Shown: positions 1 to 41,290 of the stretch, piece by piece | How the letters are laid out: each line of letters starts with the position of its first letter | How positions within the stretch are numbered: position 1 is the stretch's first letter | Virus genome (UHGV): UHGV-0387525 | Reading direction: 5' to 3' (one strand) | DNA length: 41,290 nucleotides | Source: a virus | The notes under the pieces: generated by a model | Seen by the model: the letters and a program-made list of their open reading frames with translations, nothing else | Databases searched by the model: none | Told to the model about the DNA's origin: nothing | Program-made: the position numbers and the translations under genes

Positions 1-88
1 CTTCTACTCATGATATCTGGCAACAACCCTCTGTAGACCGCCATCCGGCGGTCTACAGAGGGTTGTTGCCAGATATCATGAGTAGAAG
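1..88. repeat. perfect inverted repeat, 42-bp arms (1-42 and 47-88) around centre ATCC
   Basis: 1-42 is the exact reverse complement of 47-88; 1-53 is also the exact reverse complement of 41225-41277, so the left arm may be an assembly foldback. Confidence 0.6.
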
Positions 89-306
89 AAGTATGCCAGT
101 TCCGCTTTTGAGCGCAGCCATTGTCTTGTTTTACAGGCTTTAAAAAGCCCATTCATCAATACCTTACCTGGCATTTTGCGCTTACCTGTTAAGTGAGTCT
201 GGATATAGTGACTCGTCGTTCCGGCTTCCTGTGCGAAGGCTTCACGCTCATCCGGAGTAAGTGCAAGCCAGTGCTTTTTGAAATCGAAATGTCCGTTATC
301 GCTCAT
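76..306 (-). CDS. small HTH DNA-binding protein, Cro/CII-like by position (first gene of minus-strand early arm)
   Basis: 76 aa; helix-turn-helix-like segment AQEAGTTSHYIQTHLTGKR; divergent from repressor candidate across an operator-bearing intergenic region. Confidence 0.5.
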   Translation of the reverse strand: MSDNGHFDFKKHWLALTPDEREAFAQEAGTTSHYIQTHLTGKRKMPGKVLMNGLFKACKTRQWLRSKAELAYFFYS

Positions 307-373
307 AGCTATTGCCTGATATTTATTTCAGATAATAAATATTCACCCATAAGGTAACAAAAATCAAGGATAG

Positions 374-388
374 TTACCTATGAGGTGC
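374..388. promoter_or_regulatory. variant operator site TTACC-TATGA-GGTGC
   Basis: left half matches the repeated palindrome, right half degenerate; in divergent promoter region 307-460. Confidence 0.35.
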
Positions 389-390
389 AT

Positions 391-405
391 TTACCTGTTG
401 GGTAA
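391..405. promoter_or_regulatory. operator-like palindrome TTACC-N5-GGTAA
   Basis: ttacctgttgggtaa; between divergent genes 76..306 and 461..1045. Confidence 0.6.
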
Positions 406-460
406 TATTGCTTTAAATTGAATCATCTACTGATTCATATATGAGGCGATTTTCCAGAAA

Positions 461-1045
461 ATGAAAAGTATCCAGGACGTCCGCAGGCAAAATCTCAACG
501 ACTTGATCGACCGTGAATTCAATGGTGTTCAGACGCGGATGGCAGAAAAACTTGGAACTCAGGCAAATCTGGTAAACCGCTGGGCTCTTGGCAAGAAGGT
601 TATCGGCGACCAGGTTGCACGAAAAATTGAAGCGGCCGCCAATAAACCCCGTAACTGGCTTGATATTGATCGTTCGCTTTCTCAGGAGGGTTTTCAGCCT
701 GTCGGCCCGAGCGATATAGGTCAGCTGGCGGCTCACAACCTGGAACGCTGGATGAGCGAAAGCCGCGACCTTTCAACACAGGGAAAACTTCACCGCGCAT
801 CCGGCGTCGCCCAGGTGACAATCAGCCGCCTGTTAAACAATGAGGTCAGCGTTTCCATTTCCACCCTGGAGAATGTTGCATCCGCATTCGGGCGTCACGG
901 ATATGAACTACTGATTCACCCGCACGACCCTGCGACTATCAACTATGACCGCTCACGCTACGCATTGTTACCCGAAACCGAGAAAGCAAAGATCGAAAGT
1001 TACATTGAATTTGTCATCAACCAGAACGAAAAAAGCAAACAATAA
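461..1045 (+). CDS. tandem-HTH transcriptional regulator; candidate non-cleavable immunity repressor
   Basis: 194 aa with two XRE-like HTH segments (RMAEKLGTQANLVNRWALGKK and ASGVAQVTISRLLNNEVSVSI); no S24 peptidase-like motif seen; monocistronic, followed by intrinsic terminator; weak RBS. Confidence 0.5.
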   Translation: MKSIQDVRRQNLNDLIDREFNGVQTRMAEKLGTQANLVNRWALGKKVIGDQVARKIEAAANKPRNWLDIDRSLSQEGFQPVGPSDIGQLAAHNLERWMSESRDLSTQGKLHRASGVAQVTISRLLNNEVSVSISTLENVASAFGRHGYELLIHPHDPATINYDRSRYALLPETEKAKIESYIEFVINQNEKSKQ

Positions 1046-1066
1046 AACTATAGTTTTCAGTAAGTA

Positions 1067-1090
1067 AGCCGCCTCATGGCGGCTTTTTTA
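1067..1090 (+). terminator. rho-independent terminator
   Basis: stem agccgcc/ggcggct, loop tcat, then TTTTT. Confidence 0.7.
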
Positions 1091-1102
1091 TTGCCAGATA
1101 GA

Positions 1103-1117
1103 TTACCTTACGGGTAA
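1103..1117. promoter_or_regulatory. operator-like palindrome TTACC-N5-GGTAA
   Basis: ttaccttacgggtaa; preceded by TTGCCA -35-like hexamer at 1091-1096. Confidence 0.6.
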
Positions 1118-1164
1118 TTTTTTTAACTCATATCTATTGACACCAAACCAAATAAGCATAATTA

Positions 1165-1179
1165 TTACCCCAACGGTAA
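1165..1179. promoter_or_regulatory. operator-like palindrome TTACC-N5-GGTAA at a promoter
   Basis: ttaccccaacggtaa; TTGACA at 1137-1142 upstream; site overlaps the predicted -10/+1. Confidence 0.6.
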
Positions 1180-1198
1180 CAGACCGAGGTAACAAGTT

Positions 1199-1351
1199 AT
1201 GCAGTGGAAAATCATCAACGGTTGGTACTGCGTTACTGCATGCGGATTCATGAGCTGGAAGTTCCGCACCTTACAGGAAGGCATTAAGTGGGCTTTCGTC
1301 AGCAAAGAAGCTCGCGATGTAGCCAACGATAACGAGATATGGGAGGGCTGA
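1199..1351 (+). CDS. small hypothetical protein (50 aa), not in the supplied ORF track
   Basis: ATG at 1199 with GAGG 8-9 nt upstream; TGA at 1349-1351 overlaps RBS of next gene. Confidence 0.3.
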   Translation: MQWKIINGWYCVTACGFMSWKFRTLQEGIKWAFVSKEARDVANDNEIWEG

Positions 1352-1353
1352 TA

Positions 1354-1653
1354 ATGAACGTTAATCAGCAGAAAAATCTTCAAAAAATCATGCTGGCATT
1401 CGACAAGGACTACCGCCTGTCAGAACAGCTATATGACCGACAAGTTGAACTGATTGAGAGCATCCGACTTCATCAACTGTCCTCAACTTTCGACGTTGTA
1501 ACAGGCAAAGGCGTTCGTCAGGAAGTGCTGGAGGCTGCTAAAGACAGCCCTGAGTTCGAAGAACTGATGGATGCCTACCGGCGCGAGGCAATGGCAATTA
1601 TAGCGCGCTGGGATCTGGCGGATCAGCTTGATGGGCAGAGGGACGCGGCATGA
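1354..1653 (+). CDS. hypothetical early protein
   Basis: ORF with GGGAGGG RBS 7 nt before ATG 1354; stop overlaps next start (ATGATG). Confidence 0.5.
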   Translation: MNVNQQKNLQKIMLAFDKDYRLSEQLYDRQVELIESIRLHQLSSTFDVVTGKGVRQEVLEAAKDSPEFEELMDAYRREAMAIIARWDLADQLDGQRDAA

Positions 1654-2549
1654 TGCGGAACGCTGGAATCATGGATAGAACAAAATACATCGGAGGAAGC
1701 GATGTTGCAGGGATTCTTGGAATTAGCCCATGGCGCACCCCGCTTGAGGTTTATCTGGATAAGGTCCAGCCACGTGTCAAACCAGTAGACCCAAGCAAGC
1801 AGAAAGTTTTCACGCGTGGCCAGCGTATGGAGCCATACGTAATAGACCTGCTTTCTGAGGAAACAGGGATGGAAATCGTTCATCGCGGAAACCGCTATAT
1901 CCACCGTGATTACGATTTTATTGCAGCTGAGATCGATGCAGAAGCAGCGTCAGGCGAGAACATTGAGATCAAAACAGTTAGTCCGTTCAAAGCCAAAGAA
2001 TGGGGAGAAATCCAGACAGATGCAATTCCTGTGCATTACACGGCCCAGGCCATGCACGGGTTGATGGTTACAAACAAACAGGTATGCGTTTTCGGTGTGC
2101 TTATCGGTGGCGACGACTTCCGAATCTATCGGGTTGAGCGTGATGAAGAAACTATCCAGGCGATCTTAGAAAAAGAAATCGCTTTCTGGGACCGAGTGAA
2201 AAATCTTAACCCGCCGGAAGCTACCAGCGTAAGCGATGTATCGCTGATGTTTGAGAAAGATGCCGGGACAAGTATCGAGGCTGACGGAAAGGCACTCGCA
2301 CTATTCAACGATCTACGAGACATGAAATCACGCAGAAAATCACTGGAAGAAGAAATAGCTATATCAGAAGAGAAGCTGAAGATGTACATGCAAGAGCACT
2401 CAGTCCTGACCCTGGACGGAAAGCCGCTCTGCACATGGAAATCTCAGATCAGCAACATATTCGACCAGAAGCTATTCCAGTCAGTACACCCTGAGTTATT
2501 CGAAAAATTCAAAACAACAACGACACAACGCGTCTTCAGAATGAAGTAA
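1650..2549 (+). CDS. YqaJ-type (lambda-Exo-fold) recombination exonuclease
   Basis: N-terminal GGSDVAGILGISPWRTPLEVY signature typical of YqaJ viral recombinase family; immediately upstream of RecT. Confidence 0.8.
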   Translation: MMRNAGIMDRTKYIGGSDVAGILGISPWRTPLEVYLDKVQPRVKPVDPSKQKVFTRGQRMEPYVIDLLSEETGMEIVHRGNRYIHRDYDFIAAEIDAEAASGENIEIKTVSPFKAKEWGEIQTDAIPVHYTAQAMHGLMVTNKQVCVFGVLIGGDDFRIYRVERDEETIQAILEKEIAFWDRVKNLNPPEATSVSDVSLMFEKDAGTSIEADGKALALFNDLRDMKSRRKSLEEEIAISEEKLKMYMQEHSVLTLDGKPLCTWKSQISNIFDQKLFQSVHPELFEKFKTTTTQRVFRMK

Positions 2550-2558
2550 GGAGAAAAA

Positions 2559-3581
2559 ATGTCTATCAATGCACTTAAGGCAGCGGCTACCGGTAACCAA
2601 GTTGCACATCATAATGAGAAACCAACAACTCTGGCCGGACTTCTGGCAGACCCAAAAATTAAAGCTCAGATGGCTTTGGCACTTCCAAAGCACATGACAG
2701 CAGACCGTCTGGCGCGCATAGCAACCACAGAGATCAGAAAGGTTCCAAAACTTGCATCATGCGACCAAGCCAGCTTCCTGGGGGCAATTATGCAATGTGC
2801 CCAATTGGGTCTTGAACCAGGCGGAGCTCTTGGACACGCTTACCTGATACCGTTCGACAAACGCCAGAAAGTAAATGGAAGATGGGAAACCGTATCTACA
2901 GAAGCACAGCTGATTATCGGCTATCGCGGAATGATTGACCTTGCCCGCCGCTCTGGGCAGATCCTGAGTATCTCGGCTCGTACCGTACATACAAACGACA
3001 AATTCAGCTACTCATACGGCCTGGAAGAAACGCTCGAGCATTTACCTTGCGAAACAGGTGACCGCGGAGAATTAACGCACGTTTACGCCGTTGCACGACT
3101 GAAAGATGGCGGAGTCCAATTTGAAGTTATGAGCCGGGCAGACGTTGAGAAAGTTCGTGCACTGAGCAAAGCCGGTAGCAGTGGCCCATGGGTTGATCAC
3201 TTCGATGAGATGGCTAAAAAAACAGTAATTCGCCGACTGTTCAAATATCTTCCTGTTTCTATTGAAATGCAGAAGGCTGTTGTTATGGATGAGCGCGCTG
3301 AAGCTGGACTTAGCCAAGATAACGCAGCTGTTATCACTGGTGAATATTCCGTAGTTGACGATGAGCGTCAACACCTGTCGCCAATTTCAGATTCAGAACG
3401 AGAAGAAGCTCGAGAATATATCATCGCGATACTTAATAGCCTGGATCCATCTGCTGAAGATGCAAAAACGATGTTCAAGCGCGCTGAAAATGAAATTAAC
3501 ACCATGGCTGAAAAGCTCGGTGATGAATATCACCAAAAATTCATGATGACGCTTAACGATATGCGTCCAGAATTCGAGTAA
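2559..3581 (+). CDS. recT: RecT single-strand annealing recombinase
   Basis: long stretches recalled as near-identical to Rac RecT (ATTEIRKVP, LGLEPG..LGHAYL, LIIGYRGMIDLARRSGQI, HVYAVARLKDGG, RRLFKYLPVSIE). Confidence 0.9.
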   Translation: MSINALKAAATGNQVAHHNEKPTTLAGLLADPKIKAQMALALPKHMTADRLARIATTEIRKVPKLASCDQASFLGAIMQCAQLGLEPGGALGHAYLIPFDKRQKVNGRWETVSTEAQLIIGYRGMIDLARRSGQILSISARTVHTNDKFSYSYGLEETLEHLPCETGDRGELTHVYAVARLKDGGVQFEVMSRADVEKVRALSKAGSSGPWVDHFDEMAKKTVIRRLFKYLPVSIEMQKAVVMDERAEAGLSQDNAAVITGEYSVVDDERQHLSPISDSEREEAREYIIAILNSLDPSAEDAKTMFKRAENEINTMAEKLGDEYHQKFMMTLNDMRPEFE

Positions 3582-3630
3582 CCACCACCGCGGCGCCACG
3601 TGCGCCGCACTGCAACCAAGAGAGGTATTC

Positions 3631-3879
3631 ATGAAAGGTGCATTAGGTAAGAAAGAACTCCTGGCGGTGGTGCCACTGTCATGGAGCACTATCGACCGTA
3701 TGGAGCGCGCAGGGGAATTTCCTAAACGCTGGTATATCACCGATAAACGCTGCGCATGGAACCGTGATGAAGTTGAGCGTTGGCTTGATGAACGTCAGGC
3801 AGCAAGCCCGGCAGAGTTCCAGGGTAAAAAGCCTCCTGTTCAGCAACGTGTATATCGTCCCGTGAGCAACGCTGCATGA
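3631..3879 (+). CDS. AlpA/Xis-like small DNA-binding protein (putative excisionase or regulator)
   Basis: 82 aa; LSWSTIDRMERAGEFPKRWYI and W..DEVERW pattern typical of AlpA family. Confidence 0.6.
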   Translation: MKGALGKKELLAVVPLSWSTIDRMERAGEFPKRWYITDKRCAWNRDEVERWLDERQAASPAEFQGKKPPVQQRVYRPVSNAA

Positions 3880-3988
3880 GTGCGCTGCTAAGGCACTGGA
3901 GCAAATGGTCAGGATGGTACTTATTCCTGGCCTCTGTTTCAGCATGGCTTTATCTGCTGGCATTAATTTTCAGAGAGGGTTGGATTAA

Positions 3989-4288
3989 GTGAGAAAGTTA
4001 AGCCGACTTGAAAAATATCACATGAATAAGGTTTCAATGCGCAGTCCGTCAAAGATTGTCGCCGTTACTCCTGCGGCGATAGAGATCGAAAAACGCGCGA
4101 TTGAAAGAGGGAAAAAAGGGCAATTCCGCATTGCCGCTCACCTTTGGCTTCAGTGTATGGATGTTGCTTCTGGTGATGTTGAACGTGCAAGGATCGCGGT
4201 TCGCAGGGACCAATGTATCACAAAAGGTAACGGCCTTCGCCGTGGCGACTATAGCGGCATAGGATGTTGTGGGGTGGTTTATGACTAA
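3989..4288 (+). CDS. hypothetical protein (GTG start)
   Basis: ORF with AGAGGG RBS 8 nt before GTG 3989; alternative ATG at 4022. Confidence 0.4.
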   Translation: MRKLSRLEKYHMNKVSMRSPSKIVAVTPAAIEIEKRAIERGKKGQFRIAAHLWLQCMDVASGDVERARIAVRRDQCITKGNGLRRGDYSGIGCCGVVYD

Positions 4289-4931
4289 TAAATACACACT
4301 AATCTATGCAGATCCACCCTGGGTATACCGGGACAAAGCCGCAGATGGTAATCGCGGTGCCGGTTTTAAATATCCGGTTATGAGTGTGCTGGATATCTGC
4401 CGCCTTCCTGTGTGGGATTTGGCCGATGAAAACTGTCTGTTGGCCATGTGGTGGGTGCCAACACAACCACTCGAAGCACTAAAAGTTGTTGAAGCCTGGG
4501 GATTCCGTCTGATGACGATGAAGGGCTTCACGTGGATAAAATGTGGTAGTCGACAACCAGATAAACTGGTTATGGGTATGGGACACATGACTCGCGCCAA
4601 TAGTGAAGATTGCCTGTTTGCGGTAAAGGGAAAACTACCTACGCGCATTAATGCAGGGATCGTTCAGTCATTTACCGCACCGCGGCTTGAGCATTCAAGA
4701 AAGCCAGATATCGTTCGTGAAAAACTTGTGCAATTATTAGGCGATGTTTCTCGCATTGAACTGTTCGCCAGCCAGACGTCTCATGGTTTCGATGTTTGGG
4801 GTAATCAGTGCGAAGACCCGGCAGTGCAACTACATCCTGGATACGCGTTGGATATTGGCGGATTAACAAATGCATTCAGCAATGCTCCGCTGTCACCAAC
4901 AGACAACCAGGGGCGGGAGCGTGCAGCATGA
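4281..4931 (+). CDS. MT-A70-family N6-adenine DNA methyltransferase
   Basis: DPPW motif ([10 protein letters not shown]); GGGGTGG RBS before ATG 4281; stop overlaps next start (ATGA). Confidence 0.8.
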
Positions 4932-5587
4932 ACCTATATCAACGCATCAATGGCGCTGACTGGTGCAATATCTTCGTCGTCGGCGATCTGCATGGGTGCT
5001 ACACACTGCTGATGAACGAACTCGACAAAGTTTCATTCGACCCGGCGCGCGATTTGCTTATTTCCGTTGGTGACCTTGTTGACCGCGGCGCTGAAAACGT
5101 CGAATGCCTGGATTTGATTACTATGCCGTGGTTCCGAGCTGTTCGTGGCAACCATGAGCACATGATGATTGATGGCTTATCAGAGCGTGGAAACGTCAAT
5201 CACTGGCTGCTTAATGGCGGTGGCTGGTTCTTTAATCTCGATTACGACAAAGAAATTCTGGCTAAAGCTCTTGCCCATAAAGCAGATGAACTTCCGTTAA
5301 TCATCGAACTGGTGAGCAAAGATAAAAAATATGTCATCTGCCACGCCGATTATCCTTGTGACGAATACGAGTTTGGAAAGCCAGTTGATCATCAGCAGGT
5401 AATCTGGAACCGCGAACGAATCAGCAACTCACAAGACGGGATCGTGAAAGAAATCAAAGGCGCGGACATGTTCATCTTTGGTCATACGCCAGCAGTGAAA
5501 CCACTCAAGTTTGCCAACCAGATGTATATCGATACCGGCGCAGTGTTCTGCGGAAATCTGACGCTTACCAAAGTCCAGGAAGGATAG
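4928..5587 (+). CDS. Ser/Thr protein phosphatase, lambda-phosphatase/PrpA-like
   Basis: metallophosphatase motifs GDLHG, GDLVDRG, GNHE; in-frame start at ATG 4928. Confidence 0.85.
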
Positions 5588-5589
5588 AA

Positions 5590-6846
5590 TTATTTATTAC
5601 TGTCTTCCATCCACTTCTCAAACTTCGACGGGGAGAACGGAATCAGATCCGTATGCTCCCCGTTAATCCAGGAATCAATCATATCGGCCCACTGCTGCAA
5701 CATGTAGGCGCGCTGTCTGGCGTATTCCGCTTTGTTATATACGGCGCGCACACCTTTCTGCTCGTGTGCCAGAGCCTTTTCAATCCAGTCTGAAGGATAA
5801 CCAGCCTCATGCAACAATGTACTGGCTGTACGGCGCATATCATGTACAGTAAAATCCTGAATATGCTCACCATCTTCATTTATTATTTTCACCGTTCTGT
5901 CGATCAGAGAGTTCAGCGCGGCATTAGATAATGGCTTCCGGAAATTGTAACGACCAGGAACCAGATATTCACTTCCACCAGCGCACATCTGCAACCCGAC
6001 TAATATATCCTGTGCCTGTTTAGGCAGGTAAATAACGTGCGCCCGACTTCCCTTCATGCGGTCTGAAGGAATTGTCCATGTCCATTTTTTAAAATCTATT
6101 TCATCCCACGTTGCATTGGTGAATTCTCCCTTACGAACCATGGTGATAAGCACCAGCTTTAAAGCCATTTTCATAGTGCCCATAGCACCAATGGCATCCA
6201 GCGTGCGGAAGAACAGGCCAATTTCTTCTGGTGTCAGTGTTCGCTCTCGTGGTTTAAATATGGCGATAGACGAAGGTTTAATGTCAGCCGCAGGATTAAA
6301 CAAACCATGACCACGGTCATTGGCGTGACGGTATACGCTGCTGATGATCTCCCTGGCCTGTACTGCTGTTGCCCGACCACCGCGTTCGACAATCCGGTCA
6401 CACAAATCACGAACCATTGATGTGGTAATTTCAGCCATCATTTTGTTGCCAAGAACCGGAAGTATGTCACGGTCGATCACCGCCTGCTTCATTGCGCGGG
6501 TACTGTCAGCCAGGATGACGTGTTTCATATAACTGTCGGTATGTACCGCAAACGTCTCGGCACCACGAATCTTTTTAATACCGTCACGTTTAGCCGCAGC
6601 CGGTGACTGGCCTGCTTTAAGCAGCTTCTTTGCAGCAATCAGTTCTTCTCGCGCTTCTGCCAGGCTGATACCGTCACGCCCATACTGCCCGATTACCAGT
6701 GTTTCGCGGCGACCGTTGATACGGTAGTCATAGCGAAACGAGACCGTGCCTGACGTAAGCACAGCTACATACAGCCCGTCACGATCGGAGACCTTGTACA
6801 GTTTGTCCTGCGGCTTGAGGTTTTTTAATTTTGTATCGGTAAGCAC
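5590..6846 (-). CDS. int: tyrosine-type phage integrase
   Basis: 418 aa; C-terminal catalytic region with HDMRRT and LAH...VRAVY motifs (R-H-R-Y pattern). Confidence 0.9.
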   Translation of the reverse strand: MLTDTKLKNLKPQDKLYKVSDRDGLYVAVLTSGTVSFRYDYRINGRRETLVIGQYGRDGISLAEAREELIAAKKLLKAGQSPAAAKRDGIKKIRGAETFAVHTDSYMKHVILADSTRAMKQAVIDRDILPVLGNKMMAEITTSMVRDLCDRIVERGGRATAVQAREIISSVYRHANDRGHGLFNPAADIKPSSIAIFKPRERTLTPEEIGLFFRTLDAIGAMGTMKMALKLVLITMVRKGEFTNATWDEIDFKKWTWTIPSDRMKGSRAHVIYLPKQAQDILVGLQMCAGGSEYLVPGRYNFRKPLSNAALNSLIDRTVKIINEDGEHIQDFTVHDMRRTASTLLHEAGYPSDWIEKALAHEQKGVRAVYNKAEYARQRAYMLQQWADMIDSWINGEHTDLIPFSPSKFEKWMEDSNK

Positions 6847-6888
6847 AATTCACCCGTATAGAAACCATTTTCATGACGGTATGAGAGT

Positions 6889-6903
6889 ATACCTTTAAGG
6901 TAA
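6889..6903. promoter_or_regulatory. operator-like palindrome ATACC-N5-GGTAA upstream of int
   Basis: atacctttaaggtaa; flanked by inverted copies of ATACCGTCA. Confidence 0.5.
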
Positions 6904-6957
6904 TACCGTCACCTGTACCGACGAAAAATATGGTGTAGAGTGAATAGAAATGAATAC

Positions 6958-6993
6958 ATAAAAACAAAAACCCTCTGTAAAAACAGAGGGTTA
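6958..6993 (-). terminator. rho-independent terminator ending the late/lysis operon
   Basis: 10-bp stem aaccctctgt/acagagggtt, loop aaaaa; on minus strand followed by TTTTTGTTTTT. Confidence 0.7.
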
Positions 6994-7163
6994 AATTAGT
7001 ATCTGAATAGGAATGAGTTGCTATGAGTTAGCTGTTAATCATTCCCACTCAATTATTTACGATAACCATAACCAATTGAGTGATAACATTTTTCCAAATC
7101 TCAATTTTTCCCGTACCGTTTTATATACCGTCACCGGAAATCAGTACCATGAAAAATGCCATG

Positions 7164-7646
7164 CTATCTGGTCAAAGTGTCGTACTGTTTTTCGCAGACT
7201 CTTCCGGCTTCGGCTGCCCGGTCAGCATACTCTGCCAGTTGTCTGTTTCTCTCGAGAGATTTGCTGAGCACGTCGGCAAGCAAAACTCCGGTGTCTGCGG
7301 CTGACGACCCAGCGCCGACAATGGCGTTATACTGCCTGAGCTGCTCACGGATGGCAAAGAGTTGTTGCTGCAACCGGCCAGCGCTAGCGGCAGCATCAAG
7401 AGCATCATTGCGCGCCTGGTCGATCCTCTGCTGAGCTTCACGTTCATTGGTCACTTTCTCCTGTTCGTAGTACTGACGAACTTTGTCTTCTTCGGCTTTG
7501 CGGTCTTCTTCCGCCTGAGCATACCCGGCATCGTACTGGCGACTGCCGTGTATATTCCAGGCAACAACTCCTGATATGACCAGAACAGCAAGCACTGCCA
7601 CGATAATCAACTGTTTCCAGTATGCTTTTACGAATGCCCAGATCAT
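7164..7646 (-). CDS. Rz-like i-spanin
   Basis: N-terminal TM helix, coiled-coil-rich body, C-terminal Cys; resembles lambda Rz; last gene of lysis cassette. Confidence 0.7.
7172..7408 (-). CDS. Rz1-like o-spanin lipoprotein embedded in Rz (+1 frame)
   Basis: lipobox LALAGC after short hydrophobic leader, Pro-containing mature region; exact start uncertain. Confidence 0.45.
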   Translation of the reverse strand: MMLLMLPLALAGCSNNSLPSVSSSGSITPLSALGRQPQTPEFCLPTCSANLSRETDNWQSMLTGQPKPEESAKNSTTL

Positions 7647-8272
7647 ACCGCCAGCACCTTACTGGCAGTGATGTACCGCGCTCGCCGGTCGTCGATGCCG
7701 TTCCGGCCACCATTGATAATCAGAGTTACACGTGCAATATCGCCGGTATACTTCATGCATCCTTTGCTGGCGAAGAACCACGCCGCGCTACGAGCCGCAT
7801 ATTCGTCCTGCGCCAGCAGTTCAGGGCTCTCCAGCAGGTCAACCTTCAGACCGTTTCCGCAATCACGATAGTTATTCAAACCGGTAATCTGGATAAGTCC
7901 GCGCCCTCGGTAATTCCAGCCATCACCAGGGGCATTGTTCCCCATGCGTTTGCTGTATACCAGATTTGCGATCGCGCGCTGGCGCTCAAGTGGCAATGGT
8001 GGTTCACCAGCACGGCGCCCCAGTGCATTAGCCTGCCCCTGAGTGAGACGCCCAGCCCGAACGAAGTTAGCCAGTCCGCTGACACTGTAGTTGAAATTCT
8101 CCTGCAACCTGGTGAAGCCCCCAGACTCATGCCCGACTTGAGCAATAAACATTGCCTGATCTTCTGCTTTGCTGATACCAAACTCTTTCATCGCAGAAGT
8201 TATATGCGAGAACCAGCGTGCGGCCAGTGCCTCGCTGATACCAGCAGCTCGCTGGAATTGTTTAATCTCCAT
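7643..8272 (-). CDS. endolysin, glycoside hydrolase family 19 (chitinase-like)
   Basis: GHESGGF and [13 protein letters not shown] motifs; start moved to MEIKQ (ATG 8272) with GAGGT RBS. Confidence 0.8.
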
Positions 8273-8561
8273 GTTTAGACCTCGATACTTTAAAAATTTG
8301 AACGACGTTACCGCGCGTTTTAATAACCGCAGCCAGCATGACAGCGTTGATAATGACCTCAGATAAATCCACAGCCATTGGCGTACGTAACCAGATTGCA
8401 TAGGCGACTCGAACAGGAATACTGGCCGCAGCAACAATCAGGAAATAAGCAAGCCATCCTCCCCACCTTCGATGTTGAGAGCCGTTACGCCGGAATGTGA
8501 CAACGCGAATTGCTATGCCAGTGCAAATAACTGCATTAGTGATAAGCAAAAAAAAACTCAT
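8262..8561 (-). CDS. small membrane protein in lysis cassette (holin/antiholin candidate)
   Basis: 99 aa with 2-3 hydrophobic helices; start overlaps upstream stop (ATGA). Confidence 0.4.
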
Positions 8562-8962
8562 GCGTTACCATCGTCTTTTCTCCCCGGAATTAACTCGCGT
8601 GGATTATCGGAACGGTGATAGAGCCATATACCAATACGCACAGCGACAATTGCTGACACGAATGCGCCTGCAGAGAAAACAATCCCTTTTTCAAAAGAGT
8701 CCTGCGTGATGGTAGGGATCAGGCTGGCTATGCCGATAAGAATTGATGCTGCTGGTTTGTAAAAGAGAAGGCCGCAAAGAAAGCTGAGCATCGACAGGAG
8801 CACCCGGCGACGGATGGGGTACTCTACTGCAGAGGTAACAAAAATTACCGCCCCAGCCAAAGCCCCTAAAGCAACCTCCGGAGGGACACCTGCAATAACT
8901 GCAGCAAGAGAACCAAAACTAAGCAACTGATTTAATTGCTCACTTGTTACTTGAGCAGACAT
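8558..8962 (-). CDS. putative holin
   Basis: 134 aa, several TM helices, charged C-terminus; first gene of lysis cassette. Confidence 0.45.
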   Translation of the reverse strand: MSAQVTSEQLNQLLSFGSLAAVIAGVPPEVALGALAGAVIFVTSAVEYPIRRRVLLSMLSFLCGLLFYKPAASILIGIASLIPTITQDSFEKGIVFSAGAFVSAIVAVRIGIWLYHRSDNPRELIPGRKDDGNA

Positions 8963-9242
8963 ACTTTCTCCTGTTTACTATCTATAAGCCAGTCAATTAT
9001 TGATGACTAAACCCGCATAGTAAACCATATATGAATCATTATTGTTCCATATCATATATCTCAATAAAAGTACTAATGATTTTACAGAACGAGCCAGCAG
9101 AGTGGGGGCAGTTGTACAGGAACCATAGACTTAATTTTGTATTTAATAATGCTATGGTGTAATAAACCTGAACATGTATTTAAAATACGTACTGATTCAT
9201 GATAGAATTCAAAGATAACTTTTCACCAACTCCGTTTTTGAT

Positions 9243-9270
9243 GCCCGCAATATTTTGCGGGCTTTTTTTT
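9243..9270 (+). terminator. plus-strand intrinsic terminator abutting the tailspike stop
   Basis: stem gcccgcaa/ttgcgggc, loop tatt, then eight T on plus strand. Confidence 0.55.
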
Positions 9271-12200
9271 AACGTTCTTCCAGAGACTGAACCCGCTCTT
9301 TTATCTTATCCATTTCTCTGCGCTGCCATGCTGCCTCGATATAGAATAAGAGATCAGGTCTGACCCCCCATCTAGATCCTGCTGGCGTTATTTCAACGCG
9401 CTCAATGATGTCTTCTATTACCATCACTGGATTATCATCCTCATCAACAATGATGCTCCCGTCATTATCAGTCAGCGGCATTTCCCTTTGGCCAGTAATG
9501 ACGTCATCATATACTGCGGGATAATCGTCATAGCAAAGAAAGGCATAGCGGCATGTTGTGCTTTCTTCTTCCATGAGTCCGTGAGAAATAAGAACATCAC
9601 GAAGTTGCTGCGCGATTACACCATGATGTATCCTCGCCCCTTCTTCCCCCTTTATAGCGACAGCGTTCAGCCATTTATAAGCGATATACCTGACGTCACC
9701 CCAGGCATCCAGCAATGCTTCGTCAGGAGAGACCGGCTCTGTCTTTAATGTTCCGTCACTGGTAACCACAGGATTGGAGCCAAGATAAACTGTCGAGAAC
9801 CTGTTTCCCGGACCACCAAGAGCATTTACATTATCAAGATAAGGTTTAACATCTCCGTTCTCAAAAAGATGTTCGAGTGCGTTATATACCGCGCGACGTG
9901 GAGTACTGCTTCCGGAACCATGCAACGTTATCATTGCACCATCTGCTGAAGACGTTGTTTCACCGCCGCTAACGATTAATCTCTGAGCGGTAACATCATC
10001 AGACGGTACTTTCTTCGCAATAATGGCGTAATTACCCTCAAGTTTGACTTCCGCGCGAACTTGTCCTGATGTACCTGCATGGACAGTCAGTGACTGGACG
10101 GCAACATCATCTGTGAAATCAACGGGTACAGGAACCGTCCTCACGCCTGACGTCGACATAAAAGTAGGAAGCGTTCTGTTAGGAGTGGCTCCGTAGACAA
10201 AATCCCTTGAAACAAATTCTTCCTGTTTAATTTTCACCCTGAAACAATACAAATCAGCCGGGTGACCATCGTGAACATAAGGATATTTTCTGTTGTTATC
10301 CCCTATGCTCCATGGGTTTAGAAAGTCTTCCCCACCGAAAATGTAGTACAGCCAGTTGTCTTTGATACAAACTGAACCAACACCAACCGCAGAGTTAACT
10401 ATTCCGCCCTGATAAATCTGATCAGTAACATTAACCCACTCTACATTATCCAGACTCCACTCATTGACGTTAACTCTGGTCATAAATGTTCTTGGATAAT
10501 TTCCTGCATAACGGTTATCAGGTTCTCCTCCTTCCCACTCACCAAATGCGCGCTCACTGCCAAAAATAATCAGCTCATCGCCAACTTTGGCAAAAGGAAG
10601 GTTTGAGTGATGAACATTATTTGGGAAGCGAAGAGAATTCCATGATGTACCTAAATCAGAGCTTCTGTGCAATGAACTACCGGGTTGAGTACTTAATGTC
10701 CCCCTGGTCGTCAGATACAGAATGCCATCATAATATTTTACACATGGCTCAGATGCATTCGCCTCATATTCTACAGGTATGCGTCTGCGAACAAAGCTAC
10801 CAGGAGAACCGAAAGCATCAGAGAAATAGAGTATCCCAAGCTCGCGTGGACCAATATCACCATTATGGTAGCCAACAGCAAAACTGTTATCGCTAATCGT
10901 CGCAAAACTGTGAATCTCAGTAACAGGAGTGCTTCCGTCAACAAAAGAAGGAATAGTTCCAAGACTGGTTTTTCTCCATGGTGACGAGTGAAATGATGTG
11001 CCAAAACTCCAGTATCTACCCTCGTTATTCTGATCCACATCCTGGGTATTTTGCGTCGTAACTGTAAAGGTATTTTTATCAATAACAGTAGTCACCGTCA
11101 TATTCCCGGTAACACCTGTAACACCAGAGTTTGAGAAGTTGACAAAATCACCAGCAAATAATCCGTGATCAGTAATGCGAATATAAGCGACTTGCTGATT
11201 TGCTGCTTTCGTTATACCACCATAAACGCGAAGGCTGCGACTCATTGGGCGATCCCACAACTCTGCAACCTGCAGTTTATTTCCTCTCACGGTCCGCGTC
11301 TCAATTACAGCAAAAAGGCGATTTCTGACAACCCCCATACTCATGCAGTGATAGTTAACTGTGGGATAGTTTTCATGTAAATCTGTAAGCCATTCCGGCG
11401 TTGTCCAGGTCTTCCCGTCATCTCCTGAGCGAACCCATGCAACATGGAGGTTATTCACACCATGGCGGTCTCCAGCCATAAAAGGCGCATAGATGACATT
11501 GTCATATACAAACGTTTTATCCTGCGTCCAGGCGTTGTACCACGGTGTATCTGTAATTTTAAATAACTCTCCCTGGATAAAATCTTCAGAAGCATAAAAA
11601 AGAGGCTGGCCCGGTATTCTCTCAAATAAAAAACGAGCATTTTTAAATCGACTGACATCCGGAAGAGTTGATACTTTAAAAGTAAGCCCTAATCCGTCAA
11701 TTTTATAACCTGGAGATGAGGCTTCAAGGCACGCGCTTATTGCAGTGGAATCGTCATTTATACCATCACCAACAGCTCCAAAATCTTTGGGGCTAATAGC
11801 ATCACGCATTTTATCCTGGAACGTTCGGTACACAGCCCCAGAACCATACTGAATAAACCAACCAAAACCACCAACAACTCCGGCGATTGCAGCATCGACA
11901 TAATTACGCATTGAGCGATTATTTACAGCGTCCTGCTCAAATGATGGATCTGCAAGGTTAGAAATTTTGTTTTGCTTTGCATCGTAATATTTTGCAAGCA
12001 AAGATGGTTTCATCAATGCACGTCTGAACCACCCAAAACATTGCTGGATCAGCATCGTCAGGTAGTCAAAGGCATCTTCATGCACTTCGGGGAAAAATTT
12101 TCCCTGATTGCGAAGGTCTGTGTCCTGCACTACATCAAGCACACGATCTATCGTAATTCGCCATCCAGTAGCAAGCGGAGACGGAAGAACCACAGAACCG

Positions 12201-12388
12201 CCACTATAAGTGCCCGCCCCAGTTACCGTATAACCGGTATCCAGGACCAATTCTGTTACGTTCCCGTTCAGGTCAGACACCTGAACAACCAGGTCTGATT
12301 TTCTGAAAATTCGAAAAGTATACGGAAACGATGTCGTAACGCCGTTACCGGTGTATTCGTTGTGGTCAACTTCGGTTGAGACCGTCAT
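9269..12388 (-). CDS. tail fibre/tailspike with predicted glycan depolymerase body and C-terminal S74-type intramolecular chaperone
   Basis: 1039 aa; N-terminus shows T7 gp17-like adaptor pattern (YTGNGVTTSFPYTF...VVQV); DFGAVGDGINDDSTAI pectate-lyase-like motif; Asp-box-like SGDDGKTW and SSDLGTSW; C-terminal ...ARIHHGVIAQQL chaperone-like segment. Confidence 0.75.
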   Translation of the reverse strand: MTVSTEVDHNEYTGNGVTTSFPYTFRIFRKSDLVVQVSDLNGNVTELVLDTGYTVTGAGTYSGGSVVLPSPLATGWRITIDRVLDVVQDTDLRNQGKFFPEVHEDAFDYLTMLIQQCFGWFRRALMKPSLLAKYYDAKQNKISNLADPSFEQDAVNNRSMRNYVDAAIAGVVGGFGWFIQYGSGAVYRTFQDKMRDAISPKDFGAVGDGINDDSTAISACLEASSPGYKIDGLGLTFKVSTLPDVSRFKNARFLFERIPGQPLFYASEDFIQGELFKITDTPWYNAWTQDKTFVYDNVIYAPFMAGDRHGVNNLHVAWVRSGDDGKTWTTPEWLTDLHENYPTVNYHCMSMGVVRNRLFAVIETRTVRGNKLQVAELWDRPMSRSLRVYGGITKAANQQVAYIRITDHGLFAGDFVNFSNSGVTGVTGNMTVTTVIDKNTFTVTTQNTQDVDQNNEGRYWSFGTSFHSSPWRKTSLGTIPSFVDGSTPVTEIHSFATISDNSFAVGYHNGDIGPRELGILYFSDAFGSPGSFVRRRIPVEYEANASEPCVKYYDGILYLTTRGTLSTQPGSSLHRSSDLGTSWNSLRFPNNVHHSNLPFAKVGDELIIFGSERAFGEWEGGEPDNRYAGNYPRTFMTRVNVNEWSLDNVEWVNVTDQIYQGGIVNSAVGVGSVCIKDNWLYYIFGGEDFLNPWSIGDNNRKYPYVHDGHPADLYCFRVKIKQEEFVSRDFVYGATPNRTLPTFMSTSGVRTVPVPVDFTDDVAVQSLTVHAGTSGQVRAEVKLEGNYAIIAKKVPSDDVTAQRLIVSGGETTSSADGAMITLHGSGSSTPRRAVYNALEHLFENGDVKPYLDNVNALGGPGNRFSTVYLGSNPVVTSDGTLKTEPVSPDEALLDAWGDVRYIAYKWLNAVAIKGEEGARIHHGVIAQQLRDVLISHGLMEEESTTCRYAFLCYDDYPAVYDDVITGQREMPLTDNDGSIIVDEDDNPVMVIEDIIERVEITPAGSRWGVRPDLLFYIEAAWQRREMDKIKERVQSLEER

Positions 12389-12492
12389 GTTAAATCTCCA
12401 GATAGTCGCAGCACCCGTTGCGCCGCATATCTGGTTATTCTATTACCTAAAAAACCATATATGGATAAAAAGACTATAAATACCAATAGATA

Positions 12493-12507
12493 TTACCTTT
12501 CGGGTAA
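12493..12507. promoter_or_regulatory. operator-like palindrome TTACC-N5-GGTAA
   Basis: ttacctttcgggtaa upstream of gene 12584..12841. Confidence 0.6.
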
Positions 12508-12544
12508 TTTGCAAAACGTGCTGGATAGCAAACAAATTATTTGT

Positions 12545-12564
12545 TACTGTATAAACATACAGTT
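12545..12564. promoter_or_regulatory. LexA (SOS) box
   Basis: TACTGTATAAACATACAGTT: CTGT-N8-ACAG, 17/20 match to TACTGTATATATATACAGTA. Confidence 0.7.
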
Positions 12565-12583
12565 ATTGCATGGAGAAGATAAG

Positions 12584-12841
12584 ATGCAGCAGTATCACTA
12601 TCCACTGGAAGACGGATTTACCGAAAGGATTCACACGCCGGGAGGCGTCAGGTCACTGGTGGAGGGATCGCACTTGATGAAATTACTCCGGGATCTCGAT
12701 AAGGATGGATTTAATGTCGATGGCCCACTTGCCGAACTGACTGCACTGATTAACTACGTCACCAGCTCACAGATGTCTATGCAGGATCTGCAAACACATC
12801 TCGACTATTGTGCCGAACAATTACGAAAACAAACCCGGTAA
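12584..12841 (+). CDS. small antirepressor-like protein (Tum-like), paralogous to C-terminus of Ant
   Basis: 85 aa; GGAGAAG RBS before ATG 12584; LMKLLRDLDKDGFNVDGPLAELTAL...MQDLQTHLDY aligns by eye with LMNLLNQLQEDGHDVSGAAAELTTM...LRDIQTHAEY at the end of 13990..14685. Confidence 0.55.
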   Translation: MQQYHYPLEDGFTERIHTPGGVRSLVEGSHLMKLLRDLDKDGFNVDGPLAELTALINYVTSSQMSMQDLQTHLDYCAEQLRKQTR

Positions 12842-12847
12842 ATTTAA

Positions 12848-12865
12848 AGGCCGCAAGAGCGGCCT
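12848..12865. terminator. bidirectional hairpin between convergent genes
   Basis: stem aggccgc/gcggcct, loop aaga; T-rich on both sides. Confidence 0.45.
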
Positions 12866-13592
12866 ATCGTTTCGCTTTGTGCTCGTCCCAGCACGTTTTG
12901 CACCATGCCATTAAGCCGTCCGCATTTTGATTATTAGGGTAAAAGCTGGTCCGTTTTCTGCGGACATTACAAATTGGGCACCACTTCATATGGCGTGTAT
13001 TCTTTGGGCCATCGAGACACCTTGCACACCACTTAGTCAATCCATCTGGATTTTTTGACGATTTCCGGAATTTGTCATATGGAAGGTTTATTCTGCATCG
13101 CAAACACTGCTTGCGGCCACTTGAAACTCTGTTAGCTGATTCTTCTTTTGGCGGCGATACAGAAGGTATTCTTGCTGGCTCTGATACTGCCTGAGGTGCT
13201 TTATTAGATGACTGAGACGATATGTCATCACCAGGGAATCTTCCATGATATGCCGGACGCGTTGACACTCCAGGTGGAAGCTCAGCTGTAAACGGCTTTG
13301 GCTGAATCAGTTGCCTCTCTTTTGCTAACTCCTGCTGTTTATAATATGTCTGGATTACCGCACTATCATAAGCAGGAGGTGCGGAAATATTAGGCGCATT
13401 ACCTCCAGTTTTTTGAAACTGAGTAGAGGTGTGTTCTATCACCTGTGTACGATTAATCGTTATCTCCCCATCTTCGGTCTTTATCGTTTTGTTATGATTA
13501 ACGACCGTACGATCAGAGATCTTAGTCTTGTTCTGGTTGATAACGTAAATAATCACCGCAACCACACCAACAACTATCCAGAAAACTTCCAT
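12864..13592 (-). CDS. membrane-anchored protein with tandem Cys-rich (zinc-ribbon-like) repeats
   Basis: 242 aa; N-terminal TM helix; two copies of C..C..N.DGL..WC..C pattern near C-terminus. Confidence 0.45.
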   Translation of the reverse strand: MEVFWIVVGVVAVIIYVINQNKTKISDRTVVNHNKTIKTEDGEITINRTQVIEHTSTQFQKTGGNAPNISAPPAYDSAVIQTYYKQQELAKERQLIQPKPFTAELPPGVSTRPAYHGRFPGDDISSQSSNKAPQAVSEPARIPSVSPPKEESANRVSSGRKQCLRCRINLPYDKFRKSSKNPDGLTKWCARCLDGPKNTRHMKWCPICNVRRKRTSFYPNNQNADGLMAWCKTCWDEHKAKR

Positions 13593-13612
13593 TGCTTTTC
13601 CTCACAATAACA

Positions 13613-13627
13613 TTACCTTAAAGGTAA
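13613..13627. promoter_or_regulatory. operator-like palindrome TTACC-N5-GGTAA
   Basis: ttaccttaaaggtaa, 21 bp upstream of the minus-strand start at 13592. Confidence 0.6.
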
Positions 13628-13705
13628 TATCTTGCTTTCAGGTGATCAAGCGTTAAACGCAATCAACCAAATACGGTTGATTTTAATATTTCTTCGCGTT
13701 TATCA

Positions 13706-13720
13706 TTACCTTTGCGGTAA
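13706..13720. promoter_or_regulatory. operator-like palindrome overlapping promoter -10
   Basis: ttacctttgcggtaa; TTGATT (13677-13682), 18-nt spacer, TATCAT (13701-13706). Confidence 0.6.
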
Positions 13721-13989
13721 ATTTACATCGCACTCCTCTTGTGCCATAGTAATCGGGCACTGGCAAAATCCAGTGCCGGGATTGGCGTCCCGGATTACTA
13801 AAAGGCGCATTCACCGCGCAAGCGGTTTTTTTATGCGTATAGCACGGCCACATTCGTATTATGGTGGGCTGTGTGGGGGCACCGAAAGGTGCGCCGGGTC
13901 CTTTTAGCCGGTTACGCCAACCCTGCACAGTTCACCACCAACCGATTGGCGTCGGTAGTGGTGATTAACCAGACTAAAAGGTAACCACT
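13721..13989 (+). ncRNA. candidate structured leader / small RNA upstream of ant
   Basis: no credible ORF; hairpins at 13757-13778 and 13776-13793; terminator-like hairpin accgc-gcaa-gcggt + T7 at 13813-13832; decoy SD-like actaaaagg 13797-13805; anti-SD ccttttag 13900-13907. Confidence 0.35.
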
Positions 13990-14685
13990 ATGACAGCTAC
14001 AAAAAGCACGTCCATTTTTTCTTTCGAATCCCAAGCCGATATACGGGTAATCGTCATTAATGGTGAGCCATGGTTTATCGCTTCAGATGTTTGTCGGGCT
14101 ATAGGCATAGCAAACCATCGAGATGCTGTTCGAAAACTTGATGATGATGAGAAGGGCGTCGCTTCAACCGACACCCCTGGCGGTGAGCAAGAATCGATCA
14201 TCATCTCCGAGTCAGGCCTCTACACACTGATCCTCCGCTGCCGCGACGCAGTGACACCAGGCACTATCCCCTACCGCTTTCGCAAATGGGTTACAGGTGA
14301 GGTTCTTCCTCAGATCCGCCGCACCGGAAGTTACATTAAAAACTCGCTCCCGCAGGAAGAACGCATAAAGATGGTTGCCGACCAGGTAGCCAACGCCACA
14401 GCATCAGCAGTAATGCAGGCGATGAAGATAGAGAACAAAACCTACAGCGCCCCACTGAAGCCCGGCTACCGCAGCCTGATTCATTCTCCGTCTGGTGTTC
14501 TCGGCCTGACGGAGAACTCACTGCTGATGAATTTGCTGAACCAGTTGCAGGAAGACGGGCACGATGTATCGGGCGCGGCGGCGGAGCTGACAACCATGTT
14601 TTGCTACATCGTTGGTGTGAGTAAATGCCTGCGTGATATCCAGACTCACGCGGAGTACATCAACGACAAAGCAGGATTCTTCTGA
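13990..14685 (+). CDS. ant: antirepressor with N-terminal Bro-N domain
   Basis: 231 aa; Bro-N-like N-terminus (IRVIVINGEPWFIASDVCRAIGI...ESGLYTLILRCR); C-terminal segment paralogous to 12584..12841. Confidence 0.75.
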   Translation: MTATKSTSIFSFESQADIRVIVINGEPWFIASDVCRAIGIANHRDAVRKLDDDEKGVASTDTPGGEQESIIISESGLYTLILRCRDAVTPGTIPYRFRKWVTGEVLPQIRRTGSYIKNSLPQEERIKMVADQVANATASAVMQAMKIENKTYSAPLKPGYRSLIHSPSGVLGLTENSLLMNLLNQLQEDGHDVSGAAAELTTMFCYIVGVSKCLRDIQTHAEYINDKAGFF

Positions 14686-14757
14686 CGGGCGGCGGCACAG
14701 GGATGTGCCTTTAAATAATTCTGTACAGATTGCAGACCGGGGGTGAATAGCGTACTA

Positions 14758-14772
14758 TTACCTTAAAGGTAA
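14758..14772. promoter_or_regulatory. operator-like palindrome overlapping promoter
   Basis: ttaccttaaaggtaa; TTGCAG 14730-14735, 17-nt spacer, TACTAT 14753-14758. Confidence 0.6.
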
Positions 14773-14798
14773 ACCATGTGTTTACATGAGGAGGAGAT

Positions 14799-15008
14799 AT
14801 GGGATTTTGGTTCGCTCGTACAAAAACGAGGGATAATGCACCCAGCCCTCAGGCAAAAAATACAGAAGTTCCGGCGTCAGCGCAGGTTAACAAGCGTGGT
14901 GGTGTGTATATCTCATCACAGCAAATTTCTGAGCTTCCTGAGGTTAAGGAGATGCGTCGTCTCGCTGCTGCAATCGTTAAACAGGATCTTGCCACTGTAA
15001 GGAAATAG
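14799..15008 (+). CDS. small hypothetical protein
   Basis: 69 aa; GAGGAGG RBS before ATG 14799. Confidence 0.5.
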   Translation: MGFWFARTKTRDNAPSPQAKNTEVPASAQVNKRGGVYISSQQISELPEVKEMRRLAAAIVKQDLATVRK

Positions 15009-15871
15009 TGTTGTTAGCTCTTCTAATTATCCCCATTCTGGTTAGTGGTTATATTATGATAACCGCTAACCAGTATCATTATTTCCGTTTATACCGACAT
15101 GAAGGCCAGCTTCTTTATATGAAAGTAGCTGCATTAGGTACATATTGCCTTGTTGCTTCTGTAATAATTGCCACATTTATAAAATATAAATATCCTGATT
15201 TTCACCTAGTTCACGATATGGTGGAAACTTTTAATGTAACGTCAAAACCAGAAACAGATAGAATTTACATGTGGCTACTTCTTCTGTCAGTCACATCAAT
15301 TTGCTTCTCTTTGTGTTATGTATCTTTTGTTTGGCTAAAAGATCTTCTTTTAGGTTGTTTTTATAAACGTGATATTTATGACAAAATATCAGAGGCAATG
15401 AAAGCTAGGGTATTGCGAAAAACGTACTCCCAGGGTTCTTTAGATTTGCTATTGCTTGATGCAATCGAATCAGATCCTAAGAAACCAATGTTAATTACTT
15501 TATCATCAAATAAAGTATACGTTGGAATAATAAATGGTTCTGGTGAGCCAACGGAAAATCAAGGGCCACACCAACACATATCTTTTGTTCCTTTAATGTC
15601 AGGGTACAGAAACAAAGAAAATTTATCTGTTACATTTACAAACGCTTACCCAGGTGAAATCCAAATTAAGCGCAGTGCTGCGATAAAAGGGATAAGCAAA
15701 AAGAAAGTTCAAGGTCTAGAAATTATGGTATCTATAGACGAAATAAGTCATATATCATGGTTTGACTTTGAAGTATATAAGGCAACAAATAACAAAGTAG
15801 AAACAAAGGGTCATGTTGTTAATGTGACCAAAAATGGTCGCAACATATACTACAGAAGTGGCAGGAAATAA
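15008..15871 (+). CDS. polytopic membrane protein of unknown function (accessory gene)
   Basis: 287 aa; about three N-terminal TM helices then soluble domain; AT-rich; GTG start overlapping upstream stop, alternative ATG 15056. Confidence 0.5.
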   Translation: MLLALLIIPILVSGYIMITANQYHYFRLYRHEGQLLYMKVAALGTYCLVASVIIATFIKYKYPDFHLVHDMVETFNVTSKPETDRIYMWLLLLSVTSICFSLCYVSFVWLKDLLLGCFYKRDIYDKISEAMKARVLRKTYSQGSLDLLLLDAIESDPKKPMLITLSSNKVYVGIINGSGEPTENQGPHQHISFVPLMSGYRNKENLSVTFTNAYPGEIQIKRSAAIKGISKKKVQGLEIMVSIDEISHISWFDFEVYKATNNKVETKGHVVNVTKNGRNIYYRSGRK

Positions 15872-15895
15872 ATTTTACGCAGTTTAGGTGGCTTA

Positions 15896-16400
15896 TATGG
15901 ATAATACTATCTTAGGCGCATTGATAGGTGCTGTTATTGCTATAGTTTCCACTTATATAAATGCAGGACAAGGATACAAAAACAGCATAAGATTAGAGCG
16001 ACAAAAAATATTAAGGGATAAACGCGAGCAATTATTTATAAATTGTATACTTACTAAAAAAGTCATAGATTCAAGCACAATTACCATTCTCAATTTCGTA
16101 AAAAATGCCAGATACCACTCTGATAGTAAATTTGACGTATCAAGAGCGAATCCGTTGCAAACGATGGAAATGCTAATAAACATATACCTTCCTGAGTATA
16201 AAAAAGACTTACAAGAACTCAATAATGCGTATCAAGAATTTCACAAATACTACTCTCAATATACATGTGCACATACCTTCAAAAATATGCCTGATAATGA
16301 GAAGTCGAGGTTTATTGAGGAGGCTGATTTTTATGCAAAAAAGATATATGGCAAACTTAATGATATTAAGGACAAGATATCATTAAACTCAATAGTATAA
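15896..16400 (+). CDS. single-pass membrane protein of unknown function (accessory gene)
   Basis: N-terminal TM helix ILGALIGAVIAIVSTYI; AGGTGG RBS 5 nt before ATG 15896; AT-rich. Confidence 0.5.
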
Positions 16401-16476
16401 CAGCGATACTGCCGCTGACGGCTCCCGCTGCGGTGGGCGTTCTGCGGATTCCCGCCCGGGTGGCGGTGGCATTCGT

Positions 16477-16507
16477 TAAAAACAAGGCCGCGAAAGCGGC
16501 CTGTTTG
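16477..16507. terminator. bidirectional rho-independent terminator
   Basis: A-run, stem aggccgc/gcggcct with gaaa loop, T-rich tail; between convergent genes. Confidence 0.6.
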
Positions 16508-16508
16508 A

Positions 16509-17360
16509 TCACTGTGCAGTTTTCGCTGATCGATTTTCAGCTCTAAATTCAAGAACCGTTTCAATATTTCTTTCCTTCAGCATATCAATAACATTTTTAT
16601 TCATTTGACTATCACTGGTTAATAACTGGTAAACGTTGCTTCTCTCTTTATCAGAGTTTTCTTTAACAGCTGCTTTGCATGCCAAATGCTTATTGAAATT
16701 TTCTACATCGCTAGTACAGGAATTTACGGCTGCTGATGAAATATCAGACGCTGAAGAAACACCGTCATCCAAACGTTTTATAGCATTTTCTATACATGAG
16801 TTAAGGGAATAAACGACAACTGAGCGATACCCTTCAGACGCACACCATTCTAAATTTCTTGAAGGATCGAGTGGTTTTACTTCGCTGGATTGAATTAACT
16901 TGTCAAAAACTGACTTATATTCAATCTGTTTTTTATCTATAGCCCATACTTCAGTAGCTGATTTATAATTCCCCGTATGCCTATTAACATCAAATCCATG
17001 TTTTATAAGCAAATCTGCCCATGAAAGATTTATTGATTCATTGTTATGAGGCCATTTTCCTGTCAGAACCGCCCCCATAGACCCCATATATCCGCCATAT
17101 GATGGTATAGCACCATGGCTCAGTAACTTCTCTGCAACCACAGGGCAATTAATTACATAAGAGGCGTAAAGCCCATTCCATAAAGCCCCTCTATAGTAAT
17201 CGCCACGATTAGGTTCTTTTAAGTCGATAGCCTTTGATAATTGTTCGCACGTTTTGCATGCATCAAAGTTATCCTTATTGCATTGCAATGAACTGGCAGC
17301 TGTAGGATTTACAGAGACTATTGAAAGCACTATGCCAAAAAACAAATTTATTTTTTTCAT
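16509..17360 (-). CDS. secreted Cys-rich protein of unknown function
   Basis: 283 aa; Sec-type signal peptide MKKINLFFGIVLSIVSVNPTAAS; AT-rich; start 1 nt after the upstream virion gene. Confidence 0.5.
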   Translation of the reverse strand: MKKINLFFGIVLSIVSVNPTAASSLQCNKDNFDACKTCEQLSKAIDLKEPNRGDYYRGALWNGLYASYVINCPVVAEKLLSHGAIPSYGGYMGSMGAVLTGKWPHNNESINLSWADLLIKHGFDVNRHTGNYKSATEVWAIDKKQIEYKSVFDKLIQSSEVKPLDPSRNLEWCASEGYRSVVVYSLNSCIENAIKRLDDGVSSASDISSAAVNSCTSDVENFNKHLACKAAVKENSDKERSNVYQLLTSDSQMNKNVIDMLKERNIETVLEFRAENRSAKTAQ

Positions 17361-17361
17361 C

Positions 17362-20300
17362 CTATTTCATCTGCTCTTCAACTTTATTTAGTAATGGTGA
17401 TATCGCCCACAGATTCTGAAAAGGTAGCATTTTACGGACAGCGTGGGTTTGCTGGCTGTCAAATTCTCCGTTAAGTACACCATTTGCAACCGTCGCGGCA
17501 TCACCGCCAAGATCAAAGGTAGGACCAAGTAAAGCACCAATAGCATTACGACTCTGAAACCTTGATACCGGAGGCGCACCAAACATCGCGCCAAGACCAA
17601 ACCTACCGCCGCTTATGTTCTCAACGGTATTCAGCGGCTCAGAGAGCCAGCCAAGCATTCCGCCCCGGTCGATCCCCTCTTTCACAAGGTTATTCCAGCT
17701 GTAGTCGATATCGCGACCGCTTAACTTCTGTTTCATCATATAGACCATTGAGCCAAGCGCAATCGTGCCAAGCGCACCAAGATAGAATGCAGCATCGCCC
17801 TGCTGGATACCAGATACCAGCACCCTGTTATGCTGTGCGAAGATAAACGTTTTGAACTGCGTGATCATCTTCCAGCCTTCTTTACTAAAAAACAGCGGTG
17901 TATCACCTACGCCAGGCGTTACAATCACTGAGTCTACATCTTTCAGCACTGCAGACTGGAAAATCTCTCTAGCGAAACGGTCATCCCACAGATGACTATG
18001 CCCGGTTAACAGCCCGCCCATATCCTCTCCGTGCTTCCCGAATTGCTCCCCGATTCGGCGCAGAACATCTTCATTGATGCCGACCTGTGCCATCTTCCGC
18101 ATTTCACTTTTGGAGAGCGTGCCACCAGCAGAAACTTGGCGAGCCGCGTCAAGTATCCTCGACTGCACTATCATCCCAGACCATGATTTAAGTGCGCTGT
18201 TCCACTGATTCATCAGCGTCCAGTTACCGAATTTCTGCGTCATCCAGTTCAGACCTCGCTCAGCGGCGCTTCTCCGGCTATAGGGGTCAGTAAGATCCGC
18301 TATAGCCTTTGTACGCGTAGACAGGACATAATCAAGCCCAACTGCCATTTCTCGCAAATCCCTGGTTGCAATTTTCACTGAGTCCATATTTTTAAGCATG
18401 CTTACCATTGGTCCGAGAGATTTTCTCAGGCCATGCTGCATCATCGGTCGCATCAGATCAGTTGCAGCGGAGACAGTCATTCCACCAAGCAAACGGAGGA
18501 AGTTAATATTCCTAGCAACTCGCCCGGCACGAACAAAGAAACTGCGTGGATCTTGAGGTGCACCGTAAGTACCAAGCAGTCGATCACGCATAGCCGTAAT
18601 ATCCCTAATATCAGCCTCCCGTTGCTTCTCAAGAACTGCACGTCGTTTAGGTGTTTTAGCCTCTTTTATTAGCCGGGTATATTCCTCACTAACCTGACGG
18701 ATTTGCTCCCCCATATCTTTACGGCCAAACTGCGCAGTCAGCTCAATTTCTGGTGCCACCTGCCGGAGATAACTTTCCATGATGTAGTTAACATCTGATT
18801 CAAGAAAATCTTCTATACGCTCATCAGGAATAAGCAGCGTTCTGCTTTTAGTGAAACCAGCCCGACCAACGAGTCTCTCTGGGATAATATCGGCTGGTAC
18901 AAGCCCGGAAGGTGCGCCTATTATTTTATTCACGATCTCGTCAGCAGCGTCCTCTGCTTCCTCTCGGGATAGAGGCTCCATCTGCTTCAGTGCTCGCTCG
19001 CGGCTTGCATTCAGCCTTGTGGTTGAATTTGCCCGTTTTTGCAGTCGGCGAAGCTCAGAACGATATTTCCGTGGATTATCCAGCAACTCCATATGGCGCT
19101 GATAGACAGGAAGCTCACTCTTTGCCTGCGCTATATCATCAAGGCGTGTTTTAAGGTCAGAGCTTTCTTTCATCATTCTTGCCTGAAGTTTTTCTGATGA
19201 AGTCTCGGCCAACTCTTTTTCTATTCTTGTAAGACGCGCCTGTGTGTCAGTCTCCTGAGATATAAGCTTATTTCGTTTATCCAGTTCTTCCATGAGTAGA
19301 ATTTTTTTACCAGACCATTTCTCCGCTTCAGCGATTTCACTAGCGAGAGCATCAGCGCGCGGTGCTGATTCCTCTGCAGTTTTTAGCAATGAATTTATCT
19401 TTTCAATTCGCTGACCTGCTTTGTCAGCACCTTTGGCACTAATCCCTTGTATCCAGTTGGCAATTCGCCCTCTGAATTCAGTGCGGTCGGAAAGTATCTT
19501 ATCGAACTTATAAATGCGGGGAAGATAACTCTTCGCCGTCACGACATCGATATCCTCAGGAAGGATCCCCAATTCCTGCATACGGGCTTTTGTGGTCTCA
19601 AAAATGGGGCGGATTCTGGCGGCTGCTTGTGAAACCTCAGGAATATCACTCTGATCACCACGGCGCATAGCCATGCCAACAGCTTCATTGAAATCAATAA
19701 AGTTCATCCTCTTCACGCCGCGGGCGCTGACAGATTTGCTGTACTGCTGGTAAGCATCACGAGTAGCTTCCATCTGCTTATAAAGCATGGCGTCGTATTG
19801 CTTAATCTTAGTCTCGACTGCCGTAAACGTAGCCAACCCCTCATCATTTTTGGCGAAGAAATAGTTATTTTCGGCAAGCTGCTGGTTAATCTGACGGGAG
19901 ACAAGAGATGGTGATTGCGCCAAGCGGCCAGCAGGAGTGACACTCAACGTTTTGTTAGCAAGTCCAAGTCCAGCGAGCTGTTCCTGATCGAGTGTGGTAT
20001 TGAAAACCTGAGCTGCACCAATGCTTTGAGGAGAATCCATACCTCGCAAATGATTACCTACTGAGTTAACCACTGCCTCGCGCGCGCTAGGTCCAGCAAG
20101 TAGCTGTGCACCAGCACCAAGGATCCCACCAACGAGAGCATCAACAACAACGTTCGATACGCTCTCCATCGGTGAGCGAGCTTCCTGAGTGGCCTGTAAT
20201 GCGGCTTCTGATACTCCCCCACCAGCAGCATTCGCCAGGGCAAAACGCCCTGCCGTCTCAGCAATACTTCCTCCACGCGCTACCGCCCCTACAGGGATGA

Positions 20301-20751
20301 ACATTGCAGCCACATTAACCGGGTCTATCATTCCCATTGCTAAGCTTGAAATAGTACCAGCACCACCCATTTCAGATAGATATTCTCTATCTGTTCTTTG
20401 CTTATCGATTCGATGTTTAATTGCCATTGTTTCTTCATGCGAACCGGAGTTGATAAACGAATCTGCAAAATCTTCATAGCCTTTAATATCTGCTGCATCG
20501 TTATCAAATGGGTTATATCCTTCAACCCTGTCAAACTGACTGAAAGGAGCACTGGCAATAAAGCTACCCAGCGTGTTATCTATACGAAATGCTGCTTGTC
20601 TAGACCTTTGAACGCGTTGATCACTGGTAAATGGGTTCACAGCAGAAAGCAAAGAAGGTGTTTCCATATAGAAATTACTGTCATCAGGTGCTGCTATTTG
20701 CTGAATATCCTCGCCAAGCAACTCTTTAGGATCCTGTTCATATATCGGCAT
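17362..20751 (-). CDS. large internal virion/ejection protein (T7 gp16-like by size and position)
   Basis: 1129 aa; Gly/Ala-rich and coiled-coil segments; last gene of virion block. Confidence 0.45.
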   Translation of the reverse strand: MPIYEQDPKELLGEDIQQIAAPDDSNFYMETPSLLSAVNPFTSDQRVQRSRQAAFRIDNTLGSFIASAPFSQFDRVEGYNPFDNDAADIKGYEDFADSFINSGSHEETMAIKHRIDKQRTDREYLSEMGGAGTISSLAMGMIDPVNVAAMFIPVGAVARGGSIAETAGRFALANAAGGGVSEAALQATQEARSPMESVSNVVVDALVGGILGAGAQLLAGPSAREAVVNSVGNHLRGMDSPQSIGAAQVFNTTLDQEQLAGLGLANKTLSVTPAGRLAQSPSLVSRQINQQLAENNYFFAKNDEGLATFTAVETKIKQYDAMLYKQMEATRDAYQQYSKSVSARGVKRMNFIDFNEAVGMAMRRGDQSDIPEVSQAAARIRPIFETTKARMQELGILPEDIDVVTAKSYLPRIYKFDKILSDRTEFRGRIANWIQGISAKGADKAGQRIEKINSLLKTAEESAPRADALASEIAEAEKWSGKKILLMEELDKRNKLISQETDTQARLTRIEKELAETSSEKLQARMMKESSDLKTRLDDIAQAKSELPVYQRHMELLDNPRKYRSELRRLQKRANSTTRLNASRERALKQMEPLSREEAEDAADEIVNKIIGAPSGLVPADIIPERLVGRAGFTKSRTLLIPDERIEDFLESDVNYIMESYLRQVAPEIELTAQFGRKDMGEQIRQVSEEYTRLIKEAKTPKRRAVLEKQREADIRDITAMRDRLLGTYGAPQDPRSFFVRAGRVARNINFLRLLGGMTVSAATDLMRPMMQHGLRKSLGPMVSMLKNMDSVKIATRDLREMAVGLDYVLSTRTKAIADLTDPYSRRSAAERGLNWMTQKFGNWTLMNQWNSALKSWSGMIVQSRILDAARQVSAGGTLSKSEMRKMAQVGINEDVLRRIGEQFGKHGEDMGGLLTGHSHLWDDRFAREIFQSAVLKDVDSVIVTPGVGDTPLFFSKEGWKMITQFKTFIFAQHNRVLVSGIQQGDAAFYLGALGTIALGSMVYMMKQKLSGRDIDYSWNNLVKEGIDRGGMLGWLSEPLNTVENISGGRFGLGAMFGAPPVSRFQSRNAIGALLGPTFDLGGDAATVANGVLNGEFDSQQTHAVRKMLPFQNLWAISPLLNKVEEQMK

Positions 20752-23498
20752 TATTTGCCCCCTGCGTATATATTGCTCGGAAGGTAATTGGCTGAACCAT
20801 AACCGAATGGTTTGGTCAGATCTGGAGGAGTATATCCATCTTTATTGCTGAACTGCGGCAGCGGATTGCCTTCTCTCCGCACTCTAGCCTCATCAACACG
20901 CTGTTGCTGGAACTGAATGGTTTGCCTGTACATTGGAGATGTCAGCTGATCCGGCTTGAAACGAACAGGGAGACCATTTTCTCCAATATAATTTCTCGGT
21001 TCTATCGCTCCGTTTGCGTCAGGCTGTAAAACCATAACAGCATAACTCCTATCCCTTGCCGTAAGGCCATCAGAAACAAGTATTAAGTCCGTATCACTGC
21101 GAGGACCGCCAAAGGATTTTGATTTAAGCTCGCGTTTTTCCTGCTCCCACTGCCCCTGTATCCAGTTACCAGCACCATTATTTACTCCGTACAATGCCTC
21201 AGGTGCATACTTCATAACCTCTGCTTTGCCATTAACTGTAGAAACTCCCCAGGTGGTTCTGATCATGGCATTGGTCATTTTCTCAGCCTGTTCTGCATCG
21301 CCACCTGTCTGTACAAAGTTAGCATCGTAAATTGTCTGGTAATCTCGCTGATAGGCCGCATTTGATTTTCCTGGATCGGTAATATCCGGAGACCACGAAC
21401 CAAAGGAAGTCAGACTGCTGGCGTTATTTTGTGCAGCAGTTGCCCTCGCCGCGACATATTTTTTGTCTCGCATGGCAGTGGAAAGCATCTGTTTCATTCG
21501 GTCATCCTGTTGGAACACCTGGCTGTAAGCCATATCAACAGCCTTATCCTCCGGCACGCCAGCGCGGGAATAATCATAAACCTTGCCGTAAAATGCCATC
21601 GTACTTTTATCAAGTGTTGCCGCTGCCGCCGGATTATTATCGAATAACTGACCGTAGAATTTTGCCATCGGGACAACCAGCGCAGGATCTCTTGATGTTG
21701 CTCCACTGTTAAGCATTGTTTTAACCTGAGTTGGTATCATGCCGCTTTTAGTTGTGACGGTGACCAGTGTATTGATGCTCTGCGGATCAGATATGGAAAA
21801 CGAAGGCGCGATATCCTGCGCGAAATAACGGTCTACCGCTGCCTGATTGTTTTTGTCGTTAGGGTCCAGCGGGAAGTTATTTTGCATTGAAGACACGAAC
21901 CTGTTTCTTCCCTGCTGAATCTCCCACTCCCTATCCATCTCTTTAAATTTGGCCTGCATTTTCTCCCAGCGTTGCTGGTTAGCTGCAAATCCAGGAGCGT
22001 TTGGATCCTGTGGACGTAAACGTTCAAGAATGTCTTGTCGTCCTTCTGGAGTGAGGTCTTTAGCGGCACCAATGACACCTCCATATTGTATCTGCGCCTG
22101 CATATCCTTCCACTTCATAGCGCCAATGCGCGGACCATTGGCCCGGATAAAATCGTCCTCAGAAGGTAACTTCTCAGGTTTCAATCCTTCATCAAGGGCT
22201 GAATATGCATCTTTAACTACGGTGCTAAGCTGGTCCGCATACTGCTGGCGGTACTGATTTCTCAGCTCATTAGCCTGCCTCAATGCCTGTATTTGCATTT
22301 GAGGGCTCATAGCGTCAAATGCCGCATTGCCCGTATAACGCTTAGGTGAATCAAGGTTAGTTAGACCAAGGGCTGCCGAGATACCAGTTTCAAGCTGTTC
22401 GGTGCTATAAGGCATACTGCCATTTTCGTGTTTAATAATCCCAGCACATAAAGCAGCTAGTGTCTTTGGGTTAGAGATATCAAGCTGATCATTCTCCCCA
22501 ACACCAAGCTCACTACACAATGCCCTAATATAAGCATCAGTATTATTACCATCACTAGCCGGAGCATAGCGATTAACAATCTCGCTAACGGTGTCATAGC
22601 CTTGACGCTGGTAAGACAACATATTTTTACCCAACGCGCGGATTCCATGCTCAGGGGTAGCAAACGTTGCAAAACGTCCATCGCTACCGATCTGACCTTC
22701 CCACGGGTTAGATTTGCTCGCTTCAATATTGCCAGGGTTATTATTACGTAAACCACGAGCATCCAATGAATTACCATGTGATATTGCACGACTCACACCA
22801 TCAAGATCCCCTGGCTCTCCATTAACCTGAAGAAACTCGTTGTATTTTTGAGCGATATTTCCTATCCATGCTTGCTGCCCCATTTGTTCCTTGAGCTGAG
22901 TTTTCTGCTGAACACGCCACTCATCAGGAAGCCCATGCGCATCAGCGTATTGATCAATAGATTCAAATCGCTGCTTGGCTAAATCGACAAATGCTTGGTT
23001 ATCGCTATATAGCCCCGCAGACTGAGTGACAGCCAATGCATTTCCTGACAAATACGTTTGATCTTGGAATTGCTGAAACTGCCCAACTTCATATCGACGT
23101 GCCTGATTGTAATAAGACTGCATAGACTGCTGGAGTTGAAAGGATAATTTATTCCTTTCCTCACTTTCAGGAATTGAGCCTAATAATGCCTGAGCCCTTT
23201 CCTGCATATTTTTCATAACAGCGTCACTCTGACCAAGAGCGTTTTTACCCTGTTTAGAAATCAGCCCATTTTCAGGGTTGTTAATCTGGTCATCTGCAAA
23301 TTGGTTAAATTGCAGTAACGCCTCCTGGGCCATAGCAACATTCGCTTTCTGCCTAGCTTCACCATATGCCACCGCATACTGATCTGCGACATTCGCCAGC
23401 ACCTGACCTGCTTGAGGAACATCGAAGGTCTGAAAACCACCGGTTTGCACACCACGACTTTGCACCTGGCGTCCGGATGTAGTAGGAACAACAGGCAT
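20751..23498 (-). CDS. internal virion protein (T7 gp15-like by position), possible muralytic segment
   Basis: 915 aa; segment RGLRNNNPGNI...FATFATPEHGIRALG resembles virion-associated cell-wall hydrolases (unverified). Confidence 0.4.
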   Translation of the reverse strand: MPVVPTTSGRQVQSRGVQTGGFQTFDVPQAGQVLANVADQYAVAYGEARQKANVAMAQEALLQFNQFADDQINNPENGLISKQGKNALGQSDAVMKNMQERAQALLGSIPESEERNKLSFQLQQSMQSYYNQARRYEVGQFQQFQDQTYLSGNALAVTQSAGLYSDNQAFVDLAKQRFESIDQYADAHGLPDEWRVQQKTQLKEQMGQQAWIGNIAQKYNEFLQVNGEPGDLDGVSRAISHGNSLDARGLRNNNPGNIEASKSNPWEGQIGSDGRFATFATPEHGIRALGKNMLSYQRQGYDTVSEIVNRYAPASDGNNTDAYIRALCSELGVGENDQLDISNPKTLAALCAGIIKHENGSMPYSTEQLETGISAALGLTNLDSPKRYTGNAAFDAMSPQMQIQALRQANELRNQYRQQYADQLSTVVKDAYSALDEGLKPEKLPSEDDFIRANGPRIGAMKWKDMQAQIQYGGVIGAAKDLTPEGRQDILERLRPQDPNAPGFAANQQRWEKMQAKFKEMDREWEIQQGRNRFVSSMQNNFPLDPNDKNNQAAVDRYFAQDIAPSFSISDPQSINTLVTVTTKSGMIPTQVKTMLNSGATSRDPALVVPMAKFYGQLFDNNPAAAATLDKSTMAFYGKVYDYSRAGVPEDKAVDMAYSQVFQQDDRMKQMLSTAMRDKKYVAARATAAQNNASSLTSFGSWSPDITDPGKSNAAYQRDYQTIYDANFVQTGGDAEQAEKMTNAMIRTTWGVSTVNGKAEVMKYAPEALYGVNNGAGNWIQGQWEQEKRELKSKSFGGPRSDTDLILVSDGLTARDRSYAVMVLQPDANGAIEPRNYIGENGLPVRFKPDQLTSPMYRQTIQFQQQRVDEARVRREGNPLPQFSNKDGYTPPDLTKPFGYGSANYLPSNIYAGGK

Positions 23499-24073
23499 CA
23501 GTAACCTCCTATTTTGAATCGGGAGTCAGAATTCATAAAACCTGAGTTAGATAACATTGGCGTCCCACCACTAGATGTACTTCCTTTAGAGAACGGACTC
23601 CACGTCCCACCAAACATCTGGTACGCACCGTATGCCTTCAGAGGCGCAGTGAGCAATGTTGTTGCTGCTCCCACATTCCCCTGTTTACGGGCTGAACTGG
23701 CTTCTGCTTTATAGTTGGCAGCCTGAACCTGATAACCGTAAGCCTCGCGTTGCGCGTTATTCACCGTCGTCAGAGAATCAAGAGCGCCAAACTGGGCAGT
23801 GTCGCCAAATATATCCAGCGCGTTACCTGTAGATAAATCGGCGCCGGTCGCCCCCATTGTCGCCGCCTGTGTACCAAGCCGCTGTCGGGTCTCTCTGCGC
23901 CGTTGCTCAGCTTCAGCGTTACCTCTGTTTATTGCATCATTTGCCTGAGCTGTGGCTATATCTGCGTTCGCTTCTGCAACCTTCGAGGCATACTTTCCCT
24001 GTTGGTACTGGGTGTATGCCTGAATGCCACTCATGGCGAGCATTGCGCCACCAGCAATAACCGGATCGCACAT
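23498..24073 (-). CDS. internal virion protein (gp14-like by position)
   Basis: 191 aa, Ala/Gln-rich; overlapping start/stop with neighbours. Confidence 0.35.
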   Translation of the reverse strand: MCDPVIAGGAMLAMSGIQAYTQYQQGKYASKVAEANADIATAQANDAINRGNAEAEQRRRETRQRLGTQAATMGATGADLSTGNALDIFGDTAQFGALDSLTTVNNAQREAYGYQVQAANYKAEASSARKQGNVGAATTLLTAPLKAYGAYQMFGGTWSPFSKGSTSSGGTPMLSNSGFMNSDSRFKIGGY

Positions 24074-24537
24074 TATTTTCTCTCCATGTGAAATCTGTGG
24101 AAATTAAGACCAAGAGCACCATAAGGCGCGGCTTCTTCAAGCCTGAATCCAAGCCAGTGCAGCCATGCTTTGGCAACATGGTTTCGCTCGTCGACATAGT
24201 TTTCCAGGCGCGGATAAACTGCCAGCATCTGCTGCAATACAGGGCGGCAGTGGCGAAGAAATGTCTTCTGATATTTTTCGATACGGCTGGTTCCGACCAG
24301 CCAGGGCGTACCATTGCCACCGATCATTGACGCCGGAGATACGCCAAACATGGTTACCAGTTCTCCGTTCGCAAATCCTGACCAGGCCATAGTCGCAGTA
24401 CGCAGACCAACACGCAGCGCATCTTCGGTAGTCATCAGTGATACCGCATACAGTTCGTCAATATCAGCCTGACGAACATCCGGCAAAATCATCTGAAGAT
24501 GCTCTTCGGTTGCGGGAATAATTTGAACATCGATCAT
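24073..24537 (-). CDS. internal virion protein (gp13-like by position)
   Basis: 154 aa; translationally coupled within structural operon. Confidence 0.35.
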   Translation of the reverse strand: MIDVQIIPATEEHLQMILPDVRQADIDELYAVSLMTTEDALRVGLRTATMAWSGFANGELVTMFGVSPASMIGGNGTPWLVGTSRIEKYQKTFLRHCRPVLQQMLAVYPRLENYVDERNHVAKAWLHWLGFRLEEAAPYGALGLNFHRFHMERK

Positions 24538-27008
24538 CAGAATCCCCCAACAGTAAGGCGAGGAATAACGGCAAGAACAGACAGCGGCAACGGGTCAAGC
24601 TGACGGATTTTTACACGTTCGTTTTTGCCCCAGTTACTGTCCAGTTTCACTTCTACTTTTCCGGTAGCATCATCAACAGGATCATCGTAGAACTCGAATT
24701 CACGCTGTGGATATTCGTACCATTTGCCGCCGGGCGTAGTCGCCCAGATGCCGCGACTGGCATTCACAACCAGAGTAACGGACGGGATCACCTGTTTTTT
24801 GTCCAGCAGCGTTTCCTGTCCGTTAATGTTGATATCCAGTGTTTCGAATTCAGCAGTTATTGGCAGGCCGATGTGCACAACAGCCCCAGGTGATTCCAGC
24901 GTGACGGCACCTCCGGAAACCACTTTCTGTGGTTCCACGTTCGCATCAGAGAGAATGTTTACGGTCTGGCCTTCAAGATGAGACAGGCCTCCAAATGTCC
25001 GGCGCGCCATCTGCCAGTTCGTGGTAGCCACATTCCTGAGGGATGGTGGGACGTTCCTGTTAGGACGAACCACTACAGCGGTATTGCTGGTTACAGAAAT
25101 AATGTCGCAACGTAATTCTTTTGACACTTCATCGCCAGTATCAGGATCAGTTCCGGTATAAGGGAACTGTAGTTGCGCGCCGACATCACTACTGGTGAAG
25201 TACGCACCACCAGAAACACTGATTGTATATTCCTCGCGGTAATCCCATTCGCCAGAACCACCAGTGATGATCATCGTTCTGTCAGACGTATTTCTTCCAT
25301 CATAGCTAAGGCCAGAATCAACAAAGAAAGCATCTTCATCGCTGGTAAATAAACGGCTGGACAGTCGCTCGATGTATCTCACTGTTTGCCCGTTAACGGT
25401 TCGGTTAACGACGAAATACACCGCATCTTCATTGCCTTCGCTGATACTGCATGTGCTTTCATATTTTCCGGTACTGGATTGTGGTGCCCATGCAAAAACC
25501 TGCTGATCACGCAAATAGGTCATCACCAGTAATTTACCGTCATCACGGATGCAGAAGGCGCTGGAGTAAGGGACTATTGAGAAGCACCAGTCAACAATGC
25601 TGTGCTTCTGAAAAAGATGATTGGCAAGGATAGTAAGGTCGTTCCCCTGATAGCCGTCAACATCGAATGAGTAGGCCAGATCACGGACAACACTGCCTTT
25701 CTCCTGGACGAACAGAGCAATATTCGCCACGGCAATTGGTGGGACATTGCTCGAGCCATTTGATCCCTGAGAGCTGAATGCAAATGATGATGGGGTAAGC
25801 ACTTTGTTCTGGTCGCCAGTGATGACGTACTCACCTCCGGAAGTCAGCGCCACCAGCGAACCAACATCAATCAGGTGGCGGATCTCATTAACCTGACGCC
25901 CGGCATAGGTGTAGATAATTCTGTCGTCATCCTGCGTAGGATTGCTTTTGCCAAAATCCTTATAATCCCCGGTACGGCTGGCCCAGATAGTCTGAGGAAA
26001 CGCAGTCGATGCGGCGAAGTAAAGACGTTGTTGATAATAAACAACAGTGCCAGGATAACCATTAACACTGTTCCAGGCATATTTAGCCCATTTATAGCTG
26101 GCATTATCCTCGCCAACTACCTGCGAAGGGATATAGGAAATCACCTCGGCAGTTGCAGTAGTTCCATTTGCAGCAGAGATACGGGCAATGCCAAAACCAC
26201 TGTGCAGATACTCCCACTCAATGCCGGTATCATCATCACCGGATCCGCCCCAGCCATCCCATGATGTGCCTTCTGTATGCGAAGGGCGCAAAGTGCCTGT
26301 TTTGCCTACTGTAACGGCGCGATAGTAGTTACTGTCTGCACGGCGAATATCGCCAATTGACGTACTCTTACTGGTTTCCCATACCGGCACAGAATCCACT
26401 GCAGGCTGTTCCAGATAGAACAATTTGCCTACCTGCTCCGCGCCAAAAATAGAGGCGCTTGCCGTTAACGTAATTGTCCCGGTGCTGGCGCTGGCATAAA
26501 CCGTCACTGACTCGTCAATATTGATATCTTCAAATGGTCCGTTCTTCGTTACCACATCAACCAGTTGCCAGTTGTCATGCGCATAGCGACGCAACTCTTT
26601 CGGCGGGTATGCCGGATGAACAAGCGTAAGCACGTCGGCGCTTTGCGTGAATTTAATTCGGAACAGATCGGCTTCAGTATATGGCGTGGCAATTTCATAA
26701 ATAACATTGCTGCTGTTCAGCACCAACGCACCATCTTTGATAACGCGCATGTACTGGTGTCCGAACTCCAGAGCATAGGTCTGAACCGTCGAGAACTGGA
26801 ACGGGATCAGGCGGCATTTCCGATTTGGGTATTTGGCGGCACCGACAAAACGCGTACCTGGTCGATTCTCAACGCCGCCATACTGCCGCACGATAAAGTT
26901 ATCGCACTTGCGCAATGCCACCTGGTACTTCGCCATGTCAATACGCCCGTACAACGACGGTCCAATCTCACCACCGGCAAAGCTGGGCTGGATCCAACTG
27001 ATAGCCAT
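24537..27008 (-). CDS. tail tubular protein B / nozzle (T7 gp12-like)
   Basis: 823 aa; size, position after gp11-like gene, N-terminal GGEIGPSLYGR pattern. Confidence 0.55.
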   Translation of the reverse strand: MAISWIQPSFAGGEIGPSLYGRIDMAKYQVALRKCDNFIVRQYGGVENRPGTRFVGAAKYPNRKCRLIPFQFSTVQTYALEFGHQYMRVIKDGALVLNSSNVIYEIATPYTEADLFRIKFTQSADVLTLVHPAYPPKELRRYAHDNWQLVDVVTKNGPFEDINIDESVTVYASASTGTITLTASASIFGAEQVGKLFYLEQPAVDSVPVWETSKSTSIGDIRRADSNYYRAVTVGKTGTLRPSHTEGTSWDGWGGSGDDDTGIEWEYLHSGFGIARISAANGTTATAEVISYIPSQVVGEDNASYKWAKYAWNSVNGYPGTVVYYQQRLYFAASTAFPQTIWASRTGDYKDFGKSNPTQDDDRIIYTYAGRQVNEIRHLIDVGSLVALTSGGEYVITGDQNKVLTPSSFAFSSQGSNGSSNVPPIAVANIALFVQEKGSVVRDLAYSFDVDGYQGNDLTILANHLFQKHSIVDWCFSIVPYSSAFCIRDDGKLLVMTYLRDQQVFAWAPQSSTGKYESTCSISEGNEDAVYFVVNRTVNGQTVRYIERLSSRLFTSDEDAFFVDSGLSYDGRNTSDRTMIITGGSGEWDYREEYTISVSGGAYFTSSDVGAQLQFPYTGTDPDTGDEVSKELRCDIISVTSNTAVVVRPNRNVPPSLRNVATTNWQMARRTFGGLSHLEGQTVNILSDANVEPQKVVSGGAVTLESPGAVVHIGLPITAEFETLDININGQETLLDKKQVIPSVTLVVNASRGIWATTPGGKWYEYPQREFEFYDDPVDDATGKVEVKLDSNWGKNERVKIRQLDPLPLSVLAVIPRLTVGGF

Positions 27009-27613
27009 CAGGACAACCTCGCAATGGTAAACTCGTCAACCGGTGGCTGTGGTTCCTGTGATTCATTCTGGCTATGCGAGCCAGCACTAAGAATCACGCG
27101 ATTGTACATATTGAGAGCAAATGTACCGAGATCCGCATTCCCAGTCAGCGCCATGTTAATGGCTGCCGCAAGACGCCAGGCCAGCGCCTCCATAAAAATG
27201 GCATCAAACATGTTTACATCTGAAACGCGAGAGACATACTTGAGCCATGCCTGCGGCTGGTCTGTGTAGATCAATTTTCCTGTTCCGTTGGTGTCTGCAC
27301 CAACTTCGTACTGAACGCGCATTGCTGCTGTTGGATTGCGTACACCAGGAAGCATAATTTCAGTAATGCGCAGACAATCTGACGGGTACTGGTACGCATA
27401 TTCCCAGTCAGGCGGTGGATTGCTCGTATCTGCAAGCGCCACGCGTTTGGTAGCAAAGTTCCAGTCAAAATCAGAAAGCACAGCATCACGGCAGGCCTCA
27501 AAGTGCAGCGAACATTCCCCCGCTTCCTTGCTGGCTTCCGTCAGGCTGTTAATGCTGCGGCTGTTGCCAATATTGGACAGCGCACGATTGCAGATCTCTA
27601 CTACAGAGGCCAT
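27008..27613 (-). CDS. tail tubular protein A / adaptor (T7 gp11-like)
   Basis: 201 aa; ALSNIGNSRSINSLTE resembles gp11 N-terminal ILASIGEPPVSTLEG. Confidence 0.55.
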   Translation of the reverse strand: MASVVEICNRALSNIGNSRSINSLTEASKEAGECSLHFEACRDAVLSDFDWNFATKRVALADTSNPPPDWEYAYQYPSDCLRITEIMLPGVRNPTAAMRVQYEVGADTNGTGKLIYTDQPQAWLKYVSRVSDVNMFDAIFMEALAWRLAAAINMALTGNADLGTFALNMYNRVILSAGSHSQNESQEPQPPVDEFTIARLS

Positions 27614-27669
27614 AAGTTTCTATACTCCTGCAATAAAGGGGCCGAAGCCCCTTGTCTGATTCGCGAGGC

Positions 27670-28014
27670 TTACACGCCCAGTTCTTTACGCTTATCTGCG
27701 ATCTTCTCGCGTAGCGTTTCGGCTTTGGCGTTATGGTGTGGCTTCTCGTTAAAGAGCAATTCGTACTCTTCACGGAGCTTATCCAGTTCACCATCATCTG
27801 ACACATCGTTGATGATTTTGGTGCTGGTTGCTGCCATTGACACCTTTCCTGCAACTTTTGCTTTTGCCTGTCTGGCTGCATCGTTAACAGGTTCCAGTGC
27901 GCTACCAGGCTCACCTTCGTATTCGATTTCTGCCCCCTCCGGCCACAGAGTGTTATGGATATGAGAGAGGCGCAGAACGCGGTATCTTGGTTTCTCACCT
28001 GACATCGATATCAC
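27670..28014 (-). CDS. hypothetical virion-module protein
   Basis: 114 aa ORF between capsid and tail genes. Confidence 0.35.
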   Translation of the reverse strand: MISMSGEKPRYRVLRLSHIHNTLWPEGAEIEYEGEPGSALEPVNDAARQAKAKVAGKVSMAATSTKIINDVSDDGELDKLREEYELLFNEKPHHNAKAETLREKIADKRKELGV

Positions 28015-28015
28015 C

Positions 28016-28453
28016 TTAACCAGTTACTTTTGAGCGGATCGGGTACGGCGTATTGGCATCAACATCCAGACTGATACCCGCAGTGAATTTGCCAGCCGTT
28101 AGTGGGCCAGTTGCGACGGAGTAGTTAACACGCAGATATCGCTGAACACCGGCAGGCACCTTTGCAGAAACAACTCGTTTACCTGCTGTCAGGGCGGTCT
28201 TTGCCAGTGCGCCACTATCATAAATAGTGGTCCATGAGCTGTTATTCTCACTCGTCTGCAACTGGATGTTTACAGTTGCATCACCGCTTGCCGCGGCGGC
28301 TGCGTTAACCAGCGCCCAAAACTCAAGCGGGTAACCCACGCCGATATCACGACGTTTTCCGTCAATTGGACCGAGATCGATTACGTCAGTAGAAGCCGCG
28401 GTATTCGTAACCGCCTGAGCTTCGGAGAACATCAACAGTTTGTCGGTGATCAT
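28016..28453 (-). CDS. hypothetical virion-module protein (possible minor capsid/decoration)
   Basis: 145 aa ORF immediately downstream of major capsid gene. Confidence 0.35.
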   Translation of the reverse strand: MITDKLLMFSEAQAVTNTAASTDVIDLGPIDGKRRDIGVGYPLEFWALVNAAAAASGDATVNIQLQTSENNSSWTTIYDSGALAKTALTAGKRVVSAKVPAGVQRYLRVNYSVATGPLTAGKFTAGISLDVDANTPYPIRSKVTG

Positions 28454-28504
28454 CTTCTTTCTCCATTAGTGGGTCTGTTACGACCCACAGGTTAATAACA
28501 GGCG

Positions 28505-29497
28505 TTACACCACGCGGGCTTCTGTTTCCAGAAGCGCATCAGTTTCACGGATTGGTACACCACGGAATGAAGTCCACCACTCGCCTTCAGTCTCTTTTAC
28601 GCTGATAGCCAGAGATGTTTTCTCCAGAGATTGCAGATCAAGAGCCTGGCCTACAGTGCGGTTCATGTAGAACACCGGGCGGCCCATGCCACGGTTTGGA
28701 ATGCGATGCAGTGCCTTAACCATCAACTTGGCAATATTTGCGGCAGAGGATGGTTCTGAAAGATTGCTGACATCGATGTTTGCAATGCGAACAACATAAC
28801 GCCAGTCACGCAGAGCAAGTCCGTTGTCCCATTTATAATGGGTGCGATAACCTTCGTACTTGCCGCCATTAGCATCTTCCAGTGTCACCTGGCCTTTATC
28901 TTCCATCTGGATGCCAGCCTTCTTCCCTTTCGGGAAGATGCCATGCACGGTGTTTTCGCCCCACACCACTAACCAGATTGAGGTGTTATCTGTACCCGTG
29001 CCACCAGCATCAATGATGTTCTGAGCATTACCCGCAGACAGGCTGGAATAGCGGGAGGACAGTCCCATAAACTGCTGAGGGTTAACGCTGGAATCACCAT
29101 AAAACAGCGTCTGCGCCATCTGCTGATTCATCGCTTCAATAAATGCGCGGTCTTCAGACAGGCGGAATTCAGCGGTATTGCCGTTCAGATCAGCCAGTGA
29201 CTTATCGACTTCAGCATAGGTTTCCAGCATGCCAACGGAATCGGTTACCTGCACTGTGGTTGATTTGCTTGGCTGTACGCCATAGTTCAGCAAACGCCAG
29301 GTAGCTGAAGGTAAACCAGAACGAATGGTGGTTCGGTGTCCGGTAGGAAGGTTCCCTTCGACAAAAGGCATATCCTGAAGGATCGGGTTAGTTTGACCGA
29401 GAAGCTCGATAATCTTATCGACTTTCCCGTTTGGATCGACGCGCTTACCCCAGTCAGCCAGCGTCAGCGCAGTTAAGCCTTTAACAGCCATTGTCAT
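28505..29497 (-). CDS. major capsid protein
   Basis: 330 aa; position after scaffold; strong AGAGAGGAA RBS. Confidence 0.65.
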   Translation of the reverse strand: MTMAVKGLTALTLADWGKRVDPNGKVDKIIELLGQTNPILQDMPFVEGNLPTGHRTTIRSGLPSATWRLLNYGVQPSKSTTVQVTDSVGMLETYAEVDKSLADLNGNTAEFRLSEDRAFIEAMNQQMAQTLFYGDSSVNPQQFMGLSSRYSSLSAGNAQNIIDAGGTGTDNTSIWLVVWGENTVHGIFPKGKKAGIQMEDKGQVTLEDANGGKYEGYRTHYKWDNGLALRDWRYVVRIANIDVSNLSEPSSAANIAKLMVKALHRIPNRGMGRPVFYMNRTVGQALDLQSLEKTSLAISVKETEGEWWTSFRGVPIRETDALLETEARVV

Positions 29498-29505
29498 TTC
29501 CTCTC

Positions 29506-30207
29506 TTATTTGCCATAGAGCACTTCGGCCGCACTACGCTGGCCTTCATTACCACCGGTGACCATGCCATCTTCAGACATCGCCTTTCCGATTTTCACGA
29601 ACGTTTTGACCAGATCAGGGTGATTACCCAGCCCGGTGGTGTTCAGATATTCTTTGAGTTCAGGTGTCCCGAACTGGTCAAGCGCACGCTGTGCGGCGCT
29701 AAGGTTAGAAATCAACTTGTCGCCACCGATTTCTTTGTCAGCTTTTACATCAGCAGCCCACTGCTCGGTTGTTTTCTGCCAGGCTTCTGCCTGGCGCTGC
29801 TGCACACCTGCCAGAATCTTCGGATAAGCATCAACCAGCTTTTGCGCTTGCTCGTTGGTCAGGTTTAGTTCTCGCGCCACCGGCTCGAATTCCTTCAACG
29901 CTTCTGTATCCAGCTCTACGCCTTCGGCAGCCTGAAACTCGTACTTCTCAGGCGCACCCTCTGGTTTATCGCCGCCCTTTTTTTCATCCTGCTTATCGTT
30001 TTCAGGCTTTTTGTCATCAGCAGGTTTATCGCCATCAGCAACAGGTTGTGGCTTATCACCTTCCTGTTGTGATTGATCACCAACTGGAGCAGGGTTATCA
30101 CCTGCAGGCGCTGACGGTTCTGACGCAGCAGGAGCTGCTCCACCATCGACTGGTTGCTCATTGCAAAGACGGCGATACAGCAAACGCTCAAATAAATTCA
30201 TGATCAC
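29506..30207 (-). CDS. scaffolding protein
   Basis: acidic, low-complexity, Pro/Asp/Lys-rich N-half with helical C-half; between portal and capsid; start may be ATG 30201. Confidence 0.55.
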   Translation of the reverse strand: MIMNLFERLLYRRLCNEQPVDGGAAPAASEPSAPAGDNPAPVGDQSQQEGDKPQPVADGDKPADDKKPENDKQDEKKGGDKPEGAPEKYEFQAAEGVELDTEALKEFEPVARELNLTNEQAQKLVDAYPKILAGVQQRQAEAWQKTTEQWAADVKADKEIGGDKLISNLSAAQRALDQFGTPELKEYLNTTGLGNHPDLVKTFVKIGKAMSEDGMVTGGNEGQRSAAEVLYGK

Positions 30208-30500
30208 TCCTGTTCACTGGCCTCTTTGGCCATCTTCAAATACTGTTCAGGGCAATGCGCCATAACGCGCTGAAACAGTTCCAGCGCCAGATTGCGTTGC
30301 CCCTCATTAAATGCCATTGCCATAGCGTCCATCGGTGAGATAGCGGAAAACACACGGCCTTTCTCCAGCACCGACCAGACAACGCGACGCCCCTGTTCAC
30401 TGCTCATGACAAAGCGAATGTCATCAATTTCACGCTGTGCCATGTCACGTTGCTTACGGGCGTTTTCTTCTTTCAGTTGATCGTCTTCGTAATCTGTCAT
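30204..30500 (-). CDS. hypothetical head-assembly protein
   Basis: 98 aa, charged; coupled between portal and scaffold. Confidence 0.35.
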   Translation of the reverse strand: MTDYEDDQLKEENARKQRDMAQREIDDIRFVMSSEQGRRVVWSVLEKGRVFSAISPMDAMAMAFNEGQRNLALELFQRVMAHCPEQYLKMAKEASEQE

Positions 30501-32176
30501 TGTGATTGCCCACCCTGACCACTAACTGCATTCGCCATAGCTGACAAAACACTCGGATCCGAAGTTTTAGCTTCGCTTAGCGTCTTGGCACCCTGTGCCG
30601 CCGCCATCCCCATCGCCATCATTTGTTGCTGCTGTTGTTGCTGTGCCCGTTGCTGGCGAGCCTGCTCAACCTGTTCCTGCGGAACAATGACGGTTGGAGA
30701 CACTCCGGACATATCAGCGAATGCATCGATCGCCTGATCAACGTTGAGTTTGTCGAGAGCTTCTGGTTTCGCTTGCGCAAGTTGACCAATGAAGTTAACC
30801 GTGGACGCCAGACTGGACAGGCCGATAGACTTCTGCGCCTGAGCCATGACGGAAATGTATTCGACCTTCAGGGGCATGCCTTCCATCGCGTCAGGCGGTG
30901 GCGGCAGCATGTTTTTACGCACCATCATCGAGAAAGAGCGATCAATGAGAGGATTAAGACATTCGTCGTTCAGGCGCTCCAGAACCGGCCCCAACATCAG
31001 AAGTTTTTCTTCTTTCATTTCGATCACCGCTTCCACAGGCATCGAGCGGGTATTGATGTTCTGCAACATCATGAACAGATCGACAAAGTAGGCGCTGTTA
31101 ATGATTTGACGAGTGTCCTGAATGTCTGCCACCAAATCTGCTGTACTGGGGTTAACCAGATAAGCAGGCCTGAAACCATCCTGACCAGTAATCTGATCGA
31201 TATACGTGATGTCGCCAGGAAGAAGGGAGGCACGCTGATTCTTGAGGGAATTCGGAGCAACCATCGGCGGATTGGTGGCTTTATCAATCAACTGCGACTT
31301 GCGCTTCTGGAGAAGCTGCAATGCCTTAACAGGTCCAAGCGCCAGCATACCCGGGCATGATGATCCATAAACATCTTCGCCGTTAACTTCCCAGCGCGGG
31401 GCCATAATTGGAAACTCATCGAATCCGGACTCACGCAACAACTTGTCGTTATCGCCACCAACCTCGTAATAAACCGATTTGAATGGCTTGTTCTTGCTAT
31501 CCAGCTTCGATGTATCGCGGTCAATGTTCGGGTAAACCGAATGCATCACTTCAATCCACTTCTCGTAGGTTCCGCTTTCCCACATGCTTTTTACGGATTC
31601 GCTGACGTTATTTAGCCCGAACTCCTGAACAAGCTGACGAACAGTCATAGAGAACTTGCGAAAACAGGTGTCCACACTGCCACGAGGTGAGTTAGCCAGG
31701 TAGTAACTGCCTATCGGGAATGGCATTGTGCGAATGATGTCCTCGTCATCCTCCAGCACTGCCATTGCACCAGTGCTGTATGTGCCGAGGCTTCCGTATA
31801 ACTGCGGCAGCGACTGATAGAGATTCGACTTATTGAACATATCGTTCATGCGGTTCTGCACCGCCTCAAGCCACAACTTAACAGGGCCATAATCCATCAT
31901 TTCAGGATCTGGCGTAGCCAGGCGAAACCACGGACGCGCGGGGCTTGTGATGCCTGACATCATGCCGCTGGCGAGAGTGCGCGCCGCCATAGTCCCGGTC
32001 GAATCAATAATGCGTGTATTGCGTCGATCGTTACGGTTAACCTCAGAAGCCAGAAAGCGGGAACCACGCGGGTTGATGTAATCACTCAACTCGCGCCAGT
32101 GCGGCTCGAACGACTGACGCTCGCTTTCAAGTTGTGCGAACTGTTTGTTCAATCGCTCTTTAGTTGTTTCCGCCAT
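30497..32176 (-). CDS. portal protein (T7 gp8-like)
   Basis: 559 aa; Gln/Ala/Met-rich C-terminal tail resembles T7 gp8; follows terminase. Confidence 0.8.
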   Translation of the reverse strand: MAETTKERLNKQFAQLESERQSFEPHWRELSDYINPRGSRFLASEVNRNDRRNTRIIDSTGTMAARTLASGMMSGITSPARPWFRLATPDPEMMDYGPVKLWLEAVQNRMNDMFNKSNLYQSLPQLYGSLGTYSTGAMAVLEDDEDIIRTMPFPIGSYYLANSPRGSVDTCFRKFSMTVRQLVQEFGLNNVSESVKSMWESGTYEKWIEVMHSVYPNIDRDTSKLDSKNKPFKSVYYEVGGDNDKLLRESGFDEFPIMAPRWEVNGEDVYGSSCPGMLALGPVKALQLLQKRKSQLIDKATNPPMVAPNSLKNQRASLLPGDITYIDQITGQDGFRPAYLVNPSTADLVADIQDTRQIINSAYFVDLFMMLQNINTRSMPVEAVIEMKEEKLLMLGPVLERLNDECLNPLIDRSFSMMVRKNMLPPPPDAMEGMPLKVEYISVMAQAQKSIGLSSLASTVNFIGQLAQAKPEALDKLNVDQAIDAFADMSGVSPTVIVPQEQVEQARQQRAQQQQQQQMMAMGMAAAQGAKTLSEAKTSDPSVLSAMANAVSGQGGQSQ

Positions 32177-32190
32177 TTCAATGACTCCGG

Positions 32191-32397
32191 TTACTGACCA
32201 AGCAGCGTTTTACCGCTGGTATTAGCGGTTGATGTGTCGCCCTGAGAACCGGTAAGCAGCGTAGAACTACGACCAGCAGCAGCGCGACGGCGACGAGTTT
32301 CTTCGTCGCGGGCATCAACAACGGCGGCATCCTGCTCCTGTGGTGCTGCCTGAACTTCTGGTGTTGCAGGCACTGATGGTGAGCTACCCATGCACAT
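32191..32397 (-). CDS. small low-complexity hypothetical protein
   Basis: 68 aa; its initiation region CGGAGTCATTGA-ATG is repeated at the portal start. Confidence 0.3.
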   Translation of the reverse strand: MCMGSSPSVPATPEVQAAPQEQDAAVVDARDEETRRRRAAAGRSSTLLTGSQGDTSTANTSGKTLLGQ

Positions 32398-32487
32398 ATC
32401 AATGACTCCGTACGCAATTAAATTATTACCAATTTAACCACATATGATTTATTTATCGTAGGTGGTTGACATTTAACGCACAAATTA

Positions 32488-32502
32488 TTACCTTTCAGGT
32501 AA
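32488..32502. promoter_or_regulatory. operator-like palindrome with upstream TTGACA
   Basis: ttacctttcaggtaa; TTGACA at 32466-32471. Confidence 0.6.
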
Positions 32503-32824
32503 CAAAAGAGTTCATTCCGGTTACTAACCTGACTGGCTTGTCGTTAAATTGAACAGGTGGAGTGAGCTTTTATTTTGAGCAGTACGGCGTATGGCACATG
32601 CGCCGATAGCGGTCTGGATACGTTTAAGGGGCACCCTCCCTGGCTGTGGCAAACGAACCAGGTAGCCGGAATGTGCAAGTCGAGCGGTTTTATTCCGCGC
32701 ACGGGGATTCACCATCCCGGCGATTCGGTGTGACGCCTCGGAAGAGACGAGGGTACAACGATGAGAGCATTTATGGAGCCGCGACAAAGTGTGGCGCCTT
32801 AACAGGCTAAGTGCTCTCAGCGTT

Positions 32825-32901
32825 GTGGCATTAGCTCAGTTGGACAGAGCAACCGCCTTCTAAGCGGTTGGTCGCAGGTTCGAATCCTGCATGCCACGCC
32901 A
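32825..32901 (+). tRNA. tRNA-Arg (anticodon UCU)
   Basis: manual cloverleaf: acceptor GTGGCAT/ATGCCAC, D-arm GCTC/GAGC, anticodon stem ACCGC/GCGGT with loop CTTCTAA, T-arm GCAGG-TTCGAAT-CCTGC, discriminator G, encoded CCA. Confidence 0.9.
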
Positions 32902-33062
32902 GAATCACGCCTAAGGACCGTGATGCCAGAAGTTCCAGGTGCTTGGCGGTGATAGTTTCCCTTGAAGGACTATCACCGCCCTTTTTACAGCAGGACGCCA
33001 TTGCGATGACTTCATGCTGTAAACCCGTACAGCCACGGAAGGCATAACTCATTGCTTCCAGT

Positions 33063-33088
33063 TCGCCCGGTTCGCCGGGCATTTTTTA
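33063..33088 (+). terminator. rho-independent terminator downstream of tRNA
   Basis: stem gcccgg/ccgggc, loop ttcg, then six T. Confidence 0.7.
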
Positions 33089-33098
33089 AGGTGAGATC

Positions 33099-33518
33099 AT
33101 GAAGACAATTGATATGTTGGCTAAGTATCTAAATGAATGGCCATTAAAATATTCTCGTATCGTTCAGGCTGAAGACTGCATTTTTTATGGCGTTTTTGCT
33201 GGTAATGAAATGCATTACGAAGTAATTCAGAGTGAGGGACTGGCCGGGTTAACTCTTAGCGAAGACCATGGTACTAGCGTTACGTTCCATGACTGGATAA
33301 CAGCACAACGTTCTGAAATGGAAAAAGGCGATGTTTTTGATATTTCTCGCGCTGTTTACGCTAAAGCAAAAAGTGATAATGATTACATGAGCGAACACTT
33401 ATACAACATGAAGTTACAATGCCTGCATGCGGCGCTTATTCAGAATGGGCACTTCGATAAAACAAGTGCCATCAATATTGCGGAAGCCATCAACGCTGGA
33501 TTTAATGCCATTAAGTAA
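33099..33518 (+). CDS. hypothetical accessory protein
   Basis: 139 aa; AAGGTGA RBS before ATG 33099; opposite strand to flanking structural genes. Confidence 0.5.
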   Translation: MKTIDMLAKYLNEWPLKYSRIVQAEDCIFYGVFAGNEMHYEVIQSEGLAGLTLSEDHGTSVTFHDWITAQRSEMEKGDVFDISRAVYAKAKSDNDYMSEHLYNMKLQCLHAALIQNGHFDKTSAINIAEAINAGFNAIK

Positions 33519-33522
33519 CACC

Positions 33523-33534
33523 GTGACATGTCAC
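33523..33534. repeat. 12-bp palindrome GTGACATGTCAC (copy 1)
   Basis: identical to 35974-35985; intergenic. Confidence 0.6.
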
Positions 33535-33538
33535 AAAC

Positions 33539-33566
33539 AGCCAGCCGATGAGCTGGCTTTGTTTTA
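33539..33566 (+). terminator. rho-independent terminator
   Basis: stem agccagc/gctggct, loop cgatga, then TTGTTTT. Confidence 0.55.
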
Positions 33567-33608
33567 TCCTCATCAGAGGATATCAACGACATTATCCCCA
33601 CCAGCGGA

Positions 33609-35084
33609 TTAAGCATATGGATCGTAATCTGTGATGGCCTTGCCTTGCTGGTTCTGCTGCCCGGGAATTCGCAGACGCTTCGACACAGGGAACGCAAACG
33701 TCAGCAGTAGCGCATCGCCTTTACCAGGAGAACGCCCAAGCCGCTCCTTGATATCTTCCTTCGGTTCGATAACGATTTTACCGTCCACTCGAACTTTGTA
33801 CTCTGCCGCAGACAGGTCGTCCGCTGTTTCCTGGTCATCCAGCATGCCGCCCAGCCTCAGCCATGTCTTGCATGAGTTGAACATCTCCCCACGCTTGTTG
33901 AGCATCTGCGGGTCAGTAGACGCGCCACCGAACGGAACAAGTTGCCATGTACGACCCCAGCCATCACCGATTGACTTCAGACCAGTTCCGTAACCGAAGT
34001 CGATGAACACTGCGTCAGCCTGGTACTGGTCTTCAAAGTCAGCGATACGCTTCGCCATAATCAGATCGTCAGTGGTCTTGTTGCCAGTCCACAGCACCTT
34101 ACTGTGCAGCCCCTGCCGCAGGTATATCACAGCGTCATCAACGCCGGAGTATGCCGGGTCAACGCCGATTATCACCGGAGCATGTGCAACCTGCGCAGCG
34201 GTTACCACCCGTTTCATTGCCTCGTCAGTAAGGCCGGTAGGGATAAACTGCAATTCAGATGCATCCGGGAATATGCCGCGCACACGGATTTTAACGAAGT
34301 CGCTGTCTTCCCCGTAGTCATCAACCCATTTCTGCAACTGCTGTTTGTTAGTGCCTTCCACCGTCCGGCTGTCAATCTGCGCAGTTTTCCAGCGGTGTTT
34401 ATATTTGCGGAAACATTCGCGAAAACGCCCGGTGTTACGTGTAGGGTTTCCGAACGCCACCCAGATAATCTCAGTGTCTTCGTCCGTAAGCGCACCCTCA
34501 GCAACTTCCCACACCAGATCCGCAATGTTCGACGCTTCATCGAATACCACGATGATGCGTTTGCGCTCGTTGTGTAGTCCGGCGAATGCCTCAGTGTTGT
34601 GCTCAGACCAGGGTATTGCGTCAGCCCGCCACCGCTTGTCGTGCCCAGGGTCATTGCTGTACATCGCGGTAGCGGTACAGGTAAACCAGTCTTTCGTGAT
34701 AGCAAGGTTCGACCACTTGATAATTTCCGGCCAGGTCTTCGTTCGTAGCTGGTTGTCGGTGTTGGCGGTCACCACGACCTTACAATCCTCGCAAGTGGAC
34801 ATGCCCCAGTTGATCAGCATTGAGATGAATGCGGATTTACCAATACCGTGACCAGAAGCGCGTGCCAACATAAGCGGCTGATAGCGCGTCTCTGGATTCT
34901 GCAGGTGATCACGTATCTCTCGGAACGCATCAGCCTGCCACTGACGTGGGCCGGTAGCATGTGCCAGTTCAGTCCCCTCTTCCCCCCACGGGAACGCATA
35001 GAGGGCATAGCCAAGCGGATCGTGAGTGAACCCTGCAATATCCTCGATTAACTGCTCTTCAGGAGATAACGCTGTATCTGTCAC
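33609..35084 (-). CDS. terminase large subunit
   Basis: 491 aa; Walker A-like ARASGHGIGKS; acidic nuclease-type C-terminal half. Confidence 0.85.
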   Translation of the reverse strand: MTDTALSPEEQLIEDIAGFTHDPLGYALYAFPWGEEGTELAHATGPRQWQADAFREIRDHLQNPETRYQPLMLARASGHGIGKSAFISMLINWGMSTCEDCKVVVTANTDNQLRTKTWPEIIKWSNLAITKDWFTCTATAMYSNDPGHDKRWRADAIPWSEHNTEAFAGLHNERKRIIVVFDEASNIADLVWEVAEGALTDEDTEIIWVAFGNPTRNTGRFRECFRKYKHRWKTAQIDSRTVEGTNKQQLQKWVDDYGEDSDFVKIRVRGIFPDASELQFIPTGLTDEAMKRVVTAAQVAHAPVIIGVDPAYSGVDDAVIYLRQGLHSKVLWTGNKTTDDLIMAKRIADFEDQYQADAVFIDFGYGTGLKSIGDGWGRTWQLVPFGGASTDPQMLNKRGEMFNSCKTWLRLGGMLDDQETADDLSAAEYKVRVDGKIVIEPKEDIKERLGRSPGKGDALLLTFAFPVSKRLRIPGQQNQQGKAITDYDPYA

Positions 35085-35677
35085 TGATTACCATCCTGAC
35101 GTTCTTTGAGTCGCTTCCTGGCTGCTGCTATGCGATCAGCAATTGTCACATTCACATTAACATCCAGGCGTTCTTTGAATGCGTTGACGTCGACGTGCTT
35201 ACCAATCAGTTCGAGGTTCTTCACCTTGTCAGGCCATTTAATTTTTTTGAGGATTGTCTCTATCGAATCCTCGTTCATGTTCATGATGGTCGATGACAGA
35301 TCAAAGCCGCTAAGCGTAGTGCGCCAGATTTTCGGCCACTCGCGGATTGGCTTAAGGCTCCCATCGTCGTTGAGGATGTCGATCACGTCCATCTGGTCGA
35401 TCTCCACCAGGCGCATGAGAACGTAATCAGCACTGACGCGCATTCGTTTGTTGCGCTCCTCCATCAACTCGGCAATCCGTTTCTGAATGCGTTCATCGCG
35501 CATCATGACACTGGCTTTAACTGCCGCTGTATTTGGGGAGAATCCTGCGTTAATCGCAGCCTGAGTCTGATTTTCAGGCGTTTTGATGTATGACTGGCAA
35601 TAAGCCTCCTGCATTGCTGTTAGTGGCTTAAATTGCGTTGATTTGCGTTTATAGGTTTTAGGTTCAGCAGGCATCAT
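35081..35677 (-). CDS. terminase small subunit
   Basis: start moved to MMPAEP (ATG 35677, GGTGG RBS); AAINAGFSPNTAAVKASVMMRDERIQKRI resembles small-terminase DNA-binding region; overlaps terL start. Confidence 0.65.
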   Translation of the reverse strand: MMPAEPKTYKRKSTQFKPLTAMQEAYCQSYIKTPENQTQAAINAGFSPNTAAVKASVMMRDERIQKRIAELMEERNKRMRVSADYVLMRLVEIDQMDVIDILNDDGSLKPIREWPKIWRTTLSGFDLSSTIMNMNEDSIETILKKIKWPDKVKNLELIGKHVDVNAFKERLDVNVNVTIADRIAAARKRLKERQDGNQ

Positions 35678-35684
35678 AACCACC

Positions 35685-35716
35685 GTGGTAATAGTTACCG
35701 TTGTGGTAATAGTACC
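35685..35716. promoter_or_regulatory. two direct repeats GTGGTAATAGT(T)ACC upstream of terS
   Basis: 35685-35699 and 35703-35716; contain GGTAA..TTACC half-sites in reversed order. Confidence 0.4.
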
Positions 35717-35720
35717 ATGC

Positions 35721-35746
35721 AAAATAAAGCCGCCATAGTTGGCGGC
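35721..35746 (-). terminator. terminator between small gene and terS
   Basis: stem gccgcca/tggcggc, loop tagt; on minus strand followed by TTTATTTT. Confidence 0.55.
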
Positions 35747-35751
35747 AGTAT

Positions 35752-35964
35752 TCAAAGTCCATCAAATTCATCGTAAAAACTCTCGTCAAGATACCCTTTC
35801 CATTTACCGCGAATGAAAATTACATCCTCGCCGCAAGGGTGCTGACTGTCGATAACTATATCCCTCCTGGCGCAACCATACTTATGCATGAGAAATTTAA
35901 CCTCTTTCGGAAAATTAGCTGAGTTATCTCTCATATCTTCAAGGTCGTAGCGTATTTTTGGCAT
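35752..35964 (-). CDS. small hypothetical protein
   Basis: 70 aa from ATG 35964 with AAGGTG RBS. Confidence 0.4.
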   Translation of the reverse strand: MPKIRYDLEDMRDNSANFPKEVKFLMHKYGCARRDIVIDSQHPCGEDVIFIRGKWKGYLDESFYDEFDGL

Positions 35965-35973
35965 AACACCTTC

Positions 35974-35985
35974 GTGACATGTCAC
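35974..35985. repeat. 12-bp palindrome GTGACATGTCAC (copy 2)
   Basis: identical to 33523-33534; between genes 35982..36323 and 35752..35964. Confidence 0.6.
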
Positions 35986-36323
35986 ACTATTAATTTCGTT
36001 TCATGCCAGCCTTTGGTCACCCAGCATTGCGAGTCACCATTACACGGGCATGAATTAACTGGAACTCTCTCGCCGCACTTACCGCAACGTTTTCTGCTGA
36101 TCGATTTTATACGCCCGCGCACCCGGGCATCATCCTGGCGGATCAGCAGCGCGATGTACTCGGCCATTTCATAGGGATCTCGACCAGGGCGCCGGGCGGC
36201 GCAGTTCCGCTCCAGCATTTCAATTTCCTGAGCATCAAGCACAATCTCCAGCTTACGCACACCAGATGCAGCTTGTCTGGCTCTCTGAGCGGCTTTGCGC
36301 TCTGCTGCTGATTTAGCCATCAA
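35982..36323 (-). CDS. basic protein with C-terminal Cys cluster (possible zinc-binding regulator)
   Basis: 113 aa; CGKCGERVPVNSCPCNGDSQC; upstream of packaging genes. Confidence 0.4.
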   Translation of the reverse strand: MMAKSAAERKAAQRARQAASGVRKLEIVLDAQEIEMLERNCAARRPGRDPYEMAEYIALLIRQDDARVRGRIKSISRKRCGKCGERVPVNSCPCNGDSQCWVTKGWHETKLIV

Positions 36324-36594
36324 TATTTACCTTTATCGCGTATACCTTTACCGGTTTATCGCCGAAGTGGGGATGTGTGATTGTCTTGATTTCATATCCG
36401 TCATACGGGACGTCAATTCTACGACTGGAGTCGTCGCGCTTCGGATATCCCTTTGTGATAATCAGTCGGTCATAATCCCTGAACATAATTCGCTTATTCC
36501 AGTAGTCATTACACAGGCGATACTCTTCCGTTTTCTCTTCGCGAATGATGGCATCGAAGTATTCACCTTTAACGGCTAGTTGCAGGTTAGCCAC
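36313..36594 (-). CDS. ASCH-like domain protein
   Basis: GTG start with AGGAGG RBS; LAVKGEYFDAIIREEKTEEYR matches ASCH-like pattern as I recall it. Confidence 0.45.
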   Translation of the reverse strand: MANLQLAVKGEYFDAIIREEKTEEYRLCNDYWNKRIMFRDYDRLIITKGYPKRDDSSRRIDVPYDGYEIKTITHPHFGDKPVKVYAIKVNIDG

Positions 36595-37237
36595 GATTAA
36601 CCTCCTGCTGCGGTGCTGCTGGCAGTGGCATCCAGTGGGTAATACTACCTGGATATAAACTCTTTGCTGGCCCCCAGTAGCCATCTGTATTAACACGCAT
36701 AACCTCACAGCCATCAAAACCATCAGTTACAAGAACGTATTCATAAGGTTCCGGCATCCTTTCGCTTACCGGAATCCAACCATCCGGAGTTACCGGATAG
36801 TTGCCAGCCAGCTCGTTCAACTTGTAAGTCTGGCTTACAGGTTCGGCACCATGAAGCATGGCGGCGCGGCAGGAGTTCCAGGCAAATAGTGCGGCTTCTT
36901 CCACTGAAGGCGGAGAGTATCGCTCGATAAACGCCTGTGCATTTGACAGCCTCCACTCATGAGGCAATACCGGCGCTGGCGGGGCGATGCGTCCAAGCAA
37001 CTTATTTACCTCTTTCGCCATCGCGTCATATTTATCTAAATAGCGATTAGCTTCTAAGCAGACTCGGTGCATCTGATCTGAGTTAACTCGTTTAACGGGA
37101 TCTGCTTCCAGCGATGCCAGTGCAATCCGTGCCAGTTCTTCCGCTTCTTCTGCTGGCAGTACAACGTTGCTACCCGGTCCGTATGTTTCGCGCCACTGCT
37201 TGATTGTCAGCAGTCGCCCTTTGGTAATAGTGATCAT
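36587..37237 (-). CDS. DUF551-like phage protein
   Basis: C-terminal WIPVSERMPEPYEYVLVTDG...THWMPLPAAP pattern. Confidence 0.5.
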   Translation of the reverse strand: MITITKGRLLTIKQWRETYGPGSNVVLPAEEAEELARIALASLEADPVKRVNSDQMHRVCLEANRYLDKYDAMAKEVNKLLGRIAPPAPVLPHEWRLSNAQAFIERYSPPSVEEAALFAWNSCRAAMLHGAEPVSQTYKLNELAGNYPVTPDGWIPVSERMPEPYEYVLVTDGFDGCEVMRVNTDGYWGPAKSLYPGSITHWMPLPAAPQQEVNRG

Positions 37238-37749
37238 GCCGCGTTTCCTTCTTTCTTATTAACAATCACACCGTCATATATTTCATTAAGGTGCCCTCTC
37301 AACTCCATGCGCCTTAATGCAGATAACATGTAATCGCATTCAACCTGCTTATTCCCGGTAAATGGCTTATCGTCAGGATTACCCCAACAGCAATTACCCC
37401 TGGGCCATCCATGTACTTTCCGTACTCTTCCGTTAACAACGTGAAGTAATCCCCAGCCGGGAGGTAAATCCTCAACTGAAATAATTTCCGGCTCACTAAT
37501 AAAGAATCGCCAGTCGCCCATGCCAAGTGAGGGATTTTTACGGAAACGCTTTTTTCTATCTGCCAACAAGTCAGCACGAGAACACTTCGCCTCTATCAGG
37601 CATGATGCTGAATTTCTGAATCCCATAGCATCTGGCTGTTCTCCGGTACTGGTTACAGCAACAAAGCGGTCATGAAAGCAAACCTTGAACCCGTTGCGCT
37701 TAAGGAACTTGTACGCAATCTGACAGAGTTCGTGGTGTGTTAACGCCAT
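37234..37749 (-). CDS. putative PD-(D/E)xK nuclease-like protein
   Basis: start at ATG 37749 with AAGGAGAG RBS; PDAMGF...IEAKCS resembles D-x(n)-E-x-K motif. Confidence 0.4.
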   Translation of the reverse strand: MALTHHELCQIAYKFLKRNGFKVCFHDRFVAVTSTGEQPDAMGFRNSASCLIEAKCSRADLLADRKKRFRKNPSLGMGDWRFFISEPEIISVEDLPPGWGLLHVVNGRVRKVHGWPRGNCCWGNPDDKPFTGNKQVECDYMLSALRRMELRGHLNEIYDGVIVNKKEGNAA

Positions 37750-37750
37750 A

Positions 37751-38275
37751 TCACTCTCCTTTGATGCGAATGCCAGCGACGCGTGGCACATTAACTTCCA
37801 CGATGCGCACAGTTGGTTTGTACATCTCAATCGCTGTCAGCCAGTCAGCGCCAGTCATGCGCTTTTCTGCATCGCCATTAGTCCACTTAACCGGTACACC
37901 AATAGCCTTCATCGCGATTTCTATTTCCCCGGCAATGGCGCTTTTTCCGCAACCAGTAAAACCAGAAACAACGACAAGAACTTCGCCTTTGGCTGGTTTT
38001 ATTTCCCGCGCTTCCAGTTCTGCAATGCGCTTTTTTGCTGCTTCCAGTTCATCCAGTAATTCCAGCACGGTAGCCGGATTAGCCTTGGCAACAAAATCCC
38101 GGACTGGCTTACAATCAATCTCCGCAATGGGTTGATACGATGTGTAGCCATGCTGTCTTGTATAACTACCGTGACGAATAACGAAAAAATCACCATTTAT
38201 TTTTTTAGCCTGCCACTTATCTTCACCGGCTTTCTCTGCCGCTTCACGCAGTGCCTGATAGTCAATCTTGCTCAC
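37751..38275 (-). CDS. Ead/Ea22-like protein
   Basis: N-terminus MSKIDYQALREAAEKA... typical of lambdoid ead/Ea22-like proteins (from memory). Confidence 0.45.
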   Translation of the reverse strand: MSKIDYQALREAAEKAGEDKWQAKKINGDFFVIRHGSYTRQHGYTSYQPIAEIDCKPVRDFVAKANPATVLELLDELEAAKKRIAELEAREIKPAKGEVLVVVSGFTGCGKSAIAGEIEIAMKAIGVPVKWTNGDAEKRMTGADWLTAIEMYKPTVRIVEVNVPRVAGIRIKGE

Positions 38276-38784
38276 TGGTTGCCTCCTTTGCGAAGCTGGG
38301 CGGCGATATCTTCGAGAACGCCATCAGAGAATGAGCGGTCAAAATCGCCTTCCGGCGCATTAGCCATAAACTCAGTAGAGGTAAGAATCATCCGGGCAAT
38401 ATCCGCGGCGTTCTTCGCAGTATCATCAATAAAACCAGCTTCCCAGGCAGCCAGCATTCTGTTCGCCACAAAGTAAGCGCCCTCCTTGCGTGCTTCAGTC
38501 TTCACTTCAGCCAGGAAAGCGTCGGTGGCTGGGGTTTCCGTGAAGTTGTCCTCCCAACCGTAGTACTCCTGACGACAGAAGTTATTAAATTCCTTCTCCG
38601 ACTGTTTAAGCCCCGCATTCTCCGCCGCCAGCGCATTAGCACGCACCAGTTGCACTTCCAGTTGCGTTGCCAAATCGCTGATCAGCTTTGCCACACTGCG
38701 CATATCAACGGCACCACATTCTGCTTTCAGTTCCGAAGCCATCTCATGCCCGGCGGAAACTAACCCTTTGATATTACTTTCCAT
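38272..38784 (-). CDS. hypothetical nin-region protein
   Basis: 170 aa ORF, coupled to neighbours. Confidence 0.4.
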   Translation of the reverse strand: MESNIKGLVSAGHEMASELKAECGAVDMRSVAKLISDLATQLEVQLVRANALAAENAGLKQSEKEFNNFCRQEYYGWEDNFTETPATDAFLAEVKTEARKEGAYFVANRMLAAWEAGFIDDTAKNAADIARMILTSTEFMANAPEGDFDRSFSDGVLEDIAAQLRKGGNQ

Positions 38785-38845
38785 CTTTACCCTCGCTTAT
38801 CCACATAACTTATTGATTACATTGATAACTAAAAAGATCGTCGAT

Positions 38846-39190
38846 TTAGAACTCTTCGATGTTCCAGCCACCACCTGCTTTCTTTGGCTTAACCGTTACC
38901 CCGATGATTCGGAACGGATACTGATCTGCGGCGACTTTGGTTTTCACCCTGGCGTCGTCGGTCCAGAAACCTTTCACTTCGTGCAGTTCCATCTCGCCGG
39001 TGGCGAGCATCACAGCGAAATCTGGCGTATAAAACGTGTTATCAGCTAACCGCAGCTTGATACCCTCGAACCGATACCAGGCGATTTCCCCTGCACGTTT
39101 ACGCTGCTCAAGGTGCTGGCAATACGCAGATTCTGTTTTGTTCATCTGGCCTGTTTTGAGTCGACCAAGAGCCTGTATCTGTTTTCTCAT
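38846..39190 (-). CDS. DUF1064-like small nuclease-fold protein
   Basis: 114 aa; YTPDFAV...ELHEVKG pattern. Confidence 0.45.
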   Translation of the reverse strand: MRKQIQALGRLKTGQMNKTESAYCQHLEQRKRAGEIAWYRFEGIKLRLADNTFYTPDFAVMLATGEMELHEVKGFWTDDARVKTKVAADQYPFRIIGVTVKPKKAGGGWNIEEF

Positions 39191-39193
39191 GAT

Positions 39194-39208
39194 TTACCCC
39201 TGAGGTAA
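39194..39208. promoter_or_regulatory. operator-like palindrome overlapping start region of gene 38846..39190
   Basis: ttacccctgaggtaa directly upstream of the minus-strand ATG. Confidence 0.6.
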
Positions 39209-39255
39209 TTAAAAACCACATAAGACACTAAATCAATAGATTTTAGAATATTTTA

Positions 39256-39270
39256 TTACCCAGTAGGTAA
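39256..39270. promoter_or_regulatory. operator-like palindrome
   Basis: ttacccagtaggtaa; on minus strand upstream of TTGATT-N17-TTTAAT promoter-like element. Confidence 0.6.
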
Positions 39271-39282
39271 TCATCGAGACGT

Positions 39283-39302
39283 AAAAAAATGCGCTATCGC
39301 GC
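39283..39302 (-). terminator. weak terminator-like hairpin after P-like gene
   Basis: stem gcgc/gcgc with tetraloop; on minus strand followed by A-TTTTTTT; only 4-bp stem. Confidence 0.3.
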
Positions 39303-39307
39303 TGGTA

Positions 39308-40090
39308 TTACTTGATAAATCCTGCCGCCTTTCCCCGCCTGTATTCCTCCATCAGCCACTGCGCCGGTGTTATTCCCCCAAGGGTGGCGGCGTTAGGCAT
39401 GCACCCGAAACTTCGCCCTGGTGGATGGTAAACGTCTCTCCCTGTGTCCGGAGGTGTACTCATGGGTTCTGGCTTTGCCTGTATGCTGATCACCGGATCG
39501 GGTATCTGCTGTCCGGAAGCCACCTTTTTCGCCCAATCATCGAGCAGCCTGCGCGCGTGTTTCTCAACCTCAATCTCGCTAAGCTGGCGCTGATACATTG
39601 CACGGCGGGTATCACATACGACCCAGTACATAACCGGATGTCGCCACGGGAATCTTTCGGGACCACCAGGATATAAACTTTTTTCCTTGCTGTACCGGTG
39701 AAACTCCGCCATCACATCGTCAATGGTGACGCCAAGAACCATCTTGCTGTCTTTGCACCACTTGATGAATTGCCCAGGCGACGGCCAGAACGGAGATTCA
39801 CTGGCGCGGGCGTGGCGCATACCAGCGTTAACCTGTTCCATTGTTGTGATCCCATTCTCCAGAAACGCAAGCATCCATTGTTTTCGAAATTCGTTTAGCT
39901 TTCCTTGCTCGCTGATAGCAGCGATGCTGCCTGGAAATGCAGCCTGTAACTGGACAAACATTTCGTTGAAAATTCTTGCAACCTGCTCCTTCTTTGCCCT
40001 TTCATCGTCAGCAGAAGCAACCGCCGTCGAGTGGTCATGCCCACCACGAAAGCGATCGTACTCATTAAGAAGTTCTGGAGTTGATTTCAT
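39308..40090 (-). CDS. replication protein P-like helicase loader
   Basis: RKQWMLAFLENGITTMEQVNAGMRHAR...PSPGQFIKWC closely matches lambda P as recalled; start at ATG 40090 with GAGGTG RBS. Confidence 0.85.
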   Translation of the reverse strand: MKSTPELLNEYDRFRGGHDHSTAVASADDERAKKEQVARIFNEMFVQLQAAFPGSIAAISEQGKLNEFRKQWMLAFLENGITTMEQVNAGMRHARASESPFWPSPGQFIKWCKDSKMVLGVTIDDVMAEFHRYSKEKSLYPGGPERFPWRHPVMYWVVCDTRRAMYQRQLSEIEVEKHARRLLDDWAKKVASGQQIPDPVISIQAKPEPMSTPPDTGRDVYHPPGRSFGCMPNAATLGGITPAQWLMEEYRRGKAAGFIK

Positions 40091-40898
40091 CCCACACCTC
40101 ATCTATCCAGTCAGTGTTATGCCAGTCAAGGCTCTTTCTGACTTCACCTGATTTCTGTCTACAGAACTGGATGCGCCTTGCCAGCTTCTGCTCCCACTGT
40201 GCCTGATGGTATGCCTTACCCTCAGCCATCCAGTAAATTCTGAACTCTGCAAGTTCCTGTGCCGTTGGCAGACTGTCCAGGTAGATTCCCTGCAATGAGC
40301 TTTTCCGAAGAAAGTCATCTGATGGCTGCCATTGTTCATGCATGACAAATTTACCTAATTGCCCTGGCCCACCAGGAGGAACAAAGTTATTCATCACGGC
40401 GTTGTTTGCGACGGGGTCATGAGGCACAGAATCCCCGGTTTTTGTCCTGCTCTCCCTCTCTTGGTTAAATGACTGGTTATATGACTGGTTCTGGATCCCG
40501 TTTTTGGGATCATTCAACATCCCGTTTTTGGGATCATTCAACATCCCGTTTTTGGGTATATTCCCGTTTTCGGTAACATTACCGTTTTCGGGTTCATTGC
40601 CCCCCTCCCGGTTGCCTTTAATGTTCCCGTTTTTGGTTATATTAAGAGAGAAAACCCGCACTCTTTTTGTCGCTCCCTTTCTCTCTCCGGTATCTGAAAT
40701 AAGCCCCATTTTCATGAGCGATATAAGCCCGGCCTGCACGGTTTTTTTATTCAGGCAAGTGTCTTTAACGAGGCGTTCTATGCTGGGGTAGCAGAGGTTA
40801 TATTCATCGGCTCTGTCAGCCATCGAGAGCAGTATGAGCTTTAATGATGAGCTACCTGGATCTGTCTCCCAGGCCCAATCTGTTGCATGTCTGCTCAT
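40065..40898 (-). CDS. replication initiator, lambda-O-like, with internal ori iterons
   Basis: upstream of and overlapping P-like gene; repetitive peptide region (NGNI/NGML NDPK) coincides with nucleotide iterons. Confidence 0.6.
   Translation of the reverse strand: MSRHATDWAWETDPGSSSLKLILLSMADRADEYNLCYPSIERLVKDTCLNKKTVQAGLISLMKMGLISDTGERKGATKRVRVFSLNITKNGNIKGNREGGNEPENGNVTENGNIPKNGMLNDPKNGMLNDPKNGIQNQSYNQSFNQERESRTKTGDSVPHDPVANNAVMNNFVPPGGPGQLGKFVMHEQWQPSDDFLRKSSLQGIYLDSLPTAQELAEFRIYWMAEGKAYHQAQWEQKLARRIQFCRQKSGEVRKSLDWHNTDWIDEVWDEINSRTS
40471..40650. repeat. origin-like iteron array inside O-like gene
   Basis: gactggtt x2, then about seven copies of CCCGTTTT(T)GG at 18-24-bp spacing (two perfect 24-bp tandem copies at 40495-40542). 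Confidence 0.65.
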
Positions 40899-40913
40899 GA
40901 TTAATCTCCGCTA

Positions 40914-41114
40914 TCAGCTTGAGTGTTGTGGGGAGGAATTAATCATGATCTGCTTAATCTCTGCCCTGATGCGACGGTTTGACTCCATGGTGCACTCAAC
41001 ACAGTGTCCGTTGTAAACCCAGCGTTCACTGTCATGTCCGTGCTTACATGGTTTTCCGGTGTAGTAGCGTTTAAGTCCGCGCTTTGCGGCATCAATACGT
41101 GTAATGATTTCCAT
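40914..41114 (-). CDS. small Cys/His-rich protein in cII position
   Basis: 66 aa from ATG 41114; KPCKHGH...HCVEC. Confidence 0.4.
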   Translation of the reverse strand: MEIITRIDAAKRGLKRYYTGKPCKHGHDSERWVYNGHCVECTMESNRRIRAEIKQIMINSSPQHSS

Positions 41115-41194
41115 GGTAAGCCCTGTTATTAGTATTGGGATTACGGTTATTTTGTGCTGACACAAAAAAAAGATCAACCAGATTTGGTTTTTTA

Positions 41195-41209
41195 TTACCT
41201 TTGAGGTAC
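41195..41209. promoter_or_regulatory. operator-like palindrome TTACC-N5-GGTAC
   Basis: ttacctttgaggtac between cro-like terminator and zinc-finger gene. Confidence 0.5.
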
Positions 41210-41220
41210 GAATAGATATG

Positions 41221-41243
41221 AAAAGACCGCCGGATGGCGGTCT
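41221..41243 (-). terminator. terminator after cro-like gene (across the circular junction)
   Basis: 8-bp stem agaccgcc/ggcggtct with 4-nt loop; on minus strand followed by TTTTC. Confidence 0.5.
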
Positions 41244-41290
41244 ACAGAGGGTTGTTGCCAGATATCATGAGTAGAAGAAGTATGCCAGTT
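41224..41290. repeat. terminal direct repeat of 35-101, identical except the 4-nt hairpin loop is inverted (GGAT vs ATCC)
   Basis: direct comparison of the two window ends; 41236-41290 equals 47-101 exactly. Confidence 0.85.

What the first reader, a model, noticed from the sequence alone, without database searches (positions are those of the whole stretch)
17362..32176. T7-like virion module embedded in a lambdoid temperate genome
Gene order and sizes (portal 559 aa, scaffold, capsid 330 aa, gp11-like 201 aa, gp12-like 823 aa, then 154, 191, 915 and 1129 aa) track T7 genes 8-16, while replication, recombination, immunity and integration genes are lambdoid and no phage RNA polymerase is seen. 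I could not place the phage in a known genus from memory (epsilon15-like phages are one possibility).
Basis: partly seen in the sequence, partly recalled or inferred. Interest (0 to 1): 0.45.

Follow-up and report, generated by a model that had tools for sequence, protein, structure and literature searches.

The report
Known epsilon15/phiV10-type phage virion module
The region is the ordinary head, tail and DNA-ejection gene block of an epsilon15/phiV10-type (Uetakevirus) temperate short-tailed phage of E. coli, whose distant kinship to the phage T7 tail is real but was described years ago, so the finding is correct in outline and not new.

Summary
The whole window is a genome-sized Uetakevirus (epsilon15/phiV10 group). 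The 14.8-kb module is 97.8% identical in DNA to Escherichia phage EC.W1-9. From portal through the 191-aa protein it is 95-100% identical in protein to phiV10. It occurs as a prophage in about 10% of complete E. coli genomes.

The T7 resemblance is deep homology. Profile matches tie the portal, the 154-aa, 191-aa and 1129-aa proteins to T7 gp8, gp13, gp14 and gp16. A confident AlphaFold model of the 201-aa protein matches the T7 gp11 adaptor. The 823-aa protein is 88% identical to epsilon15 gp12, a published T7 gp12 homologue.

The capsid protein is not T7-type. It belongs to the epsilon15/BPP-1 family and comes with a Bbp16-type cement protein. The "scaffold" call is unproven.

Minor points: the last two ejection genes are an alternative two-gene cassette closest to Klebsiella prophages. 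The epsilon15 gp10-type capsid staple gene is absent. The tailspike is a K1 endosialidase.

The parts
35081..35755 (-). Small terminase subunit.
   Evidence: Pfam Terminase_2, 1.4e-29. Syntenic with phiV10 p01.
33609..35084 (-).
   Evidence: No Pfam hit. It lies under the 97-98% megablast matches to genes annotated as terminase large subunit in EC.W1-9, phiV10 and PAS61. It has the same size (491 aa) and position as phiV10 p02.
30497..32176 (-). Portal protein (559 aa), T7 gp8 family.
   Evidence: Pfam PF12236 Head-tail_con, 5.6e-187. Matches phrog_332 and also T7's phrog_449 at 2e-23; T7 gp8 reciprocally hits phrog_332 at 1.5e-31. 98.9% identical to phiV10 p07. PDB 8ck0_A portal, 1.3e-178.
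30204..30500 (-). 98-aa protein of unknown role, homologue of epsilon15 gp5. T7 has no counterpart.
   Evidence: 99% identical to phiV10 p08 and 66% to epsilon15 gp5. phrog_528, function unknown.
29506..30207 (-). Probable scaffolding protein (231 aa from the ATG at 30201). Databases label it 'protease' or 'endoprotease'.
   Evidence: 97% identical to phiV10 p09 and 75% to epsilon15 gp6. phrog_458 'protease', but no Pfam or NCBIfam peptidase family. The N-terminal ~90 residues are acidic, Pro/Ala-rich and of low complexity; the C-terminal half is predicted all-helical. The single-sequence AF2 model has pLDDT 44.7, so it cannot be used for fold search. 'Scaffold' is inferred from position and composition, not shown.
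28505..29497 (-). Major capsid protein of the epsilon15 gp7 / BPP-1 Bbp17 family (HK97-like fold). It is not the T7 gp10 family.
   Evidence: Pfam PF20911 GP7, 2.7e-149. NCBIfam MCP_gp7_epsi_15, 1e-123. PDB: 3j4u_A (BPP-1) 9.8e-129, 3j40_A (epsilon15 gp7) 2.8e-85. 100% identical to phiV10 p10. T7 gp10 falls in other PHROGs.
28016..28453 (-). Capsid cement/decoration protein (145 aa, Bbp16 family).
   Evidence: Pfam PF21190 Bbp16, 3.5e-47. PDB: 3j4u_H 'cementing protein' 4.1e-26, 8cjz_B 'Capsid Decoration Protein' 1.3e-22. 97% identical to phiV10 p11.
27670..28014 (-). 111-114-aa protein of unknown role, homologue of epsilon15 gp9.
   Evidence: 100% identical to phiV10 p12 and 40% to epsilon15 gp9. 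phrog_590, function unknown.
27631..27653 (-). GC-rich hairpin followed by a T-run, lying between the head genes and the tail genes. It is a terminator-like element.
   Evidence: The sequence AAGGGGCTTCGGCCCCTTTATTG is unique in the window. A rho-independent terminator is annotated at the same position in epsilon15, after gp9. The consensus scan did not list it, so function is inferred.
27008..27613 (-). Tail adaptor / tail tubular protein A (201 aa), homologue of T7 gp11.
   Evidence: AF2 model from 50 homologues: pLDDT 89.2, pTM 0.81. Foldseek against PDB: 8ck1_E (phage Carin-1) 5.8e-17; 9efk (LME-1) 4.3e-9; T7 gp11 7box_N 2.9e-6, prob 1.00, TM 0.60 over the full length; also KP32, Kp7, P-SCSP1u and A4 adaptors. 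99.5% identical to phiV10 p14 and 85% to epsilon15 gp11. Sequence profiles alone do not reach T7 gp11.
24537..27008 (-). Tail nozzle / tail tubular protein B (823 aa), homologue of T7 gp12.
   Evidence: PDB: 8ck1_A 'Tail Nozzle' 5.1e-216, 9efk_M 2.2e-15. 88% identical to epsilon15 gp12. Epsilon15 gp12 matches T7 gp12 in HMM-HMM comparison at E<1e-10 (PMC4819975). 98.7% identical to phiV10 p15.
24073..24537 (-). Internal virion protein A (154 aa), T7 gp13 family.
   Evidence: phrog_308 at 9.2e-63. T7 gp13 is in the same PHROG at 1.1e-42. 99% identical to phiV10 p16.
23498..24073 (-). Internal virion (ejection) protein B (191 aa), T7 gp14 family.
   Evidence: Pfam PF24072 T7_gp14, 4.4e-8, 33.7 bits against a cutoff of 27. 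Residues 1-170 are 95% identical to phiV10 p17; the C-terminal ~20 residues differ, which marks the right edge of the cassette swap.
20751..23498 (-). Large ejection protein in the T7 gp15 position (915 aa), with an internal cell-wall-degrading domain at about residues 247-399.
   Evidence: phrog_1044, plus phrog_873 and phrog_7182 'tail injection transglycosylase'. PDB: 9vvp_L Gp29 N-terminal domain 3.9e-35, 7q47_A endolysin 2.8e-15. Residues 1-496 are 45% identical to phiV10 p18 and 44% to epsilon15 gp15; the rest has no match. It shares no family with T7 gp15.
17362..20751 (-). Largest ejection protein (1129 aa), T7 gp16 family but without gp16's N-terminal transglycosylase domain.
   Evidence: phrog_342 at 9.1e-235, matching profile positions 192-1227 of 1235. 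T7 gp16 is in the same PHROG, matching positions 4-1227. Pairwise BLASTP to T7 gp16 is not significant. No BLASTP match to phiV10 p19/p20 or epsilon15 gp16/gp17. About 81-82% DNA identity to Klebsiella prophages.
9269..12388 (-). Tailspike (1039 aa): an endosialidase with a C-terminal intramolecular chaperone. It is the receptor-binding part of the virion and is encoded apart from the main block.
   Evidence: Pfam End_beta_propel 1.7e-232, End_tail_spike 8.4e-78, End_beta_barrel, End_N_terminal and Peptidase_S74. The same domain set is described for Uetakevirus vB_EcoP_ZX5 on a K1 host (PMC9782041). ZX5 matches window 47-14710 at 98.7%.

Best explanation
The region is the late (virion) operon of an epsilon15/phiV10-type temperate podophage (genus Uetakevirus as now constituted), read leftward on the minus strand by the host RNA polymerase.

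Inferred mechanism, from homologues whose structures are solved:
- The terminase packs DNA through a T7-gp8-type portal.
- The capsid is built from an epsilon15/BPP-1-type HK97-fold protein on a probable scaffold (the 233-aa protein) and is reinforced by a Bbp16-type cement protein.
- A gp11-type adaptor ring and a gp12-type nozzle close the portal. Together they form the short tail hub that carries endosialidase tailspikes.
- The 154-, 191-, 915- and 1129-aa proteins are packaged inside the head as an internal core. At infection they are ejected to build a channel across the cell envelope, and the lytic domain of the 915-aa protein cuts the cell wall.

The likeness to T7 genes 8-16 is ancient shared ancestry of the podovirus tail and ejection apparatus, not a recent graft of a T7 module. 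The head genes (capsid protein, cement protein) come from a different lineage from T7's.

Within this known type, the genome carries an alternative two-gene version of the last ejection genes, closest to Klebsiella prophages. It also lacks the epsilon15 gp10-type capsid staple gene.

Shown here: identity of the genes, their families, and their relation to phiV10, epsilon15 and T7. Inferred: assembly order, packaging of the internal proteins, and the scaffold role.
For: Identity with known phages:
- 97.8% DNA identity over 100% of the module to phage EC.W1-9, and 98% over about 58% to phiV10, TL-2011b, ZX5, PAS61 and others.
- Proteins from portal to the 191-aa protein are 95-100% identical to phiV10 p07-p17 and 36-88% identical to epsilon15 gp4-gp14.
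- Gene order is the same as in the annotated phiV10 and epsilon15 records, including the early and lysogeny genes.
- The module is present in 565 of 5426 complete E. coli genomes, 117 of them with at least 80% coverage. There are 485 relatives in IMG/VR.

Homology to T7, tested here:
- Portal: PF12236 and reciprocal PHROG hits.
- The 154-aa protein and T7 gp13 share phrog_308. The 191-aa protein passes the Pfam T7_gp14 cutoff. The 1129-aa protein and T7 gp16 share phrog_342.
- Adaptor AF2 model (pLDDT 89) against T7 gp11: Foldseek 2.9e-6, TM 0.60.
- The nozzle is 88% identical to epsilon15 gp12, whose homology to T7 gp12 is published, as are the homologies of epsilon15 gp13, gp14 and gp17 to the T7 internal proteins (PMC4819975).

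Non-T7 head: Pfam GP7, NCBIfam MCP_gp7_epsi_15, PDB 3j4u/3j40, and the Bbp16 cement protein.

Temperate, lambdoid backbone. Epsilon15 is reported to display a T7-like internal core stack (PMC8954989).
Against: - Whole-genome similarity to classified Uetakevirus species is only 56-57% (phiV10, PAS61) by a VIRIDIC-like calculation, below the usual 70% genus guideline. However, epsilon15 against phiV10, two species of the genus, gives only about 42% on the same measure.
- The 915- and 1129-aa genes are not phiV10-like.
- The 915-aa protein could not be tied to T7 gp15 by any test, as in the literature for epsilon15.
- The scaffold assignment rests on position and composition only.
- No particle, proteome or expression data exist for this exact genome.
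Confidence: 0.95

Rival explanations
1. A recent chimera: a virion module taken from a lytic T7-like phage (Autographiviridae) and grafted into a lambdoid prophage.
For: The gene order and sizes parallel T7 genes 8-16. Several proteins share families with T7 proteins.
Against: - Similarity to T7 is visible only through profiles or structure. BLASTP of the 1129-aa protein against gp16 is not significant. The adaptor is 13% identical to gp11.
- The capsid protein, cement protein and the 233-aa protein are in different families from T7 gp10 and gp9.
- The same module with the same temperate backbone is found in epsilon15, phiV10, Tyrion and Klebsiella prophages. Related tail proteins occur in Bordetella BPP-1 and Burkholderia BcepC6B. 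The combination is therefore old and stable.
Confidence: 0.02
2. A P22-like (Lederbergvirus-type) virion module, the other common short-tailed temperate phage type with lambdoid early genes.
For: It is a temperate podophage with lambdoid early genes and a tailspike. The P22 tail and ejection proteins belong to the same very broad homology group (PMC4819975).
Against: - Portal, capsid, adaptor and nozzle all match epsilon15/phiV10/BPP-1/Carin-1 proteins, not P22 proteins.
- Foldseek hits of the adaptor model to P22 gp4 are not significant (E 0.45-1.0, TM 0.32-0.34), against 2.9e-6 for T7 gp11.
Confidence: 0.01
3. A defective or cryptic prophage remnant whose virion genes are no longer functional.
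For: The module is very common as a prophage. This genome lacks the gp10-type staple gene that most relatives carry.
Against: - All virion ORFs are intact and full-length relative to phiV10.
- The window is genome-sized (41.3 kb) and not cut at the attachment site.
- Its closest relative, EC.W1-9, has the same cassette and the same missing staple gene, and is deposited as a complete genome of a phage from sewage water.
Confidence: 0.03

Closest known systems
Escherichia phage phiV10 and close relatives (TL-2011b, PAS61, ZX5, O157 typing phages 9 and 10, EC.W1-9); genus Uetakevirus
   Same: Same gene order across the whole genome. Portal, 98-aa protein, 233-aa protein, capsid, cement, adaptor, nozzle, and the 154- and 191-aa proteins are 95-100% identical in protein to phiV10. 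EC.W1-9 matches the whole module at 97.8% DNA identity. ZX5 shares the endosialidase tailspike and the guaA integration site.
   Different: The last ejection genes are a two-gene cassette (915 + 1129 aa) instead of phiV10's three genes (837 + 600 + 824 aa). Only the first ~500 residues of the 915-aa protein are recognisably related, at 45%. The gp10-type staple gene (phiV10 p13) is absent. Tailspike and accessory (moron) genes differ. Overall intergenomic similarity is 57% to phiV10 and 73% to EC.W1-9.
Salmonella phage epsilon15 (type member; virion studied by cryo-EM)
   Same: Same module order, gp4 to gp14. Portal 80%, adaptor 85%, nozzle 88% and gp14 homologue 77% identical. Same temperate backbone.
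   Different: The capsid protein is only 43% identical and is closer to Bordetella BPP-1's. There is no gp10 staple. The ejection cassette has two genes instead of gp15/gp16/gp17. The tailspike is an endosialidase rather than an O-antigen-specific spike. Epsilon15 lacks the tRNA-Arg.
Phage T7 genes 8-16 (Autographiviridae)
   Same: Same order: portal, head genes, adaptor (gp11), nozzle (gp12), then four internal proteins (gp13-16). Homology is supported here for gp8, gp11, gp13, gp14 and gp16, and by the literature for gp12. A hairpin sits between the head and tail genes where T7 has its terminator T-phi.
   Different: No phage RNA polymerase and a temperate lifestyle. The capsid protein and the 233-aa protein are in other families. 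A cement protein and two small extra genes are present. The lytic domain sits inside the gp15-position protein rather than at the N-terminus of gp16. The virion carries tailspikes rather than gp17 fibres. Sequence identity is around 10-15%.
Bordetella phage BPP-1, phage Carin-1 (PDB 8cjz/8ck0/8ck1) and Legionella LME-1 phage (PDB 9efk)
   Same: Solved structures of the same protein families: capsid and cement (3j4u; 8cjz), portal (8ck0), adaptor and nozzle (8ck1; 9efk).
   Different: Different hosts and genomes; protein identity is roughly 20-45% for the proteins where it was measured. BPP-1 carries a diversity-generating retroelement (PMC3863775). No reverse-transcriptase hit appeared among the window ORFs scanned against Pfam, but small ORFs were not all scanned.

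Membership tests
Uetakevirus (epsilon15/phiV10-type temperate podophages) | Orthologous virion module in the order portal, gp5, gp6, capsid, cement, gp9, adaptor, nozzle, internal proteins | tested here: met
   95-100% amino-acid identity to phiV10 p07-p17 and 36-88% to epsilon15 gp4-gp14, in the same order. DNA is 98% identical to phiV10 over that stretch.
Uetakevirus (epsilon15/phiV10-type temperate podophages) | Capsid protein of the epsilon15 gp7 / BPP-1 topology family | tested here: met
   Pfam GP7 2.7e-149, NCBIfam MCP_gp7_epsi_15 1e-123, PDB 3j4u_A and 3j40_A.
Uetakevirus (epsilon15/phiV10-type temperate podophages) | Temperate backbone syntenic with phiV10/epsilon15: P4-type integrase, HTH repressor, RecE/RecT, DnaT-like plus lambda-P replication genes, and a holin/GH19 endolysin/spanin lysis cassette | tested here: met
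   Pfam hits. Same order as in the annotated phiV10, epsilon15, EC.W1-9 and PAS61 records.
Uetakevirus (epsilon15/phiV10-type temperate podophages) | ICTV working guideline: about 70% or more nucleotide similarity over the whole genome to members of the genus | tested here: inconclusive
   The VIRIDIC-like score is 57.2% to phiV10, 56.1% to PAS61 and 72.8% to the unclassified EC.W1-9. However, epsilon15 against phiV10, two species of the genus, scores only about 42% over 81% of epsilon15. The genus as it stands does not meet the guideline internally, so the window lies well inside its present span.
Uetakevirus (epsilon15/phiV10-type temperate podophages) | Podovirus morphology with six tailspikes and an internal core | not testable with these tools
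   Needs electron microscopy. Inferred only from orthology to epsilon15 (PMC8954989).
T7-type podovirus tail and ejection apparatus (the 'transient tail homology group' of Hardies et al. 2016), a broad structural kinship rather than a taxon | Portal of the T7 gp8 family | tested here: met
   PF12236 5.6e-187. Reciprocal hits to phrog_332 and phrog_449.
T7-type podovirus tail and ejection apparatus | Adaptor homologous to T7 gp11 | tested here: met
   AF2 model with pLDDT 89. Foldseek to 7box_N (T7 gp11) 2.9e-6, prob 1.00, TM 0.60, plus adaptors of more than ten other T7-like phages. Sequence-only tests failed.
T7-type podovirus tail and ejection apparatus | Nozzle homologous to T7 gp12 | tested here: inconclusive
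   Not compared with T7 gp12 directly. Indirect support: 88% identical to epsilon15 gp12, for which an HMM-HMM match to T7 gp12 at E<1e-10 is published. PDB relatives are named 'Tail Nozzle'.
T7-type podovirus tail and ejection apparatus | Internal proteins homologous to T7 gp13, gp14 and gp16, downstream of the nozzle gene | tested here: met
   The 154-aa protein and gp13 share phrog_308. The 191-aa protein matches Pfam T7_gp14 at 33.7 bits, above the cutoff of 27. The 1129-aa protein and gp16 share phrog_342.
T7-type podovirus tail and ejection apparatus | Internal protein homologous to T7 gp15 | tested here: not met
   The 915-aa protein and T7 gp15 share no PHROG or Pfam family. The literature also could not confirm a gp15 homologue in the epsilon15 group. 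Only the position corresponds.
Autographiviridae (T7-like phages proper) | Phage-encoded single-subunit RNA polymerase | tested here: not met
   Every ORF of 400 aa or more is otherwise assigned: integrase, tailspike, terminase, portal, nozzle and two ejection proteins. There is no RNA-polymerase family hit.
Autographiviridae (T7-like phages proper) | T7 gp10-type capsid protein and gp9-type scaffold; lytic lifestyle | tested here: not met
   Capsid and 233-aa proteins are in different families from T7 gp10 and gp9. Integrase, repressor and attP are present.

The most novel reading that the evidence does not exclude
Phages with essentially the same nozzle (at least 99% identical) differ in two ways that seem interchangeable. 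They carry either a two-gene or a three-gene ejection cassette, and they either have or lack the gp10-type capsid staple gene.

The most novel reading not excluded has two parts. First, the staple is dispensable in the phiV10 lineage because the Bbp16-type protein is the working cement. Second, the two-gene cassette, which includes a T7-gp16-family protein and is closest to Klebsiella prophages, is a functionally distinct ejection machine swapped in as a unit to suit a different cell envelope.

This would be a modest point of phage structural biology, not a new kind of system.
Probability: 0.25. Interest if true: 0.3.

Novelty: already known. Interest (0 to 1): 0.08.

Why it matters
It matters little as a discovery. 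The architecture (T7-related tail and ejection genes, an epsilon15/BPP-1-type head, a lambdoid temperate backbone and no phage RNA polymerase) has been described for epsilon15 and phiV10 since the 2000s, and its relation to T7 was worked out in 2016.

The practical value is correct annotation. This is a K1-capsule-specific (endosialidase) Uetakevirus of a type common as a prophage in E. coli, including chicken and human isolates such as APEC O18. Several of its genes carry uninformative or probably wrong database labels, for example 'protease', 'DUF919' and 'head protein'.

The natural variants seen here could guide structural work. These are presence or absence of the capsid staple gene, and two alternative ejection cassettes behind an identical tail. 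They could help establish which capsid and ejection parts are essential.

Tried and rejected
- Sequence-only tests of adaptor against T7 gp11 failed. An HMM of 50 homologues against PDB reached only Carin-1 and LME-1. hhalign of that profile against T7 gp11 gave probability 0.1. Structure prediction plus Foldseek was needed.
- BLASTP of the 1129-aa protein against T7 gp16 was not significant. Only shared PHROG membership links them. phmmer of the 1129- and 191-aa proteins against PDB found nothing useful.
- Scaffold versus protease for the 233-aa protein is unresolved. The single-sequence AlphaFold model had pLDDT 44.7 and was not used for a fold search. Pfam and NCBIfam give no peptidase family.
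- A paper search for PDB codes 8CK1/8CK0/8CJZ found no relevant paper. The entry title, obtained through Foldseek, identified phage Carin-1.
- PADLOC found no known defence family in the low-GC accessory genes.
- Rejected readings: recent T7-lambda chimera, P22-like module, defective remnant (see the rival explanations).
- Loci fetched by accession (L002, L003) were not available to scripts. They had to be fetched again through hit ids.

Full report
**Observation.** Three small ORFs inside the block were not mentioned: 98 aa at 30204-30500, 145 aa at 28016-28453, and 111-114 aa at 27670-28014. The terminase genes (33609-35755) and the tailspike gene (9269-12388) belong to the same virion function but lie outside the stated range. 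These are real genes. Each has strong matches to curated or clustered families, and the DNA is nearly identical to sequenced phages.

**What it is.** Megablast of 17362-32176 against 50,697 phage records gave one full-length match, Escherichia phage EC.W1-9, at 97.8% identity over 100% of the query. It also gave about 98% identity over the right-hand 58% to phiV10, TL-2011b, vB_EcoP_ZX5, vB_EcoP_PAS61, phiv142-3 and O157 typing phages 9 and 10. Weaker matches were found to Enterobacter phage Tyrion, Klebsiella prophages and Salmonella phage epsilon15. phiV10, epsilon15, SPN1S and PAS61 are the species of genus Uetakevirus.

At protein level, the portal through the 191-aa protein are 95-100% identical to phiV10 p07-p17 and 36-88% identical to epsilon15 gp4-gp14. 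The rest of the window has the same order as the annotated phiV10, epsilon15, EC.W1-9 and PAS61 genomes. That order comprises:
- repressor, RecE/RecT-type recombination genes, methylase and integrase;
- a lysis cassette;
- tailspike and antirepressor;
- the virion operon and terminase;
- Ea22/Eae-type early genes, with lambda-P-family and DnaT-like replication genes.

The module occurs in 565 of 5426 complete E. coli genomes, 117 of them with at least 80% coverage. There are 485 relatives in IMG/VR, and the best 80 have nozzle proteins at least 99% identical. The window is therefore a complete-genome-sized member of a very common, well-characterised temperate podophage group.

**Is the T7 likeness real?** Yes for the portal, tail and most internal proteins, as deep homology.
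- *Portal:* it is in Pfam PF12236, the T7 gp8 family, at 5.6e-187. The window portal and T7 gp8 hit each other's PHROGs.
- *154-aa protein:* it shares phrog_308 with T7 gp13.
- *191-aa protein:* it passes the Pfam T7_gp14 threshold.
- *1129-aa protein:* it shares phrog_342 with T7 gp16 and aligns to profile positions 192-1227, that is, without gp16's N-terminal transglycosylase domain. Pairwise BLASTP is not significant.
- *201-aa protein:* sequence profiles did not reach T7 gp11. An AlphaFold model built from 50 homologues (pLDDT 89.2) matched the adaptor of phage Carin-1 (5.8e-17), LME-1 (4.3e-9) and T7 gp11 (7box_N, 2.9e-6, probability 1.00, TM 0.60, full length). It also matched adaptors of KP32, Kp7/Kp9, P-SCSP1u, A4, PhiM1 and HRP29. 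P22 gp4 was not significant.
- *823-aa protein:* it matches chains deposited as 'Tail Nozzle'. It is 88% identical to epsilon15 gp12.

Hardies et al. 2016 reported a strong HMM-HMM match of epsilon15 gp12 to T7 gp12. They also assigned epsilon15 gp13, gp14 and gp17 as homologues of T7 internal proteins A, B and D, and could not confirm a gp15 homologue (PMC4819975). The RefSeq epsilon15 record already notes an HHpred match of gp11 to T7 tail tubular protein A.

**Where the T7 analogy fails.**
- *Capsid protein:* it belongs to the epsilon15 gp7 / BPP-1 Bbp17 family (Pfam GP7, NCBIfam MCP_gp7_epsi_15, PDB 3j4u and 3j40). T7 gp10 is in other PHROGs.
- *Cement protein:* the capsid protein is followed by a Bbp16-type cement protein, which T7 lacks.
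- *233-aa 'scaffold':* it shares no family with T7 gp9. Databases call it 'protease'. I found no peptidase family. Its sequence has a long acidic, proline-rich, low-complexity N-terminus and a helical C-terminal half, which fits a scaffolding protein. The only structure model was too poor to use (pLDDT 44.7), so this stays an inference.
- *915-aa protein:* it shares nothing detectable with T7 gp15. It carries an internal muralytic domain at about residues 247-399 (PDB 9vvp_L 3.9e-35, 7q47_A 2.8e-15), the activity that T7 places on gp16.
- *RNA polymerase:* none is encoded. All ORFs of 400 aa or more are otherwise assigned.

**How it most likely works.** This is inferred from the solved relatives.
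1. Host RNA polymerase reads the operon leftward from the terminase genes.
2. The terminase packs DNA through the portal into a capsid assembled on the probable scaffold and reinforced by the cement protein.
3. The adaptor and nozzle close the portal and carry the endosialidase tailspikes.
4. The four internal proteins are stored as a core on the portal. Epsilon15 is reported to show a T7-like core stack (PMC8954989).
5. At infection the internal proteins are ejected to form the trans-envelope conduit, and the 915-aa protein's lytic domain opens the cell wall.

A GC-rich hairpin with a T-run at 27631-27653 separates the head genes from the tail genes. Epsilon15 has an annotated terminator at that position, and T7 has T-phi there. 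This may lower tail-gene expression relative to head genes, which is inference.

**What is particular to this genome.**
- *Ejection-gene cassette.* The match to phiV10 ends inside the 191-aa gene. The stretch from about 16505 to about 23590 is instead 81-82% identical to Klebsiella prophages. It holds the C-terminal tip of the 191-aa protein, the 915- and 1129-aa genes, and a 283-aa gene. Only residues 1-496 of the 915-aa protein resemble phiV10 p18, at 45% identity. The 1129- and 283-aa proteins have no BLASTP match to phiV10 p19-p21. Of the 80 IMG/VR loci with a nozzle at least 99% identical, 64 have enough downstream DNA to score. About 41 of these carry a three-gene cassette (837/600/824 or 873/565/849 aa). 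About 23 carry a two-gene cassette (915/1129, 905/1004 or 902/1006 aa).
- *Missing staple gene.* The homologue of the epsilon15 gp10 capsid staple is phiV10 p13, which matches PDB 3j40_N at 5.8e-21. It is cleanly absent between 27613 and 27670. It is also absent in EC.W1-9 and in 17 of the 80 loci, independently of cassette type.

Both features are polymorphisms within the known group, not new systems.

**Classification caveat.** A VIRIDIC-like calculation gives 72.8% similarity to EC.W1-9, 57.2% to phiV10 and 56.1% to PAS61. phiV10 against PAS61 gives 78.2%. This is below the 70% genus guideline with respect to classified species. However, epsilon15 against phiV10, which share the genus, scores only about 42%. 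I therefore file the window with the epsilon15/phiV10 group as it is currently constituted, probably as a separate species.

**Verdict.** The finding is already known and of low interest.

Noticed in passing
window 27613-27670 (compare L004 16022-16345, phiV10 p13): The gene for the epsilon15 gp10-type capsid 'staple' protein is cleanly absent. Its phiV10 homologue is p13, which matches PDB 3j40_N at 5.8e-21. The Bbp16-type cement gene is kept. The same absence occurs in phage EC.W1-9, apparently in one of the twelve listed best-matching E. coli prophages (DETEC-S566; single aligned piece equal to the query length, not inspected directly), and in 17 of 80 IMG/VR loci with a nozzle at least 99% identical. 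This suggests the staple is dispensable in this lineage.
   Followed up: partly
window ~16505-23590: The last ejection genes are an alternative two-gene cassette (915 + 1129 aa, followed by a 283-aa gene), closest to Klebsiella prophages at 81-82% DNA identity. phiV10 has three genes here (837/600/824 aa). Both cassette classes occur behind nozzles at least 99% identical: about 23 two-gene loci against about 41 three-gene loci of the 64 scorable.
   Followed up: partly
window 9269-12388 (-): The tailspike is an endosialidase (polysialic-acid / K1-capsule depolymerase) with a C-terminal S74 chaperone domain. This is already described for Uetakevirus vB_EcoP_ZX5 on a K1 host. Similar prophages are present in strains such as APEC O18.
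   Followed up: yes
window 32825-32901 (+), hairpin 32945-32980 (+): A tRNA-Arg (anticodon UCU) lies antisense to the late operon, between the portal and terminase genes, and is followed by a terminator-like hairpin. It is conserved in EC.W1-9, phiV10 and PAS61 but is not annotated there; in phiV10 it overlaps the 'hypothetical protein' p04. Epsilon15 lacks it.
   Followed up: partly
window 13757-13832 and 13857-13942 (+), upstream of 13990-14685 (+): Rfam finds an isrK Hfq-binding RNA (77.9 bits) and a C4 antisense RNA (77.7 bits) directly upstream of the Bro-N antirepressor gene. This points to P1/P7-style antisense-RNA control of the antirepressor.
   Followed up: no
window 7037-7054, next to integrase 5590-6846 (-): The attachment site holds the last codons of host guaA (ATTGAGTGGGAATGA = IEWE-stop, on the minus strand). 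Many prophage matches break at window position 7037. [quoted passage not shown]
   Followed up: yes
window 15008-15871 (+), 15888-16400 (+), 16509-17360 (-): A low-GC island (0.34-0.37) holds three accessory genes: a 287-aa protein with three N-terminal membrane helices, a 170-aa membrane-anchored protein, and a 283-aa cysteine-rich protein with a signal peptide. None has a Pfam or PADLOC hit, and all fall in PHROGs of unknown function. They are candidates for superinfection exclusion or lysogenic conversion. Only one complete E. coli genome (GPEC1186) carries all three together.
   Followed up: partly
window 28505-29497 (-): The capsid protein is mosaic with respect to the type phage. It is only 43% identical to epsilon15 gp7 and scores better against Bordetella BPP-1's capsid protein (PDB 3j4u_A 9.8e-129, against 3j40_A 2.8e-85). 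By contrast the portal, adaptor and nozzle are 80-88% identical to epsilon15.
   Followed up: partly
window 29506-30207 (-): The database label 'protease' or 'putative endoprotease STM2005' for this gene appears to be a legacy annotation. No peptidase family matches, and the composition is scaffold-like.
   Followed up: partly
window 12864-13592 (-): A 242-aa protein has an N-terminal membrane helix and repeated C-terminal CxxC zinc-finger-like units. These units match Lar-like and endonuclease-VII-like PHROGs only weakly. Function is unknown.
   Followed up: no

What the first reader, a model, noticed from the sequence alone, without database searches (positions are those of the whole stretch)
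32466..33088. Operator-controlled promoter, ~320-nt unexplained spacer, tRNA-Arg(UCU) and strong terminator
A TTGACA plus operator element (32466-32502) points toward about 320 nt with no credible ORF, then the tRNA (32825-32901) and a strong terminator (33063-33088). The spacer has local hairpins but I could not match it to a known RNA. A repressor-controlled phage tRNA for the rare AGA codon is itself notable, and the spacer may be a co-transcribed ncRNA or processing substrate.
Basis: partly seen in the sequence, partly recalled or inferred. Interest (0 to 1): 0.5.

Follow-up and report, generated by a model that had tools for sequence, protein, structure and literature searches.

The report
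Conserved phage leader RNA before tRNA-Arg
The "unexplained spacer" between a repressor-controlled promoter and a phage tRNA-Arg gene is a member of a widespread, apparently undescribed family of pseudoknotted phage RNAs that also heads the early operons of Shiga-toxin and other lambda-like phages and sits in phage P1, so it is probably a regulator of early phage transcription rather than filler.

Summary
The -35 hexamer TTGACA (32466-32471) lies next to a palindrome, TTACC-N5-GGTAA (32488-32502). That palindrome occurs 15 times in the window against 0.7 expected, so it is a credible repressor operator. tRNA-Arg(UCU) at 32825-32901 is confirmed, as is the terminator at 33065-33087. A second, stronger terminator at 32945-32980 was missed.

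The window is a phiV10/epsilon15-like phage. The spacer is neither coding nor random. Positions 32583-32755 form a core with four helices and a pseudoknot, followed by a conserved hairpin (32755-32825) that abuts the tRNA.

The same RNA occurs in 1840 of 5426 complete E. coli genomes, in lambda-like phages that have no N protein (including Stx2 phages, directly after the cI-controlled left promoter), in P1 (between trnI and ban), and in Klebsiella, Enterobacter and Stenotrophomonas phages. Covariation supports the fold: 96.9% of cells paired against 30-52% in slid controls, and 10 pairs change on both sides. Rfam 15 has no match, and a model of the core finds nothing in HK022 or HK639.

Function is inferred only. 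My favoured reading (about 0.4) is a cis-acting leader that lets RNA polymerase read through the strong terminators downstream. The main rival is a processed, trans-acting stable RNA.

The parts
32466..32471 (+). -35 hexamer TTGACA of the candidate early promoter
   Evidence: Read directly. The same TTGACA-N17-TACCTT arrangement is present in epsilon15 and L069. The consensus scan does not call it.
32488..32502 (.). Operator palindrome TTACCTTTCAGGTAA, overlapping the weak -10 TACCTT (32489-32494)
   Evidence: 15 copies of TTACC-N5-GGTAA in the window against 0.73 expected. Copies lie at promoter-like intergenic sites. The epsilon15 record annotates the equivalent site as repressor binding.
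32506..32571 (+). X1: 5' leader hairpin, a somewhat degenerate copy of the same hairpin module as X2
   Evidence: Fold -22.9 kcal/mol, z -1.8. It aligns with the upstream hairpin of the other epsilon15-like phages (genus Uetakevirus) and with the 3' hairpin of the Stenotrophomonas phage version.
32583..32755 (+). Conserved RNA core. P1 32585-32605 (loop GGCAC). P2 32613-32616 with 32659-32662, enclosing a variable insert. Invariant block GGUAGCCGGAAUGUGCAAG 32661-32679. Variable hairpin P3. P4 32704-32718 (loop UUCACCA). Pseudoknot 32710-32713 with 32727-32730. P5 32736-32752 (loop GAAGAGA).
   Evidence: The covariance model built here scores 141.3 bits, E 9e-43. Covariation: 96.9% of cells paired, 10 pairs with changes on both sides. 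Coordinates come from the constrained fold.
32755..32825 (+). X2: conserved long hairpin closed by CAACG/CGUUG with a variable tip. Its last G is nucleotide 1 of the tRNA.
   Evidence: 31 distinct versions all fold as a hairpin closed by CAAC/GUUG. The consensus has 16 pairs, 7 of them with compensatory changes.
32825..32901 (+). tRNA-Arg, anticodon UCU, CCA encoded
   Evidence: ARAGORN; Rfam RF00005 at 73.3 bits.
32945..32986 (+). Terminator T1: 14-bp stem plus T5
   Evidence: The flanks GGCGGT...ACCGCYCTTTTTACA are shared with the terminator that follows the element in mEp460.
33065..33087 (+).
   Evidence: Conserved in epsilon15 and L069.
33099..33518 (+). ORF139, function unknown. Its ribosome-binding site directly follows T2, and no promoter was found between T1 and the ORF.
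   Evidence: phrog_4846, E 2.2e-89 over the full length. No Pfam match. No promoter called.
33539..33558 (+). Terminator-like hairpin T3, ending the plus-strand unit before the convergent terminase gene
   Evidence: ORF map.

Best explanation
SHOWN. The region is a plus-strand cassette inserted between the minus-strand portal and terminase genes of a phiV10/epsilon15-like phage. In order it contains:
- a promoter with a good -35 whose -10 lies inside a repressor operator;
- a leader hairpin (X1);
- a 173-nt pseudoknotted core RNA;
- a conserved hairpin (X2);
- tRNA-Arg(UCU), starting at the last base of X2;
- two strong intrinsic terminators;
- ORF139;
- a third terminator.

Core plus X2 form a conserved RNA family with no relative in Rfam. 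In other phages the family sits at the start of repressor-controlled early transcription units:
- directly after the cI-controlled left promoter of lambda-like phages that lack N;
- in the C1-controlled ban operon of P1;
- in this cassette in epsilon15-like phages (genus Uetakevirus).

INFERRED. When the repressor is lost, this RNA is among the first things transcribed. RNase P cutting at the tRNA 5' end would separate it from the tRNA. I take the core to be a cis-acting leader that modifies the transcribing RNA polymerase, alone or with host Nus-type factors. The modified polymerase would complete the long untranslated RNA and read through the downstream terminators into ORF139 here, or into the left operon in lambda-like phages. 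In that sense it works like the put RNAs of HK022/HK639, but it is not a member of that family. The tRNA supplies AGA decoding for AGA/AGG-rich phage genes.
For: Family and fold:
- Homologues at 71-82% identity occur in unrelated phages, in 1840 of 5426 E. coli genomes and in 591 plasmid records, mostly about 80-100 kb like P1.
- In 27 representatives below 90% identity, a 19-nt block is invariant.
- The structure pairs in 96.9% of cells against 30-52% when slid. Ten pairs and 53 cells change on both sides, and 0 of 500 shuffles reach this.
- U-G pairs that are invariant or nearly so fix the strand as plus.

Early, repressor-controlled position:
- Operator statistics in the window.
- mEp460 has TTGC-N7-GCAA operators both at OR and just upstream of the element.
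- The P1 ban operon is C1-controlled.
- Promoter-like sites lie about 30-110 nt upstream in mEp390 and the Stenotrophomonas phage.

Why read-through seems needed:
- A strong same-strand terminator lies 150-750 nt downstream in 40 of 64 non-redundant contexts (two or more in 14). The figures are 15 for the opposite strand and 5 for upstream.
- The next real gene is usually co-directional.
- In the window no promoter lies between T1 and ORF139, whose ribosome-binding site abuts T2. ORF139 is nonetheless a conserved family.
- mEp460, Stx2a_1447 and 1720a-02 have no N. The first downstream genes match only PHROG families of unknown function.
- In mEp460 only the left-promoter leader holds terminators; genes of the right operon are tightly packed.
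- Some variants carry an exact rrn-type boxA, GCTCTTTAACAA, right after the core.
Against: - No experiment or transcript data were available.
- The model of the core finds nothing in HK022 or HK639, even with filters off, so there is no link to a proven antiterminator RNA.
- In Uetakevirus-type L069 the promoter, core, X2 and terminators are intact but ORF139 is reduced to 9 codons. Nothing remains there to antiterminate into except the antisense of terminase.
- Epsilon15 has lost most of the core yet keeps the ORF139 homologue behind T2.
- In P1 the core lies 2.3 kb from the promoter and has no terminator after it.
- Tandem terminators after a tRNA also fit the plain end of a stable-RNA operon.
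- The -10 is weak.
Confidence: 0.4

Rival explanations
1. The RNA itself is the product. It would be an immediate-early, processed, trans-acting stable RNA. RNase P would cut at the tRNA, possibly RNase III at X1 and X2, and the tandem terminators would end the unit. The RNA would bind a conserved host component. Candidates include RNA polymerase as a 6S-like decoy, the ribosome, a tRNA-handling enzyme, or a tRNA-targeting defence nuclease. Downstream genes would be expressed only by leak-through.
For: - Cassettes without a cargo gene but with promoter, core, X2 and terminators intact (L069 and similar).
- A tRNA abuts the 3' side in phiV10-type and some Klebsiella loci, and the 5' side in P1-type loci.
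- In other variants a tRNA-sized domain bracketed by GUGG...CCAC fills the tRNA slot. T-arm-like hairpins occur in some X2 tips.
- T1 travels with the element between phage types.
- A 19-nt invariant block shared by E. coli and Stenotrophomonas phages suggests binding to a conserved host machine.
- Large phage RNAs next to tRNA genes have a precedent in GOLLD and ROOL (my own knowledge).
Against: - In lambda-like phages the cassette lies between the only operator-bearing left promoter and about 11 left-operon genes, int further on in the same direction, with no N. Strong terminators there would silence the operon.
- ORF139 has no promoter of its own.
- No candidate partner or target has been identified.
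Confidence: 0.3
2. A sensor leader, riboswitch-like or protein-dependent. The core would bind a small molecule, or a phage or host protein encoded elsewhere. It would then set how many early transcripts pass T1/T2, as a checkpoint for the left operon or the cassette.
For: - The size, the pseudoknot and the long invariant unpaired blocks are typical of ligand- or protein-binding RNAs.
- The core is always upstream of terminators.
- An exact boxA follows the core in some variants, which points to Nus factors.
Against: - The terminator lies 190-500 nt from the core, with X2 and a tRNA between them, so no alternative pairing of the usual riboswitch kind is possible.
- No Rfam riboswitch matches.
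- No protein gene is consistently linked to the element.
Confidence: 0.12
3. A passive leader. The sequence would be a recombination scar or mosaic boundary, or merely a tRNA precursor spacer that hitch-hikes with the tRNA and terminator and has no function of its own.
For: - Epsilon15 has lost most of it.
- P1 keeps only the core.
- Duplicated and degenerate copies flank inserted genes in L028 and L090.
Against: - Compensatory changes keep four helices and a pseudoknot across lineages.
- A 19-nt block is invariant among sequences that are otherwise below 90% identical.
- The element occurs without any tRNA in most lineages.
Confidence: 0.08
4. A protein-coding gene on either strand. Several records annotate 'hypothetical protein' over the element, for example mEp460_037.
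For: - ORFs of 52-87 codons exist.
- CDS annotations overlap the element in mEp460, Tyrion, mEp390 and SopranoGao.
Against: - Length variation is not in multiples of three.
- The translations are arginine-rich and unnatural in composition.
- The conservation pattern follows base pairs, not codons.
Confidence: 0.02

Closest known systems
put RNAs of lambda-like phages HK022 (putL, putR) and HK639 (putL-like)
   Same: Both are promoter-proximal structured RNAs at the start of an early operon in phages without N, followed by terminators and then operon genes. No dedicated protein is encoded next to either. HK639, like the phages here, has only one copy, in the left operon (PMC9378689 for the properties of put).
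   Different: put is about 70 nt with two stem-loops (126 nt as annotated in HK639). This core is about 155-175 nt, with four helices, a pseudoknot and an added conserved hairpin. No similarity is detectable by BLAST or by the covariance model. This RNA also occurs in P1, in epsilon15-like podoviruses and beside tRNAs. Antitermination has not been shown for it.
nut sites (lambda N) and the rrn boxB-boxA-boxC antitermination leaders
   Same: Both are leader elements at the start of untranslated or early transcripts. Two variants (L090, L047) carry a boxA, exact or one mismatch off, right after the core. The 3' strand of some X2 versions reads UGCUCUUU.
   Different: The window has no canonical boxA and the phages have no N protein. 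Most of the element is unrelated to boxA or boxB.
Lambda-like late leaders (pR'-qut-tR'), with tRNA genes upstream of stx in 933W-type phages (my own knowledge)
   Same: The architecture is the same: promoter, short non-coding RNA, strong terminator(s), tRNA gene(s), cargo gene.
   Different: Those are late units that depend on Q binding DNA. This unit is controlled by a repressor operator, sits in a different place in the genome, and no Q-like partner is evident.
GOLLD and ROOL large phage-associated RNAs, and the T4 stable RNAs C and D (my own knowledge)
   Same: All are structured phage RNAs of unknown function, often adjacent to or co-transcribed with tRNA genes.
   Different: GOLLD and ROOL are 500-800 nt, occur mostly in Firmicutes, and are in Rfam. 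This RNA is about 240 nt, occurs in phages of Enterobacterales and Stenotrophomonas, and has no Rfam match.

Membership tests
tRNA (Rfam RF00005) | Cloverleaf scored by a covariance model; anticodon; CCA end | tested here: met
   73.3 bits against a gathering score of 29. ARAGORN calls Arg(tct). ...GCCACGCCA is encoded.
put antiterminator RNA (HK022/HK639) | Sequence or structure similarity to putL/putR (two stem-loops, about 70 nt) | tested here: not met
   BLAST against the whole HK022 genome gives only a chance 19-nt hit. Model R1 finds nothing in HK022 or HK639 at E<=1, nor in the HK639 putL region with filters off. The architecture is four helices plus a pseudoknot.
put antiterminator RNA (HK022/HK639) | Lies just downstream of an early, repressor-controlled promoter and upstream of terminators in a phage without N | tested here: met
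   mEp460, Stx2a_1447, 1720a-02, mEp390 and BUCT708. In the window: operator, promoter and T1/T2.
put antiterminator RNA (HK022/HK639) | Acts in cis on RNA polymerase through the beta-prime zinc-binding domain to suppress termination | not testable with these tools
   Needs reporter assays, rpoC mutants or in vitro transcription.
N-nut / rrn boxA antitermination site | BoxA consensus (GCUCUUUAACAA or CGCUCUUA) in the leader | tested here: not met
   No boxA within two mismatches in the window-type contexts. Present only in L090 (exact) and L047 (one mismatch).
N-nut / rrn boxA antitermination site | N-type protein encoded downstream | tested here: not met
   The first downstream genes of ten loci match only PHROG families of unknown function. 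None is annotated as N in mEp460.
Any Rfam 15 family other than tRNA | Covariance-model match to the spacer | tested here: not met
   Gathering scan of the window. E<=10 scan of 32380-33110. E<=0.05 scan of seven related loci.
Riboswitch with terminator expression platform | The aptamer shares nucleotides with, or directly abuts, the terminator or anti-terminator | tested here: not met
   T1 starts 190 nt after the core, with X2 and a tRNA between them.
Sigma-70 promoter | -35 and -10 hexamers with 16-18 bp spacing | tested here: inconclusive
   TTGACA-N17-TACCTT has a perfect -35, while the -10 matches 3 of 6 positions (T1, A2, T6). The scan does not call it. The arrangement is conserved in epsilon15 and L069.
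Intrinsic terminator | G+C-rich hairpin followed by a T run | tested here: met
   32945-32980 and 33065-33080. About -20 to -23 kcal/mol in closely related phiV10-type loci.

The most novel reading that the evidence does not exclude
The core plus X2 would be a new class of RNA-only (or RNA plus Nus factor) transcription antiterminator, unrelated to put. It would be the missing early antitermination device of the many lambda-like phages that lack N, including Stx2a and Stx2c phages. The same device would have been borrowed by P1-like and epsilon15-like phages to drive untranslated tRNA or cargo cassettes.
Probability: 0.35. Interest if true: 0.85.

Novelty: new variant of a known kind. Interest (0 to 1): 0.68.

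Why it matters
If the family is really undescribed, one of the most common structured RNAs of E. coli prophages has gone unannotated. It is present in about a third of complete E. coli genomes, in P1 and in Stx2 phages. Several records instead annotate spurious 'hypothetical proteins' over it.

It sits at the first transcribed position after loss of repression. It could therefore explain how lambda-like phages without N express their left operon, with int further downstream in the same direction, past strong terminators. That bears on prophage induction and on Shiga-toxin phage biology.

The question is directly testable with simple reporter fusions, because natural covariation already supplies the compensatory mutants. 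Even if the RNA acts in trans, it would be a new immediate-early phage RNA linked to tRNAs.

Tried and rejected
- Rfam at gathering and permissive thresholds, on the window and on seven related loci: only tRNA, isrK and C4, plus unrelated weak hits.
- Homology to put. BLAST against HK022, the covariance model on HK022 and HK639, and a filters-off search of the annotated HK639 putL-like region were all negative. Short shared words with HK639 (ACGGCG...CAUGCGUCG, GAUUUACCAGC) are not collinear enough to count.
- A protein partner. ORF139 has no Pfam match and only a PHROG of unknown function. The first downstream genes differ between phages and none is N-like.
- Coding potential of the spacer: rejected.
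- RNAalifold alone proposed a long-range GGCACAU/AUGUGC helix in place of the local P1 hairpin. I rejected it as the main fold because P1 shows clean G-C to A-U covariation. A loop-to-block contact remains possible, but all the columns involved are invariant, so it cannot be tested.
- My genome-collection pattern was too loose. About 95 of the 120 hits were chance matches, removed with the covariance model.
- Literature searches for such an RNA, for the 16-mer, for phiV10/epsilon15 tRNA, and for P1 ban-region transcripts found nothing relevant. King 2011 (PMC3187212) is not held.
- The cloverleaf-like fold of the domain that replaces the tRNA in lambda-like versions is not statistically supported: z -1.1 to -1.5.

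Full report
WHAT THE WINDOW IS. The 711 bases around the finding are 98% identical to Escherichia phage phiV10 and its relatives. The surrounding ORFs are a portal gene (30497-32176, minus strand), a small gp3-like ORF (32191-32397, minus) and the large terminase gene (33609-35084, minus). The finding is therefore a plus-strand insert of about 1.2 kb between two minus-strand structural genes of a phage of the epsilon15 type (genus Uetakevirus).

CHECK OF THE OBSERVATION.
- TTGACA is at 32466-32471.
- After 17 bases comes TACCTT. It keeps the three most important -10 positions but matches only 3 of 6, so the consensus scan reports no promoter.
- The palindrome TTACCTTTCAGGTAA (32488-32502) overlaps that -10.
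- TTACC-N5-GGTAA with at most one mismatch occurs 15 times in the window against 0.73 expected, and 0 of 100 shuffles reach 15.
- The copies sit in intergenic DNA next to promoter-like hexamers.
- The epsilon15 record annotates the equivalent site as a repressor-binding site.

I accept 'operator-controlled promoter' as well supported, although promoter activity itself is not shown.

- The tRNA-Arg(UCU) call is confirmed by ARAGORN and by the Rfam model at 73.3 bits.
- The terminator at 33065-33080 is confirmed.
- ORF139 (33099-33518) begins 11 nt after the T run of the second terminator. It matches phrog_4846 over its full length (E 2e-89) and has no known function.

THE SPACER IS A CONSERVED RNA. 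Sensitive BLAST of 32500-32826 finds the stretch 32584-32826 at 71-82% identity in phages unrelated to phiV10:
- lambda-like phages: mEp460, cdtI, 2H10, Ayreon, Stx2c and Stx2a phages, 1720a-02, mEp390;
- P1, P7, D6, SJ46 and RCS47 (only 32584-32746);
- Klebsiella, Enterobacter and Salmonella phages;
- a Stenotrophomonas phage.

It is present in 1840 of 5426 complete E. coli genomes and is never annotated there. It is also present in 591 plasmid records, mostly about 80-100 kb like P1. Scans of IMG/VR and of one genome per species gave 120 viral loci plus about 23 true chromosomal loci. Apart from one short contig labelled Bacillota, the latter are all in Enterobacterales.

STRUCTURE. I aligned 27 representatives that are below 90% identical to one another. 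The alignment shows long invariant blocks separated by variable hairpins:
- AUGGCACAUG;
- AGCGGUC;
- the 19-mer GGUAGCCGGAAUGUGCAAG;
- GGCG;
- GGU.UG.

From the alignment I derived this fold:
- P1, an 8-bp hairpin with loop GGCAC;
- P2, which encloses a variable insert;
- P3, a variable hairpin;
- P4, with the conserved loop YUCACCA;
- a pseudoknot between CACC in that loop and GGUG downstream, which becomes AACC/GGUU in the mEp460 clade;
- P5, with loop GAAGAGA.

On this structure 96.9% of cells form standard pairs, against 30-52% when the partners are slid by 1-3 columns. Ten pairs and 53 cells change on both sides, and no shuffle out of 500 reaches these values. U-G pairs that are invariant or nearly so (columns 8/18 and 31/90) would be A-C mismatches on the other strand, so the plus strand is the folded one.

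RNAalifold on its own preferred a long-range helix made entirely of invariant columns. That helix cannot be tested. The local P1 hairpin can, and it shows 15 G-C, 11 A-U and 1 G-U at one pair.

A covariance model built from this alignment scores window 32583-32755 at 141 bits, E 9e-43.

Directly after the core comes X2 (32755-32825), a hairpin closed by CAACG/CGUUG with a highly variable tip. Thirty-one distinct versions all fold this way. The consensus has 16 pairs, 7 with compensatory changes. A related, partly degenerate hairpin, X1 (32506-32571), precedes the core in the window. The whole 'spacer' is thus accounted for as X1, core and X2. The last G of X2 is G1 of the tRNA, so RNase P cleavage would cut exactly at the base of X2. 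That step is inference.

NOT A KNOWN FAMILY. Rfam 15 gives nothing for the spacer at gathering thresholds or at E<=10, either in the window or in seven related loci. Because of its position (next section) I tested the put antiterminator RNAs specifically. BLAST against the whole HK022 genome was negative. The covariance model on HK022 and HK639 was negative. A filters-off search of the region that the HK639 record annotates as 'putL-like antiterminator RNA' was also negative. Full-text searches found no description of such an RNA and no paper printing its invariant 16-mer. King 2011 on new antiterminator RNAs is not in the held library, so I cannot rule out a mention there.

WHERE THE RNA SITS IN OTHER PHAGES.
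- In mEp460, Stx2a_1447, 1720a-02, mEp390 and the Stenotrophomonas phage BUCT708, the order is the cI-like repressor gene, a promoter region and then the element on the same strand; mEp460 also has a terminator right after cI. Several hundred further non-coding bases follow, and then the left-operon genes.
- In mEp460 the sequence upstream of the element carries two TTGC-N7-GCAA sites like those between cI and cro. This is therefore the repressor-controlled left promoter.
- None of these phages has an annotated N. The first downstream genes match only PHROG families of unknown function and differ between phages.
- In mEp460 the right-operon genes are tightly packed up to Q. Only the left leader contains terminators.
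- In P1 the core lies between trnI and ban, inside the C1-controlled ban operon.

In three unrelated kinds of temperate phage the RNA is thus under the main immunity repressor. One apparently virulent Klebsiella phage (SopranoGao) also carries it, downstream of the lysis genes.

WHAT FOLLOWS THE RNA. I examined 64 non-redundant contexts.
- A strong same-strand terminator lies 150-750 nt downstream of the core in 40 of them, and two or more in 14. The comparison figures are 15 for the opposite strand and 5 for the upstream region.
- T1 of the window and the terminator after the mEp460 element share their flanks, so the terminator travels with the RNA.
- The next real gene is usually co-directional.
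- tRNA-Arg(UCU) abuts X2 in the phiV10 type and in some Klebsiella loci. tRNA-Met/Ile2(CAU) abuts the 5' side of the core in the P1 type.
- In lambda-like versions and in L069 the tRNA slot holds a 90-130-nt domain bracketed by GUGG...CCAC. It can be drawn as a cloverleaf, but its fold is not statistically supported.

MECHANISM. Two readings remain open.

(a) Cis-acting, put-like leader.
- In the window, ORF139 is a conserved gene. Its only upstream plus-strand promoter is the operator-controlled one, 600 nt away across two strong terminators. Its ribosome-binding site abuts T2, and no promoter is found in between.
- In lambda-like phages about 11 left-operon genes, with int further on in the same direction, lie behind the same kind of terminator. 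They have no N and no second operator-bearing promoter.
- Two variants carry a canonical rrn-type boxA right after the core.

(b) Trans-acting stable RNA.
- L069 and similar Uetakevirus-type loci keep the promoter, core, X2 and terminators but have lost ORF139. Read-through there would only produce antisense terminase RNA.
- Epsilon15 has lost the core but keeps the ORF.
- tRNAs punctuate the RNA on one side or the other.
- Tandem terminators are also what ends stable-RNA operons.

I favour (a) at about 0.4 and give (b) about 0.3. A sensor leader gets about 0.12 and a passive scar about 0.08. Coding is excluded for practical purposes.

THE tRNA. AGA and AGG make up 8.2 and 5.6 per 1000 codons in 35 window ORFs and are concentrated in large ORFs such as 9269-12388 and 17362-23498. 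That is several-fold above E. coli usage as I recall it. The plain codon-supply reading of the tRNA is therefore reasonable, and early repressor-controlled expression would make the tRNA available before late genes are translated. This is inference.

VERDICT. The spacer belongs to a widespread, structurally well-supported family of phage RNAs that appears to be undescribed. How it works is unproven.

Noticed in passing
window 13757-13832 and 13857-13942: isrK and C4 antisense RNA matches (77.9 and 77.7 bits) lie side by side, just downstream of two operator palindromes at 13613 and 13706. This looks like a P1/P7-style immI region in an epsilon15-like phage. The same isrK-C4 pair occurs in mEp460 (L003 206-394).
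   Followed up: no
window 343-41209 (15 sites): The palindrome TTACC-N5-GGTAA (consensus about ATTACCnnnnnGGTAAT) occurs 15 times against 0.7 expected, often in pairs (343/391, 1103/1165, 13613/13706, 35677/35695, 39194/39256). This probably maps the full repressor regulon of the phage.
   Followed up: partly
window 32420-32430 and 32482-32492: There is an exact direct repeat AAATTATTACC, and ATTTAAC is repeated on either side of the -35. This may be a second or divergent regulatory site between the gp3-like ORF and the cassette. The epsilon15 record places an IHF site here.
   Followed up: no
L002 (epsilon15) 2548-2710: Epsilon15 itself has a deletion. It removes the core from inside P2, together with X2, the tRNA and T1, and joins what is left to the sequence just before T2. 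The record annotates the remaining X1/P1 region as an 'RNaseIII' processing site.
   Followed up: partly
L069 4700-5400: This Uetakevirus-type locus has the promoter about 28 nt from the core and no X1. It has no tRNA; a GUGG...CCAC-bracketed domain fills that slot. ORF139 is reduced to a 9-codon remnant, yet all three terminators are kept.
   Followed up: partly
L003 2742-2880; L069 5020-5110: In versions without the tRNA, the same slot is filled by a 90-130-nt domain. A 5-6-bp acceptor-like stem closes it, and in mEp460 D-like and T-like arms can be drawn. It may be a tRNA-like or decayed tRNA element. The fold z-scores are not significant.
   Followed up: partly
X2 tips in L101, L105, L252, L014: The variable tip of X2 sometimes contains perfect tRNA T-arm-like hairpins, for example GCGGUUCGAUUCCGCC.
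   Followed up: no
L090 3330-3385; L047 about 2240: An exact rrn-type boxA (GCTCTTTAACAA) preceded by a small hairpin replaces X2 right after the core. L047 has a one-mismatch copy.
   Followed up: partly
L028 3997-4959; L090 3100-4230: Two copies of the core (one degenerate), or of its upstream flank, bracket an oppositely oriented inserted gene. This suggests the element is a recombination hot spot for gene insertion.
   Followed up: no
L003 2443-2811 (mEp460_037); L006 2211-2372; L011 2011-2253; L010 2198-2368: Deposited 'hypothetical protein' CDSs overlap the RNA and are probably spurious calls.
   Followed up: partly
window 32904-32924: A small hairpin, AUCACG-CCUAAGGAC-CGUGAU, between the tRNA and T1 is conserved in L069 even though the tRNA is absent there.
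   Followed up: no
L006 3208-3272: An int-alpA RNA match (44 bits against a gathering score of 35.8) lies in Enterobacter phage Tyrion, downstream of its ORF139-like gene.
   Followed up: no
L009 2131-2250: A sub-threshold RprA-like match (50 bits against a gathering score of 70) overlaps the end of X2 and the terminator in the Stenotrophomonas phage. The terminator hairpin probably drives the score.
   Followed up: no

What the first reader, a model, noticed from the sequence alone, without database searches (positions are those of the whole stretch)
33063..33566. Accessory gene placed directly behind a terminator and followed by its own
The 139-aa ORF (33099..33518, strong RBS) starts 11 nt after the tRNA terminator T-run and is followed by another terminator and the 12-bp palindrome. 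No promoter is visible between terminator and RBS, so expression would depend on read-through. The function is unrecognised; possibly an accessory or anti-defence gene.
Basis: seen in the sequence. Interest (0 to 1): 0.4.

Follow-up and report, generated by a model that had tools for sequence, protein, structure and literature searches.

The report
Swappable phage anti-defence gene cassette
The 139-codon gene is real, and it sits in a swap slot of an E. coli prophage where sister phages carry known immune-evasion genes, so it is a good candidate for a new way that phages disarm bacterial defences.

Summary
The ORF is 33099-33518. A GC hairpin plus T6 lies at 33065-33087 and ends 11 nt before the ATG, so there is no room for a promoter. 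A strong SD, the 12-bp palindrome (33523-33534) and a second terminator (33539-33566) are all present.

The window is a phiV10/epsilon15-like (Uetakevirus) prophage. The ORF lies on the opposite strand between terL and the portal gene.

It is a real gene: dN/dS is 0.19-0.41, homologues down to about 38% identity occupy the same slot, and it occurs in 117 of 5426 complete E. coli genomes. No Pfam, NCBIfam, PADLOC or PDB match was found, and the confident AF2 model has no fold match.

Comparison shows an exact cassette. Homology between sister phages runs up to the start codon and resumes at the stop codon. At least seven unrelated genes occupy the slot, including an Acb4-family (PF13876, anti-CBASS) gene and a Tad2-like (PF11195, anti-Thoeris) gene. 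One natural chimera fuses this gene's N-domain to Tad2.

Transcription most likely starts about 600 nt upstream at a promoter overlapped by a repressor-type operator. It then passes an unannotated structured RNA, tRNA-Arg and two terminators.

Best reading: an early, repressor-controlled anti-defence cargo gene of a new family. This function is inferred, not shown.

The parts
32467..32502 (+). Candidate promoter and operator of the unit. TTGACA at 32467-32472, then 17 nt, then TACCTT. This is overlapped by the inverted repeat TTACCTTTCAGGTAA at 32488-32502.
   Evidence: The block is conserved across E. coli, Salmonella, Klebsiella, Leclercia and Citrobacter relatives. TTACC-N5-GGTAA occurs 15 times in the window against 0.73 expected. 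The sites flank the HTH (Cro/C1-type) gene at 461-1045. The consensus promoter scan did not call this promoter because the -10 is weak.
32581..32824 (+). Unannotated conserved structured-RNA element that abuts the 5' end of the tRNA.
   Evidence: No Rfam match at E<=1. Invariant sequence blocks occur across genera. On 22 representatives, 98.8% of cells pair against 24-38% when the partner is slid, and 8 pairs show compensatory changes. MFE z-score is -2.9. Present in 1064 of 5426 E. coli genomes with nothing annotated.
32825..32901 (+). tRNA-Arg (anticodon TCT).
   Evidence: ARAGORN; Rfam tRNA model at 73 bits.
32945..32988 (+). Terminator T1: 14-bp hairpin followed by CTTTTT.
   Evidence: Compensatory stem variants occur in relatives.
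32984..33023 (+). Hairpin H2. Its 5' arm overlaps the U-run of T1.
   Evidence: Inverted repeat I4; present in the MFE fold; conserved in relatives.
33065..33087 (+). Terminator T2: GCCCGG-TTCG-CCGGGC, then A and T6. This is the 5' boundary of the cassette.
   Evidence: The compensatory variant GCCCAC/GTGGGC occurs in 8 of 32 loci, and a T-run always follows.
33088..33098 (+). Shine-Dalgarno sequence AAGGTGA plus spacer. It is shared by every cargo allele.
33099..33518 (+). Cargo gene, 139 aa, phrog_4846. Residues 1-75 form an N-terminal alpha/beta domain, 76-92 a disordered linker, and 93-137 a C-terminal helical hairpin.
33523..33534 (.). 12-bp perfect palindrome GTGACATGTCAC. This is the 3' boundary of the cassette.
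   Evidence: It follows the stop codon of every cargo family found. It is conserved in relatives.
33539..33566 (+). Terminator T3: 7-bp hairpin followed by TTGTTTTA.
   Evidence: Identical in phiV10 and PAS61. In phiV10 it is annotated as a terminator on the other strand.
35974..35985 (.). Second exact copy of the palindrome. It starts at the stop codon of the gene 35982-36323 (-) and lies upstream of terS.
   Evidence: A second copy in the corresponding position is seen in 7 of the 9 related loci checked.

Best explanation
The ORF is the exchangeable cargo gene of a conserved transcription unit in phiV10/epsilon15-like temperate phages. The unit lies antisense to the late operon, between terL and the portal gene.

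Order of the unit: sigma-70-type promoter overlapped by a repressor-type operator (32467-32502); a structured RNA of about 245 nt; tRNA-Arg; terminator T1; hairpin H2; terminator T2; SD; cargo ORF; 12-bp palindrome; terminator T3.

Shown:
- The gene is real and under purifying selection.
- Its boundaries coincide exactly with the breakpoints of homology between sister phages.
- At least seven unrelated genes use the same SD and the same downstream palindrome.
- Two of those seven are members of known immune-signal sponge families (Acb4, Tad2).

Inferred:
- In the lysogen the phage repressor shuts the promoter.
- On infection or induction the unit fires early.
- A fraction of transcripts passes T1 and T2, either by leakage or because the upstream RNA makes RNA polymerase resistant to terminators.
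- The protein is then made early, at a controlled level.
- The protein is most likely an anti-defence (immune-evasion) factor of a new family. Its N-terminal alpha/beta domain would carry the specific activity, binding a defence protein or an immune signal. The C-terminal helical hairpin, which is shared with proteins that have other N-domains in the same slot, would serve as a common assembly or oligomerisation module.
For: Real gene:
- dN/dS is 0.19-0.41 against four homologues.
- 103 homologues were found, all enterobacterial. Relatives down to about 27% identity exist. The most distant one whose context was read, at about 38% identity, is in the same slot.
- The exact protein is on 469 contigs, and the gene is in 117 of 5426 complete E. 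coli genomes.
- The SD is strong.

Cassette:
- The window, phiV10 and PAS61 are near-identical up to the SD and start codon, and again from the TAA onward, but unrelated or diverged in between.
- Across 32 loci there are 7 cargo families, each followed by ..CGTGACATGTCAC.
- The ORF is 39.8% GC against 47.8% for the window and about 55% for its neighbours.

Anti-defence slot:
- PhiV10p03 matches PF13876 at E = 6e-35. PF13876 is the Acb4 anti-CBASS sponge family.
- Another allele matches PF11195, Tad2-like, at E = 3e-24.
- An in-frame chimera joins residues 1-73 of this protein to a Tad2-like domain in E. coli PF9285 and on 6 further contigs. Fusion to Tad2 or Acb4 is how Sequestin was discovered.
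- Domains are shuffled. The C-terminal hairpin is shared with proteins that have other N-domains, and an optional third domain exists.

Early, repressor-controlled expression:
- The operator motif occurs 15 times against 0.73 expected. The sites cluster around the HTH gene and at several other places in the window.
- The promoter and operator block is conserved across genera.

Terminators are functional structures: compensatory changes maintain both hairpins.

RNA element: covariation supports a structure. In lambdoid phage 2H10 it lies directly behind a TTGACA-16-CATAAT promoter and ahead of a T1-like hairpin and the early-left genes.
Against: - There are no transcript or protein data and no functional assay.
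- Guilt by position is indirect. Other alleles of the slot, including a membrane protein matching a PHROG annotated 'protease' and 86-aa and 143-aa proteins, are uncharacterised and could be defence or exclusion genes.
- The N-domain::Tad2 chimera is rare (1 of 5426 complete genomes; 7 contigs). It may simply be a by-product of cassette recombination.
- The -10 element is weak and the scan did not call the promoter.
- Assigning TTACC-N5-GGTAA to the repressor rests on site positions only.
- Convergent late transcription could silence the unit.
Confidence: 0.5

Rival explanations
1. Lysogenic-conversion or defence moron. The gene is expressed from the resident prophage at a low level through leaky terminators. 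It benefits the host, for example by excluding other phages or changing cell physiology.
For: The host element is a temperate phage. The gene has low GC and its own downstream terminator. It is carried as a chromosomal prophage gene in 117 E. coli genomes. Attenuated expression behind terminators suits a gene needed in small amounts. One alternative allele is a membrane protein matching a PHROG annotated 'protease', a type sometimes tied to exclusion (from my own knowledge).
Against: No PADLOC match. The protein has no signal peptide or membrane segment and is mildly acidic and soluble. The only candidate promoter carries the same operator as the regions around the HTH gene, which predicts repression in the lysogen. 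Two sister alleles are anti-defence sponges, which act for the infecting phage.
Confidence: 0.2
2. Phage-internal regulator or helper. The protein acts on the phage's own development, for example as an anti-repressor, a packaging or terminase helper, or a factor acting on the tRNA or on the structured RNA next to it.
For: It lies between terL and the portal gene. The palindrome that follows it recurs upstream of terS. It shares a transcription unit with an RNA element and a tRNA.
Against: It is on the opposite strand to the morphogenesis genes. In viable sister phages such as phiV10 it is replaced by unrelated genes, so it is dispensable. It also occurs in units that lack the tRNA. No HTH or nucleic-acid-binding domain was detected. 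It contains no AGA or AGG codons that would link it to the tRNA.
Confidence: 0.12
3. Silent or decaying ORF. The two terminators really do block transcription, and the ORF is a remnant carried along by recombination.
For: It sits behind two canonical intrinsic terminators with no promoter of its own. Truncated and frame-shifted copies exist (P0086-P0091).
Against: dN/dS is well below 1 while dS reaches 0.6-1.8. Full-length copies are kept down to about 27% identity, and one at about 38% identity is still in the same slot. The SD is conserved. The terminator-SD junction is kept for all seven cargo families, including bona fide sponge families that must be expressed.
Confidence: 0.05

Closest known systems
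Acb4 (anti-CBASS 4, Pfam PF13876); the local example is PhiV10p03 of phage phiV10
   Same: It occupies exactly the same cassette: the same T2-SD junction upstream and the same TAA-palindrome-T3 downstream. It is also a small soluble phage protein of about 120-140 aa.
   Different: There is no meaningful sequence relationship: BLASTP aligned only 19 residues at E = 0.006, and Pfam gave no hit. No fold relationship was detected. Ligand binding was not tested.
Tad2 (Thoeris anti-defence 2, Pfam PF11195 / DUF2829)
   Same: A Tad2-like gene is another allele of the slot. A natural in-frame chimera joins residues 1-73 of this family to a Tad2-like domain.
Morons and accessory-gene hot spots of temperate phages (the HK97/lambda concept, as summarised in PMC3573123)
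   Same: It is an extra, dispensable gene of deviant GC content. It lies between essential genes, on the opposite strand, with its own terminator, and it varies between related phages.
   Different: It has no private promoter. The gene is fed through two terminators from a shared upstream unit under operator control. The swap boundaries are exact at the start and stop codons and are marked by a conserved palindrome.
HK022 put RNA (cis-acting processive antiterminator); relevant to the upstream RNA element only
   Same: The arrangement is promoter-proximal structured RNA, then intrinsic terminators, then genes that must be expressed. In lambdoid phage 2H10 the element is placed as I recall putL/nutL to be placed in HK022 and lambda, and no N-like gene is annotated between it and the early-left genes.
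   Different: It is about 245 nt rather than about 70 nt. An nhmmer search of the two HK022 stretches fetched (records 25500-30000 and 32000-37000) found no similarity, but the put sites were not located in those stretches, so this test is weak. Activity is untested.
The C1-controlled ban operon of phage P1
   Same: It is a repressor-operator-controlled unit that mixes tRNA genes, accessory genes and the same RNA element, which lies between trnI and ban and is unannotated there.
   Different: It belongs to a different phage family and has a different operator sequence. In P1 the element follows a tRNA rather than preceding one, and no terminator-like site was found directly after it.

Membership tests
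Phage accessory gene / moron cassette | Dispensable: replaced by unrelated genes at the same position in closely related genomes. | tested here: met
   phiV10, PAS61, SPN9TCW and 32 IMG/VR or genome loci carry 7 cargo families at this position.
Phage accessory gene / moron cassette | Own transcription signals (promoter and terminator). | tested here: inconclusive
   The downstream terminator T3 is present. There is no promoter between T2 and the SD. The only candidate promoter is 600 nt upstream and is shared with the RNA element and the tRNA.
Phage accessory gene / moron cassette | Base composition differs from the neighbouring genes. | tested here: met
   The ORF is 39.8% GC. The window is 47.8% and the flanking terL and portal genes about 52-57%.
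Known immune-signal sponges (Tad2 PF11195, Acb4 PF13876, Sequestin PF21825) | Sequence or profile membership. | tested here: not met
   Pfam scan found 0 families at E<=1. hhalign against a Sequestin alignment gave probability 0.2-0.3%. BLASTP against PhiV10p03 aligned only 19 residues.
Anti-defence gene (by functional criteria) | Positional equivalence to known anti-defence genes in sister genomes. | tested here: met
   Acb4-family and Tad2-like alleles occupy the identical cassette.
Anti-defence gene (by functional criteria) | Found fused to a known anti-defence domain. | tested here: met
   An N-domain(1-73)::Tad2-like protein of 168 aa exists (WP_250205060.1). It is rare: 7 contigs, and 1 of 5426 complete genomes.
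Anti-defence gene (by functional criteria) | Homo-oligomer with a ligand pocket, or direct binding to a defence protein; inhibition of a defence system in vivo. | not testable with these tools
   Only a monomer AF2 model was available. No multimer modelling or assay was possible.
Bacterial anti-phage defence systems (PADLOC) | Match to a model of a known defence protein. | tested here: not met
   0 families at E<=1.
Intrinsic (Rho-independent) terminator: T1 and T2 | GC-rich hairpin immediately followed by a U-run on the transcribed strand, conserved as a structure. | tested here: met
   Hairpin energies are -8 to -12 kcal/mol for T2 and -16 to -23 kcal/mol for T1. Compensatory stem changes occur and a T-run always follows. 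Termination efficiency was not testable.
put-like cis-acting antiterminator RNA (upstream element) | Lies between an early promoter and terminators that must be read through. | tested here: met
   True in the window and its Uetakevirus relatives and in lambdoid phages 2H10 and mEp460. Not true in P1.
put-like cis-acting antiterminator RNA (upstream element) | Homology to HK022 putL/putR. | tested here: inconclusive
   nhmmer found no hit in HK022 record positions 25500-30000 or 32000-37000. The put sites were not located in those stretches (the record's annotation is sparse), so it is not certain they were searched. Rfam found no hit in the window.
put-like cis-acting antiterminator RNA (upstream element) | Makes RNA polymerase terminator-resistant in cis. 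| not testable with these tools
   Needs reporter fusions or in vitro transcription.

The most novel reading that the evidence does not exclude
The ORF founds a new family of phage immune-evasion proteins with a fold not seen before. It is delivered by a mobile 'plug-and-play' expression module. The leader RNA of that module is unannotated, is present in about 20% of complete E. coli genomes, and also occurs in the P1 ban operon and in the early-left leader of N-less lambdoid phages. That RNA would be a new class of cis-acting antiterminator, which lets polymerase pass the two terminators guarding the cargo gene.
Probability: 0.2. Interest if true: 0.85.

Novelty: new member of a known kind. 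Interest (0 to 1): 0.6.

Why it matters
Anti-defence genes are mostly found by looking at variable slots next to known ones. This slot already holds two validated sponge families, Acb4 and Tad2.

In the 32 cassette loci sampled here, the gene studied is the commonest occupant (12 loci). It belongs to no known family and has a confidently predicted but unmatched fold.

It can be tested directly. Plaque-forming relatives that carry it exist (HEMP4, PAS61), and panels of defence systems are available.

If it does block a defence system, it adds a new inhibitor family. It would also validate a very sharply bounded cassette (SD on one side, palindrome on the other) that can be used to harvest further candidates from thousands of prophages.

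The way the gene is fed, through two conserved terminators behind an unknown structured RNA, also raises a question that can be tested: how do temperate phages time and dose such genes?

Tried and rejected
Searches for the protein's function that found nothing:
- Pfam, NCBIfam, PADLOC and PDB sequence searches with the single protein and with a profile.
- The first AF2 model, built on a shallow alignment, was poor (pLDDT 59). A deeper alignment from the 1.8-billion-protein representative search gave pLDDT 82.
- Foldseek against BFVD returned only uncharacterised proteins. Foldseek against the PDB returned nothing at E<=0.001. The AFDB library was unavailable.

Leads that were rejected:
- The large repeat proteins hit by the profile (P0123 and similar) are Ig-like repeat proteins. 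I treated these hits as spurious.
- I tested whether the C-terminal hairpin is a Sequestin (PF21825) domain, because the motif ...AINAGF.. resembles ..RIAGF... hhalign rejected this.
- I tested whether the RNA element is HK022 put. nhmmer found no similarity in the two HK022 stretches fetched, but put was not located there, so this is a weak negative.

Literature:
- The held supplements of two accessory-gene screens (Silas et al.) and of the sponge-prediction study (Tal et al.) do not contain the family.
- 'phrog_4846' appears in no held paper.
- The epsilon15 genome paper is not held.

Alternative readings of the DNA that were rejected:
- The T2 hairpin as a terminator for the opposite strand: no T-run follows it on the minus strand.
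- The ORF 32831-33082 (-), annotated in phiV10 as p04, as a real gene: it is antisense to the tRNA and the terminators.
Full report
**1. What is at the coordinates**

- The hairpin GCCCGG-TTCG-CCGGGC lies at 33065-33080. It is followed by A and six T's at 33082-33087.
- Eleven bases follow (AAGGTGAGATC) and contain a strong Shine-Dalgarno sequence.
- The ATG is at 33099. The reading frame is 139 codons long and ends with TAA at 33516-33518.
- The perfect palindrome GTGACATGTCAC lies at 33523-33534.
- A second hairpin with a T-rich tail lies at 33539-33566.

The consensus scan finds no sigma-70-like promoter anywhere in 32100-33900. There is physically no room for one between the T-run and the SD.

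One correction is needed. The tRNA-Arg(TCT) at 32825-32901 is followed first by a stronger 14-bp hairpin with a U-run at 32945-32988 (T1). The hairpin next to the ORF (T2) is therefore the second of two tandem terminators.

**2. Genomic setting**

The window is a phiV10/epsilon15-like (Uetakevirus) temperate phage of E. coli.
- The ORF is on the plus strand.
- terS (35081-35755), terL (33609-35084), a 68-aa gene (32191-32397) and the portal gene (30497-32176) are on the minus strand.
- So a plus-strand island of about 1.2 kb (32398-33608) lies antisense inside the packaging/head operon.
- The ORF is 39.8% GC, against 47.8% for the window and about 55% for its neighbours.

**3. Is it a gene?**

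Yes.
- It matches phrog_4846 end to end at E = 2e-89.
- It has 103 homologues, all from Enterobacteriaceae: Escherichia, Salmonella, Citrobacter, Klebsiella and Leclercia.
- Pairwise dN/dS against four homologues is 0.19-0.41, with dS of 0.6-1.7.
- An exhaustive profile search added relatives down to about 27% identity.
- Wherever enough flanking DNA was held to read the context, the gene lies in the same slot between terL and the 68-aa and portal genes. This includes a homologue of about 38% identity.
- The exact protein is on 469 contigs. The gene is in 117 of 5426 complete E. coli genomes, always on the chromosome.

**4. What the protein looks like**

No Pfam, NCBIfam, PADLOC or PDB sequence match was found, whether with the single sequence or with a profile.

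With a deeper alignment, AF2 gives a confident model with mean pLDDT 82.
- Residues 1-75: a compact N-terminal alpha/beta domain (helix, four strands, helix; pLDDT about 86-94).
- Residues 76-92: a disordered linker.
- Residues 93-137: a C-terminal helical hairpin.

The model has no convincing structural neighbour.
- Foldseek found nothing against the PDB.
- Foldseek against BFVD found only uncharacterised viral proteins.

The protein is soluble and mildly acidic, with pI 5.2.

The family is modular.
- The C-terminal hairpin (..LYNMKLQCLHAALIQNG.FDKTNATNIAEAINAGFDAIK) is shared at about 80% identity with proteins that have a quite different N-domain. These proteins sit in the same slot (P0092-P0100).
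- Some members add a third C-terminal domain, phrog_16206.

**5. The decisive comparison: an exact cassette**

Aligning the window with phiV10 and PAS61 shows near-identity through T1, H2, T2, the T-run and the SD, right up to the start codon. Near-identity resumes at the stop codon and continues through the palindrome and T3. In between, phiV10 carries an unrelated gene and PAS61 a diverged allele.

I extracted the gene that follows the conserved T2-SD junction in every locus fetched. This gave 32 cassettes in seven unrelated families, each followed within a few bases by ..CGTGACATGTCAC. The families are:
- this family (12 loci);
- PF13876 (10 loci);
- an alternative N-domain joined to the shared hairpin (3 loci);
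- a membrane protein matching a PHROG annotated 'protease' (2 loci);
- a 98-aa protein (2 loci);
- an 86-aa protein (1 locus);
- a 143-aa CxxC protein (1 locus).

**6. What the sister alleles are**

- PhiV10p03 matches PF13876 at E = 6e-35. PF13876 is the Acb4 family, viral sponges that sequester CBASS cyclic-nucleotide signals (bioRxiv 10.1101/2024.12.30.630793; 10.1101/2025.07.12.664507).
- The 98-aa allele matches PF11195, 'Thoeris anti-defense 2-like', at E = 3e-24.

So two of the seven families, and 12 of the 32 cassettes, belong to known anti-defence sponge families.

In addition, E. coli PF9285 carries in this slot an in-frame chimera. Residues 1-73 of the present protein, which is essentially its N-domain, are joined to the Tad2-like domain. 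That protein is on 7 contigs but in only 1 of 5426 complete genomes. Fusion to Tad2 or Acb4 is the criterion by which Sequestin was discovered. Here the fusion is rare and may be a by-product of cassette recombination, so I count it as weak support.

I tested whether the C-terminal hairpin is a Sequestin. It is not (hhalign probability 0.2-0.3%).

**7. How the gene is probably expressed**

Any transcript entering the ORF must pass T2. If it starts upstream of the tRNA, it must pass T1 as well. Both hairpins are maintained across genera by compensatory substitutions, and a T-run always follows. I therefore infer that they are functional structures and, most simply, real terminators.

The only conserved promoter-like element upstream is TTGACA (32467) - 17 nt - TACCTT. 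It lies inside a block that is almost invariant from E. coli to Leclercia. Its -10/+1 region coincides with the inverted repeat TTACCTTTCAGGTAA.

The motif TTACC-N5-GGTAA occurs 15 times in the window against 0.73 expected, and no shuffle out of 100 reached that number.
- The sites lie on both sides of the Cro/C1-type HTH gene at 461-1045. Downstream of the second pair come exonuclease (YqaJ) and RecT genes.
- A further site lies beyond the 5' end of the replication genes, and two more lie just downstream of them, ahead of the DUF1064 gene.
- Other sites lie at the 5' end of the terS ORF and at several further places.

By position this is the operator of a global phage regulator, most likely the prophage repressor. 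This is an inference. It predicts that the island is shut in the lysogen and fires early on infection or induction. That timing suits an anti-defence gene better than a lysogenic-conversion gene.

**8. The structured RNA between promoter and tRNA (outside the finding, but it bears on expression)**

Positions 32581-32824 hold an element with invariant sequence blocks and variable-length stems.
- Rfam has no match at E<=1.
- On 22 representatives no more than 93% identical, 98.8% of cells pair, against 24-38% when the partners are slid. Eight pairs show compensatory changes. The covariation score is 0.265, against 0.04 for the slid control and 0.11 for the shuffled control.
- Its 19-nt core occurs in more than 120 IMG/VR contigs.
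- The element is in 1064 of 5426 complete E. coli genomes, and PGAP annotates nothing there.

It also occurs in other phage families.
- In phages P1, P7 and D6 it lies between trnI and ban, inside the C1-controlled ban operon, and is unannotated.
- In lambdoid phages 2H10, mEp460 and cdtI and in Stx2c phages it lies just downstream of the cI-like repressor gene.
- In 2H10 it starts about 45 nt after a TTGACA-16-CATAAT promoter. It precedes a T1-like hairpin with a U-run and then the early-left genes yfdP, yfdQ and yfdR. No N-like gene is annotated in between.
- As I recall the lambda and HK022 maps, that is where nutL and putL lie.

I therefore propose that the element helps polymerase read through T1 and T2, in a put-like manner. 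This is a hypothesis only.
- An nhmmer search of the two HK022 stretches I fetched found no similarity, but I did not locate the put sites in those stretches.
- In P1 no terminator-like site follows the element.
- The activity cannot be tested here.

**9. The palindrome**

GTGACATGTCAC occurs exactly twice in the window, at 33523 and 35974. The chance of a second exact copy is about 0.0025 (my estimate: 41290 positions / 4^12). The search tool's shuffle control allowed up to two mismatches and was not significant on that looser test: 3 matches found, and 25 of 100 shuffles had at least 3. Two copies, in corresponding positions, are seen in 7 of the 9 related loci checked; the other two show one copy each.
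- The second copy begins at the stop codon of the gene 35982-36323 (-). It precedes an SD and a small 77-aa ORF upstream of terS. PAS61 and the Citrobacter prophage lack that small ORF.
- So the palindrome marks the 3' edge of genes next to variable slots, and the two copies bracket terS-terL.
- Whether it is a protein-binding site or a recombination boundary is unexplained.

**10. Verdict**

The 'accessory, read-through-dependent, possibly anti-defence' interpretation is partly supported and can now be stated more sharply. The ORF is the commonest occupant, among the loci sampled here, of a precisely bounded cargo cassette. Known anti-defence sponges are plugged into the same cassette in sister phages.

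My estimates for its function are:
- anti-defence factor of a new family: about 0.5;
- prophage-expressed defence or conversion gene: about 0.2;
- phage-internal helper: about 0.12;
- silent remnant: about 0.05.

It is a new family within a known kind of system. The feeding architecture and the unannotated RNA are the most novel aspects, and they remain to be tested.

Noticed in passing
window 32581-32824 (+); also L010 2998-3250, L134 2490-2680, and loci L012-L131: An unannotated conserved structured RNA lies directly 5' of the tRNA-Arg. It has no Rfam match and is supported by covariation. It is present in 1064 of 5426 complete E. coli genomes and in more than 120 IMG/VR contigs. It also occurs in the P1/P7 ban operon and behind the cI-like repressor of lambdoid phages (2H10, mEp460, Stx2c phages). 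It is a possible put-like antiterminator or processed ncRNA.
   Followed up: partly
window 343, 391, 1103, 1165, 6889, 12493, 13613, 13706, 14758, 32488, 35677, 35695, 39194, 39256, 41195 (each 15 nt): The inverted repeat TTACC-N5-GGTAA occurs 15 times against 0.73 expected. The sites flank the Cro/C1-type HTH gene (461-1045), and others lie near the replication genes, at the 5' end of the terS ORF, at the tRNA/cargo island and elsewhere. This looks like the scattered operator set of a global phage repressor, comparable to the C1 operators of P1.
   Followed up: partly
window 35974-35985 and 33523-33534: The 12-bp palindrome GTGACATGTCAC (14-nt direct repeat CGTGACATGTCACA) occurs exactly twice and brackets terS-terL. 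Each copy sits at or just after a stop codon, next to a variable slot. Two copies are seen in 7 of 9 related loci checked. Its function is unexplained.
   Followed up: partly
window 35677-35755 (-): The listed terS ORF starts at a TTG (35755). Its first 26 or so codons (..ITTTVTITTVV..) are encoded by two tandem operator-like repeats. The true start is probably the internal ATG-ATG (MMPAEPK...), with the operators lying upstream of it. The same long form is annotated in phiV10 and PAS61.
   Followed up: no
window 32831-33082 (-): This 83-aa ORF, annotated as PhiV10p04 in phiV10, is antisense to the tRNA-Arg and to terminators T1 and T2. It is almost certainly not a gene.
   Followed up: partly
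L141 1201-1707 (E. coli PF9285, NZ_CP038791.1): A natural in-frame chimera joins residues 1-73 of the cargo protein to a Tad2-like (DUF2829) domain. PGAP annotates it as 'DUF2829 domain-containing protein'. It is on 7 contigs in the large collection.
   Followed up: yes
L003 about 4440-4900 (Leclercia sp. W6, CP031104.1); also L006, L009, L010: Several relatives lack the tRNA. In its place they keep a closing stem, GTTGTGG...CCACAAC, around other inserts. In Leclercia the variable stem of the RNA element is several hundred nt longer than in the window. In that locus no terL gene is called between 5420 and 7947.
   Followed up: no
L004 4503-4775; L006 4630-5541; L008 4630-5124: Some cassettes carry a second plus-strand cargo gene after the palindrome. 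These are a 90-aa protein with no matches, and a 303-aa or truncated 164-aa protein (phrog_35327/13369). All are of unknown function and are further candidates from the same slot.
   Followed up: partly
window 32984-33023 and L002 (PAS61): The 5' arm of hairpin H2 is the U-run of T1. PAS61 has a 33-nt deletion between H2 and T2 and still keeps the gene, which argues against a private promoter in that spacer.
   Followed up: partly

What the first reader, a model, noticed from the sequence alone, without database searches (positions are those of the whole stretch)
33523..35985. Identical 12-bp palindrome GTGACATGTCAC bracketing the terminase block
Exact copies at 33523-33534 and 35974-35985, both intergenic, flank the segment carrying a small gene, terS and terL. 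A given 12-mer is expected about 0.005 times per 41 kb, so two copies are unlikely by chance. Possibilities are a paired binding site for a late regulator (the Cys-cluster protein 35982..36323 is adjacent), a packaging-related site, or boundaries of an exchanged module.
Basis: seen in the sequence. Interest (0 to 1): 0.55.

Follow-up and report, generated by a model that had tools for sequence, protein, structure and literature searches.

The report
Binding sites of a phage ribbon-helix-helix protein
The two identical palindromes are real and are copies of a 14-bp site that occurs together with the small DNA-binding protein gene beside it in many unrelated temperate phages, so they are almost certainly that protein's docking sites, usually placed at the ends of transcription units just before terminators; what the docking does is not yet known.

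Summary
GTGACATGTCAC occurs exactly twice (33523, 35974; none expected), as a shared 14-mer cGTGACATGTCACa. The window is an epsilon15/phiV10-like (Uetakevirus) phage.

The 112-aa Cys-cluster ORF beside copy 2 (35982-36320, minus strand) has a ribbon-helix-helix fold plus a C-terminal Cys cluster. Copy 2 overlaps its TGA stop. Homologues occur in at least five unrelated phage types: Uetakevirus, Pectobacterium ZF40, Yersinia P2-like, a Vibrio siphophage and N15-like phages. All those examined carry 1-4 copies of YGTGACNNGTCACR, usually one on the gene's own stop codon.

- Gene-bearing loci: 51 sites in 0.64 Mb (0.6 expected).
- Gene-less lambdoid loci: nothing in 1.18 Mb beyond one coding-sequence coincidence.
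- The centre dinucleotide tracks the predicted DNA-reading beta-strand.

The palindromes are therefore almost certainly this protein's operators. About 30% of sites lie 0-30 nt upstream of an intrinsic terminator (3% expected; 4:1 over the reverse order). In this phage's close relatives both lie at conserved/variable junctions. It is not a packaging signal, and the terminase block is the conserved part, not the exchanged module.

What binding does is inferred only; control of read-through at these boundaries is most likely. This is a new regulator-operator pair with an unusual 3'-end placement.

The parts
33522..33535 (.). Site 1: cGTGACATGTCACa, fitting the family dyad YGTGACNNGTCACR
   Evidence: Exact match. 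It lies 4 nt after the stop of the plus-strand ORF and 4 nt before the terminator. The equivalent site after terL is present in epsilon15, SPN1S, Tyrion and Kp4865-1, and in 59 of 78 close relatives.
35973..35986 (.). Site 2: cGTGACATGTCACa, overlapping the TGA stop of the ribbon-helix-helix gene
   Evidence: Exact match. The stop lies at 35982-35984 on the minus strand. The same register, G-TGA-C, is found in 19 of 34 loci from other species. The site is exact in 77 of 79 close relatives.
35982..36320 (-). Gene for a 112-aa ribbon-helix-helix plus Cys-cluster protein (epsilon15 gp49 / phiV10 p55 / N15 gp46 family; PHROG 536), the proposed binder of the sites
35752..35964 (-). 70-aa accessory ORF (PHROG 1541) inserted between site 2 and the terminator; a present/absent cassette
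   Evidence: A Shine-Dalgarno sequence (GAAGG) and ATG lie 9 nt after the site. PHROG 1541. Breakpoints fall at 35772 (58 loci) and 35972 (53 loci) among relatives.
35720..35746 (-). Intrinsic terminator closing the early-right transcription unit, ahead of terS
   Evidence: GCCGCCAACTATGGCGGC followed by TTTATTTTG. It is homologous to the terminator annotated at 39646-39672 of epsilon15.
35685..35713 (.). Repressor-operator-like repeats (GGTAATAGTTACC / TTACCGTTGTGGTAA) upstream of terS; a different motif from the finding
   Evidence: Direct repeat D6. It corresponds to the 'repressor' binding site annotated at 12-27 of epsilon15. It is one of 11 TTACC-N5-GGTAA sites in the window.
35081..35677 (-). 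terS (small terminase); the start is most likely the ATGATG at 35677/35674
   Evidence: Pfam PF03592, E 1.4e-29. The start was chosen by alignment with epsilon15 terS.
33609..35084 (-). terL (large terminase)
   Evidence: Annotated as terL in phiV10, PAS61 and epsilon15. 80 IMG/VR relatives are at least 99% identical.
33539..33566 (+). Intrinsic terminator for the plus-strand accessory gene, 4 nt after site 1; weak in the opposite direction
   Evidence: AGCCAGCCGATGAGCTGGCT followed by TTGTTTT. The same AGCCAGC/GCTGGCT stem follows a site in Serratia and Symbiopectobacterium prophages.
33099..33518 (+). 139-aa convergent accessory ORF (PHROG 4846); a replaceable cassette ending TAACACC plus site
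   Evidence: PHROG 4846. Breakpoints fall at 33103 and 33516. At least three unrelated genes occupy this slot in relatives, each with its stop 4 nt from the site.

Best explanation
The two palindromes are operators for the 112-aa ribbon-helix-helix/Cys-cluster protein encoded at 35982-36320. A dimer is proposed to read each 14-bp dyad YGTGACNNGTCACR, with the paired beta-strands on the centre (inferred from the fold and the covariation).

Gene and site form a conserved cassette: one site sits on the gene's own stop codon and one to three more lie elsewhere in the genome. In this phage the sites lie in the transcribed 3' ends of two transcription units:
- the early-right operon, which ends with the regulator gene itself;
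- the convergent accessory gene downstream of terL, where the site sits immediately before that gene's intrinsic terminator.

The most likely effect of binding is control of how much transcription crosses these boundaries. That would insulate the terS-terL unit from early-operon read-through on one side and from the convergent gene on the other.

Shown here: the gene-site association, the fold, and the site-to-terminator geometry. Inferred: physical binding, and any effect on RNA polymerase.
For: Association of gene and site:
- Homologues of the protein occur in Uetakevirus, Pectobacterium myovirus ZF40, a Yersinia P2-like phage, Vibrio siphophage K308, and N15 and KpLi5.
- Each of these genomes has GTGAC-NN-GTCAC sites, against about 0.04 expected per genome: epsilon15 3 plus one degenerate copy; SPN1S 3 plus one copy with 1 mismatch; Tyrion 3; Kp4865-1 3; BUCT711 4; ZF40 3; N15 3; KpLi5 3; K308 3; Yersinia phage 1.
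- In 34 loci from other species there are 51 sites in 639 kb (0.6 expected). 33 of 34 loci have at least one, 24 have one within -15 to +60 nt of the gene's stop, and 19 are in the same register G-TGA-C.
- Control: 1.18 Mb of lambdoid loci without the gene hold only one recurrent coding-sequence copy and nothing else.
- Reverse test: 46 of 120 IMG/VR stretches picked by the 14-mer alone encode the gene, 40 of them with the gene's end within 10 nt of the site.

Recognition:
- Flanking positions that the search did not impose are constrained: Y in 145 of 148 at -1 (each site was counted in both orientations, so R at +12 is the mirror of the same signal). Nothing beyond that is conserved.
- The centre dinucleotide tracks the predicted beta-strand: AT with [RK]K[LIF]EL.LD, GC with INEIRARLE, TG with TRRDWVLE.

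Placement:
- 54 of 78 sites lie outside long ORFs, against 18% of random positions.
- A terminator stem starts within 30 nt after the site in 24 of 78 and 35 of 116 contexts, against 3% at random.
- The order site-then-terminator outnumbers terminator-then-site 58 to 14, and 42 of the 58 are 0-5 nt apart.
Against: - No binding has been measured.
- The protein has no detectable sequence relation to a characterised regulator: no Pfam family, no sequence match to a solved structure, and only weak hits to YbfE and RepB-RCR_reg.
- A single 12-14-bp site bound by one small dimer is usually a weak obstacle to RNA polymerase.
- Some exact sites lie inside genes that must be transcribed: N15 and KpLi5 repA, the ZF40 cII-like gene, and a structural gene in Kp4865-1 and BUCT711. 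A strong block there would be harmful.
- In Serratia-type prophages the site and terminator sit between the scaffold and capsid genes, where read-through is needed. That fits antitermination better than insulation.
- Site 1 is absent or mutated in 19 of 78 close relatives, so it is dispensable.
- The covariation rests on only 3-4 independent clades, and two Pantoea loci with a CT centre keep the AT-type strand.
Confidence: 0.55

Rival explanations
1. Q-like switch by local antitermination. The protein bound just upstream of a terminator contacts RNA polymerase as it pauses at the U-tract and lets it read through. Early-right transcription would then continue into terS-terL and the late genes once enough protein has been made.
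For: - In Uetakevirus the gene is the last gene of the early-right operon, directly before a terminator and terS, which is the position Q holds in lambda.
- No Q or N homologue is annotated in epsilon15, SPN1S or Tyrion.
- Sites lie upstream of terminators 58 to 14, mostly 0-5 nt away.
- A site plus terminator sits between scaffold and capsid genes in Serratia-type prophages, where read-through is needed.
- Sites inside operons are harmless under this model.
Against: - At site 1 the terminator that follows the site ends the convergent accessory gene, so read-through there would send antisense transcription into terL.
- Repressor-operator-like sites upstream of terS, the head operon and the tailspike gene imply separate late promoters.
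- ZF40, N15 and KpLi5 have their own Q-like genes.
- A 212-bp ORF lies between site 2 and its terminator here, and the spacing varies from 0 to 25 nt or more elsewhere.
- No ribbon-helix-helix antiterminator is known (own knowledge).
Confidence: 0.15
2. DNA bridging or looping, as with MatP/matS. Dimers on separate sites pair through the C-terminal domain. In Uetakevirus this would form a loop of about 2.4 kb around terS-terL, or it would organise the phage chromosome, without acting on polymerase at the site itself.
For: - There are 2-4 dispersed single sites per genome, and the pair flanking terS-terL recurs in Escherichia, Salmonella, Klebsiella, Enterobacter, Citrobacter and other hosts at +2.2 to +3.2 kb.
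- The site lies beside the gene for its binder, as with parS and sopC (own knowledge).
Against: - No oligomerisation domain was identified.
- The Yersinia P2-like phages have a single site.
- The downstream partner is missing in 13 of 78 close relatives.
- Bridging does not explain the 4:1 preference for lying upstream of terminators.
Confidence: 0.1
3. Conventional promoter regulator. The sites are operators at or near promoters that the protein activates (a late activator) or represses.
For: - Ribbon-helix-helix proteins are typically promoter-bound repressors (own knowledge).
- In N15 and KpLi5 one site lies a conserved 24 nt upstream of the -35 of a TTGACG-18-TAGAGT/TAAAGT promoter-like sequence ahead of the antirepressor operon.
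- In Vibrio K308 sites lie 18-19 nt before the start codons of terS and another gene.
Against: - In this window no sigma-70-like promoter is found at either site.
- The Shine-Dalgarno sequence of the next gene starts 3 nt after site 2, leaving no room for a promoter.
- The distance from site 2 to the terS promoter region varies by about 190 bp among close relatives.
- Sites B and C of epsilon15 lie at convergent gene ends, hundreds of nt from the next promoter.
Confidence: 0.08
4. Recombination or module-exchange signal. The sites are short conserved linkers at which accessory cassettes are swapped, possibly with the protein synapsing them.
For: - Homology breakpoints among 80 relatives fall at 33516 and 35972, within 1-7 nt of the sites.
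- At least three unrelated genes occupy the slot next to site 1, all ending TAACACC plus site.
- One relative (L035) has two cassettes in tandem, each with its own terminator and site.
- The site plus the AGCCAGC terminator recurs in unrelated Serratia-type prophages.
Against: - Any conserved functional island next to a variable slot will show breakpoints at its edge.
- 12-14 bp is short for homologous exchange, and no recombinase is linked to the sites.
- Sites inside coding sequence (repA, cII-like) are not junctions.
- Exchange does not explain the covariation of site centre and protein.
Confidence: 0.06
5. Site for a host protein (MatP, SlmA or similar), or an RNA element in the 3' untranslated region, with the neighbouring phage gene irrelevant.
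For: - matS is GTGACRNYGTCAC and the SlmA site is GTGAGTACTCAC (own knowledge); both resemble the motif.
- The sites are transcribed, and most that lie next to a terminator precede it.
- All phages carrying the sites infect Enterobacterales or Vibrio.
Against: - The spacer is 2 nt, not the 3 nt of matS. True matS sites are reported as absent from 500 Escherichia and Salmonella prophages.
- Positions 5 and 8 differ from the SlmA site.
- Gene-less lambdoid loci from the same kind of host have no sites.
- The centre dinucleotide changes with the phage protein, not with the host.
- The RNA hairpin is worth only -1.2 kcal/mol, there is no Rfam match, and centre changes keep the DNA symmetric (AT, GC) in the main clades.
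Confidence: 0.04
6. Packaging signal (pac or cos accessory site) for the terminase encoded between the copies.
For: The two copies bracket terS-terL here and in many Uetakeviruses. K308 has a site 18 nt before terS.
Against: - There are several sites per genome, including at the end of the tail/internal-protein operon and after the lysis genes in epsilon15 and SPN1S.
- Sites are present in N15 and KpLi5 (N15 has lambda-like cohesive ends), tens of kb from cos (N15 coordinates; equivalent genes in KpLi5).
- Sites are present in ZF40 far from its terminase genes.
- The association is with the ribbon-helix-helix gene, not with a terminase type.
Confidence: 0.02

Closest known systems
MatP / matS (Ter macrodomain organiser of Enterobacterales and Vibrio)
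   Different: The spacer is 2 nt here against 3 nt in matS. hhalign against E. coli MatP finds no relation (probability 0.06%). MatP's four-helix bundle is not detected and a Cys cluster replaces its C-terminal coiled coil. True matS sites are reported as avoided in prophages. The sites here sit at gene ends next to terminators.
Ribbon-helix-helix repressors with palindromic operators (P22 Arc and Mnt, CopG, omega, TacA/ParD-type antitoxins)
   Same: The fold is the same, the site is short and dyad-symmetric, and the protein is small and presumably dimeric. There are weak profile hits to YbfE and to RepB-RCR_reg.
   Different: Those operators overlap the promoter of the regulated, usually own, operon. 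Here the operator overlaps the gene's own stop codon and lies in transcribed 3' ends, with no promoter found at it. There is an extra C-terminal Cys-cluster domain.
Lambda Q and its binding element (late antitermination)
   Same: In Uetakevirus the gene is the last early gene before a terminator and the late genes, and the protein is a DNA-site-dependent factor with a Cys-cluster domain. The site-to-terminator geometry could place a bound protein behind a paused polymerase (inference).
   Different: There is no promoter or sigma-dependent pause element between site and terminator. There is no match to any Q family. Q-bearing phages (ZF40, N15, KpLi5) also carry this protein.
Global regulators of mobile elements with dispersed identical palindromes (KorA/KorB of IncP plasmids; SopB sites dispersed in N15) and ParB-parS adjacency
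   Same: There are several identical 12-14-bp palindromes spread over one mobile genome, with one site immediately downstream of the binder's gene (own knowledge for the comparators; for this system).
   Different: No partition ATPase is linked, most hosts are integrating prophages, and the fold differs from KorB and ParB.

Membership tests
Ribbon-helix-helix (MetJ/Arc/CopG) DNA-binding proteins | Beta-strand, helix, helix fold | tested here: met
Ribbon-helix-helix (MetJ/Arc/CopG) DNA-binding proteins | Significant sequence match to a curated family | tested here: not met
   The window protein has no Pfam family even at E <= 10. NCBIfam YbfE scores 13.9 bits against a cut-off of 62. A Vibrio homologue scores 14.5 bits against PF10723, cut-off 21.
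Ribbon-helix-helix (MetJ/Arc/CopG) DNA-binding proteins | Dimer binds a dyad-symmetric or repeated DNA site | not testable with these tools
   Support is indirect only: gene-site co-occurrence, the 14-bp dyad, and covariation of the centre with the beta-strand.
Ribbon-helix-helix (MetJ/Arc/CopG) DNA-binding proteins | Operator overlaps the promoter of the regulated operon | tested here: not met
   There is no promoter-like site at either copy. Site 2 overlaps the gene's stop codon and abuts the next Shine-Dalgarno sequence.
MatP/matS | 13-bp site GTGACRNYGTCAC | tested here: not met
   Both window copies, and 51 of 51 sites in 34 loci, have a 2-nt spacer; those loci contain no 13-mers.
MatP/matS | Protein homologous to MatP (four-helix bundle, ribbon-helix-helix, coiled coil) | tested here: not met
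   hhalign probability is 0.06% and a profile search of PDB sequences does not find MatP. Only the ribbon-helix-helix part superposes.
Lambda-type Q antiterminator with its binding element | Binding element lies within a constitutive promoter followed by a pause site and a terminator | tested here: not met
   No conserved promoter lies between site and terminator. A 70-aa ORF is inserted there in this window, and the spacing varies among relatives.
Lambda-type Q antiterminator with its binding element | Gene is the last early gene, directly upstream of the late operon | tested here: met
   This holds for the window, epsilon15, SPN1S and Tyrion. It does not hold for ZF40, N15 or K308.
Lambda-type Q antiterminator with its binding element | Raises read-through of downstream terminators | not testable with these tools
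   This needs in vitro transcription or Term-seq.
pac/cos packaging site | Single site at or near the terminase genes, at which packaging starts | tested here: not met
   There are 2-4 sites per genome, and sites are present in N15 far from cos. Virion ends were not examined.
SlmA-binding sequence | GTGAGTACTCAC consensus (own knowledge) | tested here: not met
   Positions 5-8 are CATG here, not GTAC.

The most novel reading that the evidence does not exclude
The ribbon-helix-helix/Cys-cluster protein is a new kind of DNA-site-dependent elongation factor. It is loaded from YGTGACNNGTCACR sites lying 0-25 nt upstream of intrinsic terminators and decides whether RNA polymerase stops or reads through. 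In epsilon15-like phages, which lack Q and N, it would supply the early-to-late switch. The site on the gene's own stop codon would make the switch depend on how much of the protein has been made.
Probability: 0.15. Interest if true: 0.8.

Novelty: new variant of a known kind. Interest (0 to 1): 0.6.

Why it matters
- It assigns a DNA target to a phage protein family with no described function: PHROG 536, comprising 241 clusters at 50% identity. The family is present in the model phages epsilon15, phiV10, SPN1S/SPC32H, N15 and ZF40, and in many enterobacterial and Vibrio prophages.
- The operator sits on the gene's own stop codon and just ahead of terminators. This is not how ribbon-helix-helix regulators are normally arranged, and it points to regulation at the ends of transcription units rather than at their starts.
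- For epsilon15-like phages, whose late control is unexplained, it gives a testable candidate.
- The clade-specific centre dinucleotides (AT, GC, TG) offer ready-made orthogonal protein-site pairs.
- The sites also mark the slots where accessory genes are swapped, which helps in reading mosaic prophage genomes.

Tried and rejected
- Promoter at the sites. The palindrome contains GTGACA, which resembles a -35 element. In epsilon15 and SPN1S a TAAATT lies 17 nt downstream, but this is not kept in the window, in phiV10 or at the other sites, and the scan finds no promoter.
- Homology to MatP. The sequence recalled from memory was checked against PDB entry 4d8j and is identical, but hhalign finds nothing.
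- Sequence searches for a known domain. Pfam, NCBIfam, PADLOC and PDB sequences give nothing significant. Foldseek against the PDB and against viral models is uninformative.
- First structure prediction. A 15-sequence alignment gave a poor model (pLDDT 58.7).
- RNA reading. The hairpin is only -1.2 kcal/mol, and there is no Rfam family at the sites.
- Apparent sites in antiterminator genes. The 12-mer lies at codons 2-5 of a Q82-type gene, in the zinc finger of a lambda-Q-type gene, and in cII-like genes. For the Q82-type gene, 80 loci showed no ribbon-helix-helix gene and no second site, so this is a coding-sequence coincidence amplified by relatedness. The lambda-Q-type copy was not checked in the same way. 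The cII-like copy does co-occur with the gene in ZF40 and two IMG/VR stretches (L154, L161).
- A natural knock-out. BUCT711 was examined as a possible Uetakevirus without the gene, but it has both gene and sites.
- Literature. No paper in the library holds the 12-mer or its variants in a phage context. The ZX5 paper deals with the repressor, antirepressor and integrase only.
- Tools. The afdb50 fold library was not available.


Full report
**1. Observation**

GTGACATGTCAC occurs at 33523-33534 and 35974-35985 and nowhere else in the window. No copies appeared in 100 shuffles. The identity extends to the 14-mer cGTGACATGTCACa. The only near-copy, with one mismatch, is at 30437 in coding sequence.

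The window contains seven perfect 12-bp palindromes and only this one is repeated. 1.7% of simulated sequences contain any repeated 12-bp palindrome. The window alone is therefore suggestive rather than decisive.

**2. Setting**

The window matches epsilon15/phiV10-like podophages of the genus Uetakevirus. It looks like a complete, circularly permuted genome. The repressor (HTH_3) is at 461..1045, the probable integrase ORF at 5590..6846, the late genes are on the minus strand, and the early-right genes run from the right end down to 35982 (inference from the gene order of epsilon15).

Read on the minus strand, the local order is:
- the 112-aa Cys-cluster gene (36320-35982);
- site 2, overlapping its TGA;
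- a Shine-Dalgarno sequence and a 70-aa ORF (35964-35752);
- an intrinsic terminator (35746-35720);
- repressor-operator-like repeats (35713-35685);
- terS, then terL (to 33609);
- a hairpin (33558-33539);
- site 1;
- the 3' end of a convergent plus-strand ORF (33518-33099).

Copy 2 is thus not strictly intergenic.

**3. Conservation within the genus**

Epsilon15 is about 80% identical in DNA. It has three exact copies: after terL, on the TGA of gp18 just before a terminator, and on the TGA of gp49 22 nt before a terminator. A degenerate copy lies on the stop of Rz. Other members:
- SPN1S: the same three, plus a copy with one mismatch.
- Tyrion: three, one split by the ends of the record.
- Kp4865-1: three.
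- BUCT711: four.
- phiV10: the record is cut inside the upstream copy (GTGA|CATGTTAC).

The flanks differ between these phages while the 12-mer does not. Among 80 IMG/VR relatives with at least 99% identical TerL, the upstream site is exact in 77 of 79. The site after terL is exact in 59 of 78, has one mismatch in 6, and is absent in 13.

**4. Link to the neighbouring gene**

The 112-aa protein belongs to PHROG 536, has no Pfam family, and has no sequence match to a solved structure. tblastn finds homologues in other kinds of phage. Every one examined carries GTGAC-NN-GTCAC sites:

| Phage | Protein identity to the window protein | Sites |
|---|---|---|
| ZF40 (myovirus) | 69% | three, one 3 nt after the gene's stop |
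| Yersinia P2-like phage | 43% | GTGACGCGTCAC on the stop |
| Vibrio K308 | 32% | three 12-mers, one 18 nt before terS |
| N15 | 32% | three GTGACTGGTCAC: on the gp46 stop, in repA, and upstream of the antirepressor operon |
| KpLi5 | 37% | the same three positions as N15 |

A scan of one genome per species gave 34 loci from Erwinia, Pantoea, Providencia, Proteus, Serratia, Citrobacter, Klebsiella, Yersinia and others. They hold 51 sites in 639 kb (0.6 expected). 33 of 34 loci have at least one site, 24 have one at the gene's end, and 19 are in the identical register G-TGA-C.

As a control, 80 lambdoid loci without the gene (1.18 Mb) contain only one recurrent copy, at codons 2-5 of a Q-type gene, and no other site. 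In the reverse direction, 46 of 120 IMG/VR stretches chosen only for holding the 14-mer encode the gene, 40 of them with the gene's end at the site.

**5. What the protein is and how it may read the site**

Aligning all sites shows a constraint the search did not impose: a pyrimidine before the 12-mer (145 of 148; each site was counted in both orientations, so the purine after it is the mirror of the same signal). This gives YGTGACNNGTCACR, and nothing further out is conserved.

The centre dinucleotide follows the predicted beta-strand: AT with [RK]K[LIF]EL.LD, GC with INEIRARLE, TG with TRRDWVLE. This rests on few independent clades. Two Pantoea loci with a CT centre keep the AT-type strand.

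**6. Where the sites sit**

54 of 78 sites lie outside long ORFs, against 18% of random positions. An intrinsic terminator begins within 30 nt after the site in 24 of 78 sites of gene-bearing genomes. The figure is 35 of 116 distinct contexts in the independent IMG/VR sample. By comparison it is 3% at random positions and 6% after stops of long ORFs.

Because the site is symmetric, the order is informative. Site-then-terminator outnumbers terminator-then-site 58 to 14, and 42 of the 58 are 0-5 nt apart. The same site plus an AGCCAGC...GCTGGCT terminator seen at 33523-33566 recurs between scaffold and capsid genes of Serratia and Symbiopectobacterium prophages.

Exact sites also occur inside genes: repA of N15 and KpLi5, a cII-like gene of ZF40, and a structural gene in Kp4865-1 and BUCT711.

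**7. Mosaic junctions**

Among the 80 relatives, homology breakpoints pile up at 33103 and 33516 (the edges of the plus-strand ORF) and at 35772 and 35972 (the edges of the 70-aa ORF). At least three unrelated genes occupy the slot beside site 1, each ending TAACACC plus site. One of them belongs to the Phage_gp49_66 family.

The sites and the terminase genes are the conserved part. The accessory ORFs next to them are what is exchanged.

**8. Mechanism**

The pairing of protein and site is well supported; I put it at about 0.8. What binding does is inferred.

The sites lie in transcribed 3' ends immediately before terminators. No promoter is detectable at them, and the Shine-Dalgarno sequence of the next gene starts 3 nt after site 2. 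Action on polymerase crossing a unit boundary therefore seems more likely than action at a promoter.

I favour an insulating role, at about 0.3. At site 1 the following terminator belongs to the convergent gene, so read-through there would be harmful. In addition, repressor-operator-like sites imply separate promoters for terS, the head operon and the tailspike gene.

Antitermination (about 0.15) fits the gene's Q-like position and the site between scaffold and capsid genes. Looping, a conventional promoter role, recombination, a host factor, an RNA element and packaging are less likely, for the reasons given under the rival explanations.

**9. Comparison with known systems**

matS has the same half-sites but a 3-nt spacer, and is reported as avoided in prophages. 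MatP shows no sequence relation to this protein. Classical ribbon-helix-helix repressors share the fold but bind at promoters. Lambda Q shares the genomic position in Uetakevirus but not the promoter-embedded site or the protein family.

No paper in the searchable library mentions the motif in phages.

I rate this a new variant of a known kind: a ribbon-helix-helix regulator whose operator sits at 3' ends, including its own stop codon.

Noticed in passing
window 391, 1103, 1165, 12493, 13613, 13706, 14758, 32488, 35695, 39194, 39256: There are eleven copies of TTACC-N5-GGTAA, the motif annotated as repressor binding sites in epsilon15. They flank the repressor gene and precede terS, the head operon, the tailspike gene and the antirepressor region. 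This suggests the late units are repressed directly in the lysogen.
   Followed up: partly
window 13757-13942 (+), upstream of 13990..14685: Rfam finds isrK (77.9 bits) and a C4 antisense RNA (77.7 bits) directly upstream of a Bro-N antirepressor gene. This is a P1/N15-style antirepressor control locus.
   Followed up: no
window 32825-32901 (+): A tRNA-Arg (anticodon TCT) overlaps, on the opposite strand, the 83-aa ORF 32831..33082 that phiV10 and TL-2011b annotate as a protein gene. Two plus-strand terminators follow it (32945-32980, 33065-33080).
   Followed up: no
window 30437-30448: A one-mismatch copy, GTGCCATGTCAC, lies inside the ORF 30204..30500 and is kept in many of the 80 close relatives. 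It is probably held by coding constraint, but a weak third site is not excluded.
   Followed up: no
L089 12697-12790; L129 370-442; L114 10541-10620: In Klebsiella and Erwinia relatives the slot after the upstream site holds a near-consensus promoter (TTGACT ... TATACT) overlapped by a LexA-box-like sequence (TACTGTTTAAATATACAGTA), followed by a gene of about 109 aa. This is an SOS-controlled insert at the same junction.
   Followed up: no
L105 15390-15440; L112 15407; L113 18126: Serratia and Symbiopectobacterium prophages carry stop, 4 nt, site, 4 nt and an AGCCAGC...GCTGGCT terminator between scaffold and major capsid genes. This is nearly the same composite element as at window 33516-33566.
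   Followed up: partly
L092 19491-19503: Vibrio phage K308 has one 13-bp copy, GTGACACCGTCAC, which fits the matS consensus. It overlaps the TGA of a small membrane-protein gene and is followed by a T-run.
   Followed up: no
L136, L141, L146, L198, L239 (Q82-type gene start); L183, L185, L191, L202 and others (lambda-Q-type zinc finger): The same 12-mer is embedded in two unrelated antiterminator gene families, coding MRDMSQ and VTCH. For the Q82 type it is unlinked to the ribbon-helix-helix gene. The lambda-Q-type copy was not checked.
   Followed up: partly
L148, L167, L177, L196, L234: Some IMG/VR contigs show arrays of GTGAC/GTCAC half-sites around a full palindrome, looking like iterons. 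They may belong to a different system that uses the same half-site.
   Followed up: no
L096 10355 and 10387: A Providencia prophage has two full sites 32 bp apart, flanking the stop codon of its ribbon-helix-helix gene. This tandem arrangement was not seen elsewhere.
   Followed up: no
L088 38348-38656: In SPN1S the regulator gene has a different N-terminus (MATTTTRRQNLLELELVLD...). It lacks the basic N-terminal helix but keeps the beta-strand and all sites.
   Followed up: no

What the first reader, a model, noticed from the sequence alone, without database searches (positions are those of the whole stretch)
35678..35750. Terminator followed by direct repeats immediately upstream of terS
On the minus strand a hairpin plus TTTATTTT (35721-35746) precedes two direct repeats GGTA(A)CTATTACC (35685-35716) and then the terS RBS. 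The repeats contain operator half-sites in reversed order. This resembles a late control point (activator site or antitermination) and no Q-like antiterminator gene was recognised in the window.
Basis: seen in the sequence. Interest (0 to 1): 0.45.

Follow-up and report, generated by a model that had tools for sequence, protein, structure and literature searches.

The report
Repressor operators guarding the terminase genes
The "direct repeats" in front of the small-terminase gene are the seams between two back-to-back binding sites for the phage's own lysogeny repressor, placed on a probable promoter just after a transcription terminator; the same arrangement is already annotated in the related phage epsilon15, so this is an ordinary control point.

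Summary
On the minus strand there is a strong hairpin plus TTTATTTT (35746-35721), then GGTACTATTACC and GGTAACTATTACC, then the SD GGTGG and the terS start.

The repeats are not the functional unit. They are the junctions of two tandem palindromes of the form TTACC-N5-GGTAA. O1 (35709-35695) is exact. O2 (35691-35677) has one mismatch and covers the SD and the first ATG.

The window is a complete phiV10/epsilon15-like (Uetakevirus) genome. It holds 11 exact copies of this palindrome against 0.00 expected, all between genes. They include sites flanking the gene for a homologue of the SPC32H repressor.

The epsilon15 RefSeq record annotates the orthologous site as "repressor, lysogeny" and the hairpin as a rho-independent terminator.

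Across 11 lineages the invariant bases are TG-n-TA-n-TAT plus the O1 half-sites. The GGTA that creates the first "repeat" is lineage-specific.

My best reading is a −35-less extended −10 promoter for terS-terL. It is insulated from early transcription by the terminator and shut off in lysogens by a repressor tetramer on O1+O2.

I found no support for an activator site, antitermination, a pac site or an RNA switch. The identical sequence is in phiV10 and in 502 of 5426 complete E. coli genomes.

The parts
35721..35746 (-). Intrinsic terminator ending the early-right operon: stem-loop 35746-35729, T-tract TTTATTTT 35728-35721
   Evidence: Scanner hit. Folds at -16.2 kcal/mol, z -3.99. Conserved in 8 of 11 lineages, with only wobble-compatible changes in Buttiauxella. 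Annotated as a rho-independent terminator at the orthologous place in epsilon15 and phiV10.
35709..35717 (-). Candidate extended -10 promoter element TGgTACTAT (TG 35717-35716; hexamer TACTAT 35714-35709); predicted transcription start near 35702
   Evidence: TG, TA and TAT are invariant in 11 lineages, while n (G/T/A) and hexamer position 3 (C/G/T) vary. It has the same register to its operator as the scanner-called PL promoter TTGACA-17-AATTAT, whose last base (1165) is the first T of operator 1165-1179. No -35 was found. This is an inference; it has not been mapped.
35695..35709 (-).
   Evidence: One of 11 exact TTACC-N5-GGTAA sites against 0.00 expected. Orthologous to the epsilon15 protein_bind 'repressor, lysogeny' feature at 12-27. 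Half-sites are conserved with a free spacer in 11 lineages. No half-site substitution in 79 close relatives.
35677..35691 (-). Operator O2, TTACCacggtGGTTA (one mismatch), overlapping the SD and the first ATG; 18 nt from O1
   Evidence: TTACY-N5-GGTAA is kept at this place in 9 of 11 lineages, even where the SD sequence differs, and is degenerate in the two Klebsiella phages.
35680..35684 (-). Shine-Dalgarno GGTGG of terS
   Evidence: Read from the sequence. Annotated as an RBS in phage Tyrion.
35081..35674 (-). terS (197 aa from the second ATG), followed by terL at 33609-35084
   Evidence: Pfam Terminase_2, E 1e-29. 100% identical to TerS of phiV10, TL-2011b and ZX5. The 224-aa TTG-start version is not coding: 1-2 nt indels fall between O1 and O2 in three lineages.
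461..1045 (+). Gene for the presumed binding protein: prophage repressor Rep (194 aa), flanked by operator clusters (343, 391; 1103, 1165)
   Evidence: Full-length match to SPC32H Rep, PDB 5D50, E 3.5e-42. 43% identical to epsilon15 gp38, with NLVNRW conserved in the N-terminal domain. Operators.
35752..35964 (-). Small ORF (70 aa from the ATG; phrog_1541, unknown function) between the regulator gene and the terminator; an indel-variable passenger
   Evidence: Absent from phiV10, TL-2011b and typing phage 9, which keep only its last ~25 nt.

Best explanation
The element is the 5' control region of a two-gene packaging operon (terS-terL) in a phiV10/epsilon15-type temperate podovirus. It has three layers.

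(1) An intrinsic terminator (35746-35721) stops transcription coming from the early-right operon.

(2) Immediately after it lies a -35-less, extended -10 promoter, TGgTACTAT (35717-35709). It would start transcription near 35702 and give a leader of about 25 nt carrying the SD.

(3) Two tandem 15-bp palindromic operators, 18 bp apart, overlap that promoter. O1 covers the last base of the -10 hexamer and the start site. O2 covers the SD and the first ATG. In a lysogen, the SPC32H-type repressor is described as binding DNA as a tetramer through two pairs of DNA-binding domains. It would occupy O1+O2 and block RNA polymerase. When the antirepressor removes Rep, the promoter fires without a dedicated late activator or antiterminator.

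GGTAA-cta-TTACC is the seam between two adjacent palindromes. The first copy arises because the 'n' of TGn happens to be G in this lineage.

Shown here: the sequence features, their enrichment, their conservation, and the Rep homology. Inferred: Rep binding at this site, promoter activity, and the start site.
For: Motif statistics: 11 exact TTACC-N5-GGTAA sites against 0.00 expected in 100 shuffles, all between genes.

Link to Rep: sites cluster on both sides of the rep gene, as in a classical immunity region (343, 391 and 1103, 1165). Rep matches the solved SPC32H repressor over its full length.

Prior annotation: epsilon15 RefSeq marks the orthologous site as a repressor binding site and the hairpin as a terminator.

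Tetramer binding: Rep is described as binding palindromic sites as a tetramer, and one tetramer is said to suffice for repression (PMC9638917). Tandem sites 17-18 bp apart also occur at OR.

Footprint across 11 lineages and 9+ genera: TG, TA, TATTAC(C) and (G)GTAA are invariant or nearly so. The TGn 'n', hexamer position 3, both spacers and the linker vary.

Micro-evolution in 79 close relatives: variable columns are 1 of 29 in predicted constrained positions against 10 of 20 in free ones, Fisher p = 1.9e-4.

Register: it is identical to a strong scanner-called promoter at PL.

Operon boundaries: terS-terL is bounded by hairpin terminators at both ends (phiV10 annotation). The upstream gene is co-directional, so the operators can only concern terS-directed transcription.

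Related experiment: in the close relative ZX5, repressor overexpression cut holin transcription by 99.97% (PMC9782041).
Against: No binding, footprint or transcript-start data for this site could be found. The primary papers on epsilon15 and on SPC32H Rep are not held.

The promoter scanner finds no canonical promoter on this strand. There is no -35, and the -10 matches only 4 of 6.

The last two hexamer bases (A, T) are also the conserved flank and first base of the operator. Only TG and TA are independent evidence for a promoter, and they could instead be extended repressor contacts.

I assigned columns to 'constrained' or 'free' after I had seen the alignments, so the Fisher test is not blind.

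O2 is degenerate in the two Klebsiella phages.

The other late units carry a different conserved motif, CATATRTGGTT, that terS lacks. Late control in this phage group is therefore not fully explained by Rep alone.
Confidence: 0.6

Rival explanations
1. The operators are real Rep sites but there is no promoter here. terS-terL is transcribed by read-through from the early-right operon. Rep on O1/O2, together with the terminator, acts only as a roadblock or insulator that keeps stray transcription out of the packaging genes in the lysogen, in the manner of a 'stoperator'.
For: No -35 and no scanner-called promoter. The -10 is weak at 4 of 6. Three lineages have no terminator, so upstream transcription can enter. 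O2 sits on the RBS and ATG rather than on a promoter element.
Against: TG and TA are invariant outside the palindrome in 11 lineages and 79 close relatives, with the expected free positions varying. A roadblock does not predict this. In most lineages a strong terminator (z -3.99) would starve terS of read-through transcripts, and no antiterminator gene was found. In a lysogen the upstream operon is already repressed at OR, so a second block would be redundant.
Confidence: 0.2
2. One reading: the repeats are the binding site of a late activator, or part of an antitermination device that lets transcription pass the hairpin. The activator could be the 113-aa 'transcriptional regulator' encoded just upstream.
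For: This is the canonical position for a late switch, at the end of the early operon just before terS. A regulator-like gene (phrog_536) sits immediately upstream. There is no -35, which is typical of activator-dependent promoters.
Against: The repeat is not conserved as a repeat: its GGTA becomes GTTA or GATA. The conserved unit is the same palindrome that flanks the rep gene and occurs at 11 places. Nothing is conserved at -35 to -60 in lineages that lack the terminator, and those lineages also lack the adjacent regulator gene. The terminator is upstream of the repeats, whereas Q-type systems load at a promoter upstream of the terminator. No Q family hit was found.
Confidence: 0.07
3. The repeats are terminase small-subunit recognition sites, that is, part of a pac or cos region like lambda cosB R sites or SPP1 pacL, which also lie just upstream of terS.
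For: The position immediately 5' of terS, the repeated short motifs, and several GenBank records of this phage group that begin close to here.
Against: The motif is not specific to the packaging region. The identical palindrome occurs at 10 other intergenic places, including both sides of the rep gene. The GenBank records open at different bases: after the gp55 stop in phiV10, after the T-tract in epsilon15, at -101 in Tyrion and at the TTG in SPN9TCW. That indicates convention, not a mapped end. This window is a circularly closed contig with no end here.
Confidence: 0.05
4. The element works at the RNA level. In read-through transcripts the nested palindromes fold into a long hairpin that buries the SD and AUG of terS, so only transcripts with a particular 5' end are translated.
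For: The 111-nt read-through RNA folds at -36.9 kcal/mol, z -5.23. A second stem pairs CCAC with GUGG (the SD) and UAU with AUG. The leader from the predicted start is unstructured, at -9.3 kcal/mol, z -0.57.
Against: Such pairing is an automatic consequence of two tandem DNA palindromes. The consensus fold over 11 lineages is weak at -7.23 kcal/mol, with covariation term +0.09. It recovers only the O1 palindrome and a poorly supported long-range helix, and just one pair shows a compensatory change. There are no Rfam matches at E up to 1.
Confidence: 0.05

Closest known systems
Epsilon15 terS-proximal 'repressor' site and terminator (NC_004775.2, protein_bind 12-27 and stem_loop 39646-39672)
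   Same: Orthologous position and the same order of parts: terminator, then TGtTACTAT, then TTACCaaaacGGTAA, then TTACTtcggtGGTAA, then ATG. Epsilon15 also carries the same family of scattered sites, upstream of gp3/portal, tailspike, OL and the gene after the replication genes.
   Different: The spacers differ, and the window has the better O2 left half and the worse right half. The epsilon15 record marks one site only, with no O2 and no promoter. The annotation appears to be a prediction. I could not read the paper behind it.
SPC32H Rep/Ant switch (PDB 5D50/5D4Z; Kim and Ryu 2013; Kim et al. 2016)
   Same: The window encodes a full-length Rep homologue (E 3.5e-42). It also encodes antirepressor-type genes (BRO-N Ant) and a LexA-box-like site. 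Tetramer binding to palindromic sites (PMC9638917) fits tandem O1+O2.
   Different: Rep is only 43% identical to the epsilon15 and SPN9TCW repressors (the latter classified as Uetakevirus SPN1S). Binding to the terS site has not been shown, as far as I could establish.
Phage P1 C1 repressor with many dispersed operators
   Same: It works alike: one immunity repressor with operators scattered round the genome, each silencing its own transcription unit instead of a single early switch. This comparison rests on my own knowledge.
   Different: P1 operators are asymmetric 17-mers and C1 is unrelated. P1 late promoters additionally need the Lpa activator.
Mycobacteriophage L5 gp71 'stoperators'
   Same: Numerous repressor sites in short intergenic gaps, including the late region, that silence the prophage. 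This is relevant to the roadblock rival. It rests on my own knowledge.
   Different: Stoperators are asymmetric 13-mers that act in one orientation on elongating polymerase. The sites here are symmetric, and this one overlaps a promoter-like element.
Lambda late control (Q/qut at PR' with tR') and lambda cosB upstream of nu1
   Same: The same genomic address: the end of the early-right operon, just before the small terminase gene.
   Different: In lambda the promoter and Q-loading site precede the terminator. Here the terminator comes first. There is no Q homologue, and the motif is shared with the immunity region, which cosB R sites are not.

Membership tests
Epsilon15/SPC32H-type Rep operator | 15-17 bp palindrome with half-sites (A)TTACC / GGTAA(T) separated by 5 nt | tested here: met
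   O1 (35709-35695) is exact and O2 (35691-35677) has one mismatch. All seven annotated epsilon15 repressor sites have this form.
Epsilon15/SPC32H-type Rep operator | The same motif clusters around the repressor gene of the same genome (OL/OR) | tested here: met
   Sites at 343 (one mismatch) and 391 upstream of rep (461-1045), and at 1103 and 1165 downstream of it. The latter pair bracket a TTGACA-17-AATTAT promoter.
Epsilon15/SPC32H-type Rep operator | A cognate Rep protein is encoded | tested here: met
   The 194-aa protein matches 5D50 over residues 1-190, E 3.5e-42. NLVNRW is conserved with epsilon15 gp38.
Epsilon15/SPC32H-type Rep operator | Orthology to an annotated site, with half-sites conserved and spacer free | tested here: met
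   Six different O1 spacers occur across 11 lineages. Half-sites are intact in 9, with one mismatch in 2.
Epsilon15/SPC32H-type Rep operator | Physical binding by Rep and repression in vivo | not testable with these tools
   Needs EMSA or footprinting, or ChIP. The primary papers are not held.
Intrinsic (rho-independent) terminator | G+C-rich stem-loop directly followed by a T-tract on the transcribed strand | tested here: met
   7 pairs with 6 G-C, loop of 4, TTTATTTT. Folds at -16.2 kcal/mol, z -3.99.
Intrinsic (rho-independent) terminator | Conserved as a structure in relatives | tested here: met
   Present in 8 of 11 lineages. The Buttiauxella changes keep pairing through G-U. Absent in 3 lineages that have a different upstream gene.
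Sigma-70 extended -10 promoter | TGn immediately upstream of a -10 hexamer with A2 and T6 | tested here: met
   TGgTACTAT at 35717-35709. TG, T1, A2, T4, A5 and T6 are invariant in 11 lineages and 79 close relatives, while n and position 3 vary.
Sigma-70 extended -10 promoter | Recognisable -35 hexamer (not required for this class) | tested here: not met
   The scanner finds no promoter on this strand in 34500-37500. The -35 position falls in the terminator stem.
Sigma-70 extended -10 promoter | Mapped transcription start and activity | not testable with these tools
   Needs 5'-end mapping or a reporter fusion.
Q-type antitermination module (qut) | Q-family antiterminator gene upstream | tested here: not met
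   No Pfam Q or antiterminator family in any ORF from 41177 to 35752. The adjacent 113-aa protein has no Pfam, NCBIfam or PDB match.
Q-type antitermination module (qut) | Promoter and loading site lie upstream of the terminator that is overridden | tested here: not met
   The order here is terminator, then the promoter-like element and repeats, then the gene.
Terminase recognition site (pac / cosB) | Repeats specific to the packaging region | tested here: not met
   The same palindrome occurs at 10 other loci, including the immunity region.
Terminase recognition site (pac / cosB) | Virion DNA ends or packaging-series starts map here | not testable with these tools
   No read data are available. 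GenBank records open at inconsistent bases.
Known structured RNA (Rfam) | Match to a curated covariance model | tested here: not met
   No match at E up to 1 in 35000-36500 on either strand.

The most novel reading that the evidence does not exclude
Uetakevirus-type phages may run their late genes without any Q-like antiterminator. In that reading, the packaging operon is a free-standing unit fired from a -35-less extended -10 promoter and gated only by a Rep tetramer on tandem operators. The other late units (portal/head, tailspike, lysis) would use a second, undescribed signal, CATATRTGGTT, placed a fixed 56 nt after a Rep operator upstream of gp3. Transcription units would be punctuated by a conserved 12-bp palindrome, GTGACATGTCAC, next to their terminators. 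Together these would amount to an uncharacterised late-gene regulatory code in a phage group carried by about 9% of complete E. coli genomes.
Probability: 0.25. Interest if true: 0.5.

Novelty: already known. Interest (0 to 1): 0.22.

Why it matters
The result is mostly a clarification. It shows that a pair of "direct repeats" next to a gene start can simply be the seam of tandem palindromic operators. It also shows that the terS control region of phiV10-like prophages matches the repressor site and terminator already marked in epsilon15. These prophages are present in 502 of 5426 complete E. coli genomes, including O157 and other EHEC backgrounds.

For phage biology the modest point of interest is architectural. 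The immunity repressor appears to sit directly on the packaging operon, which lambda's repressor does not do, and there is no recognisable late activator. That matters for anyone engineering phiV10-type reporter phages or predicting which prophage genes leak in lysogens. The two additional conserved motifs noted in passing are the more open questions.

Tried and rejected
Rfam scan of 35000-36500 at E up to 1 gave nothing.

Consensus RNA folding of 11 lineages was weak at -7.23 kcal/mol with no covariation, so I rejected an RNA switch.

The canonical promoter scan on the terS strand found none, so the promoter call rests on conservation only.

Single-sequence AlphaFold2 of the upstream 113-aa regulator was unusable (pLDDT 45), and I ran no fold search. 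Its PDB, Pfam and NCBIfam searches were empty. Only phrog_536 'transcriptional regulator' matched.

I tried to read Kropinski 2007 (epsilon15 genome), Kim and Ryu 2013 and Kim et al. 2016 (SPC32H Rep/Ant). None is held. Literature searches for late-gene control in Uetakevirus returned nothing specific.

I first read the 77-aa ORF as an insertion. It is better read as a deletion in phiV10, TL-2011b and typing phage 9, which retain its 3' end. Other genera have the same C-terminal ...DEFDG(F/L)* coding remnant or gene.

I first thought the window ends were a simple 101-nt overlap. In fact the last 55 nt equal 47-101, and the first 46 nt are an inverted copy.

I looked for the CATATRTGGTT motif at terS. 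It is not there beyond a shared ATGGT.

I looked for heteroimmune relatives with different half-sites, to test co-variation of the terS site with OL and OR. All lineages recovered use the same half-sites, so the test could not be made.

Full report
WHAT THE WINDOW IS

The region matches phiV10, TL-2011b, O157 typing phages 9 and 10, and ZX5 at about 95% DNA identity, and epsilon15-group phages more distantly. TerS is 100% identical to that of phiV10, TL-2011b and ZX5, and 77% identical to that of epsilon15. These phages are members of, or close to, the genus Uetakevirus.

The late genes lie on the minus strand. The contig is circularly closed. Its last 55 nt repeat positions 47-101, and its first 46 nt are an inverted copy of 56-101, which looks like an assembly fold-back through a hairpin. 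The attP core reported for ZX5, phiV10 and epsilon15 is intact at 7053 (PMC9782041). The window is therefore one whole phage genome.

CHECKING THE OBSERVATION

Read on the minus strand, the order of features is:
- the stop codon of a small ORF (35754-35752);
- the hairpin GCCGCCA-ACTA-TGGCGGC (35746-35729) and TTTATTTT (35728-35721);
- gca, then TGGTACTATTACC, acaac, GGTAACTATTACC, ac, GGTGG, tt, ATG ATG.

The scanner calls the hairpin a terminator. It folds at -16.2 kcal/mol, z = -3.99. The repeat finder returns an exact 11-nt pair spaced 18 nt apart. The core occurs more often than in any shuffle.

The second ATG (35674) is the probable start. It gives the 5-nt SD spacing seen in epsilon15, it is the start annotated in TL-2011b, and the first ATG is mutated in two close relatives. 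The 224-aa TTG-start ORF annotated as TerS in phiV10 runs through the terminator and the repeats. It cannot be coding, because three lineages have 1-2 nt indels there.

WHAT THE REPEATS REALLY ARE

The epsilon15 RefSeq record annotates positions 12-27, just upstream of terS, as protein_bind 'repressor, lysogeny'. It annotates the last 27 nt of the record as a rho-independent terminator. That site reads TTACCaaaacGGTAAT. It is the palindrome that spans the gap between the two repeats, not either repeat.

All seven annotated epsilon15 repressor sites have the form (A)TTACC-N5-GGTAA(T). The window holds 11 exact TTACC-N5-GGTAA sites against 0.00 expected in 100 shuffles, plus four sites with one mismatch.

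One exact site is 35695-35709 (O1). A one-mismatch site is 35677-35691 (O2), 18 nt away, covering the SD and the first ATG. The unit GGTAA-cta-TTACC is therefore the seam between two adjacent palindromes.

All sites lie between genes. They fall:
- on both sides of the repressor gene (343 and 391; 1103 and 1165);
- upstream of int (6889), of tailspike (12493), of the gp3/portal unit (32488) and of terS;
- around the antirepressor genes (13613, 13706, 14758);
- upstream of the DUF1064 gene that follows the replication genes (39194, 39256);
- after the terminator behind the cro-position gene (41195).

The positions match those in epsilon15.

WHO BINDS THE SITES

ORF 461-1045 (194 aa) matches the solved repressor of the epsilon15-like phage SPC32H over its whole length (5D50, E 3.5e-42). 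It is 43% identical to epsilon15 gp38, and an N-terminal segment, NLVNRW, is conserved.

Operators flank this gene in the way OL and OR flank a classical repressor gene. One pair brackets a scanner-called promoter, TTGACA-17-AATTAT (10 of 12).

A secondary source describes SPC32H Rep as binding palindromic sites as a tetramer, with pairs of DNA-binding domains drawn from different dimers, and one tetramer sufficing for repression (PMC9638917). Two adjacent palindromes are what such a protein would need. Tandem sites 17-18 bp apart also occur at OR in epsilon15 and in the window.

In the close relative ZX5, repressor overexpression reduced holin transcription by 99.97% (PMC9782041). That result is compatible with direct control of late units but does not prove it.

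Binding at the terS site is an inference. I could not obtain the primary papers.

PHYLOGENETIC FOOTPRINT

I collected terS upstream regions from phages and prophages of Escherichia, Salmonella, Klebsiella, Citrobacter, Pseudocitrobacter, Scandinavium, Superficieibacter, Pseudescherichia, Buttiauxella, Erwinia and Samsonia. TerS identity ranged from 66% to 100%.

In the 11-sequence alignment, the invariant or nearly invariant bases are TG, TA, TATTAC(C) and (G)GTAA. O1 spacers differ (ACAAC, AAAAC, TAAAA, AAAAT, ATAAC, ATATT, TTCAT).

O2 is kept as TTACY-N5-GGTAA abutting the ATG in 9 of 11 lineages, even where the SD differs. It is degenerate in two Klebsiella phages. O1-O2 spacing is 18-20 nt.

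The G that makes the first 'repeat' begin with GGTA is T or A elsewhere, so the direct repeat is lineage-specific.

The terminator is missing in three lineages, which carry a different upstream gene, while everything downstream is retained. Samsonia has a differently arranged region that still contains ATTACCgcgccGGTAAT upstream of terS.

MICRO-EVOLUTION IN CLOSE RELATIVES

Among 79 IMG/VR relatives with identical TerS, the 11 variable columns fall as follows:
- on the n of TGn;
- on -10 position 3;
- on both spacers and on the linker;
- on the first ATG and on one base upstream;
- only once in a predicted contact position, the already degenerate right half of O2.

That is 1 of 29 constrained columns against 10 of 20 free ones, Fisher p = 1.9e-4. 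I assigned the classes after seeing the alignments, so this is supportive, not blind.

THE PROMOTER INFERENCE

TG-n-TA-s-TAT is the pattern of an extended -10 element. Its last T is the first T of O1. At PL, the -10 hexamer AATTAT ends on the first T of operator 1165-1179, which is the same register.

The operon terS-terL is closed by hairpins at both ends (phiV10 annotation). Its upstream neighbour is co-directional. Operators here make sense only if transcription toward terS has to be blocked in a lysogen whose early operon is already off. That points to a local promoter, with a start predicted near 35702.

Three things count against this. No -35 exists and the scanner finds no promoter. The hexamer matches only 4 of 6. 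Its A and T are also constrained by the operator.

I put the whole model at 0.6. That O1 and O2 are repressor operators I would put at about 0.85. That a promoter lies here I would put at about 0.55.

RIVALS

- A pure roadblock role for the operators (0.2) is the serious alternative.
The unexplained 113-aa regulator next door keeps it alive.
- A terminase recognition site (0.05) is unlikely because the motif is shared with the immunity region. The GenBank records are also opened at different bases.
- An RNA switch (0.05) is suggested by a -36.9 kcal/mol fold of the read-through RNA that buries the SD and AUG. That pairing is inherent in tandem palindromes, and the consensus fold shows no covariation. 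Rfam has no match.

COMPARISON AND NOVELTY

The element is the orthologue of a feature already annotated in the type phage of the genus. It is sequence-identical in phiV10 and TL-2011b. It is found at 80% or more coverage in 501 of 5426 complete E. coli genomes.

It works like other phages whose immunity repressor has dispersed operators, such as P1 C1 and, for the roadblock version, L5 stoperators. Both comparisons rest on my own knowledge.

What I add is the tandem O2, the re-parsing of the repeats, and the conserved TGnTAnTAT. I rate it already known, with low interest.

SIDE OBSERVATIONS

Two conserved motifs came up that I could not explain. The first is a 12-bp perfect palindrome, GTGACATGTCAC, at the ends of transcription units next to terminators. 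The second is CATATRTGGTT upstream of the other late units, at a fixed 56 nt after a Rep operator upstream of gp3 in seven genera. These two motifs, not the finding itself, are where something new about late control in this phage group might lie.

Noticed in passing
window 35974-35985 and 33523-33534; L011 (epsilon15) 2142, 19517, 39612; L014 (SPN9TCW) 2174, 19663, 38658; L015-L024: A perfect 12-bp palindrome, GTGACATGTCAC, occurs twice exactly in the window (0.00 expected). One copy overlaps the stop codon of the 113-aa regulator gene. The other sits just after the hairpin downstream of terL, so the two bracket the terS-terL unit. In epsilon15 and SPN9TCW it is at these two places and also at the end of the long structural operon, each time next to a terminator. 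It is conserved in prophages of 8 or more genera. Function unknown. It could be a protein-binding site at the boundaries of transcription units or modules.
   Followed up: partly
window 9022-9034, 12452-12464, 32435-32447, 39213-39225 (all minus strand); L011 2988, 19940, 24751, 35953; L015-L023: The motif CATATRTGGTT lies on the transcribed strand upstream of the lysis cassette, tailspike, gp3/portal and the DUF1064 gene, at the same four places in epsilon15. Upstream of gp3 it starts exactly 56 nt after the start of an exact Rep operator in seven genera, and it continues as the highly conserved CRTATRTGGTTAAATTGGTAATAATTTAAT. It is absent at terS. It is a candidate late-promoter or activator element and is not annotated in epsilon15.
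   Followed up: partly
window 35982-36323 (-): A 113-aa protein (phrog_536 'transcriptional regulator', homologue of epsilon15 gp49 and phiV10 gp55) sits at the end of the early-right operon. It has a Cys-rich C-terminus (CGKCG...CPCNGDSQC). It has no Pfam, NCBIfam or PDB match, and the single-sequence AF2 model was unusable (pLDDT 45). It occupies the position where lambdoid phages carry Q, and its role is unknown.
   Followed up: partly
window 35752-35964 (-): A small ORF (70 aa from the ATG; phrog_1541, unknown function) lies between the regulator gene and the terminator. phiV10, TL-2011b and typing phage 9 lack it but retain its last ~25 nt (GATGAATTTGATGG..TGA). That suggests a deletion in those phages, not an insertion here.
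   Followed up: partly
window 12545-12564: A LexA-box-like palindrome, TACTGTATAAACATACAGTT, lies between the tailspike gene and a small plus-strand ORF, next to Rep operator 12493-12507. The epsilon15 and SPN9TCW regions have the same box upstream of the gp19 gene and the corresponding SPN9TCW gene. From memory, this may be the SOS-controlled SPC32H-type antirepressor gene. A separate BRO-N Ant homologue is at 13990-14685.
   Followed up: no
window 32825-32901 (+) and 33099-33518 (+): A tRNA-Arg(TCT) gene and a 139-aa ORF with no family match sit on the opposite strand, between terL and the portal unit, like a moron island. A TTGACA-N17-TACCTT promoter-like sequence that I picked out by eye in the listing (not scanner-called) points toward them and overlaps Rep operator 32488-32502.
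   Followed up: no
window 1-101 and 41236-41290: Contig-end artefacts. The last 55 nt repeat positions 47-101 (circular closure). The first 46 nt are the reverse complement of 56-101, a fold-back through the terminator hairpin GACCGCC...GGCGGTC. The true genome length is therefore about 41.19 kb.
   Followed up: yes
window 1066-1117 and 41195-41250: The 'terminator then Rep operator' arrangement seen at terS recurs twice. One is after the rep gene (hairpin 1066-1085, then operator 1103-1117). The other is after the cro-position gene (a hairpin I saw by eye in the sequence listings, not scanner-called, then the one-mismatch operator 41195-41209).
   Followed up: partly
L002 (phiV10 NC_007804.2) 41-715: phiV10 TerS is annotated as 224 aa from a TTG that lies upstream of the terminator. 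The conserved start is the ATG 81 nt further on, as annotated in TL-2011b. This is a probable over-extension in the RefSeq record.
   Followed up: yes
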